In this document: positions 1 through 64,000 of the stretch, in pieces | Layout: every line of letters begins with the position of its first letter | How positions within the stretch are numbered: the stretch's first letter is position 1 | Assembly: GCA_947085465.1 (NCBI GenBank) | Contig: CAMTWQ010000015.1 | Location: 1,201 to 65,200, forward strand | Length of the DNA stretch: 64,000 nucleotides | Direction of reading: 5' to 3' | Origin: an uncultured Alphaproteobacteria bacterium | Lineage (GTDB): Bacteria; Pseudomonadota; Alphaproteobacteria; UBA11222 | Notes under the pieces: generated by a model | The model's database searches: none | Seen by the model: only the letters and a program-made list of their open reading frames with translations | Told to the model about the DNA's origin: nothing | Translations under genes and position numbers: made by a program

Positions 1-364
1 CGGGATCGGGAAAGCCCCAATGGGCGGTCATCGGCTGCCCCGGCCAGGCCGGGCACGCCTCTCCCGCCGCGTTATCGCAAACGGTAAAAACAAAATCCAT
101 CTGTGGCGCGCCGTGGGCCGCGAACTCATCCCAGGATTTGCTGCGCAACCCATCAACCGGCATCTTGGCGATTTTCAAAGTATCAATCGTAAACGGATTA
201 ATGGCGCCCGAAGGGTGGCTTCCCGCGCTATAGGCCCTGAAACGGCCCATGCCATGGAAATTCAATAGCGCTTCCGCCATCACGCTGCGCGCGGAATTCC
301 CCGTGCACAGAAACAGCACCCGCTTTGGCTCCTTAGCGCCTTTGTCATTAGCAACAATTGCCAT
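1..364 (-). CDS. arsC: arsenate reductase, LMW-PTPase (thioredoxin-coupled) type; the C-terminus runs off the window start
   Basis: My own minus-strand translation from the ATG at 364-362 gives [34 protein letters not shown]...[31 protein letters not shown]. The CTGNSARS P-loop is the family signature. It is absent from the ORF track because there is no stop codon in the window. Confidence 0.8.
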
Positions 365-494
365 TTGTCCCGCACCCTTGAGCCGTAGATTTATCCGCCA
401 GTAAAGGGCTAACGCTATCGGCGTTATGTTACCGGAATGTTGCAGCCCGTCCTCGCTGGTAAGAAACCCCTCCCAGGCGGGCAGGCGGGCGAAT

Positions 495-532
495 CAGGCC
501 CCGCTGTCCATCGTCAGGATGTGCGGGGCCTG
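495..532 (-). terminator. GC-rich hairpin downstream of the PEP-CTERM gene; possible terminator
   Basis: The 10-bp stem caggccccgc (495-504) pairs with gcggggcctg (523-532) around an 18-nt loop, 26 nt past the stop at 558. There is no clear U-tract. Confidence 0.3.
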
Positions 533-557
533 AATAGTGGCGGGATTACTGGAGTTT

Positions 558-1952
558 TCAAGCAGTATTTTTGTTACGGCCCCGCGCATAACCGCCAATC
601 AGACCAAGACCGCCCAGCAGCAGAGAGATTGCTTCGGGCTCCGGCACAATGGAAATACGGATGGTGCGATCCACATCATTGCCGGCATGCTGGACGTTCA
701 CATAGGCTATCCTGGGATTGAACGGGTCGAAATACAGACCCGTTGGTTCGGCGCCAAGGGTGGACAGGCTGGCCCAGCGGCCGAGGGATTCGGCAACGCC
801 ATCAAAGTCGATGTCACAGGCGAACCAGATATCGGCAAACCCGGCCGGCTGATCCTCGATAATGTAGATATTGCCAAGCCCATCAATCGCCAGATTGTCC
901 GGGCTCAGGAATTCTAGGCCTACTGCGGCGCCGGTTCCTTTCTTGATTGTATCCCTGTCGGCAAACAGGGTGACGTTTGCGTTGTCGGCATCGGTCAGGC
1001 CGATGGCGAAAACTGTGCCAGCGCCATCCACGCCAGAAGCGGTGGCGGCGAAGTAAAGCTTCTGCTCGCCGCTTACGGTTTTGATTTCCAGGTCTTCCGG
1101 CCGGTTAAAATTTGTGCCGAGGGCGATGTCGGCAGCGATGCGGCCATCGACGCGGGTGTTCCCGTCAATGGTTACATTGGCGAGAACGTCCACTGCGCTG
1201 CCGTCCGCGTTGGTGATTTTTACCCAGGTTGACGCGCCCACGGCGTCGGTATTGCCGCCTGCGCCAACCTTCAGCACGAAGGTCTCGCCGGCGTCAAAGA
1301 ATGTGCTGCCGTCAGCGGGGGTGGACGACACATATTTATAAATGCTGCCGCCACTGAACTCGTCGATGAAATACATATTGTTATCGGCGTCAAAGGCCAG
1401 GCCTTCATGCGAAACACGCGGAATGATGTTGCGCTCTACAAAGCCAACAGCGTCCGGCGCGCCGAGCGGGTCAGTCACCTCAAACAGGCGGCCCTTGACA
1501 CTGCCTGCCCCCCAGCTTTCTTCGGCCGTCAGGTAGGTGTCGAACGGAGTCCAGCGCGAGGCGTCGCCGCGGACGAAGCCTTGTGCACCCTCGGCCACGA
1601 TGGTTTCCGCGACGCCGGTATTTTTATCGAGGCGGCGCACGCCCGCGGTGGACGATTCATATGGGGTGAACAGGAAGCGGCCGGCATCCGGGCCGCTTTC
1701 GTTCAGCGTATTCATGTCCCATTCATCGCCAAACCTGGTTGCCGACCCGGCCGGCCCATTGGCGTGAAGGGTTTCCTGCCGGAAGCTGGAGGATGATAGC
1801 TGGAACGGCTTGTCTTCAGGCAGCGAACCGGCTGCGACTGACGCGGCCAGCGGCGTGAAGTCGGCAAACGTTACCGGGGCGGCAAAAGCAGGTGAAGTGG
1901 CAAGGGCGATGCTTGCAACGCCTAAAGCCAGTAAATATTTATGCTGATACAT
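558..1952 (-). CDS. secreted PhoX/DUF839-like beta-propeller protein with a C-terminal PEP-CTERM sorting signal
   Basis: The likely start is MYQHKYLLALGVASIALATSPAFA (ATG at 1952, GGAG upstream), which is a signal peptide. Motifs NFNRPEDLEI and SPDNLAIDGLGNIYIIEDQ look PhoX/DUF839-like. The C-terminus VPEPEAISLLLGGLGLIGGYARGRNK has the PEP motif, a TM helix and a basic tail. Confidence 0.65.
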   Translation of the reverse strand: MYQHKYLLALGVASIALATSPAFAAPVTFADFTPLAASVAAGSLPEDKPFQLSSSSFRQETLHANGPAGSATRFGDEWDMNTLNESGPDAGRFLFTPYESSTAGVRRLDKNTGVAETIVAEGAQGFVRGDASRWTPFDTYLTAEESWGAGSVKGRLFEVTDPLGAPDAVGFVERNIIPRVSHEGLAFDADNNMYFIDEFSGGSIYKYVSSTPADGSTFFDAGETFVLKVGAGGNTDAVGASTWVKITNADGSAVDVLANVTIDGNTRVDGRIAADIALGTNFNRPEDLEIKTVSGEQKLYFAATASGVDGAGTVFAIGLTDADNANVTLFADRDTIKKGTGAAVGLEFLSPDNLAIDGLGNIYIIEDQPAGFADIWFACDIDFDGVAESLGRWASLSTLGAEPTGLYFDPFNPRIAYVNVQHAGNDVDRTIRISIVPEPEAISLLLGGLGLIGGYARGRNKNTA

Positions 1953-2082
1953 TGTGTGATCTCCATGTAACAATATTGCCAATGGCCCGTTTTGGACCGG
2001 CGGATTATTGCTACGCATGGTTCGTTACAGCCCGGAGACTCAATTATGAATTTTGTTTTAGTGAGACAGGGGCGGGAGTGGC

Positions 2083-3147
2083 CTACACAGCCACTGCGGC
2101 GTTCTGCAATGGCGGGTGCATTCCCGCAGGCAGGCGCGGCGGATGGCCCGGATGAAACCGGATGTGCAGCAGTTGAGTGGCGGTAATGTTTCCGGCCATG
2201 GATAGATCGGCGGGCCCGAACTCGTCATCCGAAAGGATCGCGCCGGTTAAATCAGTGCTGCGCAGGCTGGCGTTTGCAAACACCGCCCCCGCCAACTGCG
2301 CGCCGCGCAGATCCGCACCACGTAAATTCACGCCGCTAAAATTTACCCCGCGCAAATCAGCGCCAGACAAATTAGAATTTTCCAGATGATAACGGGAAAA
2401 ATCCGCGCCGGATAATTCAAGGCCGGCCAGTTGGGTGCGGCGTAAATCAATGAGATCACGCTCACTTGCCGCTGGATGCATCAGGCGCGACAACACTGCA
2501 AGCGCCGCTGTCACGTCATAGCCCGGCCGTTTTCCGGGTGTTATCGTATCGGGTCCGGCCCATTGTTGGATATAGGCGCAAAGCGTACCTGCGCAAGCGG
2601 TCATTACGCCTTCTTGTTTCGCTGCGCGTTCCAGCGCCAGGATGCCGCCAATGCGCACGGTTGCTTGCGCGTGCCCCAAATAGTCGAGGGCCGCAAGGAA
2701 CGGGTCTTTAATTTCGGCCGGACTAATCCCGCAAGCGGCTAATGGCTCCGATTGAGATTTATCGGATGTCCGTGATTCGAATTCTGCTGACTCGATATTT
2801 ACCGCCTGAACGCGCGATTCCGGCCCACCCTCAGACCGGTCAATTGGCCTGGAAGATGGCTCAAATGCTTGGTTTATTGGCGCCTGCGGTTCAAGCATAT
2901 GCGTGCCGCCAAAATTGGCGCCAGACAGCCTTCGTCCGGACGTCAGCCATGCCATTGCGCCAATGCTCAAGCATAGGACCACGACAACCAGCCAGCCAAG
3001 CAATTTAACATCCGGTGTGGCGGGAAATTCGATTGCGCGCCAGGGTTCAAGGCTTAAGCCAACTGTTGCGCCAATCACGAGTGCGGTTGCAAACAGTACG
3101 CCATCGCTCAGGCCGATTTTTACTGCGTATCTAAACGCCGTTTGCAT
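2083..3147 (-). CDS. membrane-anchored pentapeptide-repeat protein
   Basis: There are two N-terminal hydrophobic helices. The C-terminal run reads SGADFSRYHLENSNLSGADLRGVNFSGVNLRGADLRGAQLAGAVFANASLRSTDLTGA, which matches the A(D/N)LXX pentapeptide pattern. Confidence 0.75.
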   Translation of the reverse strand: MQTAFRYAVKIGLSDGVLFATALVIGATVGLSLEPWRAIEFPATPDVKLLGWLVVVVLCLSIGAMAWLTSGRRLSGANFGGTHMLEPQAPINQAFEPSSRPIDRSEGGPESRVQAVNIESAEFESRTSDKSQSEPLAACGISPAEIKDPFLAALDYLGHAQATVRIGGILALERAAKQEGVMTACAGTLCAYIQQWAGPDTITPGKRPGYDVTAALAVLSRLMHPAASERDLIDLRRTQLAGLELSGADFSRYHLENSNLSGADLRGVNFSGVNLRGADLRGAQLAGAVFANASLRSTDLTGAILSDDEFGPADLSMAGNITATQLLHIRFHPGHPPRLPAGMHPPLQNAAVAV

Positions 3148-4048
3148 AGAGCTTCAGGATGGCGTGAATGACCCGGTGCACGGGTGTTGGCACGCCTGCT
3201 TTTTCACCGAGCCGCACGACGCCGCCGGATAGCCAATCGACTTCCAGCCGGCGGCCATGCTCCAAATCTTCCAGCAAGGAAGGTTTCAAATTATGCGGCA
3301 TGCCCTGCGCCATGCGCAGGATTGATCCGGAATGCTCTTTGGGCAGAGTAATTCCCATGGCGCGGGCGACCGCTTCGGTTTCGCGCAGCGCATCGCCAAG
3401 CAGCCGCAGGCACTCGGGTTCCGCGCGCACAACGCCGATCGGCGCGCGCGCCAATCCCATAACACCGGAAAACGCCGCAACCAGGACGAATTTCGCCCAT
3501 AGGCTGCCGGTAATGTCGGGCTTGAAGCGCGCCTCGACCCCGGTTTTGGCGAACGCGCCGATGAGTGATTGCGCTCGCGCGCTCAAGCGTCCGTCAAGCT
3601 CGCCAAAATCAATGTGGCCCAGAGCGCCGAGATGGCGGATCAGGCCCGGCTCAACAATGTTGGCGGATACATAGGATGCGCCTGGCAAGATGCGCGCGCG
3701 GCCGATCTCCGGGCTGAGCATATCCATCACCTCAACGCCGTTTTGCAGGGTGACGATGAAGGTGTCCGGGCCAAGCAGCGGCGCCAGCATTTTTGCCGTT
3801 GTTTCGACATCATACAGCTTGACGCAATACAGCACGCAATCGACCGCGCCGATGCGCGTGGGATCATCGCTGGCGGTGACCGGATTAACCGCAAAATCAC
3901 CATTGGGGGATTCCACCCGCAAGCCATGCTCGCGCATCGCCGCCAGGTTTTTTCCGCGCGCAATGAATGCGACCTCTTCGCCCGCAAGCGCAAGCTTGCC
4001 GCCGAAATAGGCTCCCATTCCTCCCGTTCCAAAAATGGCGAATTTCAT
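3131..4048 (-). CDS. panE: 2-dehydropantoate 2-reductase (ApbA/PanE family)
   Basis: The N-terminus MKFAIFGTGGMGAYFGGKLALAG is a Rossmann motif, and length and overall pattern fit the family. Confidence 0.7.
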   Translation of the reverse strand: MKFAIFGTGGMGAYFGGKLALAGEEVAFIARGKNLAAMREHGLRVESPNGDFAVNPVTASDDPTRIGAVDCVLYCVKLYDVETTAKMLAPLLGPDTFIVTLQNGVEVMDMLSPEIGRARILPGASYVSANIVEPGLIRHLGALGHIDFGELDGRLSARAQSLIGAFAKTGVEARFKPDITGSLWAKFVLVAAFSGVMGLARAPIGVVRAEPECLRLLGDALRETEAVARAMGITLPKEHSGSILRMAQGMPHNLKPSLLEDLEHGRRLEVDWLSGGVVRLGEKAGVPTPVHRVIHAILKLYANGV

Positions 4049-4072
4049 TGTAATGCTCCGCCCGTTTGAGGA

Positions 4073-5311
<1,239 letters not shown>

Positions 5312-5537
5312 TTAGGATTTTGCTGGATTTATAGGGTTTACGAGAATCCCGCCACTATATAACAGGGGCAGACTCACCCTAAAACATATCGCCGCCGGTT
5401 GGAACCGTCCGCTGTACGAACACATTTTCTAATAGTCGTTTGACGAATTGGCCCTTAGGGCCTAACTTGCAAGATATTGTTAAAATTTGACGGCGTAAGT
5501 TTCCTGTAGGGAATCCGCCTGACACCGTTTTTCCATT

Positions 5538-6677
5538 TTGCAAATGCGAGTAAATACTATGACTACTGGAACGATTGGCCACGATGATTCCGGCATGAAC
5601 CTGCCAACGCCTGCGCCGCTGCGCTTTCCGATAGAAAAGCCGCCGGCCTATGGCGGCTTCATGCAGGTGACGCCGGAAATTTACTGGTTGCGCGGCTCGA
5701 TGCCGATGGCGCTCAACCATATCAACATTTACCTAATCAAAGACGGCGAGGGCTGGACCGTGCTTGATACCGGGATCGCCACGCCTGAAATCAAGCAAGG
5801 CTGGCGCGACATGATCAAGGAACTGGGCGGCGGCCCGGTGAAAAAAGTCATCGTCACCCATTTTCACCCCGATCATGTGGGAAATGCGGGCTGGTTTTAC
5901 CGCGAATATGACGCGCCCCTCTGGATGTCGCGCACCGAATTATTGATGGCGCGTGTCGCCACTTCTCCTAACAGTCCAATGGGTTCAAATTCCCCGGAAG
6001 CGGAGGCGTTTTACCGCTCCTCCGGCTTTAGTGATGAGCAGATCGAAATCTATAACCAGCGCCGCACCCGTGGCTTTGCGTTTACCTCCGAAGAAGTGCC
6101 GTTTACCTATCATCGCATTCAGGATGGTGAAAAAATCATGATTAACGACACGGCCTGGGAAGTGGTCGTGGGCCGCGGTCATTCGCCGGAACATGCGTGC
6201 CTGTATTCCGCGCACCACAAAATTCTGTTCTCTGGCGATCAGGTGCTGCCCAATATCACCACCAATGTCAGCGTCATGCCAGGGGAACCGGAAGCTAATC
6301 CGTTGAAAGAGTGGATTGAATCCCTTTCCGCCATCCGCGACAGGCTGCCGGATGACGTGCTGGTGCTACCCGCGCACAACCGCCCGTTTTTTGGTCTTCA
6401 TGCGCGGCTGACCGCACTGATCGACGGGCATGAAAAAAACTTGCGGGATTTGCATGCCCTGTGTGTTGAGCCGAAGCGCGCCATTGACGTGTTTGATGTG
6501 CTGTTTGCCCGCAAAATCGACAATGAGGTGCTGTTCATGGCCACAGGCGAAAGCTATTCCCATATCAATTGCTTGATACATCGGGGGAAGCTGGCGCGGG
6601 AAGTGGATTCGAATGGGGTTGTCTATTTCCGCCAGACCGATGCAAAACCTGACCGCGCCATCAAGGCGGCTGAATAG
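5538..6677 (+). CDS. MBL-fold metallo-hydrolase
   Basis: It carries the HFHPDHVGNAG metal-binding motif. The true start is uncertain: the track start is TTG, and in-frame ATGs lie at 5544, 5559 and 5592. Confidence 0.7.
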   Translation: MQMRVNTMTTGTIGHDDSGMNLPTPAPLRFPIEKPPAYGGFMQVTPEIYWLRGSMPMALNHINIYLIKDGEGWTVLDTGIATPEIKQGWRDMIKELGGGPVKKVIVTHFHPDHVGNAGWFYREYDAPLWMSRTELLMARVATSPNSPMGSNSPEAEAFYRSSGFSDEQIEIYNQRRTRGFAFTSEEVPFTYHRIQDGEKIMINDTAWEVVVGRGHSPEHACLYSAHHKILFSGDQVLPNITTNVSVMPGEPEANPLKEWIESLSAIRDRLPDDVLVLPAHNRPFFGLHARLTALIDGHEKNLRDLHALCVEPKRAIDVFDVLFARKIDNEVLFMATGESYSHINCLIHRGKLAREVDSNGVVYFRQTDAKPDRAIKAAE

Positions 6678-6805
6678 CCGCTGGTGATTTAGTCTGTTCA
6701 GGACATGATCTAGCGTAGCTTGTCGCTGTTAAGTATAAAGAGACTTAAGAGAACATTAACGCTATTCGGTTAGGTTGCCTGCTGGTTTTCGGATTGGGGG
6801 TATAG

Positions 6806-8638
6806 GTGGACGGACTGGCAAGATTTTTTGATGCTATTTTTTCCGGCGTTTCATCTGCTTTCGGCGCGGTGTTGGGTCTAGCCCAGGCGGGCGTAAGCGG
6901 CATGTTTGGTTTGCTGCACGATCCACAGGTGGCGATAGCAAGCGCAATTGCGCTGCTGATCATTGCGGGTATCACACTCGTACGGTTCTTGTTTGGACGT
7001 ATCTTGCCGATCTCACAGGCCATTGCCCTGATCCGAGGCAAGATCGAAGAAACGCCTGACATGGCCGCCTTTGCGACAAATTTCGGCCGTTTTGATCTGG
7101 AGCTGAACGGGATCACGCCGCTGCGTCGCGCCTGGATGATGTTTCGTGCTGGGCTGGTGCTGCCGCCAGCGAATTCGCGCCTGCCGATCCGTTATAGCAG
7201 CCGCGCTGGCGACTATCTGCATCTGACGGCGCTAGAGTCGGGTGGTCTCAATTTCCGCTATTTTCAAGGCTGGGCGAATTATTTTCTTGGCATTGGCGTG
7301 CTGATTGCGTTTCTTGGCCTGTCGTCAGATCTGTATATGGCCAGCCTTCCGGCGTCACCGGATGCGCCGACGCCGGCGCATCTGCTTTCCGGCATGGCGT
7401 TCAAGGCGGTGCCGCTGATTTGCGGCATGCTTGGCTGGTTGTTGCTGACTTTCACCTATCGCAGCGCCGAGGAAATGCTGCGCGATGGGGTGCAGTCGCT
7501 GGCGCGCGCCATCGATGACCGGTTGCACTATCTGGCGCCGCAAAGCCTGTTGTCGCCCGAACGCGAAGGCTTGCGCGAGTTGGAGTTGCAGGCCGAACAC
7601 ATGCGCACATTATCGCGCGATATCGGCGCCTCGCTGCAACGGGTGGAGGTGCAGTTATCTGATACCTTGCCGGGGCGGATCGGCGAGGCGATGGGGCCGC
7701 TTGCCAATGCCATCGATCTGCTTGGAAAACGCCTGGCGGAAGCCAATACCGAGGCGCTGCGCAAGGCCGTTGGCGAACTTGCGGAGGGACTGCACGCAAG
7801 GGCGTCAGAAGATATCAGCGCATTATCGGATGTATTGTGCGAAGCCAGACTATCGATTGAAAGTGCTGGCGAGGCCATGCGTGACGCCAGCCATGTAATC
7901 CGCGATGCGGCGGGCGATGCGGGCGAGAATTTGCGTTCTGAACTCTCTCAAGCCGTGGTTTTGCTGGGTAATGGATTGGGCGGCGCCGGCGCCGAACTTG
8001 CAGCACAACTTTCATTGGTGTCGCAACATGCCGAGCGCGCTTTTGCGCCGCTGCCGCAACGGATTGGCGATCTGAGTGACATGCTGCAAACCATGAATTC
8101 ACGCATGGCGCAGCAAGGTGAGGCCTTTGCCTCGGTCATTACGCTGGCGCAGGCGGCGGTCAAGAGCCTGGGCGATTCGATGACACATATCCGCGAGGCA
8201 TCGCCTGCGTCCGCCACTGACGCAATTGTTGTGAGTGATCTGTCACGCGCAGCGCGCGATATTTCATCATCTGTTGAAACGGCAGGCGATGCGCGGCGTT
8301 TGTTGAAGCGGCTTTCTGAAAAGTTGCAGCAGCCGGCAACCCGCTTGATGAACGAGGATTGGTCATTGCACCTGCAATCGCTCGGTGACACCGACGCCAT
8401 GCTGACCGAGATTTTTGAGAATTTTCAGGAGAGCGCCACGCAACAGCGCGCGGCCCTTGACGCGGCAATAATTGAACTGGAAGGGCGGGTTGAACGTTTG
8501 TTCCGGGATCTTGATTCTGGCGTGGAGCGGCTGGAAAGCGCTATTGGCACAATCCGTGCTGGTTCTGGCACGACTATCGTTTCGCTAAGATCTGGAACAA
8601 TGCCGGCCGGCGAAACCCAGGATAGCGCTACCGGCTGA
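6806..8638 (+). CDS. hypothetical inner-membrane protein with a MotA/ExbB-like TM hairpin and a long alpha-helical tail
   Basis: GTG start. TM1 spans about aa 41-64. The TM2-TM3 hairpin (aa 155-217) contains NYFLGIGVLIAFLGL and GMAFKAVPLICGMLGWLL. Residues 220-610 are Ala/Leu/Glu/Arg-rich and helical. The family assignment is weak. Confidence 0.4.
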   Translation: MDGLARFFDAIFSGVSSAFGAVLGLAQAGVSGMFGLLHDPQVAIASAIALLIIAGITLVRFLFGRILPISQAIALIRGKIEETPDMAAFATNFGRFDLELNGITPLRRAWMMFRAGLVLPPANSRLPIRYSSRAGDYLHLTALESGGLNFRYFQGWANYFLGIGVLIAFLGLSSDLYMASLPASPDAPTPAHLLSGMAFKAVPLICGMLGWLLLTFTYRSAEEMLRDGVQSLARAIDDRLHYLAPQSLLSPEREGLRELELQAEHMRTLSRDIGASLQRVEVQLSDTLPGRIGEAMGPLANAIDLLGKRLAEANTEALRKAVGELAEGLHARASEDISALSDVLCEARLSIESAGEAMRDASHVIRDAAGDAGENLRSELSQAVVLLGNGLGGAGAELAAQLSLVSQHAERAFAPLPQRIGDLSDMLQTMNSRMAQQGEAFASVITLAQAAVKSLGDSMTHIREASPASATDAIVVSDLSRAARDISSSVETAGDARRLLKRLSEKLQQPATRLMNEDWSLHLQSLGDTDAMLTEIFENFQESATQQRAALDAAIIELEGRVERLFRDLDSGVERLESAIGTIRAGSGTTIVSLRSGTMPAGETQDSATG

Positions 8639-8650
8639 CCTCAACGGTTT

Positions 8651-8710
8651 TAGAGCAGCCCGCGATTATGTTCGAGCCTCATGGCTCGAACATAATGCAG
8701 ATTGCTCTAG
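8651..8710. repeat. hairpin repeat that combines an A-type left end with a B-type core and right end
   Basis: The sequence is tagagcagcccgcgattatgttcgagcctcatggctcgaacataatgcagattgctctag. Its core hairpin ttatgttcgagcc/ggctcgaacataa matches the units at 41799-41861 and 45582-45640. Confidence 0.8.
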
Positions 8711-8813
8711 TGATGTCACTTGCCGCTACCCCCACCCCTGTATAAATTAGCGCGAGGCGCGCTGCAGCGTTGCGCCTGCGGCGCGTAATACAGTAACAGG
8801 AAGAGGCTGAGGC

Positions 8814-10010
8814 ATGAGCGATCTTGAACAATTCCGCGCGGAAACCCGCACTTGGCTTGAGGCTAACTGCCCGCCCTCCATGCGTACGCCGCCTAACGAT
8901 GAAGAAACCTGCTGGGGCGGCAGGAATGCGGTTTACAAAAATCCTGAGACAAAGCTGTGGCTGGACCGCATGGCCTCGCGTGGCTGGACCGCGCCTGCCT
9001 GGCCAAAGGAGTATGGCGGCGGCGGCCTTGACAAGGCGCAGAACCAAGTGTTGATGCAGGAACTGGGGCGTATCCGCGCCCGCTCGCCATTGTCAAGCTT
9101 TGGCATATGGATGCTTGGCCCAGCCCTGCTGGAATTCGCCAGCGAGCAACAAAAGCGCCATTATCTGCCGCAAATCGTGCGCGGCGAAATCCGCTGGTGC
9201 CAAGGCTATTCCGAACCAGGCGCCGGATCAGACCTGGCGGGCTTGCAGACCAAGGCCGAGGACATGGGCGATCATTATCTTGTCAACGGCTCGAAAATCT
9301 GGACTTCGTATGGCAATTATGCGGACTGGATTTTCTGCCTGGTGCGCACCGATGCCAAAGCGCCAAAGCACAAGGGCATCAGCTTCCTGTTGTTCGATAT
9401 GGCGGCGCCCGGCGCTTCGACCCGTCCCATTAAATTGATCAGTGGCGCGTCGGTGTTTACCCAAACCTTTTTCGAAAATGTGAAAGTGCCAAAGGATCAA
9501 TTGGTCGGCACGCTGAATGATGGCTGGACCATCGCCAAGGCGTTACTGCAACACGAGCGCAACATGATCGGCGGCATGGGCGGCGCCAATATACCCGGCG
9601 GCAGCGGCCAGCGTTCTCCCTCTACCGCCGCAAAACGATATTCCGGCGAGATTGACGGGCGGATCGCTGATCCGGTGCTGCGCCTGGACATCGCCAAACA
9701 CAATATGAATTCGCGGGCCTTTGGCGTTACCGGCCAGCGCATGACCGATGAACTGAAGGCCGGCGCGCCGCCGGGCCCCGCATCCTCGATGTTCAAATAT
9801 TACGGCACCGAGCAGAACAAGCGCAAATACGAGTTGCTATTGCAAGCCATGGGCACCCAGGCCCTGGGCTGGGAAGGCGGCGAATTTCAGGAACACGAGT
9901 TGGCCATCACGCGTGAATGGCTGCGCACCAAAGGCAACTCGATCGAGCGCGGCACCTCCGAAGTGCAGCTCAACATCATCGCTAAAAACGTATTGCGGCT
10001 GCCCGATTAG
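8814..10010 (+). CDS. acyl-CoA dehydrogenase family protein
   Basis: The protein is 398 aa with WCQGYSEPGAGSDLAGL and a C-terminal GTSEVQLNIIAK pattern. Confidence 0.8.
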   Translation: MSDLEQFRAETRTWLEANCPPSMRTPPNDEETCWGGRNAVYKNPETKLWLDRMASRGWTAPAWPKEYGGGGLDKAQNQVLMQELGRIRARSPLSSFGIWMLGPALLEFASEQQKRHYLPQIVRGEIRWCQGYSEPGAGSDLAGLQTKAEDMGDHYLVNGSKIWTSYGNYADWIFCLVRTDAKAPKHKGISFLLFDMAAPGASTRPIKLISGASVFTQTFFENVKVPKDQLVGTLNDGWTIAKALLQHERNMIGGMGGANIPGGSGQRSPSTAAKRYSGEIDGRIADPVLRLDIAKHNMNSRAFGVTGQRMTDELKAGAPPGPASSMFKYYGTEQNKRKYELLLQAMGTQALGWEGGEFQEHELAITREWLRTKGNSIERGTSEVQLNIIAKNVLRLPD

Positions 10011-10027
10011 GGCCGGGGGAAAATTCA

Positions 10028-11167
10028 ATGGCATTAGTACTGAACGAGGATCAAGTCCTGCTGAAAGACGCGGCGCGCGCGTTTATTCAGGATAAATCGC
10101 CGATTGCAGGGTTTCGCAAATTGCGCGATACGAATGATGCCAGCGGCTTTGACCGTAAATTATGGAAAGAAATGGCGGCGCTTGGCTGGGCCGGTATTAT
10201 CATTCCAGAGGAATTTGGCGGCTCTGGCTTTGGCTATGTCGGCCTTGGGGTAGTGCTGGAGGAGGCTGGCCGTACCTTGCTTGCTTCACCGCTTGTCTCC
10301 ACTGCCTTGATCGGCGCCAGCGCCGTGCTGCGGGGCGGCAATGCTGTGCAGAAAAAAGAAATACTGCCGGCCATCGCCACGGGTGATTGGCTGCTGGCGC
10401 TGGCGCTTGAAGAAGGCCCGCGTCACGCGCCCTATGCGATTACAACAAAAGCGGAAAAGGCTGGTGATGGCTACACGCTTAATGGCAAAAAAACTTTCGT
10501 GCTCGATGGGCATGTGGCGGATCAACTGATTGTAGTTGCGCGGACCTCTTGCAAAACTGGTGATCGCGATGGCCTGACATTGTTTCTGGTTGAGCCAACC
10601 ACGCCCGGCGTTAAGATAACCCGAACGATCATGGCGGATAGCCGCAACGCCGCGAATATTGAATTTTCCGGCGTGAAACTTGCCGCCGATGCCGTGCTTG
10701 GCGGTGTTGATCAGGGGGCTGACATTCTTGATCCGGTGCTGGACCGGGCGCGCATCGCGTTGAGCGCGGAGATGCTTGGATGTATCAGGGAATCATTCGA
10801 GCGCACGATTGAATATCTGAAAACCCGGCAGCAGTTCGGTGTGCTGATTGGCTCCTTCCAGGCCCTGAAACACCGCGCGGCGGAAATGTTTTGTGAAATT
10901 GAATTGTCCATATCGGTTGTGCTTGATGCGCTCATCGCCATCGATGAGAATCGCAATGACGTGCCGCAAATGGCGAGCCTTGCCAAAGCGCGGCTGAACG
11001 ACACGTTTTTCCTGGTTAGTAACGAAGCCTTGCAGATGCATGGCGGCATTGGCATGACCGATGAATTTGACATCGGGCTATTTATGAAGCGCGCCCGAGT
11101 CGCGCAGGCCAGTTTCGGCGATACGGTGTTTCACCGTGATCGTTACGCGAGCCTTGAAGGGTATTGA
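10028..11167 (+). CDS. acyl-CoA dehydrogenase family protein (partner of the preceding gene)
   Basis: The protein is 379 aa with QQFGVLIGSFQALKHRAAEM and ALQMHGGIGMTDEF motifs. It lies 18 nt after the upstream ACAD gene. Confidence 0.8.
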   Translation: MALVLNEDQVLLKDAARAFIQDKSPIAGFRKLRDTNDASGFDRKLWKEMAALGWAGIIIPEEFGGSGFGYVGLGVVLEEAGRTLLASPLVSTALIGASAVLRGGNAVQKKEILPAIATGDWLLALALEEGPRHAPYAITTKAEKAGDGYTLNGKKTFVLDGHVADQLIVVARTSCKTGDRDGLTLFLVEPTTPGVKITRTIMADSRNAANIEFSGVKLAADAVLGGVDQGADILDPVLDRARIALSAEMLGCIRESFERTIEYLKTRQQFGVLIGSFQALKHRAAEMFCEIELSISVVLDALIAIDENRNDVPQMASLAKARLNDTFFLVSNEALQMHGGIGMTDEFDIGLFMKRARVAQASFGDTVFHRDRYASLEGY

Positions 11168-11199
11168 CGGCGCATTGAATATAATTTAACACCCACTTA

Positions 11200-11410
11200 A
11201 GCTTTAGGTGTCCGTTGTGCGCAAGCGCAGCGGATGAAACGGGAAGCCGGTGCGTCTTTTGAAGCTTTCACGAGATAAACCCGGCACTGCCCCCGCAACG
11301 GTAAGCGAGTAAAGACGCCGCAGTACGCCACTGTGCATAGCATGGGAAGGCGCGGCGCCGGGGAATTTCCCCACTCGCGAGTCCGGAGACCGGCCTGAAG
11401 CCTATCGGAC
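11200..11410 (+). promoter_or_regulatory. cobalamin (B12) riboswitch
   Basis: The conserved core is present: gaaacgggaagccggtg (11236-11252), ccggcactgcccccgcaacggtaa (11281-11304) and gccactg...gggaaggc. A B12-box-like gagtccggagaccggcc lies at about 11379-11396. The element is directly 5' of btuB. Boundaries are approximate. Confidence 0.85.
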
Positions 11411-11527
11411 GGCATGCGGAGGGCAATGCTGCGGTACAGGCAGGCATTCGCCTTGTTCCTGTCGCGCATTTTTCTCCACCGCCATATTGCAATCTTAAAG
11501 CGCGCGGGTGTGCGCCAAGGAGAAACC

Positions 11528-13366
11528 ATGTCTTATCGTTGGATCTTGCCGGCGCTGATTTTGCTTGCGTCATCTGCTTCTATTGCAGCCGAAACAGTAA
11601 AAGAAAACCCGCTGGTGATTGTGGTGACGCCAACGCGAACGGCGAGGACGGCCGATGAGAGCCTGACGCCGGTCACGGTCATTACCCGTGCGGATATCGA
11701 GCATAAACAAGCGCAATCGACGCCTGAAATTCTTCGCGGCATTCCGGGCCTTACTCTGGCCAATAATGGCGGCCCTGGTAAAATCAGCTCGGTGTTTTTG
11801 CGCGGCACGAATTCTGATCATGTGCTGGTGCTGGTGGATGGGATCAAGCTTGGCTCGGCAACAGCTGGAACCACGGCGTTCGAGCATATTCCAGTGGAGC
11901 AGATCGAGCGCATCGAAGTGGTGCGCGGGCCACGCTCGTCGCTGTATGGCTCCGAAGCGATCGGCGGCGTGATCCAGATTTTCACCCGCAAGGGCGGCGG
12001 AAAATTCACCCCCTCGTTCAGCGTCACCGGCGGCAGTTATGAAACCGGACAGGCAACGGCGGGCGTCAGCGGCGGCGGCGATCACGCCTGGTATAATTTC
12101 AACGCCAGCGGCAGCGACACACAGGGGTTTAACTCTTGTGACGGACGGCCCGCGCCATTTGCCGGATGCGGCGCATTTGAGCCCGACGATGATGGCTATC
12201 GCACGGTTTCCGGCAATGCGCGCGGCGGGTATCGATTTGATAATGGGGCCGAGCTTGACGCCCATTGGCTGCGCGCCAAAGGCAAAAACTTTTTCGATGG
12301 TTTTTTCAACGAATCAAAAACCGTGCAACAGGTGATCGGCGGCGGCGCGAAGTTTTCGCCGGTGAAAATCTGGAACGTCACGGTGCTCGGCGGGCGCAGT
12401 AATGACAAACTGGACAGTTTCAATAACGGCGCGTTCCTGACCCGCTTTGACACCAAACGCGACAATGTTTCGGTGCAGAATGATTTTACCATGGCGCCGC
12501 GCCATGTGGTGACGCTCGGCGGCGACTATCAGAAAGACCGCATTGATGTCATCACCTTTGCGCCATTCCCCGTTACCTCACGCGGCAACAAGGCGCTGTT
12601 CGCGCAATATCAGGCAGGTTTCGGGCGGTATGATTTCGAGTTGAGCGCGCGTGGTGATGACAATGAACAATTTGGTAATTACGCCACCGGCAGCGCGGCG
12701 TGGGGAATGAATATAAGTGATGGATTGCGCGCCATAGCGTCATATGGAACCGCATTCAAGGCGCCGACATTTAACGATCTGTATTTTCCGTTCTCCGGCA
12801 ATCCCGCGCTTGATCCAGAAACATCCCGCAGCGCCGAAATCGGTTTGCGCAGCGGGCATCCGCTAGGCCCGTGGGCGGTCAATCTGTTTGAAACGCACAT
12901 TGATGATCTGATCGCCTCCACCGCGCCATTATTTCTGCGCACGAATATCAATTCAGCCCGCATTCGCGGCCTGGAACTGGAAACCAGCGCCAGGATCGAG
13001 GATTGGCGGGCCAATGCGACGCTGAGCCTGCTTGATCCGGAAAACCGCTCCGATGGGCCTAATCGCGGCAACCTGCTGCCCCGGCGCGCGCGGCAGTCCT
13101 TGCAGGTTGATCTGGACTATGACATTACCCGCCTATCCTCGGTTGGTATCAGCGTGCTGGGAGAAGGATCGCGTTATGACAATTTGGCGAACACCCAGAA
13201 GATGGGCCGTTACGCCACCGTCGATCTGCGGGCCGGACATCGGATCGCTAAAAACTGGCTGTTACAGGGCAAGGCCGTTAATCTGCTGGACGCGGATTAT
13301 GAAACAGTGGATTTCTTCAATCCGGCTGGCCGTAGCTTGTTTCTTACGCTACGGTATGAGCACTGA
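11528..13366 (+). CDS. btuB: TonB-dependent vitamin B12 outer-membrane receptor
   Basis: The start is ATG 11528, preceded by aaggaga. It has a signal peptide, the TonB box PLVIVVTPTR, plug motifs (IEVVRGPRSSLYGSEAIGGVIQIFT), and the riboswitch upstream. Confidence 0.85.
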   Translation: MSYRWILPALILLASSASIAAETVKENPLVIVVTPTRTARTADESLTPVTVITRADIEHKQAQSTPEILRGIPGLTLANNGGPGKISSVFLRGTNSDHVLVLVDGIKLGSATAGTTAFEHIPVEQIERIEVVRGPRSSLYGSEAIGGVIQIFTRKGGGKFTPSFSVTGGSYETGQATAGVSGGGDHAWYNFNASGSDTQGFNSCDGRPAPFAGCGAFEPDDDGYRTVSGNARGGYRFDNGAELDAHWLRAKGKNFFDGFFNESKTVQQVIGGGAKFSPVKIWNVTVLGGRSNDKLDSFNNGAFLTRFDTKRDNVSVQNDFTMAPRHVVTLGGDYQKDRIDVITFAPFPVTSRGNKALFAQYQAGFGRYDFELSARGDDNEQFGNYATGSAAWGMNISDGLRAIASYGTAFKAPTFNDLYFPFSGNPALDPETSRSAEIGLRSGHPLGPWAVNLFETHIDDLIASTAPLFLRTNINSARIRGLELETSARIEDWRANATLSLLDPENRSDGPNRGNLLPRRARQSLQVDLDYDITRLSSVGISVLGEGSRYDNLANTQKMGRYATVDLRAGHRIAKNWLLQGKAVNLLDADYETVDFFNPAGRSLFLTLRYEH

Positions 13367-13392
13367 TTTATAGACGAGAGAGAACAAAGCGC

Positions 13393-13992
13393 ATGCTCGA
13401 AATCCGGCAAACATTCAGTTCACCGCAAGCCATCCTGCTCTGGGTGCTTGCCGTGGTAATGGTGGCGACACGGTATTTCCATTTTGGCGCGCCGCCATTG
13501 TTTCTGCCGGACGCCTCGCTGGCGATATTCTTTCTCGCCGGGCTATATATGCGCCGCGCGATTGTTTTTCCCGCGCTATTGATCGCTGCGGGCGTGATTG
13601 ATTATCTCGCCATCAATGTGGGCGGGGTGAGTGACTGGTGTTTTTCGCCCGCCTACTGGTTCCTGATCCCCACCTATGCGGGCCTGTGGTTTGGCGGGCG
13701 GTATTGCGCGGCAAACCATGCGCTTTCATTGCAATCCCTGTTGCGGCTGGGAACGGTGCTGTTCGTTGCAACCAGCGCTGCGTTTGTGATTTCAAACGGC
13801 AGCTTCTATCTGTTCTCGGACCGCTATCCGGAGATGAGTTGGGCTGAATACGCCTTGGCCGTGACCAAATATTATGCGCCGTACATGGCCAGCGCCTTCA
13901 TCTATACGGGCGTGGCGCTGATGGTTGAGCGAGCGCTTGCTCAGACAAAACAAAAAGGAATCATGCAATGGGACGGGTTTCAGGGAAAGTAG
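13393..13992 (+). CDS. small six-TM membrane protein, candidate BtuM-type cobalamin transporter
   Basis: The protein is 199 aa with six hydrophobic segments and lies 26 nt after btuB in the same riboswitch-controlled unit. A His at aa 30 (RYFHFG) and a Cys at aa 83 (SDWCFSP) sit near the positions I recall for BtuM. Confidence 0.45.
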   Translation: MLEIRQTFSSPQAILLWVLAVVMVATRYFHFGAPPLFLPDASLAIFFLAGLYMRRAIVFPALLIAAGVIDYLAINVGGVSDWCFSPAYWFLIPTYAGLWFGGRYCAANHALSLQSLLRLGTVLFVATSAAFVISNGSFYLFSDRYPEMSWAEYALAVTKYYAPYMASAFIYTGVALMVERALAQTKQKGIMQWDGFQGK

Positions 13993-14753
13993 CGCTGGTT
14001 ACCGGCGGCGGTTCGGGCATCGGCAAAGGCAGCGCCGAGCTGCTGGCGCGCGAAGGCGCCAAAGTGGTGGTGAGTGACATTGTGGCCGCCGATGCAAAGG
14101 CGGTTGCCGACGGCATTAACAAGGCCGGCGGCGTGGCCATGTCCCTGCATCATGACGTGACCGACGAGGCGCGCTGGATCGAAGTCATGGCCGAAATAAA
14201 AAAGGCTTATGGCGGGCTGCATATTCTGTTTAACAACGCCGGTATCGCGCTTGGTGGCATGACATGGGATCAATCACTGGAGGATTGGCGCAAGCAAACG
14301 GCGGTCAATCTGGACGGCGTGTTTCTCGGCACCAAGCACGGCATTCCGTTGCTGCGCGACAGCGGCGGCGGATCAATCATCATCACCTCATCAATTGCCG
14401 GGCTGCAAGGCTCGCCAGGCCTGTCGGGCTATTGCGCCACCAAGGGCGGCGTGCGCCTGTACGCCAAGGCGGTCGCCATGGAATGCGCCCGCGCAGGCTT
14501 TAACATTCGCGTCAATACGGTGCATCCCGGCGTGATTGAGACGCCGATCTGGACCAAAATTCCCGGCAATGTGTTTGGCGGCAGTCGGGGCAATGCGATT
14601 GACCCAAACGCATTCGCCACCGCTACGGCGCCCCTGAAACGGGCTGGTCAGCCGCTGGATATCGCCAATGGCGTGCTGTTCCTCGCCAGTGACGAGTCGG
14701 CCTATATGACCGGCTCGGAATTGGTGATCGACGGCGGCATCGTCGCGGGATAG
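13968..14753 (+). CDS. SDR family oxidoreductase
   Basis: It carries GKVALVTGGGSGIGKG, NNAG and YCATKGG motifs. Confidence 0.8.
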   Translation: MGRVSGKVALVTGGGSGIGKGSAELLAREGAKVVVSDIVAADAKAVADGINKAGGVAMSLHHDVTDEARWIEVMAEIKKAYGGLHILFNNAGIALGGMTWDQSLEDWRKQTAVNLDGVFLGTKHGIPLLRDSGGGSIIITSSIAGLQGSPGLSGYCATKGGVRLYAKAVAMECARAGFNIRVNTVHPGVIETPIWTKIPGNVFGGSRGNAIDPNAFATATAPLKRAGQPLDIANGVLFLASDESAYMTGSELVIDGGIVAG

Positions 14754-14765
14754 GGCGGATGTTTA

Positions 14766-15545
14766 TCAGGCGTTCTTGATGGTCAGGCCGCCGTCAACCG
14801 GCAGCACCGCGCCGGTTACATAGGATGCGGCCGGCAGGCAGAGACTCAAGGTCATGTGCGCCACTTCCTCGGGAATGGCGTAGCGCATCACCGGCACCCG
14901 GCGGCGGGTGTATTTATCCTTGTTCTCCTCGGGAATCCGCTCGGTCAAGCCGGTGCGCACAGCACCCGGGCAAATGCAATTGACGGTGATTCCCTCCTTG
15001 CCGAACTCCACCGCCAATGAACGGGTGACGCCGATAAGCCCGGTTTTCGCCGCCGCGTATCCGACGCCCCCAGGGGATGCGCCTAACGCCTCGGTGGAAG
15101 CAATATTCACAACCCGCGCCGCATCGGATTTGCGCAAATAAGGTAGCGCCGCACGCACAATCCGCGCCGGGCCGGTCAGCATCACGTTAAGCGCCAGCGC
15201 CCAGGTGTCCTCGAACCGCTTTGATTCTGTCCGCCCGACAGTCGCCAAACCAGCATTGTTGACGATAATATCGAGCCGTCCGAACGCTTCAGCCACTTCT
15301 TTGACAACCCGCTCCACGGCCTCGCGCTTGCCCACGTCAAACACCCAGCCGCGCGCGGTTCCGCCCGCATCGGTGATTTCCTTGACCACAACGTCAACCG
15401 CCTCTTGCTTTAGGTCGGTTACCGCCACCAGCGCGCCCTCGTCGGCGAACAGATGCGCCGTGGCGCGGCCCATGCCGCTGGCGGCCCCCGTGACCAGAAC
15501 GGCTCTACCGGCTACAGAACGGCTTAGTTTAGATAGTCTTGGCAT
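14766..15545 (-). CDS. SDR family oxidoreductase
   Basis: It carries VLVTGAASGMGRA, NNAG and YAAAKTG motifs. Confidence 0.8.
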   Translation of the reverse strand: MPRLSKLSRSVAGRAVLVTGAASGMGRATAHLFADEGALVAVTDLKQEAVDVVVKEITDAGGTARGWVFDVGKREAVERVVKEVAEAFGRLDIIVNNAGLATVGRTESKRFEDTWALALNVMLTGPARIVRAALPYLRKSDAARVVNIASTEALGASPGGVGYAAAKTGLIGVTRSLAVEFGKEGITVNCICPGAVRTGLTERIPEENKDKYTRRRVPVMRYAIPEEVAHMTLSLCLPAASYVTGAVLPVDGGLTIKNA

Positions 15546-15659
15546 GATCTCCTCCCCTCATATTATCTATGGTTTCTACGCGCAGCATATTTCGCTCACT
15601 CACCACATGCCAGAAAATATCGAGCGGCGGGCAAGGAGCAATGCAGAAAAATCCATGAT

Positions 15660-17495
15660 TCAATCGAGGTCGAAGGCGTCTTTATAATCGAGCTTGAGGG
15701 CGGGGTCCTGGTCCGCCTTGCGCAGGATGCAATGACCAATCGCCAGCAGATCAAGCTCGGTGCCCATCAGGCAGCGGAAGGCGTCCTCGGGCGTGCAGAC
15801 AATCGGTTCGCCCCGCACATTAAAACTTGTATTGACGATTACCGGGCAGCCGGTCAGCGCATGGAACCGGGAAATCAGCGCATGATACGCCGGATTAGTG
15901 TCCGCGTGCACGGTTTGAATGCGGGCCGAATAATCCACATGGGTGACTGCGGGAATGTCAGAGCGCGGAACATTCAATTTATCGATGCCGAACAGTTTTT
16001 CTTCCTCGGCGGTCATGGCCTTGCGCCGCCCTGGCACAACATCGGCGACAATCAGCATATAGGGCGAATCGCCGTCCAGCTCAAACCATTCCGCCACATG
16101 CTCGCGCAGCACAGATGGCGCAAACGGGCGGAAGCTTTCACGATATTTGACCTTTAGATTCAGCAGCTTTTGCATTTTGGACGAGCGCGCATCGCCAAGG
16201 ATCGAGCGAGCGCCAAGCGCGCGCGGGCCAAATTCCATGCGCCCCTGAAACCAGCCAACCGCATCACCCTCCGCAATCGCCTGCGCCGTGGCGTTGATCA
16301 TTTCAGCTTGCGGCAGTACGGTGAATTTTGCGCCGGCTTGCGTTAGCCGGCGCTCAATATCCCCCTGCAAAAATGCCGGGCCAAGATAGCTTCCAGCCAT
16401 TCTATCGCCGGAGGAAATCGCGGGTCGTGGCTGATCCTTGTACAGATGATAGGCCGTAAGCGCAGCGCCGAGTGCGCCGCCCGCATCGCCTGCCGCTGGC
16501 TGCACCCAGAAATTCTCGAATGCGCCGTCACGCAATATCTTTCCGTTAGCCACGCAATTCAACGCGACGCCGCCAGCCATGCATAGATTTTTTTGCCCGG
16601 TTTCCCTGGCCAGCGCGCGGGTGAGGCGCAGCACGACTTCTTCAACGACAGCCTGGATGGACGCCGCCATATCCATGTGAAAATCCGTAAGCTGTTGCTC
16701 GGGCGCACGCACAGGCTGTCCAAATAGATCGGAGAATTTCTGATTGGTCATGGTCAGCCCGGTGCAATAATCAAAATAGGATTGATCCAGCCGGAACGAT
16801 CCATCCGCCTTCAGATCCATCAGATTATCGAAAAATTTCTGCGCATGGCGCGGCTGGCCATAGGGCGCCAGGCCCATCACCTTATATTCGCCGGAATTGA
16901 CCTTGAAGCCGGTATAATAGGTGGCGGCGGAATATAACAGGCCCAGCGAGTGCGGAAAATGCTGTTCCTGAAAAACTTCAAGCCTGTTGCCGCGGCCGAT
17001 CGCCGCTGAACTGGTCGCCCATTCACCCACGCCATCCAGGGTTAGCACCGCCGCCTCGTCAAACGGCGAGGGGAAGAATGCACTGGCGGCATGGCTTAAA
17101 TGATGTTCCGAAAATAGCAGTTTGTTCTGCCAATCGAAATCCGGATCATATTTGATGAATTCCCTGCGCAGCAGATCTTTTTGAAACAATTTCTCGCGCA
17201 GCCAAACCGGGATCGCCATGCGGAAGGAAGTGAAGCCGTGCGGGGCGAAAGCGAGATAGGTTTCCAGCAGCCGTTCGAATTTCAAAAAAGGCTTGTCATA
17301 GAAGGTGACGAAATCAACATCCCCCAGCGTGATGCCTGCCTCGGCCAGGCAATAGTCTATGGCCCTGGCGGGAAATCCGGCATCGTGCTTTTTGCGGGTG
17401 AATCGTTCTTCCTGTGCTGCTGCGACTATGCGCCCATTATCAACCAGCGCAGCGGCGCTGTCATGGTAATAGGCTGAGACACCCAGAATCCGCAT
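15660..17495 (-). CDS. carbamoyltransferase (NodU/CmcH/SxtI family)
   Basis: The protein is 611 aa. The N-terminus MRILGVSAYYHDSAAALV and the SEHHLSHAASAF motif are typical of the family. Confidence 0.85.
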   Translation of the reverse strand: MRILGVSAYYHDSAAALVDNGRIVAAAQEERFTRKKHDAGFPARAIDYCLAEAGITLGDVDFVTFYDKPFLKFERLLETYLAFAPHGFTSFRMAIPVWLREKLFQKDLLRREFIKYDPDFDWQNKLLFSEHHLSHAASAFFPSPFDEAAVLTLDGVGEWATSSAAIGRGNRLEVFQEQHFPHSLGLLYSAATYYTGFKVNSGEYKVMGLAPYGQPRHAQKFFDNLMDLKADGSFRLDQSYFDYCTGLTMTNQKFSDLFGQPVRAPEQQLTDFHMDMAASIQAVVEEVVLRLTRALARETGQKNLCMAGGVALNCVANGKILRDGAFENFWVQPAAGDAGGALGAALTAYHLYKDQPRPAISSGDRMAGSYLGPAFLQGDIERRLTQAGAKFTVLPQAEMINATAQAIAEGDAVGWFQGRMEFGPRALGARSILGDARSSKMQKLLNLKVKYRESFRPFAPSVLREHVAEWFELDGDSPYMLIVADVVPGRRKAMTAEEEKLFGIDKLNVPRSDIPAVTHVDYSARIQTVHADTNPAYHALISRFHALTGCPVIVNTSFNVRGEPIVCTPEDAFRCLMGTELDLLAIGHCILRKADQDPALKLDYKDAFDLD

Positions 17496-17507
17496 TCCGG
17501 GCCGCGC

Positions 17508-17657
17508 CTAGAATAGGGTGTAGATGAAGGGCGCCACCGCCGAGCCCTGGCTCAACACCACAAGACCGCCAAAGATCGCCATCATTACGATAACCGGCGC
17601 CAGCCAGTATTTTTTACGCTGCCGCATAAACGCCCACAGTTCGGACAAAAAACTCAT
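17508..17657 (-). CDS. 49-aa membrane peptide, SxtK-like (DUF5989)
   Basis: My own translation gives MSFLSELWAFMRQRKKYWLAPVIVMMAIFGGLVVLSQGSAVAPFIYTLF (ATG 17657-17655, stop 17510-17508). It is packed between the SxtJ-like gene (9-nt gap) and the carbamoyltransferase (12-nt gap). It is below the ORF-track size cutoff. Confidence 0.7.
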   Translation of the reverse strand: MSFLSELWAFMRQRKKYWLAPVIVMMAIFGGLVVLSQGSAVAPFIYTLF

Positions 17658-17666
17658 GCATAGCTC

Positions 17667-18116
17667 CTAAAATTGATTCTTCAATGATTCAGGCGCGGGG
17701 CCAGGAGGATCGCGTTTGATCCAATAGCTGTCCGCCACCCTATCGAATTTAAGATTCAGCGGGCGCGCGCCAAACAGGCGCATCAGCCATCCAATTGGCG
17801 TGATGGTCAAATAAAACATCAGGCCAAGTACAAGCGGACTGACAATGGCGTTTAGCAACATGCCAAAGCGGAACCAGGCAATGTTCAGCGGCCGCAATAT
17901 TGCGGGAACCAGCAGCGCCGCCAATAAAAACACCGCCGCAACAGCAAGCCAATAAGGCGCGTTGGCGCTGTGGCTCCACCAGCCAAGGGCGGCGATCAGC
18001 GCAAAAAAGGCGGCGAAGACAAATCCGAACCCGCGCTCGGATCCCATTTTGACGTCATGCGCCGCCTTCAGGTTTTCGTGAGTGCCTGGCGTTGTGCCCT
18101 TGGCGCGCTCCGTCAT
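17667..18116 (-). CDS. SxtJ-like membrane protein
   Basis: The protein is 149 aa with 3-4 TM segments and SERGFGFVFAAFFALIA near the N-terminus. It sits in the conserved position upstream of the small peptide and the carbamoyltransferase. Confidence 0.55.
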   Translation of the reverse strand: MTERAKGTTPGTHENLKAAHDVKMGSERGFGFVFAAFFALIAALGWWSHSANAPYWLAVAAVFLLAALLVPAILRPLNIAWFRFGMLLNAIVSPLVLGLMFYLTITPIGWLMRLFGARPLNLKFDRVADSYWIKRDPPGPAPESLKNQF

Positions 18117-18335
18117 GGCTTTCTACCCTGTTACAAGAGTGTACTTGCTGGTCATGCTGACCGCGAATATTGCCGTAAAAAATGTAAAAATCATCACACA
18201 CCCTACACTGGTTTTTTGCCAGCGCAATATACAGATTAGGTAAAGTGTAAGACTTGATGGGATGCCGGGCTGTTTAATGGTTATTTCAGCTTGCCCGGGG
18301 TCAATTCCGTCCAGCAAACAGCGGCAAGCAGAGCT

Positions 18336-19211
18336 TTAACTCGCAGCCAGTAAATCTTCCGGCGGGCCTAACTGGTATCCGGCGGCGTCGATTTTCCGCA
18401 TCAATTCCTGCTGGTCGATGGGCGCGCGCAATTGCGCATCAAAGCCCGGAATGACGCCGCCCGCAGGGAGATCGGGGATCGAAGGTGGCATCAGCAGCAC
18501 TTTGGACATTTCATACTTGCCTTTGCCAGCCAGCATTTTCACCACCATCGGCGCTTGCAAATCAATAGTGTTGAAAGAGATCAGCAAAATTTCCGGCGCG
18601 ATGGAATCAACATTATCGAGAAATTCCCGGCCGCTCTTCATCCGGAACAGAACATGCCCCAGGGATTCAATCATCGTATGCACATCGTCCATATCGATCT
18701 CATCATTTGATACGCTGGCGATGGTCATCGGCGCAACGCTTGCCAGCGCGCGCTTCATCTTGGCGCTGTCATTCACCGCAATGCCGGTCAGAGCGCCATA
18801 AAGCCTCAGAAGTTGATCGTCTTTCCGGCGCCGGAGGTGTTCAACGCGCTTTAATTTTGCATCAATGATCACATGCATGATTTCAAAATCCACAGGCTTG
18901 GTCAGATAATCGTCAGCGCCGAGCTGATGTCCGGCGATCTGATCTTTGCGGTCTGCAAGTGCCGATAGAAATACAAACGGCATGTCAGCAAACTCAGGGT
19001 GCGATTCGCGTAAAACTCGCAATAGATCGTGGCCACTCATTTCCGGCATCGTCACATCAGAAATCACCAAATCCGGCTTTTCACAAATAATGGCCGCAAG
19101 GCCAAGCGCGCCATTTTCCGCCTGGATAACCGTGTGGCCGGCTAGCTCAAGCGTTTCAACAATGTCCTCGCGGATGCCAGCTTCATCTTCGACGCAAACA
19201 ATTTTCGCCAT
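18336..19211 (-). CDS. response regulator with a receiver domain, a degenerate second receiver-like domain and no DNA-binding output
   Basis: The start is MAKIVCVEDEAGIRE (ATG 19211). The receiver motif is DLVISDVTMPEMSG. The C-terminal half (MTIASVSNDEIDMDD...EILLISFNT...VLLMPP) is receiver-like but lacks the phospho-acceptor Asp. Confidence 0.7.
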   Translation of the reverse strand: MAKIVCVEDEAGIREDIVETLELAGHTVIQAENGALGLAAIICEKPDLVISDVTMPEMSGHDLLRVLRESHPEFADMPFVFLSALADRKDQIAGHQLGADDYLTKPVDFEIMHVIIDAKLKRVEHLRRRKDDQLLRLYGALTGIAVNDSAKMKRALASVAPMTIASVSNDEIDMDDVHTMIESLGHVLFRMKSGREFLDNVDSIAPEILLISFNTIDLQAPMVVKMLAGKGKYEMSKVLLMPPSIPDLPAGGVIPGFDAQLRAPIDQQELMRKIDAAGYQLGPPEDLLAAS

Positions 19212-19235
19212 GGCCCGTTCCCTTTTGTGCCTCAT

Positions 19236-19404
19236 CTACAGCTATTGGATGCCGTGACCTCTATCTTCAATCTATAAGCGTAACATTAAATCTTCATTAA
19301 AAATATATAATGAGAAAAATAACTCCTATAGAAAGAAATATAAATTCATTAATCAATTTATGAGAGTAATTTATAAATTTTACAAATAATAGGATATTCT
19401 TACC
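19236..19404. promoter_or_regulatory. strongly AT-rich divergent intergenic region between the response regulator and the histidine kinase
   Basis: The 169-bp region is almost entirely A/T (for example aaatcttcattaaaaatatataatgagaaaaataac...aatttataaattttacaaataatagg) in an otherwise GC-rich window. Confidence 0.6.
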
Positions 19405-22353
19405 ATGCGTCCACACCAAACCGATCCCAAAAAATTCATGGGCCGCAACCTGGGTTTTAGTCTGATCGCCTTGGCTCTGTATGTGATAGCCCGCTTTGCC
19501 GGGACGCTCTATTTCATGGATCAAGTCTCGCGTTACAATCAGATAGGCTATTACGCATCCACTCAGGCCTTGTTTGCGGGTAAAATCGCCCTTGGAGCAA
19601 AGCGTCTTTCTGAGGCGGAGAAAAAGCAAGATACGCCGCAAGCCAGAATGCTGCACGCCGCACTTGATGACGCCATCAGTAGTTTTGAAGCTAACCATCT
19701 CACGCTTACGGTGCTACAGCATCGCCGTGGAATTGGGCCGCGCGGGTCAAACTCCTCCGCCCTGCCGCAGCAGCATGAAGTATTGATCAAAGCCTATACC
19801 GAATCGGCGCGTCTTTTTCTTCGTTCCGCGCACACCATTAAAATTCCCGACGGCCTCGATCCTTGGCCGGTCATTACACTGTCGCAGGAAATACTCACAG
19901 CCGCGGAGCAATTAGGCAGGCAGTCAGAAACGGCGCTGCGGTTGTTTGATTCTATCAGTATGGCCATTTTGCTTATAGGGCTGATCGTAATCTGGTTCGC
20001 CATGGCTCGCCCGTCATTTGTGCATGCGCATGGGTTAATGCGAAGCGCGCGTCTAGTTGAACAGCGCCTGCGTGATATTGAAAAGGCTAGCGGTGACGCC
20101 ATCCATATCCTTGACCGCAGCATGCGCGTCATAATGGCGAATGAGACCGCCTGCGCCATGGCCGCGCAAACACCGGATCAGATGATTGGCGCGACCATCA
20201 CCAGCCTGTATGCCGGCCCGGTTTATTGGGAAATTATCGCCGCCTATAGGGCGGTGCTTGACAATACAAAGTCAAAAACATTCCGGAAATATGTTGACCT
20301 GCCAAATGGAAGCAGCGATTGGTTTGAATTTCACATTAATCCTTGTACGGATGGTATATTGATTGTTGTTAGAAACGTCACCGAGCAAAAGGAACTTGAA
20401 GATGTGCTTCGCACCGGGGAGGAGCGCGCAACGGCCATGTTGCAGTTCTCAACCGATGCGGTAATAGCGTTTGATGAGCGCGGCAGCATTGAGTCGTTTA
20501 ATTTATCGGCTGAATCTGTCTTTGGCTACGAGTCTGGTAAAATTCTTGGCAGACCCATAAAAAATTTAATGTCTGATAATTCGCCATTCGCTGAAAACCG
20601 GCACATAAATGATTTTAACTCACGCGAGCTAGCGGCGCTATCCGCAGGTATTTCAATGGAGGGGCGGCGCCGAAACGGGGAGCTGTTTCCGACGCGCACC
20701 GTCGTCAACGAAATATGGAACAAAGACCGGCGTATCTTTGTCGCAACTATTCATGATTTAACAGACGAGGTGGCGGCCCAGACCAGGTTGCGGGAGGCGG
20801 TGGAGCGGTTCGATCTTTGTGTGCGGGGATCGGACTCCGCGATATGGGATATTGATCTTGGCTCGGGTAATTTGTTCCTGGCGCCGCGCTTTAAACAGCT
20901 GCTTGGATATGGAGAAGAAGACAATTTCAACACACTGGATGATCTGTTTAAACTCATGCACCCTGATGACGCCGCCACTTTACGCGGCAAAGTAACCCCC
21001 GGGCCGGACGATGGCGAAAGAGAGCTTAACGCCACATTCCGGTTGCTTGCGCGGAATGGCGAATATTTGTGGTTTCAGAGCAAGGGCGCACTGCGCAGAG
21101 ATCAGACTGGCGCCGCCGTGCGCATGGCCGGCTCGATGACCGAAATCACTGCCAGGGTTAATGCGGAAACTGAATTGCGCCGCCACCGCGATCACCTGGT
21201 GAAAATGGTGGATGCACAGACGCGGCATATCAAAAAGAGCGAAGCGCGTCTGGCCACCGCCGTCAACGGCGTATCAGAAGGCATGTGCGTGACGGACGAA
21301 AATAATCTAATCGTGCTGGTGAACAGGCATATGAAGGATATGTATCCAGAGGTCGCTGAAATTTTGCATCCCGGGGTGGCGTTGGATGATGTATTCGAGG
21401 AAATTTTGGAGAAAAACGAGCTTGATGAGGAGCGCCGGTCCGTCTATGCCGAGCATTTTGAGCGGATGCGCAGCGGCAGCGCCAGCAGCGAGTTGCGGCA
21501 GCCGAACGGCGGCTGGATTAGGATTACCCGCGCCAAAACGCCGGACGGCGGGAGAATCATTCTGCACACTGATATTACGCAATATAAGGAGCAGGAAGCG
21601 CGCCTGCAAGCCCAGGCGCGTGAGCTTGAAAATGCGCTAGGCAAGGAGAAAGAAATAAATACCCTGCACAAGCAGTTTGTTTCCATGGCTTCGCACGAAT
21701 TTCGCACGCCACTGGCGATCATCGATGGCTCGGCGCAAATACTAGGCCGGGAAATAGAGAGAATGACCCCGGATCGCGTGCGAAGCCGGGCGGAGAAAAT
21801 TCGCGGCGCCGTTTCGCGGATGACAAAATTAATTGAAAGCACGTTGACGGTGGCGCGTCTTGATGCGGGAAAAGTGGATATCACTGTGAACGCGTGCAAT
21901 TTGCGCGAGCTTATCACCGATATCATGGGTCGTCAGCAGGAGCTTTCCGCTACGCATCGGATTACTTGTGACCTGGCCGGGTTGCCGGATAAAGTTTTGG
22001 CAGACAGCAAAGCTATCGATCAGGTGATGACGAACCTGTTGTCCAATTCAGTTAAATATTCACCAAACCATCCTGATATTCATATACGCGGGTCGCTCGA
22101 AGGCGCATTTGCCGTGGTGTCGGTACGCGATTTTGGCCTCGGCATTGCCGAAGCGGATTTGCCGCAGATTTTCTCGCGGTTTTTCCGGGCGCAAAACTCC
22201 ACCGGTATTGTGGGCACCGGTATTGGCCTTAACCTGGTGAAGGAGCTTGTAACGATGCACGGCGGCAATGTGCGTGTCGACAGCCGCGCCGGCGAGGGCT
22301 CAACGTTTACGGTCTATTTGCCGGTAAATGGGCCGCAATCACAGGCCGCTTAG
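19405..22353 (+). CDS. membrane-bound multi-PAS sensor histidine kinase
   Basis: The protein is 982 aa with N-terminal TM segments, at least three PAS-like blocks, the H-box SMASHEFRTPLAIIDG, and N/G boxes (NLLSNSVKYS, GTGIGLNLVKELV). Confidence 0.85.
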   Translation: MRPHQTDPKKFMGRNLGFSLIALALYVIARFAGTLYFMDQVSRYNQIGYYASTQALFAGKIALGAKRLSEAEKKQDTPQARMLHAALDDAISSFEANHLTLTVLQHRRGIGPRGSNSSALPQQHEVLIKAYTESARLFLRSAHTIKIPDGLDPWPVITLSQEILTAAEQLGRQSETALRLFDSISMAILLIGLIVIWFAMARPSFVHAHGLMRSARLVEQRLRDIEKASGDAIHILDRSMRVIMANETACAMAAQTPDQMIGATITSLYAGPVYWEIIAAYRAVLDNTKSKTFRKYVDLPNGSSDWFEFHINPCTDGILIVVRNVTEQKELEDVLRTGEERATAMLQFSTDAVIAFDERGSIESFNLSAESVFGYESGKILGRPIKNLMSDNSPFAENRHINDFNSRELAALSAGISMEGRRRNGELFPTRTVVNEIWNKDRRIFVATIHDLTDEVAAQTRLREAVERFDLCVRGSDSAIWDIDLGSGNLFLAPRFKQLLGYGEEDNFNTLDDLFKLMHPDDAATLRGKVTPGPDDGERELNATFRLLARNGEYLWFQSKGALRRDQTGAAVRMAGSMTEITARVNAETELRRHRDHLVKMVDAQTRHIKKSEARLATAVNGVSEGMCVTDENNLIVLVNRHMKDMYPEVAEILHPGVALDDVFEEILEKNELDEERRSVYAEHFERMRSGSASSELRQPNGGWIRITRAKTPDGGRIILHTDITQYKEQEARLQAQARELENALGKEKEINTLHKQFVSMASHEFRTPLAIIDGSAQILGREIERMTPDRVRSRAEKIRGAVSRMTKLIESTLTVARLDAGKVDITVNACNLRELITDIMGRQQELSATHRITCDLAGLPDKVLADSKAIDQVMTNLLSNSVKYSPNHPDIHIRGSLEGAFAVVSVRDFGLGIAEADLPQIFSRFFRAQNSTGIVGTGIGLNLVKELVTMHGGNVRVDSRAGEGSTFTVYLPVNGPQSQAA

Positions 22354-23655
22354 CGTGAGAACATGGCCTGCAAGATAAAGCGAGCCACAGATTACCACCC
22401 TGGGCGGCGGGCCATTGAGCGCGCTTATCTCATGAAGCGCGCGCGTGAGCGTTGCAGCGGGCGCGGCAGTGCAGCCCGCAGCTTGCGCCGCCAGCGCCAG
22501 CCCCCCCGCTTCAAAACTATTCGCCTCACGTGGAATAGCGATCGTGCGCACTTCGCGCGCCAAACCGTGAAACGCCTCGAAATAACCCCGCGCATCCTTG
22601 CTGTTCAGCATCCCGCAAATCAGATAGAGCGGCCTTGGATAGCGCTCTTCCATTTCTCCCATGGCGCTCGCAAGCACAACCGCACATGCTGGATTATGCC
22701 CGCCATCGAGCCATAATTCGGCGCCCTCTGGCAATTTCGCCAAAAGCGCGCCACTGGTGATGCGTTGCAGACGTGCGGGCCATTCGACATTTTTGAGCCC
22801 GGCCGCAATCGCCTGCGTATCTATTTCAAACCCGTGTAATGCGCGCAGGCATGTAATGGCGGCGCCCGCATTAATAAGCTGGTGGCGCCCCGCAAGCGCT
22901 GGCAGCGGCAGGTCAAGCAGGCCGTCATTATGCTGATAAACCATGCGGCCATTTTCCGCATCGCTCATCCAATCCTCGCCATACATCAGCAATGGCGCGG
23001 CAAGTTTTTCCGCTTGCGCTCTGATTACCCGTTCACTCTCGGGTTTTTGCGGCCCGATAATTGCCGGTACGCCCGGTTTCAGAATGCCCGCCTTTTCGAA
23101 TGCAATTTTTGCCAGCGTATCCCCCAGCAATTCTTGATGATCAAAATCGACGGGGGTGATAGCGGTAACCGCTGCATGGGGAATGACGTTGGTGGTGTCC
23201 AGCCGCCCGCCAAGCCCCACCTCCAGCAGCACAACATCCGCCGGCGTGCTGGCGAATGCGCTGAGTGCGGCAACAGTGGTGATTTCAAAAAACGTGATTG
23301 GTTCGCCCGCATTGACGCGCTCGCATTCAAGCAGGTTCTCGCATAGCGCGGATTCAGAAATAAGCTTGCCCGCAATGCGAATGCGCTCATGAAAATGTTG
23401 CAGGTGCGGGGAAGTGTAAACATGCACACAATATCCCGCCGCCTCCAGCATGGCGCGCATGAAAGCAACCGTTGAGCCTTTGCCATTGGTGCCCGCCACA
23501 TGAATGACCGGCGCCAAATGGCGCTCTGGATTTCCCATTTTCCCAAGCAGCCGCAAAATTCGCTCAAGCGACAGGTCGATCAGTTTGGGATAAAGTTGCG
23601 TCATCCGCGCCAAAATGGCGCCGCTACCGGATAACGGTGCGGGTGTGGCGCTCAA
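22339..23655 (-). CDS. folC: bifunctional folylpolyglutamate synthase / dihydrofolate synthase
   Basis: It carries the HVAGTNGKGST P-loop. The track start is a TTG that overlaps the accD stop; Met18 is an alternative start. Confidence 0.85.
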   Translation of the reverse strand: MSATPAPLSGSGAILARMTQLYPKLIDLSLERILRLLGKMGNPERHLAPVIHVAGTNGKGSTVAFMRAMLEAAGYCVHVYTSPHLQHFHERIRIAGKLISESALCENLLECERVNAGEPITFFEITTVAALSAFASTPADVVLLEVGLGGRLDTTNVIPHAAVTAITPVDFDHQELLGDTLAKIAFEKAGILKPGVPAIIGPQKPESERVIRAQAEKLAAPLLMYGEDWMSDAENGRMVYQHNDGLLDLPLPALAGRHQLINAGAAITCLRALHGFEIDTQAIAAGLKNVEWPARLQRITSGALLAKLPEGAELWLDGGHNPACAVVLASAMGEMEERYPRPLYLICGMLNSKDARGYFEAFHGLAREVRTIAIPREANSFEAGGLALAAQAAGCTAAPAATLTRALHEISALNGPPPRVVICGSLYLAGHVLTLSGL

Positions 23656-24596
23656 CTGGTTTTTATACGGGGTTTGGCCGTGGCAGGCAGGGCCGTCCGG
23701 TCATGCCCGTTGCCTTTTTTGGCGCTTAGGTTTTTCTTCTGGCCCGGATGTTTGTGCATCAGAAGATGCAGTATAGTGGAGAGCGTCGCGCGCATATCCT
23801 TGCGGTGCACGACCATATCTATCATGCCCTGCTCCATAACATGCCCGGCGCGCTGAAACCCTTCCGGAAGTTTTTCGCGTATGGTTTGCGCGATCACCCG
23901 CTGCCCGGTAAAGCCGATCAGCGCATCCGGTTCGGCAATGTGCAGATCGCCAAGCATCGCGTAAGAAGCGGTAACGCCGCCGGTGGTTGGATCGGTCAGC
24001 ACCACCACATAGGGCAGCCGCGCCTCACGCAACATTTGGACGGCGATCGTGGTGCGCGGCATTTGCATCAGGGACAACATGCCCTCCTGCATGCGTGCGC
24101 CGCCCGATGCGGCAAACACCACCAGCGGCGCCTGGCGCGCGAGCGCATTCGTTGCTGCAAGCAGCAGCGACTCACCAACCGCCATGCCCATTGATCCGCC
24201 CATGAATTCGAAATCCTGCACGGCGATAACCGTATTCAGGCCATCGATGCGGCCTGCCGCCACCGCCATCGCTTCATCGCGGCCGGTTTTTTGACGGGCT
24301 TCTTTTATCCGTTCTGGATAGCGCTTTTGATCGCGGAATTTGAGCGGATCGCTGATCACGGAAGGGGCTGGAAATTGCTCATAACGCGCATCATCGAATA
24401 ATGATTCAAAGCGCGCTTTGGGCGGCAATTTCATATGATGGCCGCAATTCGGGCAGACATTCAACGCGGCCACCAAGTCGCGCGTAAAAATCATCTGATT
24501 GCAAGAGGCGCAATTACTCCAAAGACTATCGCCCGTATCGCGTTTGCGGAATACGGCCTGAATTTTTGGGCGCACCACGCGGGTCAGCCAATTCAT
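23652..24596 (-). CDS. accD: acetyl-CoA carboxylase carboxyltransferase beta subunit
   Basis: It has the N-terminal Zn ribbon CASCNQ...[10 protein letters not shown] and the GGARMQEG motif. Confidence 0.9.
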
Positions 24597-25456
24597 CGCA
24601 TTTCCTCCCTGAGCACGGTCTCACGCCGTGTTTGACGCACGCCCTGGCTGAGTTCCTTGACAAAGCTGTGCACGCCCGCCGCAATCTGGGCTGGCGATTG
24701 TTTGGCGCCTGCCGCCACCCCGATGCGATCAACGATTGCCGTGCCAACGACCGCTGCATCGGCAATACGGGCTACCTCGGCCACATGGGCGGCGGTCTTG
24801 ACGCCAAATCCAACCGCAACCGGCAGTTTGGTATGGCGGCGGATGCGCGCCACCGCCGCCTCGATGCTTGAGACGCCGGCCCCCGCCCCCCCGGTGATCC
24901 CGGTAATGGAAACATAATAGACAAAGCCGCTGGTGTGATTGAGCACTAACGGCAAGCGCGCGTCATCAGTGGTTGGCGCGCTCAGATAGATAAAATCCAA
25001 TCCGGCCTTGATTGCGGGCAGGCACAGTTCGGCTTCTTCCTCTGGCGGCAGATCGACAATAATGAGACCATCCACACCGGCCTCAATCGCATCCGGCACT
25101 AAACGTTCAACCCCATAGCGGTAAATCGGGTTGTAATAACCCATCAGAATAATTGGCGTGTCCGCATCGCCTTGCCGGAAGCGGCGCACCAGATCAAGTG
25201 TGCGGTGCATGCTGGCGCCAGCCTTCAGGGCACGTAGGCTGGCGGCCTGGATCGAAGGGCCGTCCGCCATCGGATCGCTGAACGGCATACCCAGTTCGAT
25301 CAGATCGGCGCCGGCCGCCGGCAGGCCGCGCAAAATTTCAAAACAGCTTTCGTCGCCGGGATCACCCGCGGTGATGAAAGTAATCAGCCCGGCGCGGCCT
25401 GCTTCACGCAAGGCTTTAAAGCGCGCTTCAATCCGTCTGCTGGGCCGCCCGCTCAC
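24593..25456 (-). CDS. trpA: tryptophan synthase alpha chain
   Basis: The sequence [11 protein letters not shown]...[18 protein letters not shown] is diagnostic. Confidence 0.9.
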
Positions 25457-26670
25457 AGCTTGCTTCCTAAAATTTCAGCAACGGTGAATATATCCTTGTC
25501 GCCGCGTCCACACAAATTCATGCAGAGTATATGCGCGCGCGGCAATCCTGGCGCGATCTTGGCCACATAGGCGAGCGCATGCGCCGGTTCAAGTGCGGGA
25601 ATAATGCCTTCCCGCCTGCTGCACAGTTGAAATGCGTCGAGAGCCTCGCTGTCGGTCACAGAGACATATTTAACCCGTCCCGCTTCATGCAGCCAGGCAT
25701 GTTCGGGCCCGATGCCCGGATAATCCAACCCGGCTGAAATGGAATGCGCGTCATTGATCTGACCATCGCTATTTTGCAGTAAATAGGTGCGATTGCCATG
25801 CAGCACGCCGGGCTGACCGCCCGCCAATGATGCGGCGTGCTCGCCGGTTGTCAGGCCCTTGCCCGCCGCCTCCACCCCATACATGGCCACCCCAGGATCA
25901 TCCAGGAATGGATGAAACAGGCCAATGGCGTTGGAGCCGCCGCCAATACACGCGACCAGCGAATCCGGTAATCGCCCCTCGCGTTCCAGCATTTGCGCTT
26001 TCGCTTCTCGCCCAATCACCGATTGAAAATCACGCACCAGCATCGGGTAGGGATGCGGCCCCGCCGCCGTGCCTATAATGTAAAACGTATCATGCACATT
26101 GGTGACCCAATCGCGCAGCGCCTCGTTCATGGCGTCTTTCAGGGTCGCTGTGCCTGATATCACCGGCACAACTTCCGCGCCCAGCAGCTTCATGCGGAAA
26201 ACATTTGGCTGCTGGCGTACAATGTCGGTGGCGCCCATATAGATGACGCAAGGCAGGCCAAAGCGCGCCGCAACGGTTGCCGCCGCCACCCCGTGCTGAC
26301 CGGCGCCGGTTTCCGCGATAATGCGCGTCTTGCCCATGCGCCGCGCCAGTAGAATTTGCCCGAGGCAATTATTGATCTTGTGCGAGCCGGTGTGATTTAG
26401 CTCATCGCGCTTGAAATAAATTTTCGCGCCGCCAAAATGCGCCGTCAACTTTTCCGCAAAATACAGCGGGCTTGGCCGGCCGGCGTAATTTGTCAGCAGA
26501 TCATCCAGCTCTGCCTGAAAGGCCGGATCGGCCTTTGCCGCCGCATAGGCTTTATCCAGAGATAGCACCAATGGCATCAGGGTTTCGGCGACAAAGCGGC
26601 CGCCGAAAATACCGAAATGCCCCTGCGCGTCGGGGCCGGTGCGAAAACTATTGGGAGCTATTACGGTCAA
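25453..26670 (-). CDS. trpB: tryptophan synthase beta chain
   Basis: It carries the [12 protein letters not shown]-lysine motif and GGGSNAIG. Confidence 0.95.
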
Positions 26671-26684
26671 ACGAAGCGTTCCAG

Positions 26685-27326
26685 TTACAGAGGTTTGGCG
26701 GTTTCGATAAACGCGCTGATTTTTGCGATATCCTTGATTCCGGGCGCGCGCTCAACACTTGATGAAACATCTACCATCCTGGCGCCGCTGATGCGAATCG
26801 CGTCCGCGACATTGTCCACATTAAGACCGCCGGACAACATCCAGGGCCGCGCCCATTTGCGCCCGGCAATCAGGTTCCAGTCGAACACCAGCCCGTTTCC
26901 TCCCGGCAAGGCGTTCTTTGATACTGGCGGCTTGGCGTCGAACAATAGCATATCGGCAACCAGCTCAAAAGAGGCGGCCCTTTCTGCATCCTCTGAGGCT
27001 GCAATGGGGATCGCCTTGATTACCGGCAATCCAAAACGCGCGCGGATTTCCGCCACCCGATCCGGGTTTTCCTGTCCATGCAATTGCAGATAATCGATGG
27101 CGCCAGAACGCGCAGCGGCCGCAATTTCCTCATCGCCCGCATCAACGAACAGGCCCACTTTGCCCACGCCAGCGGGCACGTTTTGGGCCAGTTGCACGGC
27201 CTGTTCGAGTAATACATGTCGTGGCGAGCCAGCGTAAAACACGAACCCCACATAACCCGCCCCTGCGCTGACGGCTGCCGCAATCGCGCCTGCATCGGAT
27301 AAACCACAAATTTTTACTTTCGCCAT
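26685..27326 (-). CDS. trpF: phosphoribosylanthranilate isomerase
   Basis: The N-terminus is MAKVKICGL...[17 protein letters not shown] and the gene lies immediately upstream of trpB. Confidence 0.85.
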
Positions 27327-27366
27327 GTGCGCACCATGGGGGCTTATAGCAGAAACGTGTAGGCTA

Positions 27367-27422
27367 TTGACAGTAGCGAGAAATTGTGATACTGTGAAAA
27401 CATGAAAAATATCACAGTATCA
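27367..27422 (+). promoter_or_regulatory. sigma70-like promoter with an inverted-repeat operator for the vapBC-type cassette
   Basis: TTGACA (27367-27372) is followed by a 17-nt spacer and TACTGT (27390-27395). The ATG at 27402 has no SD. The 11-bp inverted repeat tgatactgtga (27387-27397) / tcacagtatca (27412-27422) brackets the start codon. Confidence 0.55.
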
Positions 27423-27635
27423 GTGGACGATGACGTCTACCGTCGCGCCCGTGTGAAGGCCGCTGAATTGGACACGTCCGTCTCAGCGCTGGTCAAGCAA
27501 TTCCTTATGGAAATGGCTGGCCGTGAAACTGGAACCGGACAGCTGCAACGTGAGGAGGCGGCGCTGCGCGCCTCCATTCGTAGTTTCCGGGCCGCGGACC
27601 GGCTACCGCGCGACGATATTCACCGCCGGGATTAG
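27402..27635 (+). CDS. ribbon-helix-helix (CopG/VapB-like) antitoxin
   Basis: The protein is 77 aa. The N-terminus MKNITVSVDDDVYRRARVKAAELDTSVSALVKQFL has the RHH pattern, and a PIN gene follows 6 nt downstream. Confidence 0.7.
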   Translation: MKNITVSVDDDVYRRARVKAAELDTSVSALVKQFLMEMAGRETGTGQLQREEAALRASIRSFRAADRLPRDDIHRRD

Positions 27636-27641
27636 CTGATT

Positions 27642-28052
27642 TTGCCCGTCTTTCTCGACACAAATATTTTGCTATATTCGATCAGCACCGACCCCGGTGA
27701 GGCAGCGAAAAGCGCGCGCGCTATAGCTCTGCTTGACGGGATTGATTGCGCAGTCTCTGTACAGGTCTTGCAAGAATTTTATGTTCAAGCGACACGCTTT
27801 TCCCGCCTTGATCCGCTGCCGCATGCAACGGCTGCGGGTTTGATCCGCACATGGCTTCGCTTTCAAGTGATGGAGAATTCAGTTGCGATCCTGCTGGGCG
27901 CCTTGCAGATAAAACATGCCTATGGGTTTAGTTATTGGGACAGCGCAATCCTCGCCGCCGCCGCCGCTGCGGGCTGCCACGAGCTTTATTCCGAAGACCT
28001 ATCACATGGGCGTGAAATAGAGGGCGTCAGAATCATCAACCCATTTCGCTAA
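27642..28052 (+). CDS. vapC: PIN-domain toxin (VapC family)
   Basis: The N-terminus (TTG)PVFLDTNILLYS carries the first PIN acidic residue, and WDSAILAAAAAAG and the final acidic motif follow later. The protein is 136 aa. Confidence 0.75.
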   Translation: MPVFLDTNILLYSISTDPGEAAKSARAIALLDGIDCAVSVQVLQEFYVQATRFSRLDPLPHATAAGLIRTWLRFQVMENSVAILLGALQIKHAYGFSYWDSAILAAAAAAGCHELYSEDLSHGREIEGVRIINPFR

Positions 28053-30388
28053 ACTACCGCCGCCTGTTTTCTCCGGCGCGGGAACAGTTTCTCAAGCGTG
28101 ACCGCAAGCGCTGGCAATGCGGTCACTGCACCGGTCATGTTGATAAAGAACATGAACGACAGCAGAATTCCCATATCCGCCTGAAATTTCAGCGCCGAAA
28201 ACGCCCATGTGGATACGCCAATACACAGTGTGGCGCCGGTAAACATCACCGCCATGCCGGTTTCCTGCAGCGCCTGCGCATAGGCTTTGGCGATATCCAT
28301 ACCGGCTTCAAGATAGCCCTGCATCCGGCTATAGATGTAAAACGCGTAATCCACACCAATGCCCACGGCGAGCACGAGCACGGGCAGGGTTGACACCTTT
28401 AACCCAATCTCCTGCCACGCCATGAACCAATAACCGATGAAGGTCGCCATGATCAGCGGCAAGCAGCAGCAAATTGTCGCCCGCCAATCACGATAGGCAA
28501 GAATCACCAGCCCGATAATGGCGATATACACGGCGATCAGCATCGGCACTTCTTTTTGCGCAATCACTTCATTGGTCGCCGCCATGATGCCGACATTGCC
28601 GGACGCCAGGTGAAAAGTGACGCCCTCGGTTGGATTATCGGCGATAAATTGTTTGGTGGCGGCGACAACGCGATTGATGGTCACTGCTTTATGATCGAGC
28701 GTAAAAGTAATAATGGGAAGCATGGTGCACGCTTCATTGAGCAGGCCCGTGCTGGGCGATACGCCGCCGACGGTAAGCGCAAACGTCTTCGGATTGCGGG
28801 CCAGCGCCTTGTATTTAGGATTATCTTCCGTCCACATCGCATAACCGCGCTTGGCCAGGGTTGGCAGCGCCATGGAATATTTTACGCCGGGCACGTTCTG
28901 CAAGTGCCATGTAAACCGGTCAAGTAAATGCATGGTTTCGTAATTGATACAGGAAAGCTCCGGCGTTTCGGCGATGACGATAAAGGCGTCGAGGTTCATC
29001 GAAAACTTCTGCACCATCATGTTGGTGTCGATGTTGTAACGCTCTTCCGGCCACAGTTCAGGCGCGCCTGGATGCAAATCACCCACATGCCGGTCGCGGG
29101 TGGCGGCAACAGAGATGGTGAAAATCACTCCACAAATAATTAAAGTAATCACGCTGGCGCGCGGCTGTGCGATCTGCGCCAGCCAGCGCATCGCGCGGGC
29201 GCGCACCTCGCGGGCGCCGGTGACGCGCGCCACATAGGACGGGCCGAATTTGCAGTAAGAGGCGACAACCGGCAGCATGAACAAATTAGTGATGATTTTC
29301 AGCGACACGCCGATGGTCGCCATCATCGACATTTCCTGAATCATTGGAATCGGTATTAAATACAGAGTCATGAATCCGACCAGCGCGGTAACGAGCGCCA
29401 TCACGCCGGGAACCAGCAAACGGCTGAAAGTGGCGCGCGCCGCCATCTCACTGTCATTGCCGGCGCAAATCTCCGCCGATAGCAGGTTGATCTGCTGCAC
29501 CCCATGCGACACGCCAATGGCGTACACCAGGAACGGCACCAGAACCGCCAGCGGATCGAGGCCAATACCTAATAGTTTCAGCAATCCGAATTGCCAGACG
29601 ACGGAAACCAGCGAGCAGGACACGGCAAGCAGCGTAAGCACCACTGAGCGCGCATAGGCGTAAACCGCAATCGTCGTCAGCAGGAACGCAAGCCCGAAAA
29701 ATATACCTACGCTTTTGGCTTCTTCCGCGATATCGCCAATCATTTTGGCAAAGCCGATAATATGAATTTCGAACTTGTCGTCTTCAAACTTATCCCGGAT
29801 TTCCGACTCTAGCAGGGAGGCAAGCTCGATATAATCGAGCGGTTTTTTGGTCATCACGTCGACTTCATTCAAGCTCGCGCGGACGGCGGCAATAGTGAAA
29901 TCATGCGACACCAATTGCCCGGTATAACCGCCGCGAAGCGTGTTGCTGCGAACCCGGGCGATTTTTTTGTCGTCCAGATTCCTAGGCGTGACGTTAGCCT
30001 CAATGACGTTGAAGGCGCTCAATCCATCCTCGTTGACCTCCAGAACGCGCGTGTTTGGCGTCCATAAAGACTGCACCGATCCACGATAGACGCCTGGCAG
30101 GTAGAAAACCGCTTCGGTTAGCTCGGTCAGCTTGCGCATGGCCTCAATCGTCCAGATTGTGCCCTGGCGCGGATGCAGGCCGATAATGATGGTATTGGGC
30201 GGCGGCAGTTTGTCGCGATAAGCCGTGTAGGTCTCGATGAATGGATGCTCGGTCGGCAATTGCTTGATGAAACCGGCGTCAAATCGCAGTTGCGCCGCGT
30301 AATAGCCAGTGACGATGGTAAGCAGCGCCAGCACAACCAGGAATGGCATGCGCAGCCGGAACACCAAGTCTTCAAAGCGTTTAAGCAT
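28049..30388 (-). CDS. RND/MMPL-superfamily transporter (two sterol-sensing-like 6-TM bundles)
   Basis: The protein is 779 aa with the repeated architecture of TM1, a large loop and a TM cluster, twice over. The substrate is unknown. Confidence 0.65.
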   Translation of the reverse strand: MLKRFEDLVFRLRMPFLVVLALLTIVTGYYAAQLRFDAGFIKQLPTEHPFIETYTAYRDKLPPPNTIIIGLHPRQGTIWTIEAMRKLTELTEAVFYLPGVYRGSVQSLWTPNTRVLEVNEDGLSAFNVIEANVTPRNLDDKKIARVRSNTLRGGYTGQLVSHDFTIAAVRASLNEVDVMTKKPLDYIELASLLESEIRDKFEDDKFEIHIIGFAKMIGDIAEEAKSVGIFFGLAFLLTTIAVYAYARSVVLTLLAVSCSLVSVVWQFGLLKLLGIGLDPLAVLVPFLVYAIGVSHGVQQINLLSAEICAGNDSEMAARATFSRLLVPGVMALVTALVGFMTLYLIPIPMIQEMSMMATIGVSLKIITNLFMLPVVASYCKFGPSYVARVTGAREVRARAMRWLAQIAQPRASVITLIICGVIFTISVAATRDRHVGDLHPGAPELWPEERYNIDTNMMVQKFSMNLDAFIVIAETPELSCINYETMHLLDRFTWHLQNVPGVKYSMALPTLAKRGYAMWTEDNPKYKALARNPKTFALTVGGVSPSTGLLNEACTMLPIITFTLDHKAVTINRVVAATKQFIADNPTEGVTFHLASGNVGIMAATNEVIAQKEVPMLIAVYIAIIGLVILAYRDWRATICCCLPLIMATFIGYWFMAWQEIGLKVSTLPVLVLAVGIGVDYAFYIYSRMQGYLEAGMDIAKAYAQALQETGMAVMFTGATLCIGVSTWAFSALKFQADMGILLSFMFFINMTGAVTALPALAVTLEKLFPRRRKQAAVV

Positions 30389-30592
30389 GTTGGAAAAAGC
30401 CTGATTTAATAACCGCTTACGCGGGAAATATGTTTATTTTATGCTCCAATATGGCCAGCACCCCTAAAGCCCCACCGCTAGCGCCTCAACGAATAGCAAT
30501 AAGCCGCCCATCTGGCAAGCAGGAGCCTCTTGCGCGGGGCGGGCGCAAGCGCGACACTACAAGACCAATCGAAACGGCAAAGGGGGCGGAAA

Positions 30593-30961
30593 ATGAGCCT
30601 AACCGATCTTGACCATTATAATATCGTGACCAGCGATCTGAACCGTTCAATCAAGTTTTATGAAGAGGTGCTTGGCTTGCGCAATGGAGAGCGCCCGCGA
30701 ACCCGTATCCCCGGGGCCTGGCTCTATTGCGGCGAAAAGGCCGTTGTTCATCTGGTTGGAGTCGAAAAAAATGATAAAAGCGGCGGCGGCACGATCGATC
30801 ATGTGGCCTTCCGCGCTAACGGATTTGACACCATGCGCGCTAGCCTGCAGGAGCGCGGAGTTGCGTTTTCCGAGATGGCCATTCCGGGGTTCAACGTAAG
30901 GCAAATTTTTGTAAATGACCCGGATGGGGTGAAGGTTGAACTGAATTTTTTCGGAAACTAA
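30593..30961 (+). CDS. VOC (glyoxalase/bleomycin-resistance/dioxygenase) family protein
   Basis: The likely start is MSLTDLDHYNIVTSDLNRSIKFYEEVLGL (ATG 30593, gggggcgga upstream), and HVAF is present. Confidence 0.7.
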   Translation: MSLTDLDHYNIVTSDLNRSIKFYEEVLGLRNGERPRTRIPGAWLYCGEKAVVHLVGVEKNDKSGGGTIDHVAFRANGFDTMRASLQERGVAFSEMAIPGFNVRQIFVNDPDGVKVELNFFGN

Positions 30962-30980
30962 CCTGCGCCGAACAATATTA

Positions 30981-31998
30981 TCAGCGGATTTGCGGCTGGG
31001 AGTTCGTAATGCCGCTGAACCGCATCGCTGCAATGCTGCCGGATTGCAGCGCTTCGGCGCGGATTGCCCACCGCTTTGATTCATACGCCAGTGCGCGGCG
31101 CAATTCTGATTGCATAGCCGGGTCTTTCTCCATCTCGACCAAGGCGTCGATTTTTTTGCTTAGGCCGCGAAATCCTTCCGTAATGAACTCCGTATATTTC
31201 GGCGTCAAATCCTCGGTTACGCGTAGCTCTAACTTCGCCCCTGCGAAGCCTGCTGCGTATTCCTCGCGGGTCCAGAAATGACTGGGCTTATCCTCGATCT
31301 CATTCCATGCGGTAATCTGCGAGCTGTCTTTAGATTTTGTCGTGGCCACATAGTCGATAATGAAAAATTGCCCGCGCAGCTTTAATGCTAACTCCACGGC
31401 GGCAAGCAGCGGGGCTTTGTCTGATACCTGATGGAATGTTTCCTTTGAAAAGAAGCAGTCTAATTTTCGTTGCGGCCATTTGATGGATGCAAAATCGGCA
31501 TGGGTAACGGGAACTTTCCTGCTCATGCCGTGCATGGTGGATTGCTCCATGCCGACTTTGGCAAGTTCCAGCTCTTCCTCATAGGGCGTGATCCAGATTC
31601 CGAATGCGGTGCTGATCGCGCGCGAAGGCCCGCCTAGCCCTGCGCCAAGATCGATCATGCTCATTTCCGAAGTCAGCCCCAGCATAGCGGTATGTTCGGC
31701 AATATACTCAGCGGGTCCGGGGGTAAGATTTCCAGGGCCCCATAATTCTTCGGAGACGCGCGCGCGCGGGCAGGCTGGGGCCCCGCTGGCGCGGGGCCTC
31801 GGTGTGCCTGGCTTCCAGCCCTGGCAAGGTCCCGCGATTTAATGTTGCCCGAAGAAAATCGTTACCGTTCCACCAGTCAGCGAACCAGCGTTTGAATTCC
31901 GTCCACACCAGCTTCAATGGCGGCGGTTCATCGCCATTCCACCATGCAACGCATATTTGCTTGAAAACCGTTATGAAGGCGGGCGGTGTCAGCGGCAT
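30981..31998 (-). pseudogene. class I SAM-dependent methyltransferase split over two reading frames at a (CG)6 tract
   Basis: The C-terminal ORF 30981-31685 has motif I (MIDLGAGLGGP). Its frame stays open and protein-like for a further 50 codons upstream (...VSEELWGPGNLTPGPAEYIAEHTA) with no ATG, GTG or TTG. The 96-aa ORF 31708-31998 lies in a different frame. The two frames meet at cgcgcgcgcgcg (31757-31768). Confidence 0.5.
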
Positions 31999-32090
31999 AA
32001 GATTTGCCCTAAACTCGTCAGAGGTGGTTTATCAGAGAATCATACCAATCGCCCCATGCATAAGATTCCAGATAACTTACGGCGCAAACC

Positions 32091-33080
32091 TTAACGGCGA
32101 ATTAACTTCGTTTGCCGGGGAACTTTTCTCAGTTCTTCTTTACCGGACGGCAGCGCGCCGCTGCTGTCATCCACCCATGCGGCAATATCGCGCCACACGG
32201 TTTGGGCCTGCAAATCGCGCAGCAGCATATGATAGCCGTTGGGATAAATGGCCACCCGCGTGGACCCTGGCAGCGCCGCAATCACCTCCCGCACTGGCTT
32301 TTCCGGAATCACCTCGTCGTACGCGCCATACAAAAGCAGCACCGGCAGCCGCACCCGCGCCGCCGCCCGGTAGCCGCTCTCCATCAGGCTTACCAAGCCA
32401 TAGACCGCGTCGGTCCGGGTTTCGTGAATGATCATCGGATCACGTCCCAGCGCGCGCAGCATTTCGATATTATCTGACGCTTTGACGCCCAGGCCCTGGC
32501 CCGTCATCTTGTTCGCCCGGACGGTGTGCGCAGCGAGCCATAATGCGCTTTTATAAATGGGGTTGAGGGATGACCAGCCCCATACGGCCGGAGCGGCAAG
32601 GATCACCCCATCTACATCCAGGGGCTGCTCTGCGCCGGCAAGTTCAAGCGCCACGGCGCCGCCCATGCTCATCCCCAGCAGATATACCGGCAACCCCGGA
32701 TGCGCTTTGCGAACCAGCCCAATCATGCTTCGGGCGTCATCCGTCAAAATATCTGAACCAGGCCAGACGCCGCGATGCGGCGCACCGCCGAAACCACGCT
32801 GATCATAGGCATAGGTAGTGACGCCATGCCGCATCCACCACTGGGCGGCCATGTCAAACTCAGTGCGGTAATCGTTGAAACCGTGCAACGCCACAATCAC
32901 TGCGCGCGGCGTTGGCGCCGCATGGACTTTCAGCGGCAATCGCGCGCCATCCGCCGCCACATAATGACGGGCTTCGAGATGCGGCGCCCCAAGCTGCGGG
33001 CCAGGCATTTGCGAAAGCGGCGCACATGCTACAGACACCGTCAAATAGACGAACGCGGCGGCGGCGCTACGGTTTGGCAA
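32091..33080 (-). CDS. alpha/beta hydrolase (lysophospholipase-like), probable lipoprotein
   Basis: It has HGFNDY and the nucleophile elbow GMSMGG. The N-terminus FVYLTVSVAC is lipobox-like. Confidence 0.7.
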   Translation of the reverse strand: MPNRSAAAAFVYLTVSVACAPLSQMPGPQLGAPHLEARHYVAADGARLPLKVHAAPTPRAVIVALHGFNDYRTEFDMAAQWWMRHGVTTYAYDQRGFGGAPHRGVWPGSDILTDDARSMIGLVRKAHPGLPVYLLGMSMGGAVALELAGAEQPLDVDGVILAAPAVWGWSSLNPIYKSALWLAAHTVRANKMTGQGLGVKASDNIEMLRALGRDPMIIHETRTDAVYGLVSLMESGYRAAARVRLPVLLLYGAYDEVIPEKPVREVIAALPGSTRVAIYPNGYHMLLRDLQAQTVWRDIAAWVDDSSGALPSGKEELRKVPRQTKLIRR

Positions 33081-34485
33081 GGCGTTTTGTCAGCCGGTAA
33101 AGAAATTCATGACTGTCGAAAAGTTGTTTAACGCCAATGCGTTCGTCTTTGCCATGCATCCGGTTCTCAAAGCGGTCAATGAACAGGCCGCTTACCCCAT
33201 AACTGGGAATTCCCGCATTGCGCAGAAAGCGCGAGTCAGTAGCGCCCGGCACCATAAAAGGAATGACCGGAACGCCGGGCCACATTGACTGCGCAACATC
33301 GCGCGTTGCGGTGACGATTTCACTGTCTATGGGGGAAGGGTCGCTTGCCACGTCGATGAAGTCCAGTTTTACAGATATCGCCTCATCCGCCACTGTTTTC
33401 ACCAGGCTGGCGGTTACGTCATCTATGCTTTGTCCCGGCAGAATACGGCAATTGACGAAGGCGCGGGCGAGTTGCGGCAGCGCATTGTCGGCGTGACCGC
33501 CTTCCAGCCTTGTCGCCACGCATGTCGTGCGCAGCAATGCATTGACAGGCGCAACAGCCGATAGACGCGCTAGCGCCGCCGCATCCGGCGCCAGCCCCGC
33601 CATATTCTTCATATCATCCGCTATCTGGCCCAGTTCCAACTCTGAACTGAGTAAGAAATACTGGCGTGTCGTGTCATTCAGACTGGCGGGAAAATCGAAT
33701 GCCTGCAATTTCGCAAGACCGCCGGCCAGCCGGTAGATCGCATTATCCCTGGAAGGCATCGAGCTGTGGCCGCCATTGTTGCGCACCTCCAGCCAGTAAT
33801 TGGCGAAAACTTTCTCGGCTGTTTGCAACAGAAAAGAATAGGGTGCGCCCTTATCGAGCATACCCCTGCCGCCTTCATTGATGGCGAATTCCGCATCGAT
33901 CAGAGCGCGATGGTTTTTTATCAGCCACGACGCGCCGTTATAACCGGAGATTGGCGTCTCCTCATCGGTGGTCAACGCCAGAATGATGTCACGATCAGGC
34001 TGTAGCCCGTCTTTTTTGAAGCGGATGAGATTGGCCACGAAGATCGCTGCCATAGACTTGTCATCGATGGCGCCGCGCGCGTGGAAATAGCCATCCTTCT
34101 CGGTCAGCTTAAACGGATCCGTCGTCCAGTCCTCACGCTTGGCTTCAACCACATCCAAATGCGCCAGCAGCAGCAGCGGTTGCTTTGCACCCGTGCCGCG
34201 CAACCGCGCCACCAGATTGCCCTTGCGGGGGCCATTTTGCAAAACCTGCACGTCGGCCTCTGCGAACCCTGCGGCAATCAGATGCCGCGCCATGGCCTTT
34301 GCGGCCACGAGCGTATCGCCGCTAAGCGCAGTGGTATTGATCTCGATCAGCTCTTTATATATCTCGAAGAAATTCTGCTGCTCCGGCGTGCGCGCTTGCT
34401 GCGCCGCCCCGGCCTGGGAAGATGCGCCAAGCAACAGCGCTACGATTACGGCGCAGAACGCCACGCAAGCCCAGACCCTGTTCAT
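33067..34485 (-). CDS. M20-family metallopeptidase, secreted
   Basis: It has a signal peptide (AVIVALLLGASSQAGA) and the motifs LLLAHLDVV and TTDEE. Confidence 0.7.
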   Translation of the reverse strand: MNRVWACVAFCAVIVALLLGASSQAGAAQQARTPEQQNFFEIYKELIEINTTALSGDTLVAAKAMARHLIAAGFAEADVQVLQNGPRKGNLVARLRGTGAKQPLLLLAHLDVVEAKREDWTTDPFKLTEKDGYFHARGAIDDKSMAAIFVANLIRFKKDGLQPDRDIILALTTDEETPISGYNGASWLIKNHRALIDAEFAINEGGRGMLDKGAPYSFLLQTAEKVFANYWLEVRNNGGHSSMPSRDNAIYRLAGGLAKLQAFDFPASLNDTTRQYFLLSSELELGQIADDMKNMAGLAPDAAALARLSAVAPVNALLRTTCVATRLEGGHADNALPQLARAFVNCRILPGQSIDDVTASLVKTVADEAISVKLDFIDVASDPSPIDSEIVTATRDVAQSMWPGVPVIPFMVPGATDSRFLRNAGIPSYGVSGLFIDRFENRMHGKDERIGVKQLFDSHEFLYRLTKRLAKP

Positions 34486-36290
34486 GCGGCGCCAGTGGCC
34501 TGAAGTAAACCTGCCGCCATCTGGCGCGGCACCGGAACAGGATAATCCAGCAGCATCTGTGCAAACGCTTTTCCTTGGGGATCGTTGCGCAGGCTGGCCA
34601 CGCCGCCGCCGCCCAGAATATCCTCCAGCAGGAAATTCATTGCATTGACGCCAGGCACTTCAAAGCGATGCACCTTGCCCTGCAATATATGCGCAAAATA
34701 CTCAGCGACTGATTTTTCCGTCAGCGCGGCGCGGATAAAGGGCAGATATTCCGGTTTCCGGGCAATGATCCCAATATTGGAATGATTGCCCTTATCGCCG
34801 CTGCGGCCATAGGCGATCGCCACCAGCGGAACTTCGGCAGATGCGCCAACCGCCGCCTCAGATGCGAGCTTGGGCCGGCTGATTGTCCTTGGGTCAAATC
34901 CGCCTCTGGACGGCGCATCAACCGGGATCACTTCACCCCCCATATGCACAGCGACTGAAACGTCGCGCTTTGCAACCAGGCAGGAATAGAGCCGCACCAC
35001 GGGTGATGCTTTTGGCCGGTTTCCCGCCAGCCCGCAGGTGCCCGCCGCCATCGCGGTCGCTGCCGAGGTCATCTCGCGCACCAGCATATCCAGCGCCTTC
35101 GGCACGGCATGTTTCGCGGCCAGTTTCAGCACCACTTCTCGCACGCTGCGCGCCCGGCTGTGCGGGCCATAGCTTGCCTCCGCGCCGACCACTTCGATGC
35201 TGGTCTCGGTGAAATCCGGCAGGTTCATCTCGCGGAACATGCGGCTACAGCGTTTAAGAACAGCTTCGCCGGTTTTTTCCGCCTTGGCCGCCGCATCAAT
35301 GCCGCCGATGGTGGTGTACATGCCTAGCCGGAAGCCATCCTCATAGGTTGCGGATGTCTTGTAAGTATCCGTCGGCGGACGGCCCTTGGCGTTGCTGAGC
35401 TTTACGCGGTCCTTGCCAATCTCTTCAATTTTCACCATCGAAAAATCACAACTGACATCGGGCAAAAGATAGGCTTGCGGATCGCCGATTTCATACAGCA
35501 TTTGCTCGGCGACCGTGCCAAAGCTGACCAGCCCGCCCGTGTTATCGGGTTTGGAAACCACGAAGCCGCCGTCGGATGAAACTTCCGCGATGGGAAAACC
35601 AATATTGTCCCAGTCCCCGGATAGACGCCAATCGGTGTGAATGCCGCCGGTCGCCTGCGCGCCGCATTCGAGAATATGCCCGACAAGGCTGCCGGCGGCG
35701 AGCTTGTCATAATCGTCAAGCGGCCAGCCAAATTCATGGATGCACGCGCCCAGGCTGACGGCGCTATCGACACAGCGCCCGGTAATGACAATGTCGGCGC
35801 CTTTGCCCAGCGCCACAGCGATCGCCGGCGCGCCCAAATAGCAATTCATCGACATCAGCTTGGGCGGCATGGCTGCGCCACTGAACATTTCTTTTACGCC
35901 CGCAGCGCGCATGGCGCCGGCGCGATCAAGAATGTCATCGCCACTGACCACGGCGACCTTTAGCTTAAGCCCCAGTTCCTCGACCAGGCTCTGCACGGCC
36001 TTGCCGCAGGAAATTGGATTAACACCGCCCGCGTTGGAGATGATCTTGACACCCTGGCGCGCCGCCTCGGGCAGAATGCCGCGCAACACACCTGTGACAA
36101 AATCCAGCGCATAGCCATGTTCGGGATTTTTCGCCCGCGCGCGCGCCATGATCGACATGGTGATTTCCGCCAGATAATCAAACACCAGATAATCGACATT
36201 GCCGCCGCGCAGCAATTGATGCGCGCCCATGCCGGTGTCGCCCCAAAAACCAGTGGCGCCGCCGATGCGTATGCTGTTTTTTCCGCTCAT
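34482..36290 (-). CDS. AtuA-family protein (DUF1446, acyclic-terpene-utilisation-like)
   Basis: The start is MSGKNSIRIGGATGFWGDT (ATG 36290, gggaga upstream). The IGG..GFWGD N-terminus is the DUF1446 signature, and at about 602 aa the length matches fused AtuA. Confidence 0.7.
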   Translation of the reverse strand: MSGKNSIRIGGATGFWGDTGMGAHQLLRGGNVDYLVFDYLAEITMSIMARARAKNPEHGYALDFVTGVLRGILPEAARQGVKIISNAGGVNPISCGKAVQSLVEELGLKLKVAVVSGDDILDRAGAMRAAGVKEMFSGAAMPPKLMSMNCYLGAPAIAVALGKGADIVITGRCVDSAVSLGACIHEFGWPLDDYDKLAAGSLVGHILECGAQATGGIHTDWRLSGDWDNIGFPIAEVSSDGGFVVSKPDNTGGLVSFGTVAEQMLYEIGDPQAYLLPDVSCDFSMVKIEEIGKDRVKLSNAKGRPPTDTYKTSATYEDGFRLGMYTTIGGIDAAAKAEKTGEAVLKRCSRMFREMNLPDFTETSIEVVGAEASYGPHSRARSVREVVLKLAAKHAVPKALDMLVREMTSAATAMAAGTCGLAGNRPKASPVVRLYSCLVAKRDVSVAVHMGGEVIPVDAPSRGGFDPRTISRPKLASEAAVGASAEVPLVAIAYGRSGDKGNHSNIGIIARKPEYLPFIRAALTEKSVAEYFAHILQGKVHRFEVPGVNAMNFLLEDILGGGGVASLRNDPQGKAFAQMLLDYPVPVPRQMAAGLLQATGAA

Positions 36291-36396
36291 GCCCGTTTCT
36301 CCCTTAACATAGAAGCCCAGTTTTGCACAGCCGGGCGGCGCGGTCAAAGCGCACAGAATGTTTGCGTTATGCCGCTGCTAAATTTAGGCTCCGCCA

Positions 36397-37425
36397 ATGA
36401 ATTCTGATACACAGATGACCAAACTCGGCGTACTCGATCAATCTCCCATTCGTCACGGCGGCAGTGCGGCGCAGGCGCTGGCGGAAACCGTTGATCTGGC
36501 CAGGGCGTGCGAGCGGTTTGGCTATCACCGCTATTGGGTGGCCGAGCATCATAACACCAAAAGCTTCGCTGGATCGGCGCCCGAAATTCTGATCAGCAAG
36601 ATTGCCAGTGAAACCAGCCGCATCAGAGTTGGCGCGGGCGGCATTATGCTGCCGCATTACAGCCCGCTGAAAGTCGCTGAATGTTTCAAGCTGCTGGAGG
36701 CGCTGTATCCCGGCCGCATCGATCTGGGCCTGGGCCGCGCGCCCGGTACAGACCAGCGCACCTCGGCGGCGTTGCAGCCCGGCCCGAAGGCCTATCCGAT
36801 CGAGGTGTTCCCGCAACAAATCGAATTGCTGCAACGCTTTCTGGCAGATGATTTTCCTGCCGATCATCCCTATCAGGGCATTCACGCCATGCCGCTTGGC
36901 CCGATGCAGCCCGAAGCGTGGCTGCTTGGCTCAAGCGTCCAGGGCGCGCTCTATGCCGCCGAGTTTGGCCTGCCCTATTGCCATGCGCATTTCATTACAC
37001 CCGAAGCGTCCGAGCAATCGGTGGCGATCTACCGTGAGCGCTTCAGGCCCTCGCCGCAGTTAGCAGAACCTTATGCAGCGCTGGGGGTGAATGCGCTGGC
37101 GGCGGACACGCAAGAGCAGGCGCAGCACATCGCCAAGTCACGCAACCTGTGGGTGACGCATCTGCTGATGGGTAATCGCGGGCGTTTCATTTCCCCCGAG
37201 GCGGTGGACGCGCATCCTTTTACGCAAGCCGAGCGCGCGCTTTACGCCACTATCGAGCATCGCGGGATTAAAGGCACCGGGGCGGAGTGCCGCGACAAAC
37301 TTACCGCATTGGGCGCGCGGCACGGGGTGGATGAATTTATTTTACTGACCATCACCTATGCCCATGCGGATCGGGTGCGGTCGTATGAGTTGATTGCAGC
37401 GGCGTTCGGGCTGAAGCCGGATTAG
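36397..37425 (+). CDS. LLM-class (luciferase-like) flavin-dependent oxidoreductase
   Basis: It has MTKLGVLDQSPI...YHRYWVAEHHN and GGIMLPHYSPLKVAE. Confidence 0.8.
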   Translation: MNSDTQMTKLGVLDQSPIRHGGSAAQALAETVDLARACERFGYHRYWVAEHHNTKSFAGSAPEILISKIASETSRIRVGAGGIMLPHYSPLKVAECFKLLEALYPGRIDLGLGRAPGTDQRTSAALQPGPKAYPIEVFPQQIELLQRFLADDFPADHPYQGIHAMPLGPMQPEAWLLGSSVQGALYAAEFGLPYCHAHFITPEASEQSVAIYRERFRPSPQLAEPYAALGVNALAADTQEQAQHIAKSRNLWVTHLLMGNRGRFISPEAVDAHPFTQAERALYATIEHRGIKGTGAECRDKLTALGARHGVDEFILLTITYAHADRVRSYELIAAAFGLKPD

Positions 37426-38036
37426 GCCTTCGCACTCGGGCGCGCCGACATGGCGTCATGCCAGCGTTTGAGATTTTGCAAATCGTCCGGCATCTGCACC
37501 GCGCCGGTCGCCGCGCCAAAATCCACAGCACATAGCGCGGTAATATCGGCAATGGTAAAATCCGGCCCGGCGACAAAGGCCCGCTCACGCAGCACTGAAT
37601 CCAGATGGCGCATGCCGTTCAGCGCTCGGGCGCGGCTGGCCTCTGCCCATGCGGCGTTCTGATTGGGCTCCATCGCTCTGGCGGTTTCGGTTCCGTGACG
37701 AAACGCATGCGTCACGGGAAACAGCAGTTCAAATTCGGCAATGCGCTGCCACATGGCGGTAAAGGCGCGATCTTCCAGGTTGCGTCCAAACAGCGGCGGA
37801 TTGGGATGCAGCTCTTCAATATAGCGGCAGATGGCCATGGACTCGGTCAGGCATTTCCCGTCATCCAGTTCCAGCACCGGAACCCGCCCCACCGGGTTTT
37901 TGGCGACAAATTCCGGCAGCCTTTGTTCACCCTTGATCAGATTCACCTGAACCGTTGGAATGGCGACACCCTTTTCCGCAAGGAAAATGCGCACACGGCG
38001 CGGATTGGGCGCGGGTTTGAAATCATAAAGTTTCAT
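37422..38036 (-). CDS. glutathione S-transferase
   Basis: The start is MKLYDFKPAPNPRRVRIFLAEKG (ATG 38036, ggaggg upstream), and GRVPVLELDDG is present. Confidence 0.8.
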   Translation of the reverse strand: MKLYDFKPAPNPRRVRIFLAEKGVAIPTVQVNLIKGEQRLPEFVAKNPVGRVPVLELDDGKCLTESMAICRYIEELHPNPPLFGRNLEDRAFTAMWQRIAEFELLFPVTHAFRHGTETARAMEPNQNAAWAEASRARALNGMRHLDSVLRERAFVAGPDFTIADITALCAVDFGAATGAVQMPDDLQNLKRWHDAMSARPSAKA

Positions 38037-38137
38037 TGCTGATTTTCCCTCCGTAAATTGATCTCTCTGTTTTAGAGCACTTTGTTTTCTGATCGAATCG
38101 CAATGACGATGTTGCTTCAATCCGTTCACAAAACGCC

Positions 38138-38551
38138 TTAGACACCGAGCAGGGGGACGCCGATCACGCTGCTTGCGGCGCGCAATTCCTGGTCGAGGGT
38201 CGCGAGAGGCAGACCGCGCCGCTGCGCCAGCTCAAGATAGGCGGCGTCATAGAGCGTGAGCCGGTAGCGATCAGCCAGACGCAGGGTGGTTGACCATGCG
38301 AAAACATCCGTATCCGGATCGGTAGTGATGTTGAGCAAAGCAAGGTCAGTCAGCGCTTCATCGCGGAATTCCGCATCAACACGTCCGCGCCTGACAGCCA
38401 TCAGCAGGCTGTTAGCTATCTCCAAGCGCCAGATTGCTGGTACCCAGGCGCGTCCAGTGATTACGCGGTCAAAGACTTGCTGGACCGGCAAAGTCATCTC
38501 ACCGGTATATATCCAAGCCAGCGAGATCGAGCTATCAACAACGATGGTCAC
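38138..38551 (-). CDS. vapC: PIN-domain toxin (VapC family)
   Basis: The N-terminus is MTIVVDSSISLAW, LTLYDAAYLELAQ follows later, and the gene overlaps the antitoxin stop by 4 nt. Confidence 0.75.
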   Translation of the reverse strand: MTIVVDSSISLAWIYTGEMTLPVQQVFDRVITGRAWVPAIWRLEIANSLLMAVRRGRVDAEFRDEALTDLALLNITTDPDTDVFAWSTTLRLADRYRLTLYDAAYLELAQRRGLPLATLDQELRAASSVIGVPLLGV

Positions 38552-38796
38552 GCGCGGCCCTCATCACGATACGACTTCCACTCTTCCCAGTTAAAGCCGC
38601 CGCCAAGCTTCACGGCGCGCTCACGGATACGGATCGCGGCTTGTTTAGCTTTGGCGCGGTCGAAACCTGGTTCGGCGGAAACCAGCCGCGCCACGGCCTT
38701 GCCGCGCCGGGTGATCAGAATCTGCTCACCCGCTTCAACCAAATCGAGCAGGGCGCCGAATTTGTTTTTCGCCTCAAAGGCGCCGATCTCGCGCAT
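38548..38796 (-). CDS. Phd/YefM-type antitoxin
   Basis: The protein is 82 aa and begins MREIGAFEAKNKFGALLDLVEAGEQILITRRGKAVARLV. Confidence 0.75.
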   Translation of the reverse strand: MREIGAFEAKNKFGALLDLVEAGEQILITRRGKAVARLVSAEPGFDRAKAKQAAIRIRERAVKLGGGFNWEEWKSYRDEGRA

Positions 38797-38809
38797 GGTT
38801 GTTCACTCC

Positions 38810-38845
38810 ATGTAATAAGCTAGCTTACAGGCTAGCTTATTACAT
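38810..38845. promoter_or_regulatory. perfect 15-bp inverted repeat; putative operator of the phd-vapC cassette and/or terminator of the nucleoside-transporter gene
   Basis: The arms atgtaataagctagc (38810-38824) and gctagcttattacat (38831-38845) are separated by ttacag. The repeat lies 14 nt upstream of the antitoxin ATG and overlaps a candidate -10; a TTGAAA lies upstream on the minus strand. Confidence 0.55.
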
Positions 38846-38891
38846 AAATGCTAGGAAATTTCAAGGCGTCACACGCCTATATCAACCCTGC

Positions 38892-40112
38892 CTATATCAA
38901 CCCGGCAATGGCGCCGGTCATCAGGGTGGCGAGGGTGCCGGCCACAATTGACCGCATCCCCAGATGCACGATCTCGGCGCGCCGCTCCGGCGCCATCGCC
39001 GACAGGCCGCCAATCATAATGCCAAGACTGCCGAAATTGGCAAACCCGCACAGCGCGTACAGCATGATCAGACGGCTGCGTTCGCTTAGGCCAATGCCGC
39101 CAGCGCCAGAAAGATCGAGATAGGCGATCAATTCATTCAGCACCGTTTTCGTTCCCATCAGCGCGCCCGCCGATACCGCCTCGGCCCAGGGAATGCCGAT
39201 CAGCCACATCAGCGGCGCGAACAGCCAGCCAAGCATCCGTTGCGCGGTCAAAGGCGCACCCAAAAATTCGGGCAAGGCCCCGAGCCCGAAATTCACCAGC
39301 GCAATGAGCGCCACCAGCACGATCAGCATGGCGATGACATTGGCCAGCAGCATCATGCCCTGCTGGGTTCCTGCTGTGATGGCGTCTATGGCGCTGGCGT
39401 AATGGGTATGCAAGAAACTATCCGCCGCGGTTGGTTGTTCGCGTTCGGGGATCATCACTTGCGAAATCAAAATCGCGGCGGGCAGCGAGATCACCGACGC
39501 CGCCAGAATATGCCCCAGCGCGCCGGGAATCACCGGCTCCAAAAATCCTGCATAGAGGATCATGACGCTGCCTGCGACTGTCGCCATGCCGCCGGTCATC
39601 ACAACAAACATTTCGCTGCGGGTGAGGTGCGGCATAAAGGGGCGGATCAGCAGCGGCGCCTCCACCATGCCGGTAAAAATATTCGCTGCTGTCGCCACGC
39701 CAACCGCGCCGCCTATTCCAAGTGCGTGTTGCAGCGCCCAGGAAAATCCGCCAACGATCATTGGCAAAACGCGCCAATGCCACAACAGCGCCGATAATGC
39801 TGATATCACCAGAATCAGCGGCAAGGCTTGCAGGCCAAGAATGAAACTCGCCGCCGCATTGCTGACCTCAAACGGCATTGGCCCGCCGCCCAGATAGCCA
39901 AACACAAATGAAGTGCCGGCGCGCGTTGCGTTAGATAGGGCGTCAACCGCGCCGTTCAACACCATTAAACCGCGCCAGATAAAGGGAACGCGCAGCAACA
40001 ACAGCGCCAGGGCAAATTGCAGCAGCAACGCCACCGCCACATTCCGCCACCGCACGGCGCGCCTATCCTCGCTGAGCGCCCAGGCAATCGCAATCAGCGC
40101 CGCCAGCCCCAA
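38892..40112 (-). CDS. NupC/CNT-family nucleoside transporter
   Basis: The protein is 406 aa and polytopic, with an N-terminus like GLAALIAIAWALSEDRRAVRW and a C-terminal ALCGFANFGSLGI motif. The start is TTG; no ATG or GTG lies upstream in frame. Confidence 0.75.
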   Translation of the reverse strand: MGLAALIAIAWALSEDRRAVRWRNVAVALLLQFALALLLLRVPFIWRGLMVLNGAVDALSNATRAGTSFVFGYLGGGPMPFEVSNAAASFILGLQALPLILVISALSALLWHWRVLPMIVGGFSWALQHALGIGGAVGVATAANIFTGMVEAPLLIRPFMPHLTRSEMFVVMTGGMATVAGSVMILYAGFLEPVIPGALGHILAASVISLPAAILISQVMIPEREQPTAADSFLHTHYASAIDAITAGTQQGMMLLANVIAMLIVLVALIALVNFGLGALPEFLGAPLTAQRMLGWLFAPLMWLIGIPWAEAVSAGALMGTKTVLNELIAYLDLSGAGGIGLSERSRLIMLYALCGFANFGSLGIMIGGLSAMAPERRAEIVHLGMRSIVAGTLATLMTGAIAGLI

Positions 40113-40233
40113 AATTCCCTGATAAATCGCCGCCCCCCTATGTCTGGACGGTGCTTGACCTGCCGTTCCCCGTCAGGCAAACAATAGCCCGGAAAAGCTA
40201 TAAAACACCATCGCTGCAAGAAAGGATTTTACG

Positions 40234-41136
40234 ATGTCGATCCGGTTTGATGGCAAAGTCGCGATTATCACCGGCGCGGGCGGCGGGCTGGGGCGTTCAC
40301 ACGCGCTGCAACTGGCCCAGCTTGGCGCAAAGGTCGTGGTCAACGATCTGGGTGGCAATGTCGATGGCACAGGCGGCTCCAGCGAGGCGGCCGCAAAGGT
40401 TGTTGCCGAGATCAAGGCGGCGGGCGGCCAGGCGATCGCCAACGGCTCCAGCGTCACCGATAAGCAGGGTGTGGAAAACCTCGTCAAACAGGCCATGGAC
40501 GCCTATGGCCGCATCGATCTGCTGGTCAATAATGCGGGCATTTTGCGCGACAAAAGCTTTGCCAAAGTATCGCTTGAGGATTTTCAGCTCATCGTCGATG
40601 TGCATCTGATGGGCGCTGTCTATGTGACCAAAGCGGTATGGCCCATCATGATTGAACAGAATTATGGCCGCATCGTCATGGTTACGTCGGGCAGCGGCCT
40701 GTTTGGAAATTTCGGCCAGACCAATTACGCCGCCGCCAAGCTTGGCCAGGTCGGACTGATGAACGCGCTGAAACAGGAAGGCCGCAAGTATAACATCAAG
40801 GTCAACACGCTGGCCCCGATTGCCGCGACGCGCATGACCGAGGCCATCATGCCGCCCCAGGCGCTTGCAGCGCTAAAGCCGGAACTAGTCTCGCCCGCCG
40901 TTCTGTTCATGCTGAGCGAGGACGCGCCCAATGGCGTCATCATTACCGCCGGAGCTGGTTTCTTTGCCGCCGTCAAGACGATTGAGGCGCAAGGCATGCT
41001 GATCCCGGGCGCCGTGAGCGCCGATGACGTGGCCGCCAATTGGGATACGATCAGCGACTTCAACAACGCAGTCACCTATGAAAGCGTCAATGACGGCACC
41101 GGCCGGGTGTTCAAACTCTTGTCCGGCAAGGCCTGA
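40234..41136 (+). CDS. SDR family oxidoreductase, MFE-2/3-hydroxyacyl-CoA dehydrogenase-like
   Basis: It has GKVAIITGAGGGLGRSHAL...VVVNDLGG, NNAG and YAAAKLG motifs. Confidence 0.75.
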   Translation: MSIRFDGKVAIITGAGGGLGRSHALQLAQLGAKVVVNDLGGNVDGTGGSSEAAAKVVAEIKAAGGQAIANGSSVTDKQGVENLVKQAMDAYGRIDLLVNNAGILRDKSFAKVSLEDFQLIVDVHLMGAVYVTKAVWPIMIEQNYGRIVMVTSGSGLFGNFGQTNYAAAKLGQVGLMNALKQEGRKYNIKVNTLAPIAATRMTEAIMPPQALAALKPELVSPAVLFMLSEDAPNGVIITAGAGFFAAVKTIEAQGMLIPGAVSADDVAANWDTISDFNNAVTYESVNDGTGRVFKLLSGKA

Positions 41137-41147
41137 TTAACGCGATC

Positions 41148-41699
41148 CTATTCCACGGTGATCGTAATCGGCGCGGAATACACCGGAGTCTTGTGCGGGA
41201 TATGATTGTGGTCGCCCAGCAGCAATTGCAATGTGTGCCTGCCAGGAGCCAACTCCAGCATTGCTTCGGTCTGCCCGCCGCCGAAATGCAGGTGTTGCGG
41301 ATCTTTCGCGATAGCTTCATTGAGCGTTTCACCGGCAGGTAACGGCGCATCCACCAGCAAATGGTGATGGCCGGTATTTTCCTTCTCAACGCCTGCGGGC
41401 GCAACCCCCATGCCGCGCATGCCAAACACCACCTGCACGGGCGACTTGAGCTTGGCGCCATCCGCCGGGCTGATGAAATACACCTTGGCGCCATCCGGGA
41501 CTGGGGTCTCGCCCGCCTGTACAGGCGAAATCAGCCACAACACGACGGCTGCAACGCCGCTTAGACCATTTCCTGATCGGATTGAATCAATCCGATCAGG
41601 AAATGGTCTAACACATTCAAATAGAGCCTTTCTTATCCGGTCAGGTTGGTTCAACCTGACCGGGAAAGGCTCTAGCAGACTGCTCACATCTTTTTTCAC
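41148..41699 (-). CDS. DUF4399-domain secreted protein whose signal-peptide region is interrupted by a repeat element
   Basis: The start is GTG 41699 with GGAG 8 nt upstream. The GHHHLLVD motif is present. The N-terminus reads MKKDVSSL, then a 37-38 aa repeat-encoded segment, then SGVAAVVLWLISPVQA|GETP. Confidence 0.65.
   Translation of the reverse strand: MKKDVSSLLEPFPVRLNQPDRIRKALFECVRPFPDRIDSIRSGNGLSGVAAVVLWLISPVQAGETPVPDGAKVYFISPADGAKLKSPVQVVFGMRGMGVAPAGVEKENTGHHHLLVDAPLPAGETLNEAIAKDPQHLHFGGGQTEAMLELAPGRHTLQLLLGDHNHIPHKTPVYSAPITITVE
41562..41675. repeat. composite hairpin repeat (C unit, linker, D unit)
   Basis: The C unit (41562-41610) is a perfect 24-bp-arm palindrome, tagaccatttcctgatcggattga-a-tcaatccgatcaggaaatggtcta. 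The linker is acacattcaaa. The D unit (41622-41675) is tagagcctttcttatccggtcaggttg..caacctgaccgggaaaggctctag. Confidence 0.85.
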
Positions 41700-41722
41700 T
41701 GCATATTCTCCATGTTTTCCAT

Positions 41723-41861
41723 TAGAGCAGCCCGCATTTAAGTGGAGTCACTTTGTGCCCCCAGTTAAATGCGGAAAGCTGCTCTAACACATTAAAATCT
41801 AGAGCAATTTTCTTTATTAAGTTCGAGCCTCATGGCTCGAACTTAATGCAGATTGCTCTAG
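41723..41861. repeat. composite hairpin repeat (A unit, linker, B unit)
   Basis: The A unit (41723-41786) is tagagcagcccgcatttaagtgg...ccagttaaatgcggaaagctgctcta. The linker is acacattaaaat. The B unit (41799-41861) is ctagagcaattttctttattaagttcgagcctcatggctcgaacttaatgcagattgctctag. Confidence 0.85.
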
Positions 41862-42500
41862 CGCCAGCGCTGTGCGAAACCCGGTTTCAGGACTGCTCCA
41901 AATAGGTATATCAATATCTTTGCATAAGGCGATAGCTGGCTCCATCGAGGCCTGCGCCAGCAGGATCAATTCGGTGGTCATCGATACGCCGCGCAATCCA
42001 AGCGCGACTGTGCGATAATAGGCGTCCAGGTCGCCGCGCTCAAACAACGGCCAGGCGCTGAGGAATAAATGATCGGTCACGATCACGCTTGGCTGCTTTA
42101 AATATTCGGCGGATGAGCGCACCAGGCTAGCAGTGGCGCTAACGGCCGTAGCCAGCGTGCCGCACACCGCAATATGCCTTGTGTGCAACACGGCCTGATC
42201 CGCCATTGGGCGATCGATGCGCAACACCGGAATCGGCGCATCCGCATCAAACGCTTCCGCCACCGGCCCAAGCGTCGAGCAGGTGCAAATGAGCACATGC
42301 GCTTCTGGCGTCAAGGCTCCCGTCATTGCTTCAAACGCTGCTTCCTGCACCAGACCGGTAATGCCCCCTTGCGCCACCGCCAGGCTGAGCAAATCCTCAC
42401 GCACCACATGACGCACGCCAATCTCGGGGGCAATCCGGTCGCGCAATGCGTCAAATGTGGCGACGTGAACATCTGAGGTGTGCAGAAAAACGATCGTCAT
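41817..42500 (-). CDS. Asp/Glu/hydantoin-racemase-superfamily protein (arylmalonate-decarboxylase-like)
   Basis: The protein is 227 aa with MTIVFLHTSDVH and ICTCSTLGP motifs. The last 15 codons (LEQSALSSSHEART) and the stop codon lie inside repeat unit B. Confidence 0.45.
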   Translation of the reverse strand: MTIVFLHTSDVHVATFDALRDRIAPEIGVRHVVREDLLSLAVAQGGITGLVQEAAFEAMTGALTPEAHVLICTCSTLGPVAEAFDADAPIPVLRIDRPMADQAVLHTRHIAVCGTLATAVSATASLVRSSAEYLKQPSVIVTDHLFLSAWPLFERGDLDAYYRTVALGLRGVSMTTELILLAQASMEPAIALCKDIDIPIWSSPETGFRTALALEQSALSSSHEART

Positions 42501-42779
42501 TTCACCCCTTTCAGCTTCATGCGGGTTACGAAGGCGTCATCACCCGTATCCTTGTTTAGCGCGATCTTGCCTGCCGCAACGCCAATTATAAAGCAGAATT
42601 GAACGCTCTATCGCGATAACGCAATATTCACTAGCGGGCGGCTAAAAAAACCCGCTAAAACTCTCCTTTACGGCGGTCATTACCAGGTTGGTAACGCTCT
42701 GGCGCCTTAATAGCTTGGATCAGCACGCCAGCCATGCGCTATCTATGGGAATTTGGGCTTTTTGGATTAGCCGGGTGAA

Positions 42780-44630
42780 ATGGGAACGGTAACAAAAAAG
42801 CGGTTTTCCGGGCCGGATTATTCTGGCGCAACAGGCGGACTCCCAGCCCGGGCGTCAGCACGCGCTTGCCTGGCAGTGTTGTTAGCATTGTCAGGTTGCG
42901 CCTCTGGCCCGCCCGCTGACCAAGGATATAATTACGCCGCCGCGACATCCCCGGCAATGGCCCCTGGCAAACAACCGCCTGCCAAGGCTGGTAATGGCGC
43001 ATCCCTGTACGGCAATTTTCTCGCCAGCCTGCATGCGCGGGCGCAAAATGATAGCGCCAATGCGGCGGCTTATATGTCGCGCGTCCTGGCGTACGATCCG
43101 CAAAACCCGGCTATTCTGAATGCGGTTTTTCTGCTGAAAGTACAGGAAGGCGCGTTTGAAGAAGCGATTCCGCTGGCTGGACAAGTGCTTCAGGCAGACC
43201 CCGGCAATCAGATCGCCGGGCTGGTTTTGGTTGGCGATGCGTTTCGCAGAAAGGATTATTCCAGAGCTAAACAGCACCTTGTGAATACCGATGAGCGAGG
43301 TTTAGGCGGGCTGCTTGGGCCGCTCATGCTGGGCTGGGCGGAAAGCGGCTTGGGCAACACAGATAAAGCGCTGTCTGATCTTGCGCCGCTTTCTCAGCGC
43401 AAAGCGTTTGAGGTCTTTTATGTTTACCACGCGGCTCTTATCAACGCGCTGGCCAGCCGTGAGCAAAGCGCCAGCGAATTGTTTGCTCAAACACTGCGCA
43501 ATCCTGGCGGCGGATCGTTGCGCGTTGCGCAGGTATATGGGCAATTTTTGGAGGCGCGCGGTCGCCACAGGGATGCAGCGGATGTTTATAGCGGCATTCT
43601 GGAACGTGCGCCGCAGCATCCTTCGATGATGCTTGCGCTGGCCCGTGCGCAAGCCAGCCGGGGCGCACCAGTTCTGGTCAACGATGCGGCTGACGGCGCT
43701 GCCGAGGCGCTGTACGGCATTGGCAGTGTGCTAAGCCAGGAGGATGGCGCAGCCCAATTACCTCTCATTTATCTCCGCCTTGCCACATACATGAAGCCGG
43801 ATTTTTTCGAGGCGCAAGCCCTACTTGCCGGCCTGCTTGAGAGCATGCAGCGCTGGGACGAAGCGATAGCAATTTATTCCAAACTACCCAAGTCTTCGCC
43901 ATTATATGAAAATACGCAAATACAAATGGCGTTGGTTGAAGATCGTGCGGGCCGTAGCGATGCCGCAATTAGCAGCCTGCGCAAGCTGCTAGAAGAAAAC
44001 CCCGGAAATTTGGACGCGATGACGGCGTTGGCGGATTTATTGCGCTCAAGGGAGCTCTATGCTGAAGCGGCGGTTGCTTACAGCAAATCCATCCGTAACA
44101 TTGGGGAACTGCAAGCGCACCACTGGGTGTTGTTATACGCTCGCGGGATGTGTTTGGAGCGAACAGGAAACTGGCAAGACGCAGAGCGTGATTTGCAACA
44201 CGCCCTTAAGCTTGAACCCGATCAGCCGCTGGTGCTGAATTACCTCGCTTATGGCTGGATTGAGCATGGGGTCCGGCTCAAGGAAGCGCGCGCGATGGTT
44301 CAAAATGCCGCCCTCCAGCGCCCTAATGACGGCGCGATTATTGACAGTCTCGGCTGGGCGCTATACCGCATGGGCGATTATTCAGGCGCCGTCGGCGCGC
44401 TGGAGAACGCCATCACCTTGCGGCCACAAGATCCCGTCATCAATGATCATCTGGGGGATGCATACTGGCGGGCTGGCCGCAAACTGGAAGCCAGGTTCCA
44501 ATGGCGTCGGGCGCTTTTATTCAAACCTGAACCGGCGCTGGTGCGCGAAATTGAAAAAAAACTCGAAACTGGCTCTGATCAGGAAGCGCCAAAACAAAAG
44601 CTGGTGAATACGGATTTGGGAAAAATTTGA
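42780..44630 (+). CDS. tetratricopeptide-repeat lipoprotein
   Basis: It has the lipobox LLALSGC and many TPR-like helices. The position upstream of ispE is common in alphaproteobacteria. Confidence 0.7.
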   Translation: MGTVTKKRFSGPDYSGATGGLPARASARACLAVLLALSGCASGPPADQGYNYAAATSPAMAPGKQPPAKAGNGASLYGNFLASLHARAQNDSANAAAYMSRVLAYDPQNPAILNAVFLLKVQEGAFEEAIPLAGQVLQADPGNQIAGLVLVGDAFRRKDYSRAKQHLVNTDERGLGGLLGPLMLGWAESGLGNTDKALSDLAPLSQRKAFEVFYVYHAALINALASREQSASELFAQTLRNPGGGSLRVAQVYGQFLEARGRHRDAADVYSGILERAPQHPSMMLALARAQASRGAPVLVNDAADGAAEALYGIGSVLSQEDGAAQLPLIYLRLATYMKPDFFEAQALLAGLLESMQRWDEAIAIYSKLPKSSPLYENTQIQMALVEDRAGRSDAAISSLRKLLEENPGNLDAMTALADLLRSRELYAEAAVAYSKSIRNIGELQAHHWVLLYARGMCLERTGNWQDAERDLQHALKLEPDQPLVLNYLAYGWIEHGVRLKEARAMVQNAALQRPNDGAIIDSLGWALYRMGDYSGAVGALENAITLRPQDPVINDHLGDAYWRAGRKLEARFQWRRALLFKPEPALVREIEKKLETGSDQEAPKQKLVNTDLGKI

Positions 44631-44660
44631 GCGCGCGCTCATGAAGTCAATCATCGCGTC

Positions 44661-45554
44661 ATGACCGGCTTACGGCTAATAGCGCCAGCCAAGGTCAATC
44701 TGTATCTGCATGTGCTGGGACGCAATGCGCGCGGTTATCATCTGTTAGATAGTTTAACGGTGTTTACCGAGGCTGGCGATTGCCTGAGCGTAAGTCCTGA
44801 TGAGGCGCTGTCCTTGCATGTGTCAGGCCCGTTCGCTGGCGCCATTGGACCTGCCGCATCGAATTTAGTAATGCGCGCGGCGATTGGCCTGGCAAAGGCG
44901 GCGGGCCTTTCTCAGCCGGGCGCACGAATTGAATTGATCAAAAATTTGCCGCCTGCCAGCGGCATTGGCGGCGGCTCCTCGGATGCGGCGGCCGCTATCC
45001 GGTTGCTGTCGCGCCTATGGAATATCACGCTTGATTCGCAGGGTGAAATGCAGCTAGCGCTGGGGCTCGGCGCCGATGTCCCTGTCTGCCTTATGGGCAT
45101 TCCGGCGCTTGTTTCCGGGATTGGGGATCAGTTAGAACCCGCACCAGCTCTGCCACAGGTTTACATGCTGCTGGCCAATCCAGGCAGGGAATTACCCACG
45201 GGGCAGGTATTCCAAAATCTTAAAGGACGGTTTGGCGAATCAGCAGCTACATTGCCCAGCCAAATTCAGGATGGGGGCGCATTGGCGAGGCTGCTAAATG
45301 AGCGCCGCAATGACTTGCAGGCGTCGGCCGCTGAATTGGTTCCCGAGATTGGGAAGTTGCTAGCCACGCTTTTGGCCCAGGAAGGCTGCCAAATGGCCCG
45401 GATGTCAGGCAGTGGGGCGACCTGTTTTGCAATATTTCCCAGCGCATCCCTAATGCGCGCCGCCGCCCGCGCCGTTTCAGGGGTGATGCCGGATTGCTGG
45501 TCAATGGAGACCAAAAGTCGCGCCTCTAAAGCCGAGATAGAGTTGCATGAGTAG
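44661..45554 (+). CDS. ispE: 4-diphosphocytidyl-2-C-methyl-D-erythritol kinase
   Basis: It has APAKVNLYLHVLGR and the GHMP motif PPASGIGGGSSDAAA. Confidence 0.9.
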   Translation: MTGLRLIAPAKVNLYLHVLGRNARGYHLLDSLTVFTEAGDCLSVSPDEALSLHVSGPFAGAIGPAASNLVMRAAIGLAKAAGLSQPGARIELIKNLPPASGIGGGSSDAAAAIRLLSRLWNITLDSQGEMQLALGLGADVPVCLMGIPALVSGIGDQLEPAPALPQVYMLLANPGRELPTGQVFQNLKGRFGESAATLPSQIQDGGALARLLNERRNDLQASAAELVPEIGKLLATLLAQEGCQMARMSGSGATCFAIFPSASLMRAAARAVSGVMPDCWSMETKSRASKAEIELHE

Positions 45555-45581
45555 CGAATGATTAACTGCATTGTAGGTACA

Positions 45582-45717
45582 AGAGCAATCTGCATTAAGT
45601 TCGAGCCACGAGGCTCGAACTTAATAAAGAAAATTGCTTGATTTTAATGTGTTAGAGCAGCTTTCCGCGATTAAGTGGGGGCACGACGTGACTCCACTTA
45701 ATCGCGGGCTGCTCTAG
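45582..45717. repeat. composite hairpin repeat (B-linker-A, inverted relative to 41723-41861)
   Basis: The reverse complement aligns with 41723-41861 along its whole length, with a few substitutions and a 3-nt deletion. The linker acacattaaaat is identical. Confidence 0.85.
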
Positions 45718-45987
45718 TGGCTGCCGGCAGGGATATTCAGATGGTAATTGCCTTTGTTAAGGCGCTAGCAGGCTACTAAACCGTTGCGAAATAGTGACGA
45801 CGCCGGAAAATTAGGTGTCATCTTAGTCATAATTTCGACATGGGTGATTGATTATATGCGCGTATGGGTATTGTATCGGCGACTAAGATACATTATGCAC
45901 GAAGAAGTTATCTGGGGTGGTGGGTTTGCCACTAGGGTGAGCCAGACGCTGGTGTCCGGCGGCAGAGTGAAACAGATGGAGTTTGCG

Positions 45988-46302
45988 ATGAATAAGCCTT
46001 TTATAGCCATTGGGTTAGCCTTGGCCCTTGCATTGACGCCGGTGGTTGCGTTTGCCCAAACCGGCGCTGAGGGAGCAGGCGGCACAACTGGCGGCACGTC
46101 AACTGCTGGCACCGGCACAGCTGCTGGCGGCGTTGGCGGGGGTGTTGCGGGGACCGGGCTTGGCGTTGGCGCACTGGCGGCGGCGGCGGCGGCGGCGGCG
46201 GCAATCGCGGCCGGAGTTGCAGCGGCCGGCGGCAATGATAATAACAACAATGTGTTTGTTGACACCACCACTACGACAACTACAACGACATCGTCTAATT
46301 AG
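45988..46302 (+). CDS. small secreted Gly/Ala/Thr-rich low-complexity protein
   Basis: ATG 45988 has GGAG 6 nt upstream. The signal peptide is MNKPFIAIGLALALALTPVVAFA|QTG. The rest is GAGGTTGGTSTAGTGTAAGG..., then A9, NDNNNN, T9 and SSN. Confidence 0.55.
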   Translation: MNKPFIAIGLALALALTPVVAFAQTGAEGAGGTTGGTSTAGTGTAAGGVGGGVAGTGLGVGALAAAAAAAAAIAAGVAAAGGNDNNNNVFVDTTTTTTTTTSSN

Positions 46303-46316
46303 TATTTATAACAAAT

Positions 46317-46341
46317 CCCCGCTTTCATGTGGGGTTTGTTT
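46317..46341 (+). terminator. rho-independent terminator
   Basis: The stem ccccgc (46317-46322) pairs with gtgggg (46329-46334) around the loop tttcat, followed by tttgttt. It lies 14 nt after the stop codon. Confidence 0.55.
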
Positions 46342-46416
46342 GCGCTTGCCGTTTAAGAGGCTGATCAGCGGGCGACATTGCCAAGCTCTGATTGCCTAGC
46401 CCAATCCGCCAGCTCA

Positions 46417-47271
46417 CTAATCCGCCAGCTCAATGGACCGGCGCGTTGCGCTCAACACGGCCCTGGTCAGCAATTGCTGTAAACCATCTGTTCCCATCAA
46501 AATATCCATTGCCGCCGCTGTCGTGCCTCCTGGGCTGGTGACATTTTCACGCAGTACAGATGCTGGCAGCGCAGATTGCGCCGCCAATTCGCCTGCGCCA
46601 TTTACCGTTGCCACCGCAAGCCGATGCGCGAGCTGCGTGTTAAGCCCGGCCTCGATGCCGGCCTTTGCCAGCGCCTCAATCAGTAAAAACACGTACGCTG
46701 GGCCGCTGCCAGACACCGCCGTTACGGGGTCAAGCAAGGCTTCGTCCTCAATCCACTCCACAGCACCTACAGAACCCAGCAAGGCCGCCGCCAGCGCCCG
46801 CTGGACGGCGCTCACATGACTGTTAGGGTAAAGCACCGTGATACCCCGCTGGACAGCGGCCGGCAGGTTTGGCATGGCCCTCACAATGGCGGCATCGGCG
46901 CCAAAAATCTGTTCAAAAAAACCTATCGTCTTGCCAGCGGCGATTGACACGATCATCGCGCCCGGCGTCACTAACGGCAGAAAAGCCGGTAGCGCCTGGC
47001 CCATCGTCTGCGGCTTAAGCGCAAGAATCATCACCACCGCATCACGCACAGAACCGATCTCCGGATTGAGCCGCAAACCGGTTTTGGCCGTCAGCGCCAG
47101 TAATTCCAGAGAAGGGGCTGGTTCAAAAACCACCACACGCGCAGGCGCTATGCCAGCGCCAAGCCAGCCATCCAGCAATGCGCCCCCCATCTTGCCCGCC
47201 CCCGCCAGAACCAGCGAGCCGGTCAGATGTTTTGAAAATACGATTCCTGCATCCTGCGGCACACTAATCAC
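46417..47271 (-). CDS. proC: pyrroline-5-carboxylate reductase
   Basis: It has LVLAGAGKMGGALLDGW (Rossmann) and VTSPGGTTAAAM. The preferred start is GTG at 47271, which forms a GTGA overlap with the upstream stop. Confidence 0.85.
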   Translation of the reverse strand: MISVPQDAGIVFSKHLTGSLVLAGAGKMGGALLDGWLGAGIAPARVVVFEPAPSLELLALTAKTGLRLNPEIGSVRDAVVMILALKPQTMGQALPAFLPLVTPGAMIVSIAAGKTIGFFEQIFGADAAIVRAMPNLPAAVQRGITVLYPNSHVSAVQRALAAALLGSVGAVEWIEDEALLDPVTAVSGSGPAYVFLLIEALAKAGIEAGLNTQLAHRLAVATVNGAGELAAQSALPASVLRENVTSPGGTTAAAMDILMGTDGLQQLLTRAVLSATRRSIELAD

Positions 47272-47783
47272 GCTTCGCCCTGGGTCTCGAACAGGCAAAT
47301 CTTAGCTGCGTCATTGGCGCTCATGCCTGCCCAAAGCACATATTGCAACGCTGGGAAGAAACTCTCGCACGCCTCTAATGTCAAATCGATCACATCCTCG
47401 CATTGGGCAGGGCAGAGCGGGGCGCCCCGGAGCGGCATGCCAAACCGGAAAAGGATCGTGCGCTCTTCGTCCCAGAAATCAAAGTGCCCCAGCCAATTCT
47501 GCGCATTCATCAGCGCCAGAAGATGCATTACTTCGGCCTTGCGCAGCTCCGGGACGCGTAGGTCGAACATCAAGGTGACTTGTAACGCCTGACTGTCTGG
47601 CAGATAGCTGAACCCCACATGATGGTCGGTCCATCTGCCGCCGGAAAACAGGGTAAGTTCAAAATCCGACCCCCGGTCGTAAGCCGAGCGCCGCTCCCCC
47701 AGCACTGCTTCGACGACATCAATTGGGTTAATATTCTCACGGCCCCGCGTAGTAAACATCCGCGCCGGACTGTCTTGCGCCAT
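47268..47783 (-). CDS. YbjN-domain protein
   Basis: The start is MAQDSPARMF (ATG 47783, ggggaga upstream). The position upstream of proC and the overall pattern fit the family, but the assignment is only moderate. Confidence 0.5.
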   Translation of the reverse strand: MAQDSPARMFTTRGRENINPIDVVEAVLGERRSAYDRGSDFELTLFSGGRWTDHHVGFSYLPDSQALQVTLMFDLRVPELRKAEVMHLLALMNAQNWLGHFDFWDEERTILFRFGMPLRGAPLCPAQCEDVIDLTLEACESFFPALQYVLWAGMSANDAAKICLFETQGEA

Positions 47784-47943
47784 GCTGGGTTCTCCCCTCA
47801 CTGCCGGTTAATATCACCACATATAGTGATATAACTGAAACGCTCCACAAAATAGTGTAGCCGAGAGCATTTGCTTCGTCTATGCGCCATTTCATAGCGC
47901 CGGCAAAAATCCGGGGATACAGGCAGCATCAGCCGGCGTTTAC

Positions 47944-48231
47944 TCAGGCGGAGGAGGTTTTTGCAGATCGAGGCCGTTTGGCGCGGGTTACAGCCTGCGC
48001 TTCCAGCGCCGCGATTCGGGCTTCGAGCCTGTCGTTTTCCTCGCGGGCCGCAGCCGCCATGGCCTTTACCGCCTCGAATTCATCGCGCGCCACCAAATCA
48101 AAACCGTCCAGTAACCGCTCGACGCGCTGGCGGAATAGGCCGTCCAGTTCGCCCTTCATGCCCTGGGTGGCGCCCGCGGCGTTGGAAATCAGTTTGGCCA
48201 GATCGTCAAGAAAACGGTTTTCGGTTTGCAT
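47944..48231 (-). CDS. ubiK: UbiK/YqiC-family accessory factor (coiled coil)
   Basis: The sequence begins MQTENRFLDDLAKLISNAAGATQGMKGE...VARDEFEAVKAM (ATG 48231). Confidence 0.65.
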   Translation of the reverse strand: MQTENRFLDDLAKLISNAAGATQGMKGELDGLFRQRVERLLDGFDLVARDEFEAVKAMAAAAREENDRLEARIAALEAQAVTRAKRPRSAKTSSA

Positions 48232-48314
48232 GATGCCTCGCATGGCTGCATATCTTCAGTGTTTTTACGGCCTATATTCTCCGGCTGCAAGCGCAGCTCA
48301 TATTAACCCTCCCG

Positions 48315-49133
48315 GTGATGATGCTCAGCTTTCCGCAAATCGATCCTGTCGCCCTGCAAATTGGACCGTTAGCGATCCGCTGGTATGCGCTGGCGTATCT
48401 TGGCGGGATCATGCTGGGCTGGGCCTATGCGGTATGGCTGGTGCGCGATGAAAAATTGTGGCCGCACGCCAAGCCTCCCGCCACGGCTGAGCAGGTGGGC
48501 GATTTTATCACCTGGGTCACGCTTGGCATTATTCTTGGCGGAAGACTCGGTTATGCGCTGTTTTATAATACCAGTTATTATCTAGGCAATCCGGCTGAAA
48601 TTTTGAAAGTCTGGCAGGGCGGCATGTCGTTTCATGGCGGATTGCTTGGGGTTATTTTTGCGATTCTGCTGTTTGCAAGAAAGCATAAATTACCGTTGGG
48701 AAGTTTTGCCGATCTCATCGCCTGTGTGGTTCCGATTGGATTACTATTTGGGCGAATCGCCAACTTCATCAATGGGGAATTGTGGGGCCGGGTGAGTGAT
48801 GCGCCTATTGCGATGGTGTTCCCTGGCGGCGGGCCGTTGCCACGCCATCCAAGTCAGCTTTATGAAGCGGCATTGGAGGGGGCATTCCTGCTAGTGTTGA
48901 TCTATACGCTTATCCGCGCCACAAATGCGCTCAAGCGGACGTGGCTGGTGAACGGCGTTTTTGTCGCGGGGTATGGCGTGGCGCGCACTTTCGTTGAGTT
49001 TTTTCGCGAACCCGACGCGCAGATTGGTTTTCTCTCCCATGGCTTGACCATGGGCATGCTGCTTTCCCTGCCAATGATCATCACAGGGGCCTGCATGATC
49101 GTCATGACGCTTCGCCGTGCGGCAGCCCCGTGA
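48315..49133 (+). CDS. lgt: prolipoprotein diacylglyceryl transferase
   Basis: It has [39 protein letters not shown] and HPSQLYEA. Confidence 0.9.
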
Positions 49134-50224
49134 ATTGGCGCAATAATCCGGTTAGCGAACATTTGCGCCGTTTGATTGTCGCGCAGGGACCTGTTTCGCT
49201 CGCCAGCTATATGCACTTGGCGCTTAGCTATCCCTCGCACGGCTATTATATGCGCCAGGACCCCATTGGCGCCGGGGGCGGCTTTATTACCGCTCCGGAA
49301 ATCAGCCAGATATTTGGCGAGCTGATTGGCCTGTGGTGCGTGCAATGCTGGAACGATATGGGCAAGCCGGCGCCATTTGCGCTAGTTGAGTTGGGGCCAG
49401 GACGCGGCACATTAATGGTGGACGCCTTGCGCGCGGCCAAGGTAATGCCGGATTTTTTGATGGCGGCGCAGGTGCATTTAGTTGAAACCAGCCCGTCACT
49501 ACAGGCAAAACAGCAAGCGGCGCTGGGCGACCTGCCGTGCTGGCATCAGAGCGTGGACTCGCTCCCGGAACTGCCCACCCTGATTATAGCCAATGAATTT
49601 TTTGACGCGCTTCCGATCCGTCAGTTTCAATGCATGGGCAAAGCATGGCGCGAGCGGATGATTAGTATTAATTCGGTGACGGATGAATTTTGTTTTTGCC
49701 TTGCCCCGGAACCATTGCTTGACGTTTCCGTTCTGCCGCAGGAATTGCGCGGCGGACAACAGGGCGCCATTGCAGAAATTAGCCCGACGGGCCAGGCCAT
49801 CCTCAGCGGATTGGCGCAGCGCATTATGCAATATGGCGGCGCGGCGCTGATCATTGACTATGGCTATTTCCCAAGTGCGGCGGGTGATACGTTGCAGGCG
49901 GTGCGCGCGCACGGCATGTGCGATCCGCTTGCGGATCCAGGAAGCGCCGACATCACCGCGCATGTGGACTTTGCGCAGTTGGCACAGACGGCGATTCAGG
50001 CCGGCGCGCGCGTTCATGGCCCAGTTCCCCAGGAGGCATTTCTGGCGCAGTTAGGAATTACCGCGCGCGCAGAACGCTTATCGCGCGAGGCAGACGCGGA
50101 TCTGCGCACCCAGATTGCGGCGGATGTTGCGCGCTTGACGTCGCCAGACGCCATGGGCAGCCTGTTCAAAGTCATGGCGATCAACCATCCGGCAATGTCA
50201 ACGCCAGCCGGCTTTGAAAGTTGA
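49130..50224 (+). CDS. class I SAM-dependent methyltransferase, NDUFAF7/MidA (DUF185) family
   Basis: It has [18 protein letters not shown] and [12 protein letters not shown]. Confidence 0.75.
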
Positions 50225-50227
50225 TCC

Positions 50228-51007
50228 ATGCTCAAATTAGAACGCCTCACCGCCCAACGCCTGCTGCAAAGCGCCCATGTGCGGCATGGATTCTTCACGC
50301 GCCAGGGTGGTTTCTCAACCGGCATTTATGACTCTTTGAACTGCGGCTTGGGCTCAAAGGATGATCCCGAAAATGTGCGGCGTAACCGCGCCAGGGTTAG
50401 CGCTGCATTTGGCGCAAAGGAAATTATCCTTGCCGGCGTGCGGCAGGAGCATGGTTCAGGGGTGCATGTGATCAACGATCATGAACAGGCGGCGCTCCGC
50501 CCAATGGCGGATGGGCTTGTCACCAGCCTGCCGGGTATTGGCTTGTCAATCCTTGCAGCGGATTGCGCGCCGGTGCTGTTTGCTGATCCGCAGGCGCGCA
50601 TCATCGGCGCAGCGCATGCAGGCTGGAAAGGCGCGCTGGGGGGGATTTGTGAGGCGGTTGTAGAGGAAATGGTAAAGCTGGGCGCCACGCCTGGCGCCAT
50701 AGAAACCGCCATCGGCCCTTGCATCTCACGGGACGCCTATGAGGTCGGGGCGGATTTTGAGCGCAATTTCTTAGAGCGTGACTCTGCGAGCGGGTGCTTT
50801 TTTACCCCCTCGGCAAAGCCGGACAAGCGTCAATTCGCGCTTGGTTCTTATGTGAGTGAGCGTATATCACGCGCAGGATTGGATCCTGCCGAAAACCTTA
50901 ACTTATGCACTTACGGAGATGCACAGCGGTTTTTTAGTTTCCGCCGCGCCACCCATCTGGGGGAGAAAGATTATGGCCGCGCGATTTCCGTTATCCTTCT
51001 GGCATAG
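50228..51007 (+). CDS. pgeF: peptidoglycan editing factor PgeF (YfiH/laccase-domain family)
   Basis: It has ADCAPVLF, AHAGWKGALGG and GPCI motifs. Confidence 0.8.
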   Translation: MLKLERLTAQRLLQSAHVRHGFFTRQGGFSTGIYDSLNCGLGSKDDPENVRRNRARVSAAFGAKEIILAGVRQEHGSGVHVINDHEQAALRPMADGLVTSLPGIGLSILAADCAPVLFADPQARIIGAAHAGWKGALGGICEAVVEEMVKLGATPGAIETAIGPCISRDAYEVGADFERNFLERDSASGCFFTPSAKPDKRQFALGSYVSERISRAGLDPAENLNLCTYGDAQRFFSFRRATHLGEKDYGRAISVILLA

Positions 51008-51883
51008 ATGCAAAATATAGTGGGCGCATATTTCCTGTATTTCATCCGTCTACTGATTGTTTCCGCAATTCCTGGGCTAGCGGGGTGCGTCACGTCGTAT
51101 ACGAATCCGGTGATGCCCAAGGAACCGGAGAGGTTATCCCAAATCACTGCCCATACCGGGGTGCGTGTTGGTCCTATTGACGGCGTTCCGGCGGAGTTTG
51201 GCCACGTGCTCGCGCAAGCCGTCAGCGCGGCGTTGCGCGAGTTGGATATCCCGGCAATTGCCGCGCCCGGCGTGATGCCTGGGGCGCATGGGCTGGCGGG
51301 AAAAGCGGTTCAGGAGCCAAATGCGTTAAGCGTGACATGGACGCTCACTGGCCCGGATGAAAAGCCCGTGGCGGAATATACCTTGCGTGAAACTGTCCAT
51401 CTCGCGGCCCTGGCGGATGATCCGGCTCTGAAGGCGTTGGCGGAACGCGCGGCGCTGGCCATCGTTCCATATTTTAACACGGCCGGCGGCAATGCTTTGG
51501 ACGCGACCACTGTATGGGTGCGCGCTATTTCAGGCGCCCCAGGCGATGGGGATGTTGTCCTGCCCCAGGCGCTGCGCCGGGCCCTCACCAGCGCCGGGGT
51601 CAACGTGATTAAAACCGATGATCCAAAAGCGGTGCAGATTGAGGGACGGGTACAGGTGAGCGATCTCAACGCCTCGGCGCAGCTGCTCAAATTGTCATGG
51701 CGGGTGCTGGGGCCCGGCGGTGAGGAAATTGGTGTGATTGATCAGGAAAACCAGGTGGCGCCTGGCCAAATCGACACCCATTGGGGTGAGATCGCCTATC
51801 TGGCTGCCGATGGGGCCAAGGACGGCATCATTGATCTGCTCAGTGAGTACCGGGCGCACGCGAATCCCTCACCGCCGCCGTGA
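51008..51883 (+). CDS. hypothetical lipoprotein
   Basis: It has the lipobox IPGLAGC. I recognise no family motif. Confidence 0.5.
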   Translation: MQNIVGAYFLYFIRLLIVSAIPGLAGCVTSYTNPVMPKEPERLSQITAHTGVRVGPIDGVPAEFGHVLAQAVSAALRELDIPAIAAPGVMPGAHGLAGKAVQEPNALSVTWTLTGPDEKPVAEYTLRETVHLAALADDPALKALAERAALAIVPYFNTAGGNALDATTVWVRAISGAPGDGDVVLPQALRRALTSAGVNVIKTDDPKAVQIEGRVQVSDLNASAQLLKLSWRVLGPGGEEIGVIDQENQVAPGQIDTHWGEIAYLAADGAKDGIIDLLSEYRAHANPSPPP

Positions 51884-52002
51884 ACCCTAGAGCAGCCCTA
51901 GTTTTGCTCAAATCCGGTTTTGCGCTGTGCTAAGCGTTTACAAATGCGCCCCCGGCAAGTTAAAAGCAGGGCCATCATCATCCGGCAAGAATGGGCGTGC
52001 GC

Positions 52003-52935
52003 ATGAAGCTGCTAGCGGGCAATAGTAATAAACCCCTGGCCAAGGCCGTCGCGGATTTTTTGCACCTGCCCTTGACCATGGCCAGCGTGCGGCGGTTCGC
52101 AGACATGGAAGTGTTTGTGGAAATTCAGGAAAATGTGCGCGGCGAAGACGTGTTCATTATTCAATCCACCTCGTTTCCGGCGAACGACCATATGATGGAA
52201 TTGCTGATTTGCATCGATGCGCTGCGGCGTGCTTCCGCCAGGCGCATTACGGCGGTGATTCCGTATTTCGGCTATGCGCGCCAGGACCGCAAATCAGGGC
52301 CGCGCACCCCGATTTCCGCCAAGCTGGTCGCCAATCTAATTACCACCGCAGGCGCCAACCGGGTGCTGACGGTTGATCTGCATGCGGGACAAATTCAGGG
52401 CTTTTTTGATATCCCCACAGATAACCTGTTCGCCGCCCCTGTTTTGGTGCGTGACATCAAGCAGCAATTTGGCAACGCCAGCCTAGTGATGGTGTCGCCG
52501 GATGTGGGCGGCGTGGTGCGCGCCCGGGCGCTGGCGCGGCGGCTGGACGCGGATCTGGCGATTGTTGACAAACGCCGGGAGCGGGCAGGCGAATCCGAAG
52601 TCATGAACATTATTGGCGAAGTGGAGGGGCGCACCTGCATTTTGATCGACGATATGGCCGATTCGGCGGGCACCCTGTGTAACGCGGCGCAGGCCCTGAA
52701 AAACGCTGGCGCGCTTGGGGTTTACGCCTACGCCACGCATGGGGTTCTGTCGGGTGGTGCAGCAGACCGGGTGGCGGCCTCGCAGATCGAAAGCCTGGTG
52801 ATCACCGATACAATAGCGCCAACCGAAGCGGTGCTGGGCGCCGCCAATATCCGCTGCCTATCGATTGTGCCGCTGATTGGGGAGGCGATTCAGCGTATTT
52901 CCGAGGAAAAATCGGTCTCGACCTTATTTGATTAG
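52003..52935 (+). CDS. prs: ribose-phosphate pyrophosphokinase
   Basis: The start is MKLLAGNSN, and [14 protein letters not shown] and [10 protein letters not shown] are present. Confidence 0.95.
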
Positions 52936-53085
52936 TCTGAGCGGGTTGCCAAGCTGGCCTGCCTGCGCTACAACCCGGCCCCAGAACGCCGCCCTTTTTC
53001 GTGCTCCACGGGTACGGAATTAACCCATAGATATCAACCGTGCGCGCAAGGGATTACCCGGCGGCACGATCAGCGAGCAAACAGC

Positions 53086-53733
53086 ATGGCCGAGATCGAA
53101 ACAATCGTTGCGCAAAAACGCGACCGGGCGGGCAAGGGCGGAGCCCGCGCCACGCGGCGTGAGGGGAGAGTTCCTGGCGTGATTTACGGCGGTAAAGAGC
53201 CGCCAACCATGATCGCGCTTGATTCCCCGATGTTGATCAAGGTGCTAAAGCGCGGCGGCTTTATGAGCCATCAGTTCATGATTGATCTGGGCGAAGGCTC
53301 GACGGTGCGTGTCATACCCCGCGATCTGCAACTTGATGTCGTGCGGGATTTTCCGCTGCATGTGGATTTTCTGCGCCTGGTCAAGGGCTCCAGCATCCAC
53401 GTTCAGATACCGGTGCGCTTCACAGGTGATGCAGTATCGCCCGGCATCAAACGTGGCGGCGTCCTGAATATTGTGCGTCACGAAGTGGAACTGGTGTGCC
53501 CCATTGATTCGATTCCGGAATTCTTGATGTGCGACATTAGTGATCTCGATATCAATGGCAGTGTGCATATCTCGGCGCTTGTGCTGCCTGAAGGGGTGCA
53601 TCCCGCCATCATGGATCGCGATTTCACCATCGCCACGCTTGCCCCGCCGACGGTTGCCGAAGTAGAGACGCCAGTGGTTCCGGCAGCAGTGGCGGCTCCA
53701 GCAACTCCTGCTGCGGGCGGCGAGAAAAAGTAG
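53086..53733 (+). CDS. rplY: 50S ribosomal protein L25 / general stress protein Ctc
   Basis: It has GKGGARATRREGRVPGVIYG and a C-terminal Ala/Pro tail. Confidence 0.9.
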   Translation: MAEIETIVAQKRDRAGKGGARATRREGRVPGVIYGGKEPPTMIALDSPMLIKVLKRGGFMSHQFMIDLGEGSTVRVIPRDLQLDVVRDFPLHVDFLRLVKGSSIHVQIPVRFTGDAVSPGIKRGGVLNIVRHEVELVCPIDSIPEFLMCDISDLDINGSVHISALVLPEGVHPAIMDRDFTIATLAPPTVAEVETPVVPAAVAAPATPAAGGEKK

Positions 53734-53759
53734 GCTTGTATCTTTCCACCGAACCTTCC

Positions 53760-53909
53760 TAGACCATTTCCTGATTGGATTGAATCAATCCGTTCAGGAT
53801 AAAAATGGCCTAATACATTAATTTAGAGCCTTTCTTATCCTGTCAGGTTGGTCTCGCCACGGCGAAGCCGTAGGCGTAGCCGGGTCAACCTGACAGGGAA
53901 AGGCTCTGG
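53760..53909. repeat. composite hairpin repeat (degenerate C unit, linker, D unit with a loop insertion)
   Basis: The C-like unit is tagaccatttcctgattggattgaatcaatccgttcagg...ggccta. The linker is atacattaatt. The D-like unit tagagcctttcttatcctgtcaggttg...caacctgacagggaaaggctctgg has about 34 nt of nested hairpin in its loop. Confidence 0.8.
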
Positions 53910-53965
53910 CTGCCCGGCAAACAGAACTGCTTTAGCTTGCAAAGATCAGGCTTAGGAACGCAATC

Positions 53966-54598
53966 ATGCTGTTATTGGCAGGGCTCGGAAATCCGGGCGC
54001 GAAATACGCCTGCAACCGGCATAATGCGGGCTTTATGGCGGTTGACGCCATTTGTGATCGCTATCAGCTTGCGCCCGAGAGGCGTCGGTTTCAGGGCCTT
54101 GCCCGTGATGGGTTGATAGCTGGCGTCAAAATCGTTGTGCTGAAGCCGCAAACATTCATGAATGAATCGGGCCGTGCTGTCGGCGAAGCAATGCGGTTTT
54201 TCAAACTCACGCCAGGCGATGTGGTGGTGTTTCACGACGAACTTGATCTCGCGCCAGGCAAGCTGCGCATCAAGCTTGGCGGCGGGCACGCGGGGCATAA
54301 TGGGCTGCGCTCGATTGATACGCATATTGGCCCTGACTATCGCCGCGTGCGCATCGGCATCGGCCATCCCGGAGCGCAACATAAGGTCATGCCGCATGTG
54401 CTCAGCGATTTCAGCAAGGCGGACGCCGCGTGGCTTGATCCATTACTGGCGGCCATAGCGGAATATACGCCGTATCTCATGCGCGGCGAAGATGCCGAAT
54501 TTCAAAGCCGGATCGCGGCAAAACTTAATCCCAATCCGCCGCGCAATTCGCCAGCCTCCGCCAGTCTGACAGAGGAGCGCGGCCCAAATGGGATTTAA
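53966..54598 (+). CDS. pth: peptidyl-tRNA hydrolase
   Basis: It has MLLLAGLGNPGAKYACNRHNAGF and GHNGLRS. Confidence 0.95.
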   Translation: MLLLAGLGNPGAKYACNRHNAGFMAVDAICDRYQLAPERRRFQGLARDGLIAGVKIVVLKPQTFMNESGRAVGEAMRFFKLTPGDVVVFHDELDLAPGKLRIKLGGGHAGHNGLRSIDTHIGPDYRRVRIGIGHPGAQHKVMPHVLSDFSKADAAWLDPLLAAIAEYTPYLMRGEDAEFQSRIAAKLNPNPPRNSPASASLTEERGPNGI

Positions 54599-55685
54599 GT
54601 GCGGCATCGTGGGCCTGCCGAATGTCGGAAAATCAACTCTGTTCAACGCGCTGACAGAAACCGCCGCCGCCGAGGCCGCCAACTATCCGTTCTGCACGAT
54701 TGAACCGAATGTGGGCGATGTGCCGGTGCCGGACCCGCGTCTCGATAAACTGGCGGCAATTGCAAAATCGGCCAAGATACTGCCAACACGCCTGTCATTC
54801 GTGGATATTGCCGGGCTGGTGCGCGGCGCCTCGAAGGGCGAAGGTCTGGGCAATCAGTTCCTGTCGCATATCCGTCAGGTGGACGCGATCATTCATGTGC
54901 TGCGCTGTTTTGAAGACCCCAATGTCACCCATGTCGATGGCAAGATTGATCCCATCGCGGACGCTGAAACCGTTGAAACCGAATTGATGCTGTCGGATAT
55001 GGAAAGCCTAGAGCGGCGCGTCGATACGGCGCGCAAAAAAGCCGCCGGCAAAGATAAAGAATCCCTGGCGATGCTGGCGGTGATGGAGCCGGCCCTTGAA
55101 GCGCTGCGCGAAGGACGCCCGGCGCGCACCGCCGTCATTGCCGATGATCTGCGCGAGCGCTTTGCGCAGTTAGGGCTGATTACCGCAAAACCGGTGCTGT
55201 ATGTGTGCAATGTGGCCGAGTCCGACGCCGCCAGCGGCAATAAATACAGCCAGGCGGTCGAGACAAAGGCCAAAGCAGAGAATGCCGCGATGATCGTGGT
55301 TTCGGCGGCGATTGAGGCCGAGGTGGCGGCACTGCCCAAAGATGAGCGGGTGGAGTTTCTGGCAACCATTGGACTTGCGGAAACCGGCCTGGCCCGGGTG
55401 ATTTTTGCTGGCTATGCGCTGCTGGATTTGGTCACCTTCTTCACCGTCGGCCCAAAGGAAACCCGCGCCTGGACCGTGCCGCGCGGCGCCAAGGCCCCGC
55501 AGTCCGCAGGCGTCATTCACACAGACTTCGAAAAAGGCTTCATCCGGGCCGAGACCATCGGTTACGATGACTATATCGCCTGTAATGGCGAAGCGGGCGC
55601 CAAGGATGCGGGTAAAATGCGGCTGGAAGGCAAGGAATATGTGGTGCGCGACGGCGACGTGCTGCATTTCCGGTTTGCGAATTAA
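54588..55685 (+). CDS. ychF: redox-regulated ATPase YchF
   Basis: It begins MGFKCGIVGLPNVGKSTLFNALT and ends ...VRDGDVLHFRFA. Confidence 0.95.
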   Translation: MGFKCGIVGLPNVGKSTLFNALTETAAAEAANYPFCTIEPNVGDVPVPDPRLDKLAAIAKSAKILPTRLSFVDIAGLVRGASKGEGLGNQFLSHIRQVDAIIHVLRCFEDPNVTHVDGKIDPIADAETVETELMLSDMESLERRVDTARKKAAGKDKESLAMLAVMEPALEALREGRPARTAVIADDLRERFAQLGLITAKPVLYVCNVAESDAASGNKYSQAVETKAKAENAAMIVVSAAIEAEVAALPKDERVEFLATIGLAETGLARVIFAGYALLDLVTFFTVGPKETRAWTVPRGAKAPQSAGVIHTDFEKGFIRAETIGYDDYIACNGEAGAKDAGKMRLEGKEYVVRDGDVLHFRFAN

Positions 55686-55697
55686 ACAGGAGGGATA

Positions 55698-56165
55698 ATG
55701 CCTGAAATAAAATATTACTGGGAAGATTTTGCGCCCGGCGAAATGGCGCAATTTGGCGAATACCACGTCACCAAAGAAGAAATCATCGAATTCGCCAGCG
55801 AATATGATCCACAGCTCATGCATATTGATGAAGAGGCGGCGAAGAAAACATTTATCGGTGGATTGTGCGCCAGCGGCTGGCATACCTGCGCCATGGCGAT
55901 GCGCATGATGTGCGATCATTATTTGCTCGAATCCGCGGGCATGGGTTCGCCAGGGCTGGATGAAAGCAAATGGCGCGCGCCGGTGCGGCCTGGTGATATT
56001 TTATCCATTACCCGCGAATGTCTGGAGCGCCGCGCGTCACAATCGCGCCCTGAAATGGGGCTGACCCGGTTCCGGCACACCATGCGTAATCAGCATGGCG
56101 AAGTGAAGATGATTATTGAAGGCAACCTGATGTTCGCGCGCCGCCATCCCGGCGCGGAGGCGTAA
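55698..56165 (+). CDS. MaoC-family (hot-dog) dehydratase
   Basis: The protein is 155 aa, contains EFASEYDPQLMHIDEE, and has a paired paralog downstream. Confidence 0.7.
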   Translation: MPEIKYYWEDFAPGEMAQFGEYHVTKEEIIEFASEYDPQLMHIDEEAAKKTFIGGLCASGWHTCAMAMRMMCDHYLLESAGMGSPGLDESKWRAPVRPGDILSITRECLERRASQSRPEMGLTRFRHTMRNQHGEVKMIIEGNLMFARRHPGAEA

Positions 56166-56168
56166 GCC

Positions 56169-56663
56169 ATGGCGAATTGGCTGGAAGATATCGAACTGGG
56201 CAACCGCATCGAGCTTGGCGGATGGGTGATGGATGAAGCCGAAATGATCGCCTTCGCGCGCAAATATGATCCGCAGCCATTTCATATTGATCCGGTGGCT
56301 GCGGGCGCATCGCATTTTGGCGGCATCATCGCCAGCGGCTGGTTCACCGTCGCCTGCTGGATGCGCGCAATGATCCGCCAGCGCAATGAGCAGATGTTGA
56401 AATATCAGCCCGTCCGCGATGAGGGGCCGGGGCCAAAGCCGCAGAACGGCCCCTCGCCCGGCTTTATCAATATGCAATGGCCAACGCCGGTGCGCCCAGG
56501 CGACGTGCTTACGTTTTCCGCCACCACGGCTGAAAAACTTCTGATGAAATCGCGCCCGGGATGGGGCATCATTCGTAGCACCAACCAGGGTGTAAACCAA
56601 AGAGGCGAACTCGTGCTGAGCTTTACCGGCCAGGGCATGGTGACGAGCAAGCCGCAATCATAA
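56169..56663 (+). CDS. MaoC-family (hot-dog) dehydratase
   Basis: The protein is 164 aa and contains FARKYDPQPFHIDP. Confidence 0.7.
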   Translation: MANWLEDIELGNRIELGGWVMDEAEMIAFARKYDPQPFHIDPVAAGASHFGGIIASGWFTVACWMRAMIRQRNEQMLKYQPVRDEGPGPKPQNGPSPGFINMQWPTPVRPGDVLTFSATTAEKLLMKSRPGWGIIRSTNQGVNQRGELVLSFTGQGMVTSKPQS

Positions 56664-56679
56664 CAGGGAGGAACACACG

Positions 56680-57363
56680 ATGGCGCATCTGGGAAAAATG
56701 ATCTCACTAAAAAGCGGCGACGGGGCAGCGATTGAGTATTACCATGTGGAGGCGCAGGGCGCGCGCAAGGGCGGCCTGGTCTGCGTGATGGAAATTTTCG
56801 GCGTCACCGATCACATCAAGGATGTCTGCGACGCCTGGGCGAAAGACGGGCTGGAGGTGGTTTCGCCCGCTCTCTATGACCGGGTGGAAAAAAACTTTCA
56901 GGCCGACTATTCGCCGGACGCCATTCAAAAGGGCCTCGCCCTGCGCGCCAAGACCAGCACCGAAAACAATATCCAGGATGTGCAGGCTGGCATTGATTAT
57001 CTGAAGGGCCGCAATGCGGGCCCCGTCTATGTCACCGGCTATTGCTATGGCGGCACGATCGTCTGGGTGGCGGCAAGCCGCTGCACCGGGCTTTCCGCAG
57101 CAGCCGGTTATTATGGCGGCGGCATCGGCGATTACATCACCGAAAAACCCAAATGCCCGACCATTCTGCATTTCGGCGAACATGACAAAGGCATCCCCAT
57201 GCCATTGGTGCGCAAGATCGAGGCGGCGCACCCGGCTGTTGGCGTCTATGTCTATGACGCCGGGCACGGCTTTCAGTCAGACAGGCGCACTGATTATAAC
57301 GAGGCCTGCGCCAAGCTGGCGAAACAGCGCAGTCTGGAGCTGTTCGAGGCGAATAAGGGGTAG
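56680..57363 (+). CDS. dienelactone hydrolase family protein
   Basis: It has GVTDHIKD, the nucleophile context GYCYGG, and a C-terminal YDAGHGF. Confidence 0.75.
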   Translation: MAHLGKMISLKSGDGAAIEYYHVEAQGARKGGLVCVMEIFGVTDHIKDVCDAWAKDGLEVVSPALYDRVEKNFQADYSPDAIQKGLALRAKTSTENNIQDVQAGIDYLKGRNAGPVYVTGYCYGGTIVWVAASRCTGLSAAAGYYGGGIGDYITEKPKCPTILHFGEHDKGIPMPLVRKIEAAHPAVGVYVYDAGHGFQSDRRTDYNEACAKLAKQRSLELFEANKG

Positions 57364-57380
57364 AGTGAGATGCAGTTAGA

Positions 57381-57677
57381 TTAAGTCAGCGGCCAATGTC
57401 GCGTGACTGTTTCGCGCCCGGCGTCGGTCAGGCGGCAAACCAGCCAATCGGGTTTCAGCGGGTTGGAGAACCAATGCTCGGCCCAGCCCTTTTCGATGCA
57501 GGCATTAACAATGTCTGCGCTCACCTCCTGGCCGCGCCGGTCAAATAGCGGCAGCTTGCCACCCGGCTGATCAAGGCCCCGGCGCAGGTAGGTGAGCTCG
57601 GCGCGCGCCGGTGCGGCCCCGCCGCTATAACGATTGTTGTATGAGGTTTGTGGGTTATCCATCACGGAGCCATACAC
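57381..57677 (-). CDS. hypothetical protein
   Basis: This is a 98-aa ORF with coding-like composition that lies between convergent genes. I recognise no motif. The start could instead be Met6 (57662). Confidence 0.4.
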   Translation of the reverse strand: MYGSVMDNPQTSYNNRYSGGAAPARAELTYLRRGLDQPGGKLPLFDRRGQEVSADIVNACIEKGWAEHWFSNPLKPDWLVCRLTDAGRETVTRHWPLT

Positions 57678-57680
57678 TAC

Positions 57681-58352
57681 CTATTCTTGAGTGGCGGGGT
57701 GTTTGGTTTGCGCGTCAATTTCACGTAATGACCACTCTACTGAGCGGCGCAACACCTTGCCCAGTGTTTCATCGAAGTCCTCAACTATAGCGGTGATTTC
57801 TTTACCAGACGCTAATTCGGTGCGCTCAAAAGTTTGCGAAGCCACGATGCGCGCGTCCGGCATCTTAATAAGCTTAACGCTCAGCCTGATATGGATATCC
57901 GGCATGGCGCCCATCTTGAAATACTCCGCCTGAAATTCCCGCAACTCGCTTTTGATGACAAAATCGGATCGCAGGCCAATCGATTGCCGCCCTACAGCAA
58001 CAATTTTGCCGGTGTTTTCAAACGATTCGATCATCAAGGTCTGCACCATTTTCGGCGCCCGGTCGGACCAGCGGGAACCGGCGAAATATTTGATTTCGAT
58101 GGGTCTGGGGCGCAGGGCGATACGGTCTGAATCGATGCCGCGCGCAGCGACCGGCTCCTCAATAATTAATTGCGCCTTAATGACGGGTAATTCCTTATCA
58201 AACGTGTTTTTTGGCGACAAATCATAGATCACGGGCGCGGGTCCAGACCCAGGAAGGCTCAACAACCCGCAGCCTGGAAGTCCAAGCCCAAACGTGAGAA
58301 CCGTAAGCACTGCAATCGCTCGCCGCATCTGTAAATCTGGCCAGATGTTCAT
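57681..58352 (-). CDS. ABC-transport auxiliary lipoprotein (DUF330, YmbA/PqiC-like)
   Basis: It has the lipobox GLGLPGC and is the last gene of the Mce/Mla-type operon. Confidence 0.65.
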   Translation of the reverse strand: MNIWPDLQMRRAIAVLTVLTFGLGLPGCGLLSLPGSGPAPVIYDLSPKNTFDKELPVIKAQLIIEEPVAARGIDSDRIALRPRPIEIKYFAGSRWSDRAPKMVQTLMIESFENTGKIVAVGRQSIGLRSDFVIKSELREFQAEYFKMGAMPDIHIRLSVKLIKMPDARIVASQTFERTELASGKEITAIVEDFDETLGKVLRRSVEWSLREIDAQTKHPATQE

Positions 58353-59314
58353 TGCGGCTGATATTCCGATGCCGATGTGCCGAGGAAAAATCGCGCCGGA
58401 TCGCTCTCCATGCGCTGGGCGACCCGGTCAAGGGTGGTCACGAGTTGCCGCGCCTCGACCACAAAGGACGCGAATTCGCGCAGCCCCTTATCGCCAAAAT
58501 TGTTAATTGCGGGCTTATTATCCTTTAAAATGCTCTGCATTTCATCCGCCATCGCGCCAAACGAACGCGCCGTGCCGCCCGCATCGGCAAGCAGTTTGCG
58601 CACGTCTTTGTCAAGGGTTGCCTCTGCCGTAACCGCCAGGCGATCAAGGCGCGCCGTAAGCGCATTAATATTGGCGGATACCTCTGACAGATCGCGGCTC
58701 ATTTTGCCGCTATTCTTGATTACCTCTTCGATATCAGCGCTGCGTTTAGCTATGCTGCCGCTAACGCTTTCAACATTGTTCAAAATGTTTGCGAGCGAGG
58801 TGCGGTTTTGCTCATCCACCAGCATCGACAGGCGTTCGATCAACAGCCCTGCATTCTCGACTAAACGCGGCGCGCCCGCGAACAATTCCTCCAGGCTTGA
58901 TTTTCCCGCAGGGATCATCGCCACATCCTGCCCCGCTTGCGGGGTTAGCGGTTTGCCATCAATCCCGCTGCCCTGAATTTGCACGAACAGCACTCCGGTA
59001 ATGCCAAAAAACTCCAGGCTCGCATTTGTCGTAGTATAAACTGGCGTGTTGGCGTCAACTTCAATCCGTACCCGGACGAATTTAGGGTCTTTCTCATAGA
59101 TCTTGATTTCTTTGACCTGGCCCACCCGCACGCCCTTATAACGCACGTCGCCCGCAACGCTCAGCCCGGTTACAGAGCCTTCGAATAAAATATCATAAAA
59201 GGCAAAGCGCTGGTCGATCTCAATTTTGGCAAGCCATAAAACGAACAGCATCGCGCCGAGGATCACCGCAAGCGTGAAGCCGCCGATCAAGATATGGTTG
59301 GCGCGGGTTTCCAT
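58349..59314 (-). CDS. MlaD/MCE-family substrate-binding protein
   Basis: It has an N-terminal TM anchor, the MCE-domain sequence GLSVAGDVRYKGVRVGQVKEI, and a helical C-terminus. Confidence 0.75.
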   Translation of the reverse strand: METRANHILIGGFTLAVILGAMLFVLWLAKIEIDQRFAFYDILFEGSVTGLSVAGDVRYKGVRVGQVKEIKIYEKDPKFVRVRIEVDANTPVYTTTNASLEFFGITGVLFVQIQGSGIDGKPLTPQAGQDVAMIPAGKSSLEELFAGAPRLVENAGLLIERLSMLVDEQNRTSLANILNNVESVSGSIAKRSADIEEVIKNSGKMSRDLSEVSANINALTARLDRLAVTAEATLDKDVRKLLADAGGTARSFGAMADEMQSILKDNKPAINNFGDKGLREFASFVVEARQLVTTLDRVAQRMESDPARFFLGTSASEYQPQ

Positions 59315-59318
59315 ATAT

Positions 59319-60095
59319 TTAGCTTGCCTTGGCGTTTATTGCGGCGCGCCCGCGCGGCCCATGAAAATATTCCCGGACCCAGGGATGTTCATAAGCCAGC
59401 ATCTGCGCCATATCGCCCGCCACAATAACACGTTTTTCCGCTAATACCGCAATGCGCGTGCAAATCGCATGCAGGCTGTCAAGATCATGGGTGACCATGA
59501 AGACGGTCAGGCCCAGGGTGCGTTGCAGCTCACGGATCAAATTATCGAACGCCGCCGCGCCAATTGGATCAAGGCCCGCCGTTGGCTCATCCAGGAACAG
59601 GATCTCGGGATCGAGCGCCAGGGCGCGCGCCAGGCCTGCGCGTTTGCGCATGCCGCCTGATAGCTCGGATGGATATTTCGCCCCCGCGTCCGGTGGCAGG
59701 CCCGCCATGCCAATTTTCATGGCGGCAATCTCACCCATCAGCGCAGGCGATAAATCAAGCTGCTCACGCATGGGGACTTCGATATTTTGCGCAACGGTGA
59801 GCGATGAAAACAATGCGCCATCCTGAAATAGCACGCCCCAGCGGCGCTCCAGCATTTCGCGCGCATCCGCGGGCAGCGCGGCCACATCCTCGCCAAACAC
59901 CCGGATCGCGCCAGCAGTTGGACGGTTCAGTCCAATGATCGTGCGCAGCAAAACCGACTTGCCCGTGCCGGAGCCGCCGACAATGCCCAGCACCTCGCCC
60001 GCATTCACATCGAGATCAAGGCCGTCATGAATGATGACGGGGCCAAATTGCGTGCGCAATCCGCGAATGGAGATGACCGGCGATTGCCCGCTCAA
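59319..60095 (-). CDS. ABC transporter ATP-binding protein (MlaF-like)
   Basis: It has Walker A GGSGTGKS, the signature LSGGMRKR, and Walker B ILFLDEP. Confidence 0.85.
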   Translation of the reverse strand: MSGQSPVISIRGLRTQFGPVIIHDGLDLDVNAGEVLGIVGGSGTGKSVLLRTIIGLNRPTAGAIRVFGEDVAALPADAREMLERRWGVLFQDGALFSSLTVAQNIEVPMREQLDLSPALMGEIAAMKIGMAGLPPDAGAKYPSELSGGMRKRAGLARALALDPEILFLDEPTAGLDPIGAAAFDNLIRELQRTLGLTVFMVTHDLDSLHAICTRIAVLAEKRVIVAGDMAQMLAYEHPWVREYFHGPRGRAAINAKAS

Positions 60096-61258
60096 TAACC
60101 GATCTCCGCAAAATAGATGGAGAAGATCGCGTCAACCACAATCACCAGAAAGATCGATTCAACCACCGATTTGGTGGTGAGGCGGCCGACGGATTCTGCG
60201 CTGCCTTCGACCTTCAATCCCTCAAAGCAGCCAATCAGCCCAATCATCAGGGCAAAGAATGGCGCCTTGATCAGGCCAGCCCAAAAATGGCTGAGCGGCA
60301 CCCATTCCGCTACACGCTCAATGAACGCGCCGGGCATGATGTCGAGCACCGCCCAACACATCATCAGGCCGCCCAGAAGCCCCATCATATCGGCGATAAA
60401 GCCAAGCATCGGCAGCACAAGCATCAGCGCCAGCACCCGCGGCAACACCAGCATCTCCATCGGATCAAGCGCCAGGGTGCGCATCGCATCCACTTCCTCG
60501 TGCAATTTCATAGAGCCGATCTGCGCCGTGAACGCACTGCCCGAGCGGCCAGCCACAATGATCGCCGTCAGCAGAATCCCGATCTCACGCAGCACTGAAA
60601 TCGACACCAGCTCGACCGTGAAAATCTCCGCGCCGAACTGGCGCAATTGTGTCGCGCCCTGATAGGCGAGCACCACGCCGATCAAAAATGAAATCAGCGC
60701 AACAATCGGCACCGCATTAAAGCCAACCTGCTCCATATGATAGATGAGCGGCGTCACGCGCAACCGGGACGGGTTTCGTAGCGCACGAAATAGCGCCGCC
60801 ATAAGCAGCCCGAAAAAACCCAGCAGATCGCGCAGTTCTATCGCCGCCCCTGCAACAGCGGCCCCCATTTCGGCCAGCACGATACGATAGAGACTGTCCT
60901 TTGGCGGCTCAATATCGCGCGGCTGATCGTTTGCCTCAATGCGGGCGAGCAGGGCTGCATGGCCTGGTGCAACATTGCGGTATTCCGCCGCCAGGCCTTG
61001 TGCGCGCAGCGATTTTCTGGTGCGGTACAGCAGCCATGCGCCGGCGGTGTCTAGCCGTTCAATGCCGGCAAGATCAAGCGCCACCGGCCCCGCATCGCCC
61101 GCGCGCGGCAAGGCGCGAAGCGCCGCGTCAACCGCCGCAAGAAAGGCAATCGTCCAGCTGCCGCGCAGCGCAATCACTATGCCCTGCGGTTCTTGGGACA
61201 GATCAAGCGCCGCCATATCTGTTGTCTTGCTGGAAATCATCGCTTTTCGCTCAGCCAA
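60092..61258 (-). CDS. MlaE-family ABC permease with an N-terminal STAS-like domain
   Basis: The N-terminal roughly 110 aa (VIALRGSWT...LDLAGIERLDTAGAWLL) are followed by an MlaE-type permease core. The start codon is uncertain. Confidence 0.7.
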   Translation of the reverse strand: MAERKAMISSKTTDMAALDLSQEPQGIVIALRGSWTIAFLAAVDAALRALPRAGDAGPVALDLAGIERLDTAGAWLLYRTRKSLRAQGLAAEYRNVAPGHAALLARIEANDQPRDIEPPKDSLYRIVLAEMGAAVAGAAIELRDLLGFFGLLMAALFRALRNPSRLRVTPLIYHMEQVGFNAVPIVALISFLIGVVLAYQGATQLRQFGAEIFTVELVSISVLREIGILLTAIIVAGRSGSAFTAQIGSMKLHEEVDAMRTLALDPMEMLVLPRVLALMLVLPMLGFIADMMGLLGGLMMCWAVLDIMPGAFIERVAEWVPLSHFWAGLIKAPFFALMIGLIGCFEGLKVEGSAESVGRLTTKSVVESIFLVIVVDAIFSIYFAEIGY

Positions 61259-62279
61259 GGCCTGGTTTGAGCATCACCTTGCATTGCTGTGAGGGCGTGC
61301 GCAACGCCTCGAAGGCTTGCGGAAAATCCGCAAAGCCAACCGTATCTGTAATCATCGCCTGGGCGTCGATGCGGTCCGCCGCCATCCATCCCGCGATCAG
61401 GTCGAAATCCCGCTTGCGGTACGCCAGAACGAATTGCAACGTTAGCTCTTTCATGATCCCCGCCAACGGCAGAAATGTGTCGGGCTTGGAGCAGACGCCC
61501 GCAACGACGATCTTGCCGCCGCGCGGCGCCATTTTCATGCAGTCCGCAATCATGCCCGGCACGCCGACGCATTCAAAAATCACGTCGGGAACCGCGCCGG
61601 TTTTTTTGCGGAATTGCCCGATGACGTCTTCACCGGCGCGCACCGCATCGGTTGCACCCATGCGCGCCGCCATGGCGATGCGGCCATCGCTGCGTTCACT
61701 GACGATAATATGCCGGGCGCCGGTAAAGCGCGAAAACAGCGTCACCGCCAACCCAACAGGACCAGCGCCGAGGATCAGCACATTGGCGCCAGGGCGCAGC
61801 CCGGCCATCTCAACTGCGTGATAGCCAACCGCCAGCGGTTCAATCAACGCCCCTTCCTGCAAGTTGACGCTTGCCGGCAACAACACCGCATCGCGCGCGC
61901 CAACCTTGACATATTCTGCGTAGGCGCCGGAACTTTGCCCAAGTCCGATGCTGACCATTTTAGCGCAATGATGACCGTCGCCGCGCACACAGGCCGCGCA
62001 CGCGCCGCAGGAAATAAGCGGCATCGCGGTGACCTTTTGTCCAACTTTCCATTCGCTGCCCGCATTGCGGCCAATGGCTTCGATCTCGCCGGAAAATTCA
62101 TGGCCCATGATGCTGCCCGCAGGCAGGGTCATCAGCCCCGCCTCGGTCGAATGCAGATCCGAGCCGCAAATACCGCAATAGGATACTTTCAGGATCAAAT
62201 CATCATCGCCGGGCGCCGGGTCCGGCGCGTCTCCAATGGTGAGCGGTTTGCCAATCTCGTTGAATATCGCAGCGCGCAT
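61251..62279 (-). CDS. zinc-dependent alcohol dehydrogenase (MDR family)
   Basis: It has GICGSDLH, GHEFSGE and GAGPVGL motifs. Confidence 0.85.
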   Translation of the reverse strand: MRAAIFNEIGKPLTIGDAPDPAPGDDDLILKVSYCGICGSDLHSTEAGLMTLPAGSIMGHEFSGEIEAIGRNAGSEWKVGQKVTAMPLISCGACAACVRGDGHHCAKMVSIGLGQSSGAYAEYVKVGARDAVLLPASVNLQEGALIEPLAVGYHAVEMAGLRPGANVLILGAGPVGLAVTLFSRFTGARHIIVSERSDGRIAMAARMGATDAVRAGEDVIGQFRKKTGAVPDVIFECVGVPGMIADCMKMAPRGGKIVVAGVCSKPDTFLPLAGIMKELTLQFVLAYRKRDFDLIAGWMAADRIDAQAMITDTVGFADFPQAFEALRTPSQQCKVMLKPGLG

Positions 62280-62288
62280 GAGGGCTCC

Positions 62289-63083
62289 TTATTTTCCGGC
62301 TGATTTCACCGCCTGAAACACATAGCGGTTGATGGAGAAGAAAAATTCGCCGCTGGCGCCAAGGGCGCGCAGATCATTCGCCCAGCCATCAGCTTGTTCT
62401 TTGGTGATCCCCTGCCGCCCGGCGACAAAACCGCGAATGCCATCCAGAATGCCGGCAGCGAAGGTGTTGGGATGATATTCGGGATTGAATATGGGAATGA
62501 TCGAGCGCCGGGTGATTTGAAATCCCGCCGCGCGCAGCTTTGGCGACAGCGATGCGGGCAGATGCGCATCGGCCAGATGCTCGTCCCACACTTCCAATAT
62601 CCGCGCCTGTCGGGCGCGGTCCCTGGTGTACAGCACCAGGCTGTCCCAATCCGTATCGAGGATGAGGATACGCCCGCCCGGCTTCATTACCCGGTGCAGC
62701 TCCTTGAGCGCCAGCGCCATGTCGGCCACATATTCATATACCTGGGTGGAGACGGCGGCGTCGAATGTGGCGTCTGGAAATGGCAGTTTGGTTGCCTCCG
62801 CCTGCTGAAACGCGACCTGCGCCAGGCCCTCGCAGCGGCGTTTGGCGACATCGATCATAGGCTGGCTCATATCCAGGCCCACGACCTTGCCGCCTGCCCC
62901 AACTGATAGCGCCATATCGCGCAGCAGCAGGCCAGGCCCCGACCCCACATCCAGTACCGCCTCGCCCGGCCGCAGCTCCAGCCGCGCCAGCACTTCCGAG
63001 CGCTGTCCGGTAACATCTGGATTTTGGTACATGACCTCGATGGCGCGCGCCTGACGCTCGCCAAACTCTATCATTCCGCTCAT
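62289..63083 (-). CDS. class I SAM-dependent methyltransferase
   Basis: The start is MSGMIEFGE (ATG 63083, ggggagag upstream). Motif I is VLDVGSGPG. Confidence 0.75.
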   Translation of the reverse strand: MSGMIEFGERQARAIEVMYQNPDVTGQRSEVLARLELRPGEAVLDVGSGPGLLLRDMALSVGAGGKVVGLDMSQPMIDVAKRRCEGLAQVAFQQAEATKLPFPDATFDAAVSTQVYEYVADMALALKELHRVMKPGGRILILDTDWDSLVLYTRDRARQARILEVWDEHLADAHLPASLSPKLRAAGFQITRRSIIPIFNPEYHPNTFAAGILDGIRGFVAGRQGITKEQADGWANDLRALGASGEFFFSINRYVFQAVKSAGK

Positions 63084-63174
63084 TTTTCTCTCCCCTGCCA
63101 TGCGCTGCTTTACTATAGTATTATCGCAGCAAATATGATCGGATTATCCAAAATAAAATATAGGAGGATGATTA

Positions 63175-64000
63175 ATGGGCGAAGCAACCCCGGTTCTTAA
63201 CGGGATCAAGGTTCTGGATTTCGGCAGTTTTGTGGCAGGCCCAGCGGCAGCTACCGTGATGGCGGATTTTGGCGCCGATGTGATCAAGCTGGAAGTGCCG
63301 GGGCTGGGTGATATATTCCGCTATCTGCAAATGGTGGCGCAGATGCCCGATTGCGATCTGAACTATTGCTGGCTGCTGGATGGGCGCAGCAAGCGCAGTC
63401 TGGCGATGGATATAAAAAAGCCTGGCGCGCGCGAACCGTTCGAGCGGCTGGTCAAGCAAACCGATGTGTTTCTCACCAACCTGCCGCCGGAGGTGCAGGA
63501 GCGCCTGCAAATCCGCTATCAGGATCTGGCGCCGCTGAACCCGCGCCTGGTCTACGCCTCGCTGACCGGCTATGGCGAACTAGGCGAAGAGGCGAGCAAG
63601 CCCGGCTATGACGCGACCGCCTGGTGGGCGCGCTCCGGGATGATGGAGCATACCCGCGCGCAGGGCGCGCCGCGCGCCATTATGCCGCCGGCCACCGGCG
63701 ATCACTCCACCTCTATGTCGATGCTGTCGGCGATCATGATGGGCCTGTATCAGCGTGAACGCACCGGCAAGGGGTGCAAAGTGCATACGTCCTTGCTGGC
63801 GGCGGGCGTGTGGGCGAACGCCATCGCGGTGCAGGCGGAACTGCTCGGCGCAAAGGTGTATGACGCGGCCAATTCCAAACTGAATTACCAGGAGCTGGTC
63901 AATCATTTCGAATGCCGCGATGGGCGCGCCTTTATCATCGCCGTGATGGCGAATGACCGGACCTGGCCAACCTTCGCCAACTGTATCGGGCGGCCCGAAC
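63175..64000 (+). CDS. CaiB/BaiF family III CoA-transferase; the 3' end runs off the window
   Basis: My own translation from ATG 63175 (aggagga 6 nt upstream) gives MGEATPVLNGIKVLDFGSFVAGPAAATVMADFGADVIKLE...GYDATAWWARSG. It is absent from the ORF track because there is no stop codon in the window. Confidence 0.8.
   Translation, partial: MGEATPVLNGIKVLDFGSFVAGPAAATVMADFGADVIKLEVPGLGDIFRYLQMVAQMPDCDLNYCWLLDGRSKRSLAMDIKKPGAREPFERLVKQTDVFLTNLPPEVQERLQIRYQDLAPLNPRLVYASLTGYGELGEEASKPGYDATAWWARSGMMEHTRAQGAPRAIMPPATGDHSTSMSMLSAIMMGLYQRERTGKGCKVHTSLLAAGVWANAIAVQAELLGAKVYDAANSKLNYQELVNHFECRDGRAFIIAVMANDRTWPTFANCIGRPE

Follow-up and report, generated by a model that had tools for sequence, protein, structure and literature searches.

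The window, by which we mean the whole 64-kb stretch of DNA that was analysed, contains five main loci of hairpin repeats and one short remnant (Table 1). All six were read directly from the sequence in window coordinates, and all are present as the first-pass annotation had described them. The repeats comprise four unit types, A to D, arranged as A-B or C-D pairs with a conserved linker, and this arrangement was borne out by HMMs as well as by the sequence. Two genes in the window, one encoding a DUF4399 protein and one belonging to the Asp/Glu/hydantoin racemase family, are remodelled by insertions. The region 38072-38145 had been listed as a possible degenerate C-like copy; it found no support, having no unit HMM match at E ≤ 0.01 and a fold like that of shuffled sequences (z = -0.44).

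Table 1. Hairpin repeats and remodelled genes in the window (window coordinates)
Feature	Position	Strand	Description
Solo chimeric unit	8651..8709	+	A-type left tip (TAGAGCAGCCCGCGATTA), B-type core and right arm
DUF4399 gene	41148..41699	-	Read through the CD element; Pfam PF14347, E = 6e-35
CD pair	41562..41674	+	C 41562-41610; 11-nt linker ACACATTCAAA 41611-41621; D 41622-41674
AB pair	41723..41860	+	A 41723-41786; 13-nt linker ACACATTAAAATC 41787-41799; B 41800-41860
Asp/Glu/hydantoin racemase-family gene	41817..42500	-	Last 8 codons replaced by 14 from unit B of the AB pair
AB pair, inverted	45581..45716	-	Direct sequence and unit HMM matches
Remnant CTAGAGCAGCCCTAG	51887..51901	+	11-nt A tip, then CTAG
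CD-long pair	53760..53908	+	C 53760-53812; 11-nt linker; D 53824-53908

The building block is a near-palindrome of 49-64 bp with a small loop. Every unit starts with TAGA(G/C)C and ends with G(G/C)TCTA; the tip (TA-GAGC or TA-GACC) is invariant, and the mid-stem is variable yet complementary. In the usual mobile form, two blocks are joined by a constant linker (A-13 nt-B or C-11 nt-D). Lengths run from 49 to 150 bp for a single unit or pair, and larger composite arrays also occur. The spacing of units is quantised at 11, 13 or -2, the last value (20 cases) corresponding to a TA common to the neighbours. The outer arms of pairs are clean inverted repeats, and the inner arms on the linker side carry 3-5-nt bulges. 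Outer arms also match within pairs: C-left and D-right agree at 17 of 23 positions, and TAGAGCA and ATTAAGT are common to A-left and B-right.

The C unit of the shorter CD pair is a perfect palindrome (25 of 25 arm positions complementary). Two inverted repeats (I1 and I2) match the inverted AB pair with 41719-41859; its A unit is of the GCGATTAAG subtype, and the tips of its B unit have decayed (AAGAGC, GCTTG). The D unit of the long CD pair has a 31-nt loop insert, a right TA decayed to TG, and a stem with a mirrored change from G:C to T:A. The chimeric unit, flanked as T-TA...TA-G, matches the B HMM at 8661-8708 (E = 5.5e-13) and folds at -36.9 kcal/mol (z = -6.4). Folded as RNA, the pairs in the window reach -75 to -80 kcal/mol; relative to shuffled sequences this corresponds to z-scores of -10.8 to -14.3. 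The A-end remnant was read where it had been annotated; an exact 11-mer has a chance expectation of about 0.03 in 128 kb of two-strand sequence, and the remnant is a truncated copy or else the scar of an excision. Rfam covariance models gave no match to the hairpin units in the window. The sole Rfam match there is a cobalamin riboswitch at 11189-11412.

The shorter CD pair adds 111 nt (37 codons) in frame to the DUF4399 gene, within the part that encodes the signal peptide; as it stands, the gene encodes a 37-residue insert after MKKDVSSLL. Deletion of the 111 nt, with one TA kept, yields VKKDVSSLLSGVAAVVLWLISPVQA..., which is collinear with the signal peptides of orthologs and leaves the DUF4399 frame intact. 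The neighbouring AB pair interrupts the racemase-family gene within a CTA codon, at its TA, 9 codons ahead of the stop; the last 8 codons have been replaced by 14 from unit B, in which a TAA now serves as the stop. Deletion of 136 nt, again with one TA kept, yields an end (...TALALMENMENMQ and stop) equal in length to the ends of orthologs (...AALALIDYEEKTA and stop), and the gene then overlaps the next one again (TGA/GTG). Deleting 138 or 134 nt at this AB pair did not restore the gene end. Six relatives were compared at the site between the racemase-family and DUF4399 genes, and all of them lack both elements. These filled and empty sites, compared between genera rather than strains, cover two window loci; at both, only the model of a 2-bp TA duplication restores an ortholog-like gene, in agreement with the original reading of the repeats as TA-duplicating MITEs.

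Genome-wide distribution and target sites

Further copies, anticipated by the first-pass annotation, are abundant. HMM searches of the whole genome, a 2.3-Mb MAG that is 69% complete, found 349 units (A 85, B 74, C 92, D 98) in 186 arrays, all counts being lower bounds; CD pairs (56) and AB pairs (44) are the commonest arrays. Among 12 further genomes from the same taxonomic family, copies turned up in 8, and they were found in none of 18 genomes of other taxonomic families; AB pairs occupy other sites in four relatives (G001, G007, G009 and G012). Flanking sequences of dispersed copies are unrelated, and mean pairwise identity among copies is 95.5% for AB and 94.5% for CD. The hairpin repeats are a real family of small non-coding mobile elements that insert at TA, with about 190 loci.

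Mapping of insertion sites placed 179 of the 186 arrays in intergenic DNA; in-frame insertion is rare, with one verified case. The family makes up about 0.9% of the genome, and about 14% of all CTAG sites belong to it. At least 38 ORFs end at a stop codon provided by an element, gene ends have been remodelled, and many contig ends are assembly breaks caused by the repeats. For this lineage, a model of the repeat family is required in annotation and binning.

On either side of the elements, the outer TA adjoins a C in 64% and a T in 31% of cases, which gives the pattern Y-TA...TA-R, and the outer flanks of genome-wide copies have no conservation beyond that base. Together with the TA common to neighbouring units, this upholds the TA bracketing seen in the window. 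At C14:15605 and C14:8044, the position occupied by an element coincides exactly with the point at which orthologs terminate in TAG or C-TA-A. A model of a 4-bp target duplication was also considered; more than half of the copies contradict it. The 31-nt D-loop insert of the long CD pair recurs in three CD copies at unrelated loci (C47, C44 and C12); because four CD copies at unrelated loci have this private insert, the CD pair was copied as one unit.

The repeats are probably non-autonomous, cut-and-paste MITEs that insert at Y-TA-R with duplication of the TA, are linked to an IS630-type element, and have their arms kept complementary at the DNA level. Insertion would take place at the TA within Y-TA-R, and that TA would be duplicated. 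Copies would survive at harmless sites, that is, in intergenic DNA, at stop codons, and occasionally at gene ends or in-frame positions. At a stop codon, the TA and the G of the element would rebuild TAG.

Mirrored substitutions in the arms

Both mirrored differences reported earlier from the window were confirmed, namely GCATTTAAG/CTTAAATGC versus GCGATTAAG/CTTAATCGC in unit A and CCGGTCAGG/CCTGACCGG versus CCTGTCAGG/CCTGACAGG in unit D, and the mirroring proved significant across many copies. The edges of minimum spanning trees carry 18 mirrored events against 1.7 expected, a number reached in none of 2000 simulations, and shuffling of columns gave mirrored counts as high as those observed in 0-2 of 1000 trials. 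The mirrored changes are confined to positions 11-24, behind the invariant tips, with none at positions 4-10 of units A and C. Among variants present in at least four copies 7 of 14 are mirrored, compared with 20 of 121 rarer variants (p = 0.008).

The stem had been proposed to be maintained by selection on an RNA or DNA hairpin or by templated repair. The mirrored excess stands, and it points to a DNA-level, strand-symmetric cause of complementarity and not to RNA function, which narrows the question without settling it. The sign expected of RNA selection did not appear: mismatches on the mRNA-sense strand comprise 39 A·C and 36 G·T, with no G·U bias. Given this balance and the position of the mirrored changes, DNA-level foldback pairing is favoured over a role of the transcript. 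One-sided changes exceed mirrored events by 206 to 18, so the stems of resident copies are not under active maintenance.

The same observations bear on structures selected by the host, either as RNA (3' stabilisers, terminators or processing sites) or as DNA (CIR-like repeats associated with CcrM methylation). The hairpins are very stable, many lie just past genes (median distance to the gene 3' end, 21 nt), and 78 of 84 C units have GANTC, a reported hallmark of CIR elements, at the loop centre. Against a host function, both orientations are equally frequent, the elements have no terminator-like or promoter-like consensus, and there is neither an Rfam match nor a G·U excess on the mRNA-sense strand. 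Insertions hit stop codons as often as the background predicts: 19% of them do so, and 17% of non-coding YTAR sites are stop codons. Further points against host selection are that GANTC, which occurs in 20 of 75 A copies, is essentially missing from B (1/65) and D (3/91), that resident copies decay on one side, and that orthologous sites in relatives are empty. We consider host-selected structures quite unlikely.

Mirrored changes could also be a mechanical by-product, if template switching or repair within the palindrome used one arm to rewrite the other and pairing were under no selection at all. A 4-nt bulge mirrored on both arms in two D copies is an indel beyond the reach of point mutation, every unit has perfect-palindrome versions (17-26 copies each), and hybrid units are equally mosaic on both arms (e.g. 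C66:1730), all of which support arm-to-arm copying. Yet bulges stay on one arm in 72-81% of copies; because they persist and one-sided mismatches far exceed mirrored ones, in-place correction of arms is rare. The enrichment of mirrored variants among those that have multiplied fits selection during propagation, and copying as the whole cause seems possible but doubtful. Under DNA-level upkeep, which we prefer, complementarity would be kept in multiplying lineages and resident copies would decay one arm at a time, with occasional arm-to-arm templated copying adding to complementarity.

Candidate mobiliser and related repeat families

The first-pass annotation had noted no transposase in the window and suggested a genome search for one of the IS630 family with matching terminal repeats. 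A multicopy IS630-family insertion sequence is indeed present elsewhere in the genome, with at least five copies at contig ends and two ORFs that match NF033545 at positions 2-133 and 149-298. A 99%-identical metagenome copy of this element and two relatives have TA on both sides. An IS427-like element with TA flanks is also present, at C114. At three of the four resolved right ends of the IS630-family element, the sequence runs as GGTA-Y-TAGACC straight into a solo C unit, with a single orientation (chance estimate, 2e-12), and its right inverted repeat (IRR) agrees with the C arm at 18 of 25 positions (p = 0.003-0.004, marginal after correction for 16 comparisons). The match of ends extends to C only: the IS tips, TA-CCAACGG, differ from the unit tips, and no candidate parent element for units A, B and D was found in the genome. 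The repeat family is most abundant in the one genome of the taxonomic family where this IS630-family transposase was found; none was found in relatives with a few AB copies, in MAGs from which insertion sequences are often lost at assembly. Because it shares TA duplication, directly contacts C units and has a C-arm-like right end, the IS630-family element is the best candidate and, as judged from sequence, the likely mobiliser of the repeats.

Double-stranded DNA as short as these elements may be too stiff to bring both ends together. Pairing of the arms as a foldback or cruciform would juxtapose both TA-GAGC tips for the transposase, and lineages would propagate only while their arms still pair. 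Arm complementarity as a strict mechanical need, with a DDE transposase of the IS630 type acting only once a foldback or cruciform has aligned the tips, seems unlikely to us. If true, the covariation would be the footprint of a structure-dependent step in a class of transposons thought to need only double-stranded ends, and the same recognition would account for the constant abutment of the insertion sequence and C units.

Compensation could also arise from hairpin recognition if the repeats were REP/REPIN-type elements, moved as single-stranded hairpins by RAYT, an HUH tyrosine transposase. The genome has three Y1_Tnp/RAYT-like genes (NF047646 at 79.8 bits), but each is flanked on both sides by a separate repeat family that is unrelated to the units, and the 6 kb around each gene are free of A-D units. 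To our knowledge, REP/REPIN elements have a conserved GTAG head and no target duplication, and HUH transposition (IS200/IS605 family) yields no 2-bp duplication of the kind observed here; the heads of our units read YTAGAGC or YTAGACC, the flanks are symmetric, and two loci require the duplication. Movement by RAYT is highly improbable. The published layout of REPINs, with conserved inverted ends and a hairpin-forming, covarying spacer in which compensatory changes are frequent (Bertels and Rainey 2011, PMC3116915), is nevertheless shared, as are clusters and singlets that look like decayed remnants. The differences from REPINs lie in enzyme class and mechanism, TA duplication, Y-TA-R flanks and the lack of an adjoining RAYT gene.

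CIR elements have GANTC at the centre of the inverted repeat and are strictly intergenic, and RIME1, one of the Rhizobium-specific intergenic mosaic elements (RIME), consists of two large palindromes. Our repeats resemble both as alphaproteobacterial intergenic repeats of 100-190 bp with large palindromes; unit C has the central GANTC, and the layout of RIME1, compared by description only, is like that of AB and CD. Set beside CIR by description, the repeats differ in their B and D units, which lack GANTC, and we know of no case in which mobility with TA duplication, supported here, has been shown for CIR. CIR (Caulobacter CcrM-associated intergenic repeats) are named in a review (PMC10969869); PMC2229807 is a second review in this field. 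Rickettsia palindromic elements (RPE) and intragenic ERIC/RU elements are palindromic repeats that can occur in frame within genes (PMC10969869, PMC2759123). The 37-codon CD insertion likewise lies in frame in a gene and adds residues, here to a signal peptide; such insertion is the rule for RPEs, in contrast to the single verified case among our 186 arrays.

RUP of Streptococcus pneumoniae is an example of a MITE derived from IS630/Tc1-mariner elements, and Correia elements of Neisseria also duplicate TA. The repeats described here are likewise short and non-coding, have terminal inverted repeats and duplicate TA; they have many copies, most of them between genes, and can change the ends of genes, and an IS630-family element resides in the same genome. 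In contrast to RUP and Correia, each block is an almost perfect palindrome, and the usual mobile form is two different palindromes and a fixed linker. They also differ from IS630-derived MITEs in that their tips depart from those of the resident insertion sequence; as compared by description, no sequence relation is apparent. Conserved tips and covarying stems, together with resident copies in decay and a candidate transposase, make the family a natural experiment on why palindromic MITEs stay symmetric. It is an uncatalogued yet ordinary example of TA-duplicating bacterial MITEs, and it leaves the general picture unchanged because compensatory changes are already known from small mobile repeats, as are the TA duplication and this class of elements.

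Loci in the window and architecture across the genome

The four near-palindromic hairpin types, A to D, form AB and CD pairs through a fixed linker. Each main hairpin locus proposed by the first-pass annotation was borne out on reading the window, as were an 11-nt A-end remnant and the perfect palindrome of unit C, whose arms at 41562-41610 are complementary at 25 of 25 positions. A possible degenerate C-like copy at 38072-38145, also listed there, was detected by none of the unit HMMs, and it folds no more stably than expected by chance. The window also contains a cobalamin riboswitch (RF00174, 119 bits) at 11189-11412 (+).

Hairpin loci of the window
Feature	Position	Basis
Single chimeric unit, A tip on B core	8651-8709	read from sequence
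CD pair	41562-41674	read from sequence
AB pair	41723-41860	read from sequence
AB pair, inverted, slightly decayed	45581-45716	read from sequence
11-nt A tip	51887-51901	present
CD pair with enlarged D loop	53760-53908	read from sequence

Iterated HMM searches of the source genome bin (2.32 Mb in 124 contigs, 57% G+C, 69% complete) identified 349 non-overlapping units (85 A, 74 B, 92 C and 98 D) grouped in 186 arrays. The arrays include 56 CD pairs, 44 AB pairs and solo units of all types; many seemingly solo A units consist of A, the linker and a variant B. About 30 arrays are composite, and many contig ends lie inside an element. The spacing of neighbouring units is quantised: CD has 11 nt (sometimes 10 or 12) and AB has 13 nt, and 20 inter-element junctions have -2 nt, that is, a common TA. 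The linkers also connect other partners (C-13-B, D-13-B and A-11-D), and chimeric units combine the tip of C with the core of D, or that of A with the core of B. The family is thus mosaic, in agreement with the modularity first noticed in the window. Unit A is related to B (TAGAGCA ... ATTAAGT in both) and unit C to D (17 of 24 arm positions). Among 12 relatives of the same taxonomic family, AB was found in eight and CD in three, and searches of 18 genomes from the class's other families yielded neither. A further family of dispersed repeats, ~65 nt long, adjoins a D unit in the relative G010 (L021:1565-1632) and is multicopy in the genome of the window, with at least 11 loci (e.g. C24:9470, C113:20404 and C92:12619).

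Target site, mobility and survival of copies

The family is TA-duplicating, non-coding and multicopy, and it moves both as units and as pairs. We analyzed the flanks of 118 arrays anchored at both ends. The base beside each outer TA is C in 64% and T in 31% of cases, symmetrically on both sides, and the target is therefore Y-TA-R; beyond this pyrimidine, no flank conservation was found at the 236 ends. A 4-bp YTAR duplication of the IS5-like kind is excluded, since the left and right flanking bases differ in more than half of the copies.

Filled and empty sites were compared for two loci of the window against six relatives. The AB pair at 41723 interrupts a CTA codon of a gene of the Asp/Glu racemase family, nine codons from the gene's end. 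Deletion of 136 nt, with one TA kept, gives the end ...TALALMENMENMQ, with the length of the ortholog ends ...AALALIDYEEKTA, and also brings back the TGA/GTG overlap of stop and start codons between this gene and the next; deletions of 138 or 134 nt do not. The reading of this site as an insertion in a TGA/TAA stop codon was ruled out by translation. The CD pair at 41562 is an in-frame insertion of exactly 111 nt (37 codons) within the signal peptide of a DUF4399 gene, and its removal yields MKKDVSSLLSGVAAVVLWLISPVQA, which is collinear with the orthologs. The region 41148-42500 (-) is a two-gene unit hit by two separate insertions: the racemase-family gene is translationally coupled to the DUF4399 gene, and AB replaces the last eight codons of the former and parts the two genes. 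On contig C14, ortholog ends (TAG, or overlapping C-TA-A stops) coincide exactly with element starts.

Four CD copies at unrelated loci, including the one at 53760, have the D loop enlarged by the same 31-nt insert, and hence the pair was copied as a single unit. A 31-33-nt module, CTCGCCACGGCGAAGCCGTAGGCGTAGCCGGG, with two GTAG motifs is located in D-unit loops (window 53838-53870, C47:41124, C44:9164 and C12:1604) and, at C58:42643, in that of a palindrome unrelated to them; perhaps the module is a tiny insert in its own right, with hairpin loops as its target. At the 53760 site itself, intergenic DNA is too diverged for a base-level comparison with the empty site, and the relatives have a different ATCAGATTGAA hairpin. 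The L25-pth spacer (window 53600-54010; loci L030, L031 and L035) contains in G001, G009 and G010 a different hairpin with 14-bp arms, TCATCAGATTGAAT...ATTCAATCTGATGA, the core of which resembles the C arm; it possibly represents an ancient insertion that has decayed, or else a family of its own. The site of the reverse comparison (filled in the relative G007, empty at window ~22330) was insufficiently collinear.

Outside long ORFs lie 179 of the 186 arrays, in tandem (62), convergent (41) or divergent (30) gene contexts and with no orientation preference. Elements are nearly missing from coding DNA despite its 8172 YTAR sites, a sign of purging. In 35 arrays (38 ends), the element supplies the TAG stop for an ORF of 100 codons or more. 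Because each end reads TA followed by G, insertion into TAA or TAG rebuilds the stop and is harmless. Special targeting of stop codons was rejected, as the observed share of arrays at a stop codon (19%) is close to the 17% expected from the share of stop codons among non-coding YTAR sites. The CTAG tetranucleotide is about five-fold under-represented genome-wide (1848 observed versus 8697 expected from base composition), and 262 of its sites (14% of all in the genome) are inside elements. An element outside the window, C14:16226-16347, is located at a synteny break; to its right are just the last ~13 codons of a gene which the relatives have in full, suggesting a rearrangement or deletion at this repeat.

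Mirrored changes in the hairpin arms

Mirrored Watson-Crick changes were counted against each unit consensus. Unit A has 45 mirrored cells of nine pair types, unit B six of three types, unit C ten of seven types, and unit D nine of eight types; of 1000 column shuffles, 0-2 attain the observed counts. So as to leave aside changes inherited within subfamilies, we used the edges of minimum spanning trees, along which there are 206 one-sided changes and 18 mirrored pair changes versus 1.7 expected. None of 2000 simulations reaches 18, so the mirrored substitutions pointed out in the first-pass annotation are significant across many copies. The copies in relatives provide further mirrored variants, one of them in the tip (TAGGGC...GCCCTA).

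In units A and C of this genome, mirrored changes occur at positions 11-24 and are absent from positions 4-10. A protein-binding sequence could not be restored by a mirrored change, and therefore it is pairing rather than sequence that is preserved at positions 11-24. RNA folding of the pairs gives -75 to -80 kcal/mol, which for both strands is lower than the energy of shuffled sequences by 11 to 14 standard deviations. Mismatches on the mRNA-sense strand are divided equally between A·C (39) and G·T (36), which together with the random orientation makes the constraint strand-symmetric and speaks against a role as RNA. Nothing within the elements was matched by consensus scans or by Rfam.

Decay in resident copies proceeds on one arm at a time. 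The share of mirrored variants is 7 of 14 among variants with at least four copies versus 20 of 121 among rarer ones (p = 0.008), and this enrichment among multiplied variants fits selection among propagating lineages. Two D copies have a 4-nt bulge mirrored on both arms; a mirrored indel arises only by arm-to-arm templating or recombination, so some mechanical copying does occur. Bulges of 3-5 nt in pairs always affect the linker-side arm and never the outer arm alone, suggesting that the pair's working ends are its outer arms.

Candidate mobilizer and relation to known elements

One element of the IS630 family is present in the genome, on contig C19. Its two ORFs match two halves of NF033545 and overlap around an A-run, a putative programmed -1 frameshift site. 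Four other contig ends repeat its final 112-141 nt, and thus the element is multicopy. Its tips, CCAACGG...CCGTTGG with TA on both sides, were established from a 99%-identical metagenome copy and two more distant relatives. Metagenome loci were used solely to define the tips and the TA duplication; 80 such loci encoding transposase relatives had no A-D unit at E<=0.1.

Of four right junctions resolved in the genome, three have the insertion sequence followed by TA-Y-TAGACC and a solo C unit, different each time, with the bulged arm always on the side of the insertion sequence; a rough chance estimate for this geometry is 2e-12. The sole left junction abuts an apparently degenerate C-like palindrome. 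Local alignment of the IS630 ends with the eight unit arms singled out one match, that of the right inverted repeat to the C arm (18 of 25 positions, p = 0.003-0.004, marginal given 16 comparisons), with p > 0.2 for A, B and D. The transposase was not found in a search of 12 same-family genomes, which also hold far fewer elements. The C19 element is the likely mobilizer, at least of C and CD. IS4/IS5-type elements at C79 and C114 have inverted repeats unrelated to the unit tips. The IS5-family (IS427-like) element at C114:11846-12790, with inverted repeats AGGATTTATCC, has T-TA...TA-G flanks, which makes it the genome's second insertion sequence that duplicates TA.

Movement of the hairpins by a RAYT, as in REP systems, was considered in view of three RAYT-like (Y1_Tnp) genes, at C90:2790-3690, C65:31600-31700 and C117:841-1224. 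However, all three sit between copies of their own repeat families, other than A-D (e.g. inverted pairs of AAAGAAATAGGGTCAGACTCGATTTAAA, with at least 15 other loci, and GGGGTCAGGTCTTGACATGACAGTTT), which removes this explanation. These genes and their repeats look like classical REPIN-RAYT systems coexisting with the TA-duplicating MITEs.

We infer that the elements are mobilized in trans by the IS630-family transposase. We further propose that, in elements so short, the duplex would be too stiff for the two ends to meet, and foldback or cruciform pairing would juxtapose the two TA|GAGC tips. Lineages would then propagate only while their arms pair, which would leave mirrored substitutions behind fixed tips.

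TA-duplicating bacterial MITEs are already known, as are in-frame palindromic inserts such as RPE and ERIC. Compensatory changes in small mobile repeats have been described for REPINs (PMC3116915) and bcr1 (PMC3184786). By their descriptions, the CIR and RIME elements of Alphaproteobacteria come closest in host range and architecture; a central GANTC site is carried, among A-D, by unit C only. The hairpin family is real and apparently uncatalogued, and belongs to an already known kind of element.

Follow-up and report, generated by a model that had tools for sequence, protein, structure and literature searches.

The DUF4399 Locus

The window (the whole stretch of DNA that was analyzed, 64,000 nucleotides long) carries on its minus strand, at 41148..41699, a gene taken from the ORF list that encodes 183 amino acids from a GTG start, or 146 amino acids without the insertion described here. 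Residues 90-183 of the 183-amino-acid protein match the Pfam domain DUF4399 (PF14347; E = 1.1e-34, profile positions 1-91 of 91), a full-length domain match that places the product in this family, and a 69,326-bp NCBI contig is recorded as encoding exactly this 183-amino-acid product. A Shine-Dalgarno-like GGAG, read from the sequence at 41708..41711 (minus strand), lies 8 nt 5' of the GTG (41699-41697). Codons 1-8 (MKKDVSSL; 41676..41699, minus strand) are native and formed the basic n-region of the signal peptide before the insertion, as recognized by their match to P0001, the product of an empty allele, from whose first eight residues D4N is the sole difference. The native hydrophobic core and c-region are found at codons 47-62 (SGVAAVVLWLISPVQA; 41514..41561, minus strand), as judged by hydropathy and by comparison with orthologs: Kyte-Doolittle mean hydropathy reaches its maximum, 3.04, at residues 49-57, and the signal-peptidase site is predicted directly after this segment, at VQA^GE (^ marks a cleavage site or a junction throughout). 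The insert is positioned between these two parts of the leader, and the DUF4399 domain, which begins at residue 90, is far downstream of it.

The upstream neighbor, at 41817..42500 on the minus strand, belongs to the Asp/Glu-racemase family (Pfam PF01177), and its last 13 codons and stop codon come from a second, older repeat, an A-B composite at the racemase/DUF4399 junction (41723..41860, comprising module B at 41723-41786, a linker, and module A at 41800-41860). A promoter and terminator scan of 41100-42000 found none.

Structure and Composition of the Inserted Element

The insert is a composite palindromic element (41562..41674, minus strand) that reads C module-linker-D module on the gene strand and corresponds to a 111-nt gap in the Logan contig L001. 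The net insertion of 111 nt amounts to 37 codons, namely LEPFPVRLNQPDRIRKALFECVRPFPDRIDSIRSGNG plus a shared leucine (codons 10-46), with element borders that are ambiguous by up to 3 nt. The initial annotation had placed a composite palindrome here, in frame within the signal-peptide region, and this is confirmed: the insert has no stop codon and is 37 codons long. The C module (41622..41674) is a 53-nt imperfect palindrome, TAGAGCC...GGCTCTA, and the D module (41562..41610) is a 49-nt palindrome, TAGACC...GGTCTA, with arms complementary at 25 of 25 positions; D and C are joined by an 11-nt linker, ACACATTCAAA (41611..41621, plus strand), that is homologous both to the A-B linker (ACACATTAAAATC) and to the linker of a second C-D copy (ATACATTAATT). 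For the C and D module patterns, 0 matches are expected by chance (100 shuffles each). The D module encodes RPFPDRI(D/E)SIRSGNGL whichever its orientation.

In composition the insert is set apart from its host gene, with a GC content of 0.45 and a GC3 of 0.32, against 0.59 and 0.69 for the remainder of the gene, and rare codons (CTA, AGG, AGA, ATA) are plentiful in it. When this region is folded as RNA (191 nt, -96.8 kcal/mol, z = -11.5), two hairpins with 23-24 bp each appear, beginning 26 nt downstream of the start codon in the mRNA. Perfect duplexes of that length within a coding sequence could attract RNase III or make ribosomes stall, so the gene may be effectively silenced. Rfam searched over the whole window at gathering thresholds returned a cobalamin riboswitch elsewhere in the window and nothing on the repeats; at E <= 10 on 41400-41950 it returned generic hairpin (miRNA-model) noise far below threshold.

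An Empty Allele and Orthologous Loci

The best match to the DUF4399 protein in a collection of 5.8 billion proteins is P0001, whose length of 146 amino acids equals 183 minus 37. Its N-terminus is MKKNVSSLLSGVAAVVLWLITPVQAGETP, giving the empty-allele leader MKKNVSSLLSGVAAVVLWLITPVQA^GETP. The contig that encodes it, L001 (SRR22388276), aligns to the window with one 111-nt gap, outside which nucleotide identity is 98.4% over 923 nt; by this measure L001 is a strain of the same species. Removal of 111 nt had been predicted to restore MKKDVSSLLSGVAAVVLWLISPVQA, and P0001 is a real allele of that form. Orthologous loci in eight alphaproteobacterial metagenome-assembled genomes (MAGs), at 68-81% identity, encode signal peptides of 22-25 amino acids, lack the insert in eight of eight cases, and all show A-x-A^G(E/D)TP at the matching position; the empty allele and the eight orthologs alike have a textbook leader of 22-25 amino acids. 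The initial annotation had named beforehand the absence of the 37 codons from orthologs as the test of its claim, and they are absent from the same-species allele and from all eight orthologs.

Judged from these alignments, the insertion is derived, young, and polymorphic within the species, because a same-species allele is empty, the orthologs are free of the insert, and its composition is foreign; it took place recently enough for a strain of the same species to retain the empty site. The two alleles differ at seven further coding positions (three synonymous, four non-synonymous), and with two known alleles and seven differences dN/dS has no power to detect relaxed selection.

It is hardly credible that the insert is an assembly artifact, or that the 37 codons were there from the beginning and the other strain lost them by a precise deletion. 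The family does disturb assemblies, and module A is where two contigs (L058 and L085) stop; however, misassembly at a repeat joins unrelated flanks, whereas here the same gene lies on both sides, in frame and with base-exact junctions, and the 183-amino-acid product is known from a 69-kb contig. An ancestral segment is contradicted by its absence from the eight outgroup orthologs and by the foreign composition of the insert, and for these two reasons we treat the insertion as the derived state.

The Translation Start

In the relatives, the racemase-family gene ends in ALALIDYEEKTA and its TGA stop codon overlaps the ATG of the DUF4399 gene (an ATGA stop/start overlap), with GAGGAG just 5' of that ATG, in the same place as GGAG here. 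When the A-B element is removed in silico from the window, the racemase end ALALMENMENMQ is restored together with its stop codon, producing a GTGA overlap onto GTG 41699. Because this GTGA overlap mirrors the ATGA overlap of the relatives, the start at GTG 41699 is placed upstream of the C-D element. The start codon and the GGAG 8 nt upstream of it, both proposed in the initial annotation, are thus present and are backed by a stop/start overlap conserved with the upstream gene.

A misannotated start, with translation beginning inside or after the element and the repeat forming a 5' untranslated region, is extremely improbable. The REP literature does advise general caution over "N-terminal" intragenic repeats (PMC3733652), and there are in-frame alternatives, a TTG at codon 16 and GTG/TTG at codons 53-54. 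The eight residues before the insert are, however, the native N-terminus of the empty allele, and GGAG and GTG stand where the relatives have GAGGAG and an ATG that overlaps the upstream stop. A start at codon 53 would leave nine residues before the cleavage site and no n-region, and the TTG at codon 16 is without a spaced Shine-Dalgarno sequence.

Other Copies of the Repeat and Their Distribution

The A-B composite at the racemase gene is an insertion of 136 nt that shifted the frame, with the result that the ORF stop now lies inside module A; its B module is also found upstream of the empty allele in L001. A second C-D composite (53760..53906) is intergenic, between rplY (L25) and pth, and is absent from a sister strain. 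The initial annotation was right to place an intergenic copy at 53760, but the copy is degenerate rather than exact: it ends at 53906, is only about 87-96% identical piecewise, and has about 33 extra nucleotides in the C loop. A second A-B composite (45582..45716), which has the opposite orientation and whose termini are degenerate, is also absent from a sister strain. At 8651..8709 lies a solo module that, judged from its sequence, is a chimera, its outer arm resembling B and its core resembling A. The other copies in the window (three or four) are intergenic or terminate an ORF. Termini of the type (C/T)TAGAGC...GCTCTA are common to all modules, and pairing is via a conserved linker, ACACATTnAA(n1-3).

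Beyond the window, a junction-pattern scan of metagenome contigs yielded eight JGI contigs with A-B composites at 84-97% identity. Two high-GC contigs from the same scan (L060 and L071) have the same termini and linker with other hairpins, and one L071 hairpin has relatives on replicons of Rhizobium sp. and Methylobacterium nodulans. The repeat family was not found at the orthologous loci of related MAGs. When the repeat cluster was compared by blastn with 72,556 plasmids, rhizobial megaplasmids among them, nothing matched at 1e-3 and the hits at E <= 10 were noise; there is therefore no detectable link to the rhizobial megaplasmid repeats. Short-read contigs from related samples break precisely at the repeats, and the related Logan contigs L058 and L085, which end within module A, are uninformative on the DUF4399 site there.

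No source of mobility was found nearby. A search of the 57 ORFs of the 64-kb window against Pfam or NCBIfam revealed no transposase, all 57 being ordinary chromosomal genes; no RAYT (Y1/HUH) gene was found among the same ORFs, and neither the window nor the fetched loci offered a candidate for an autonomous TnpA-encoding element; a TnpA or TnpB partner was likewise not identified. A limited literature search found no published description of the family.

Relation of the Family to Coding Sequence

The inserted C-D copy has two open frames of six; the second C-D copy and the A-B composite have none. A 41-amino-acid query containing the insert peptide found, among the 5.8 billion protein representatives, none with as many as three 5-residue words in common with it, and since D encodes the same peptide both ways, this null also covers a reversed D in that frame. 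The repeat family is thus without adaptation to coding sequence, because its peptide is unique, only two of six C-D frames are open, and the A-B and second C-D copies have no open frame. An insertion oriented like this one would leave the ORF open and in frame about one time in three, so its survival is unremarkable. The "RPE-like behaviour" suggested in the initial annotation, a reference to the palindromic elements of Rickettsia, stands for this single in-frame event and falls for the family as a whole, where the peptide is unique and most frames are closed.

These observations bear on the idea that the insert has been co-opted, as a functional leader or as a cis-regulatory RNA in the first 140 nt of the mRNA, in a true RPE-like exaptation. 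The perfect D palindrome (25/25), the ORF that stays open, and the very stable fold (z = -11.5) are what such a function would predict. Youth alone, however, accounts for the perfection of the palindrome; no further protein representative has the peptide, the intergenic C-D copy has stops in every frame, the A-B composite has no open frames, and the insertion is polymorphic within the species. We consider co-option very improbable.

Mode of Insertion

Three pairs of filled and empty sites were recovered, with copies oriented (B or D)-linker-(A or C). The first is the DUF4399 site, empty in L001 (net 111 nt); the second is the A-B copy at 45582-45716, empty in L058 (net 134 nt); and the third is the C-D copy at 53760-53906, empty in L084 (net 147 nt), with flanks identical at 24 of 24 positions. 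The filled sites read flank^TAGA(G/C)C...GCTC followed by ^TAG, ^TTG, and ^TGG, and the empty sites, respectively, read T^CAG, C^TTG, and C^TGG. The right-hand dinucleotide (TA, TT, or TG) follows the target, and the left TAG is invariant, being the element's own. The base at -1 is a pyrimidine in 13 of 13 copies, and TAG follows ...GCTC in nine of 11. Read on the gene strand, insertion is directly 3' of CTA, CAA, or CCA, the element's own 3' end being CTA; both insertions in this operon follow a CTA codon (GCG CTA^ATG and CTG CTA^AGC). At the DUF4399 junction the filled allele has CTA and L001 has the synonymous CTG, because of which every insertion model needs one extra substitution at this site.

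The initial annotation had explained the insert as the element plus one duplicated TA, which gives the right length (111 nt) by the wrong route, as TA is present at none of the three empty junctions. "TA...TA" flanks are present at the DUF4399 insert, yet they do not amount to a demonstrated target-site duplication. The TA-duplication model of the IS630/Correia-like kind is rejected on the three empty sites, and models with a duplication of TAG (3 nt) or YTAG (4 nt) need more substitutions than seamless insertion does. Seamless insertion fits the three pairs with at most one substitution each, one pair matching at 24 of 24 positions, in what is a small sample. From these three junctions, seamless insertion between Y and a TAG-like triplet would be the simplest model.

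Measured against classical MITEs, the elements do have terminal inverted repeats (the ends are TAGAGCC.../...GGTCTA, and the C and D outer arms are about 70% alike over 20 nt) and do not have a TA target-site duplication, given the empty sites listed above. Correia/NEMIS elements and MITEs of the IS630/mariner type are likewise short, with inverted ends and TA flanks, and sometimes interrupt or extend genes; they duplicate TA, whereas the right-hand "TA" of the C-D and A-B copies is target TT or TG in two of three cases. By analogy, mobilization seems to resemble the single-strand HUH type (IS200/IS605 or REP) more than TA-duplicating cut-and-paste. Single-strand transposition logic of the HUH type has been described for IS200/IS605 (PMC3201880), and REP/RAYT transposition is of the HUH type (PMC3733652). 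IS200/IS605 elements and their miniature PATEs (PMC3201880, PMC6006769) share with the C-D element a hairpin at each end, a lack of target duplication, and a short specific target; seamless insertion by a short target, without duplication, as in PATEs, fits the three pairs, small as that sample is. The hairpins here differ in reaching the very ends instead of being subterminal, on the evidence of three junctions, and in that the outer arms of the two modules are alike, in the manner of terminal inverted repeats.

Consequences for the Signal Peptide, Export, and Expression

In the filled protein the hydrophobic core and VQA^G are intact, and the n-region has become 45 residues long, with nine basic and six acidic residues and a net charge of +3; R36 and R41 are near the core, Arg41 being six residues before it. 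An n-region this long and with so many acidic residues is highly unusual, and targeting could suffer from it. Since the insert precedes both the hydrophobic core and the VQA^G site, cleavage of the signal peptide would take it away as well. All 37 foreign residues would then lie within the part cut off by signal peptidase, leaving the mature protein unchanged.

We propose that a non-autonomous two-hairpin repeat (C-linker-D) landed directly after CTA codon 9 of a gene for a presumably periplasmic DUF4399 protein. One of the three frames in the present orientation is free of stops and is the one in use, so that the ORF survived; its survival is, we think, a matter of luck and survivorship, the element not being built for coding. 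Translation would still proceed from GTG 41699 and export via a 62-residue signal peptide with a long n-region, and continued export from this leader is the most likely outcome. In autotransporters, long Sec signal sequences that carry N-terminal extensions are functional (PMC2805444). Reduced expression from the insert is likely, and the cost would arise from the two 23-24-bp mRNA hairpins and the rare codons.

The insertion may instead have killed the function of the gene, through a block in targeting or through cleavage of the mRNA or stalling on it, in which case the ORF is open only through recency and the gene is on its way to becoming a pseudogene. At 98.4% identity to the empty strain the event is so young that decay would not show yet, and both the stability of the hairpins (23-24 bp, -96.8 kcal/mol for the region) and the six acidic residues of the new n-region speak for such a loss; the operon had, moreover, already been struck by the A-B element, with loss of translational coupling, which fits weak selection. 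Against this, the element adds basic residues by the core (R36 and R41) and net charge remains positive, naturally long Sec leaders work (PMC2805444), the GGAG and GTG of the gene are intact, and no frameshift or stop has accumulated, with the Pfam domain matched end to end (1-91/91). We regard a dead gene as possible, though on the unlikely side. With moderate confidence we favor a recent insertion into the DUF4399 gene, with the predicted protein still made and exported and the insert tolerated as neutral to mildly deleterious.

Comparison with Known Repeat Systems

In-frame fusions by intragenic MITEs are not unusual, and the Rickettsia palindromic elements (RPEs) are the extreme case (PMC10969869). 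RPEs (Ogata et al. 2000, 2002, as summarized in PMC10969869) resemble the C-D element in being palindromes of about 100-150 bp in an alphaproteobacterial host, and in inserting into genes in frame, leaving the ORF open and adding a foreign peptide, as the 111-nt, 37-codon insert does. According to that summary they are found repeatedly inside many genes with conserved peptides (PMC10969869), whereas here there is one event and a unique peptide; the C-D insert also lies in a cleaved leader, not in a folded protein. The comparison with RPEs drawn here is one of behavior.

The closest published precedent for the location is the enterobacterial repeat unit RU-2, which is part of the predicted signal peptide of Yersinia pestis YPO1552 (Delihas 2007, PMC2759123). 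There the repeat is fused to the 5' end and contributes the start together with residues 1-30; in contrast, the C-D element is internal and splits an existing signal peptide between n-region and h-region, and its empty allele is documented. Intragenic REPs with GTAG or CGTC tags are also known, whose dimers add 20-30 residues and are thought harmless at protein termini (Di Nocera et al. 2013, PMC3733652). REP, BIME, and REPIN sequences, associated with RAYT tyrosine transposases, are similar to the present family in their hairpins, short terminal tag, linker-paired mosaics, and occasional occurrence in genes, and they are believed to move seamlessly by an HUH-type route, as proposed here for C-D. 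REPs are, however, 20-40 bp long with a GTAG or CGTC tag (PMC3733652), and the modules here are 49-64 nt long with the tag (C/T)TAGAGC. Finally, the rhizobial intergenic repeats (RIMEs, Sm-repeats, and the AB/C palindromes of Sinorhizobium meliloti, mentioned in PMC2573895) are also alphaproteobacterial mosaics of combinable modules; RIMEs are described as intergenic, and this comparison is by description, not module by module.

A broader reading would unite C-D and A-B in an undescribed alphaproteobacterial superfamily of two-hairpin elements that inserts seamlessly, by an HUH-type mechanism, into YTAG-like sites, and would take the 62-residue Sec leader to be functional; we put this forward tentatively, as an unlikely proposition when taken whole. 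Features shared by the proposed members are the YTAGAGC termini and the ACACATTnAA linker, with relatives in high-GC metagenome contigs and on Rhizobium and Methylobacterium replicons. If it is true, an n-region can absorb 37 arbitrary residues.

The DUF4399 insertion adds one more case to a phenomenon already known and brings no new principle to light, as in-frame repeats, even in a signal peptide, have already been published. What is new is the host lineage and the repeat family (no published description having been found in a limited search), together with an empty allele that documents the internal split of an existing signal peptide. The three base-exact empty sites constrain how this repeat family moves, and the family breaks metagenome assemblies of the lineage. 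The two alleles show, as a natural pair, the states before and after the event: within one species the gene exists both in its plain form and with 37 foreign codons between the charged head and the core of its leader, which makes a ready-made test of n-region tolerance in a Sec leader. More generally, small mobile repeats can persist in genes by landing in a part of the protein that is discarded.

Repeat Composites at the DUF4399 Locus

A second composite of the superfamily to which the C-D element belongs, consisting of modules A and B (palindromic hairpin units joined by a linker), lies at window 41723-41860, exactly at the junction of the Asp/Glu-racemase-family gene (41817-42500, minus strand) and the DUF4399 gene (41148-41699, minus strand). 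The last nine residues of the racemase (MENMENMQ*) are replaced by 13 encoded by the composite (EQSALSSSHEART*), which has also abolished the ancestral GTGA overlap of stop and start codons, by which the racemase and DUF4399 genes are coupled in all relatives. This composite predates the 111-nt C-D insertion in the DUF4399 signal-peptide region, because module B is also found upstream of the empty allele, the DUF4399 gene lacking C-D in a strain of the same species.

Within the C-D element, module D (41562-41610) encodes a near-identical peptide, RPFPDRI(D/E)SIRSGNGL, from either strand because it is a near-perfect palindrome. A spurious plus-strand ORF of 125 aa (41410-41787) spans the entire element.

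Other Copies in the Window

Another A-B composite (45582-45716), with degenerate termini CAAGAGC and GCTTG, is absent from the corresponding site of a 97% identical Logan contig from SRR22387807 (L058:1-140); several loci of the species therefore show presence/absence polymorphism for this repeat family. A C-D copy in the intergenic region between rplY (L25) and pth (53760-53906) is likewise missing from a sister strain whose flanks match perfectly (L084:640-760). The module C loop of this copy carries an additional block of approximately 33 nt (TCTCGCCACGGCGAAGCCGTAGGCGTAGCCGGG), which may be a nested insertion.

A solo module at 8651-8709 is chimeric, with a B-like outer arm (TAGAGCAGCCCGCGATTA) and an A-like core and other arm, pointing to inter-module recombination or template switching. 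It lies just downstream of a gene (6806-8638) encoding a protein of 610 aa, whose match to the MotA-like anti-phage ZorA family is sub-threshold, scoring 102 bits where the cut-off is 190. Elsewhere in the window, a cobalamin riboswitch (11189-11412; 119 bits) directly precedes the gene for a TonB-dependent vitamin B12 receptor (11414-13366), an ordinary arrangement.

Occurrence in Metagenomes and a Possible Wider Superfamily

Two short-read contigs of related samples, L058 (end 3852) and L085 (end 1385), both terminate exactly within module A; in metagenomes of this lineage, assemblies thus break at these repeats.

Composites were also found in two high-GC contigs (GC 0.68-0.70) of JGI Ga0182030, L060 (47-98 and 3384-3435) and L071 (1415-1518). 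These share the TAGAGC termini and the ACACATTGAATC linker with the window composites, while their hairpin interiors are unrelated; one of their hairpins has 80-88% matches to replicons of Rhizobium sp. CB3090 and Methylobacterium nodulans. The architecture of TAGAGC termini and ACACATTGAATC linker seems to represent a wider alphaproteobacterial superfamily.
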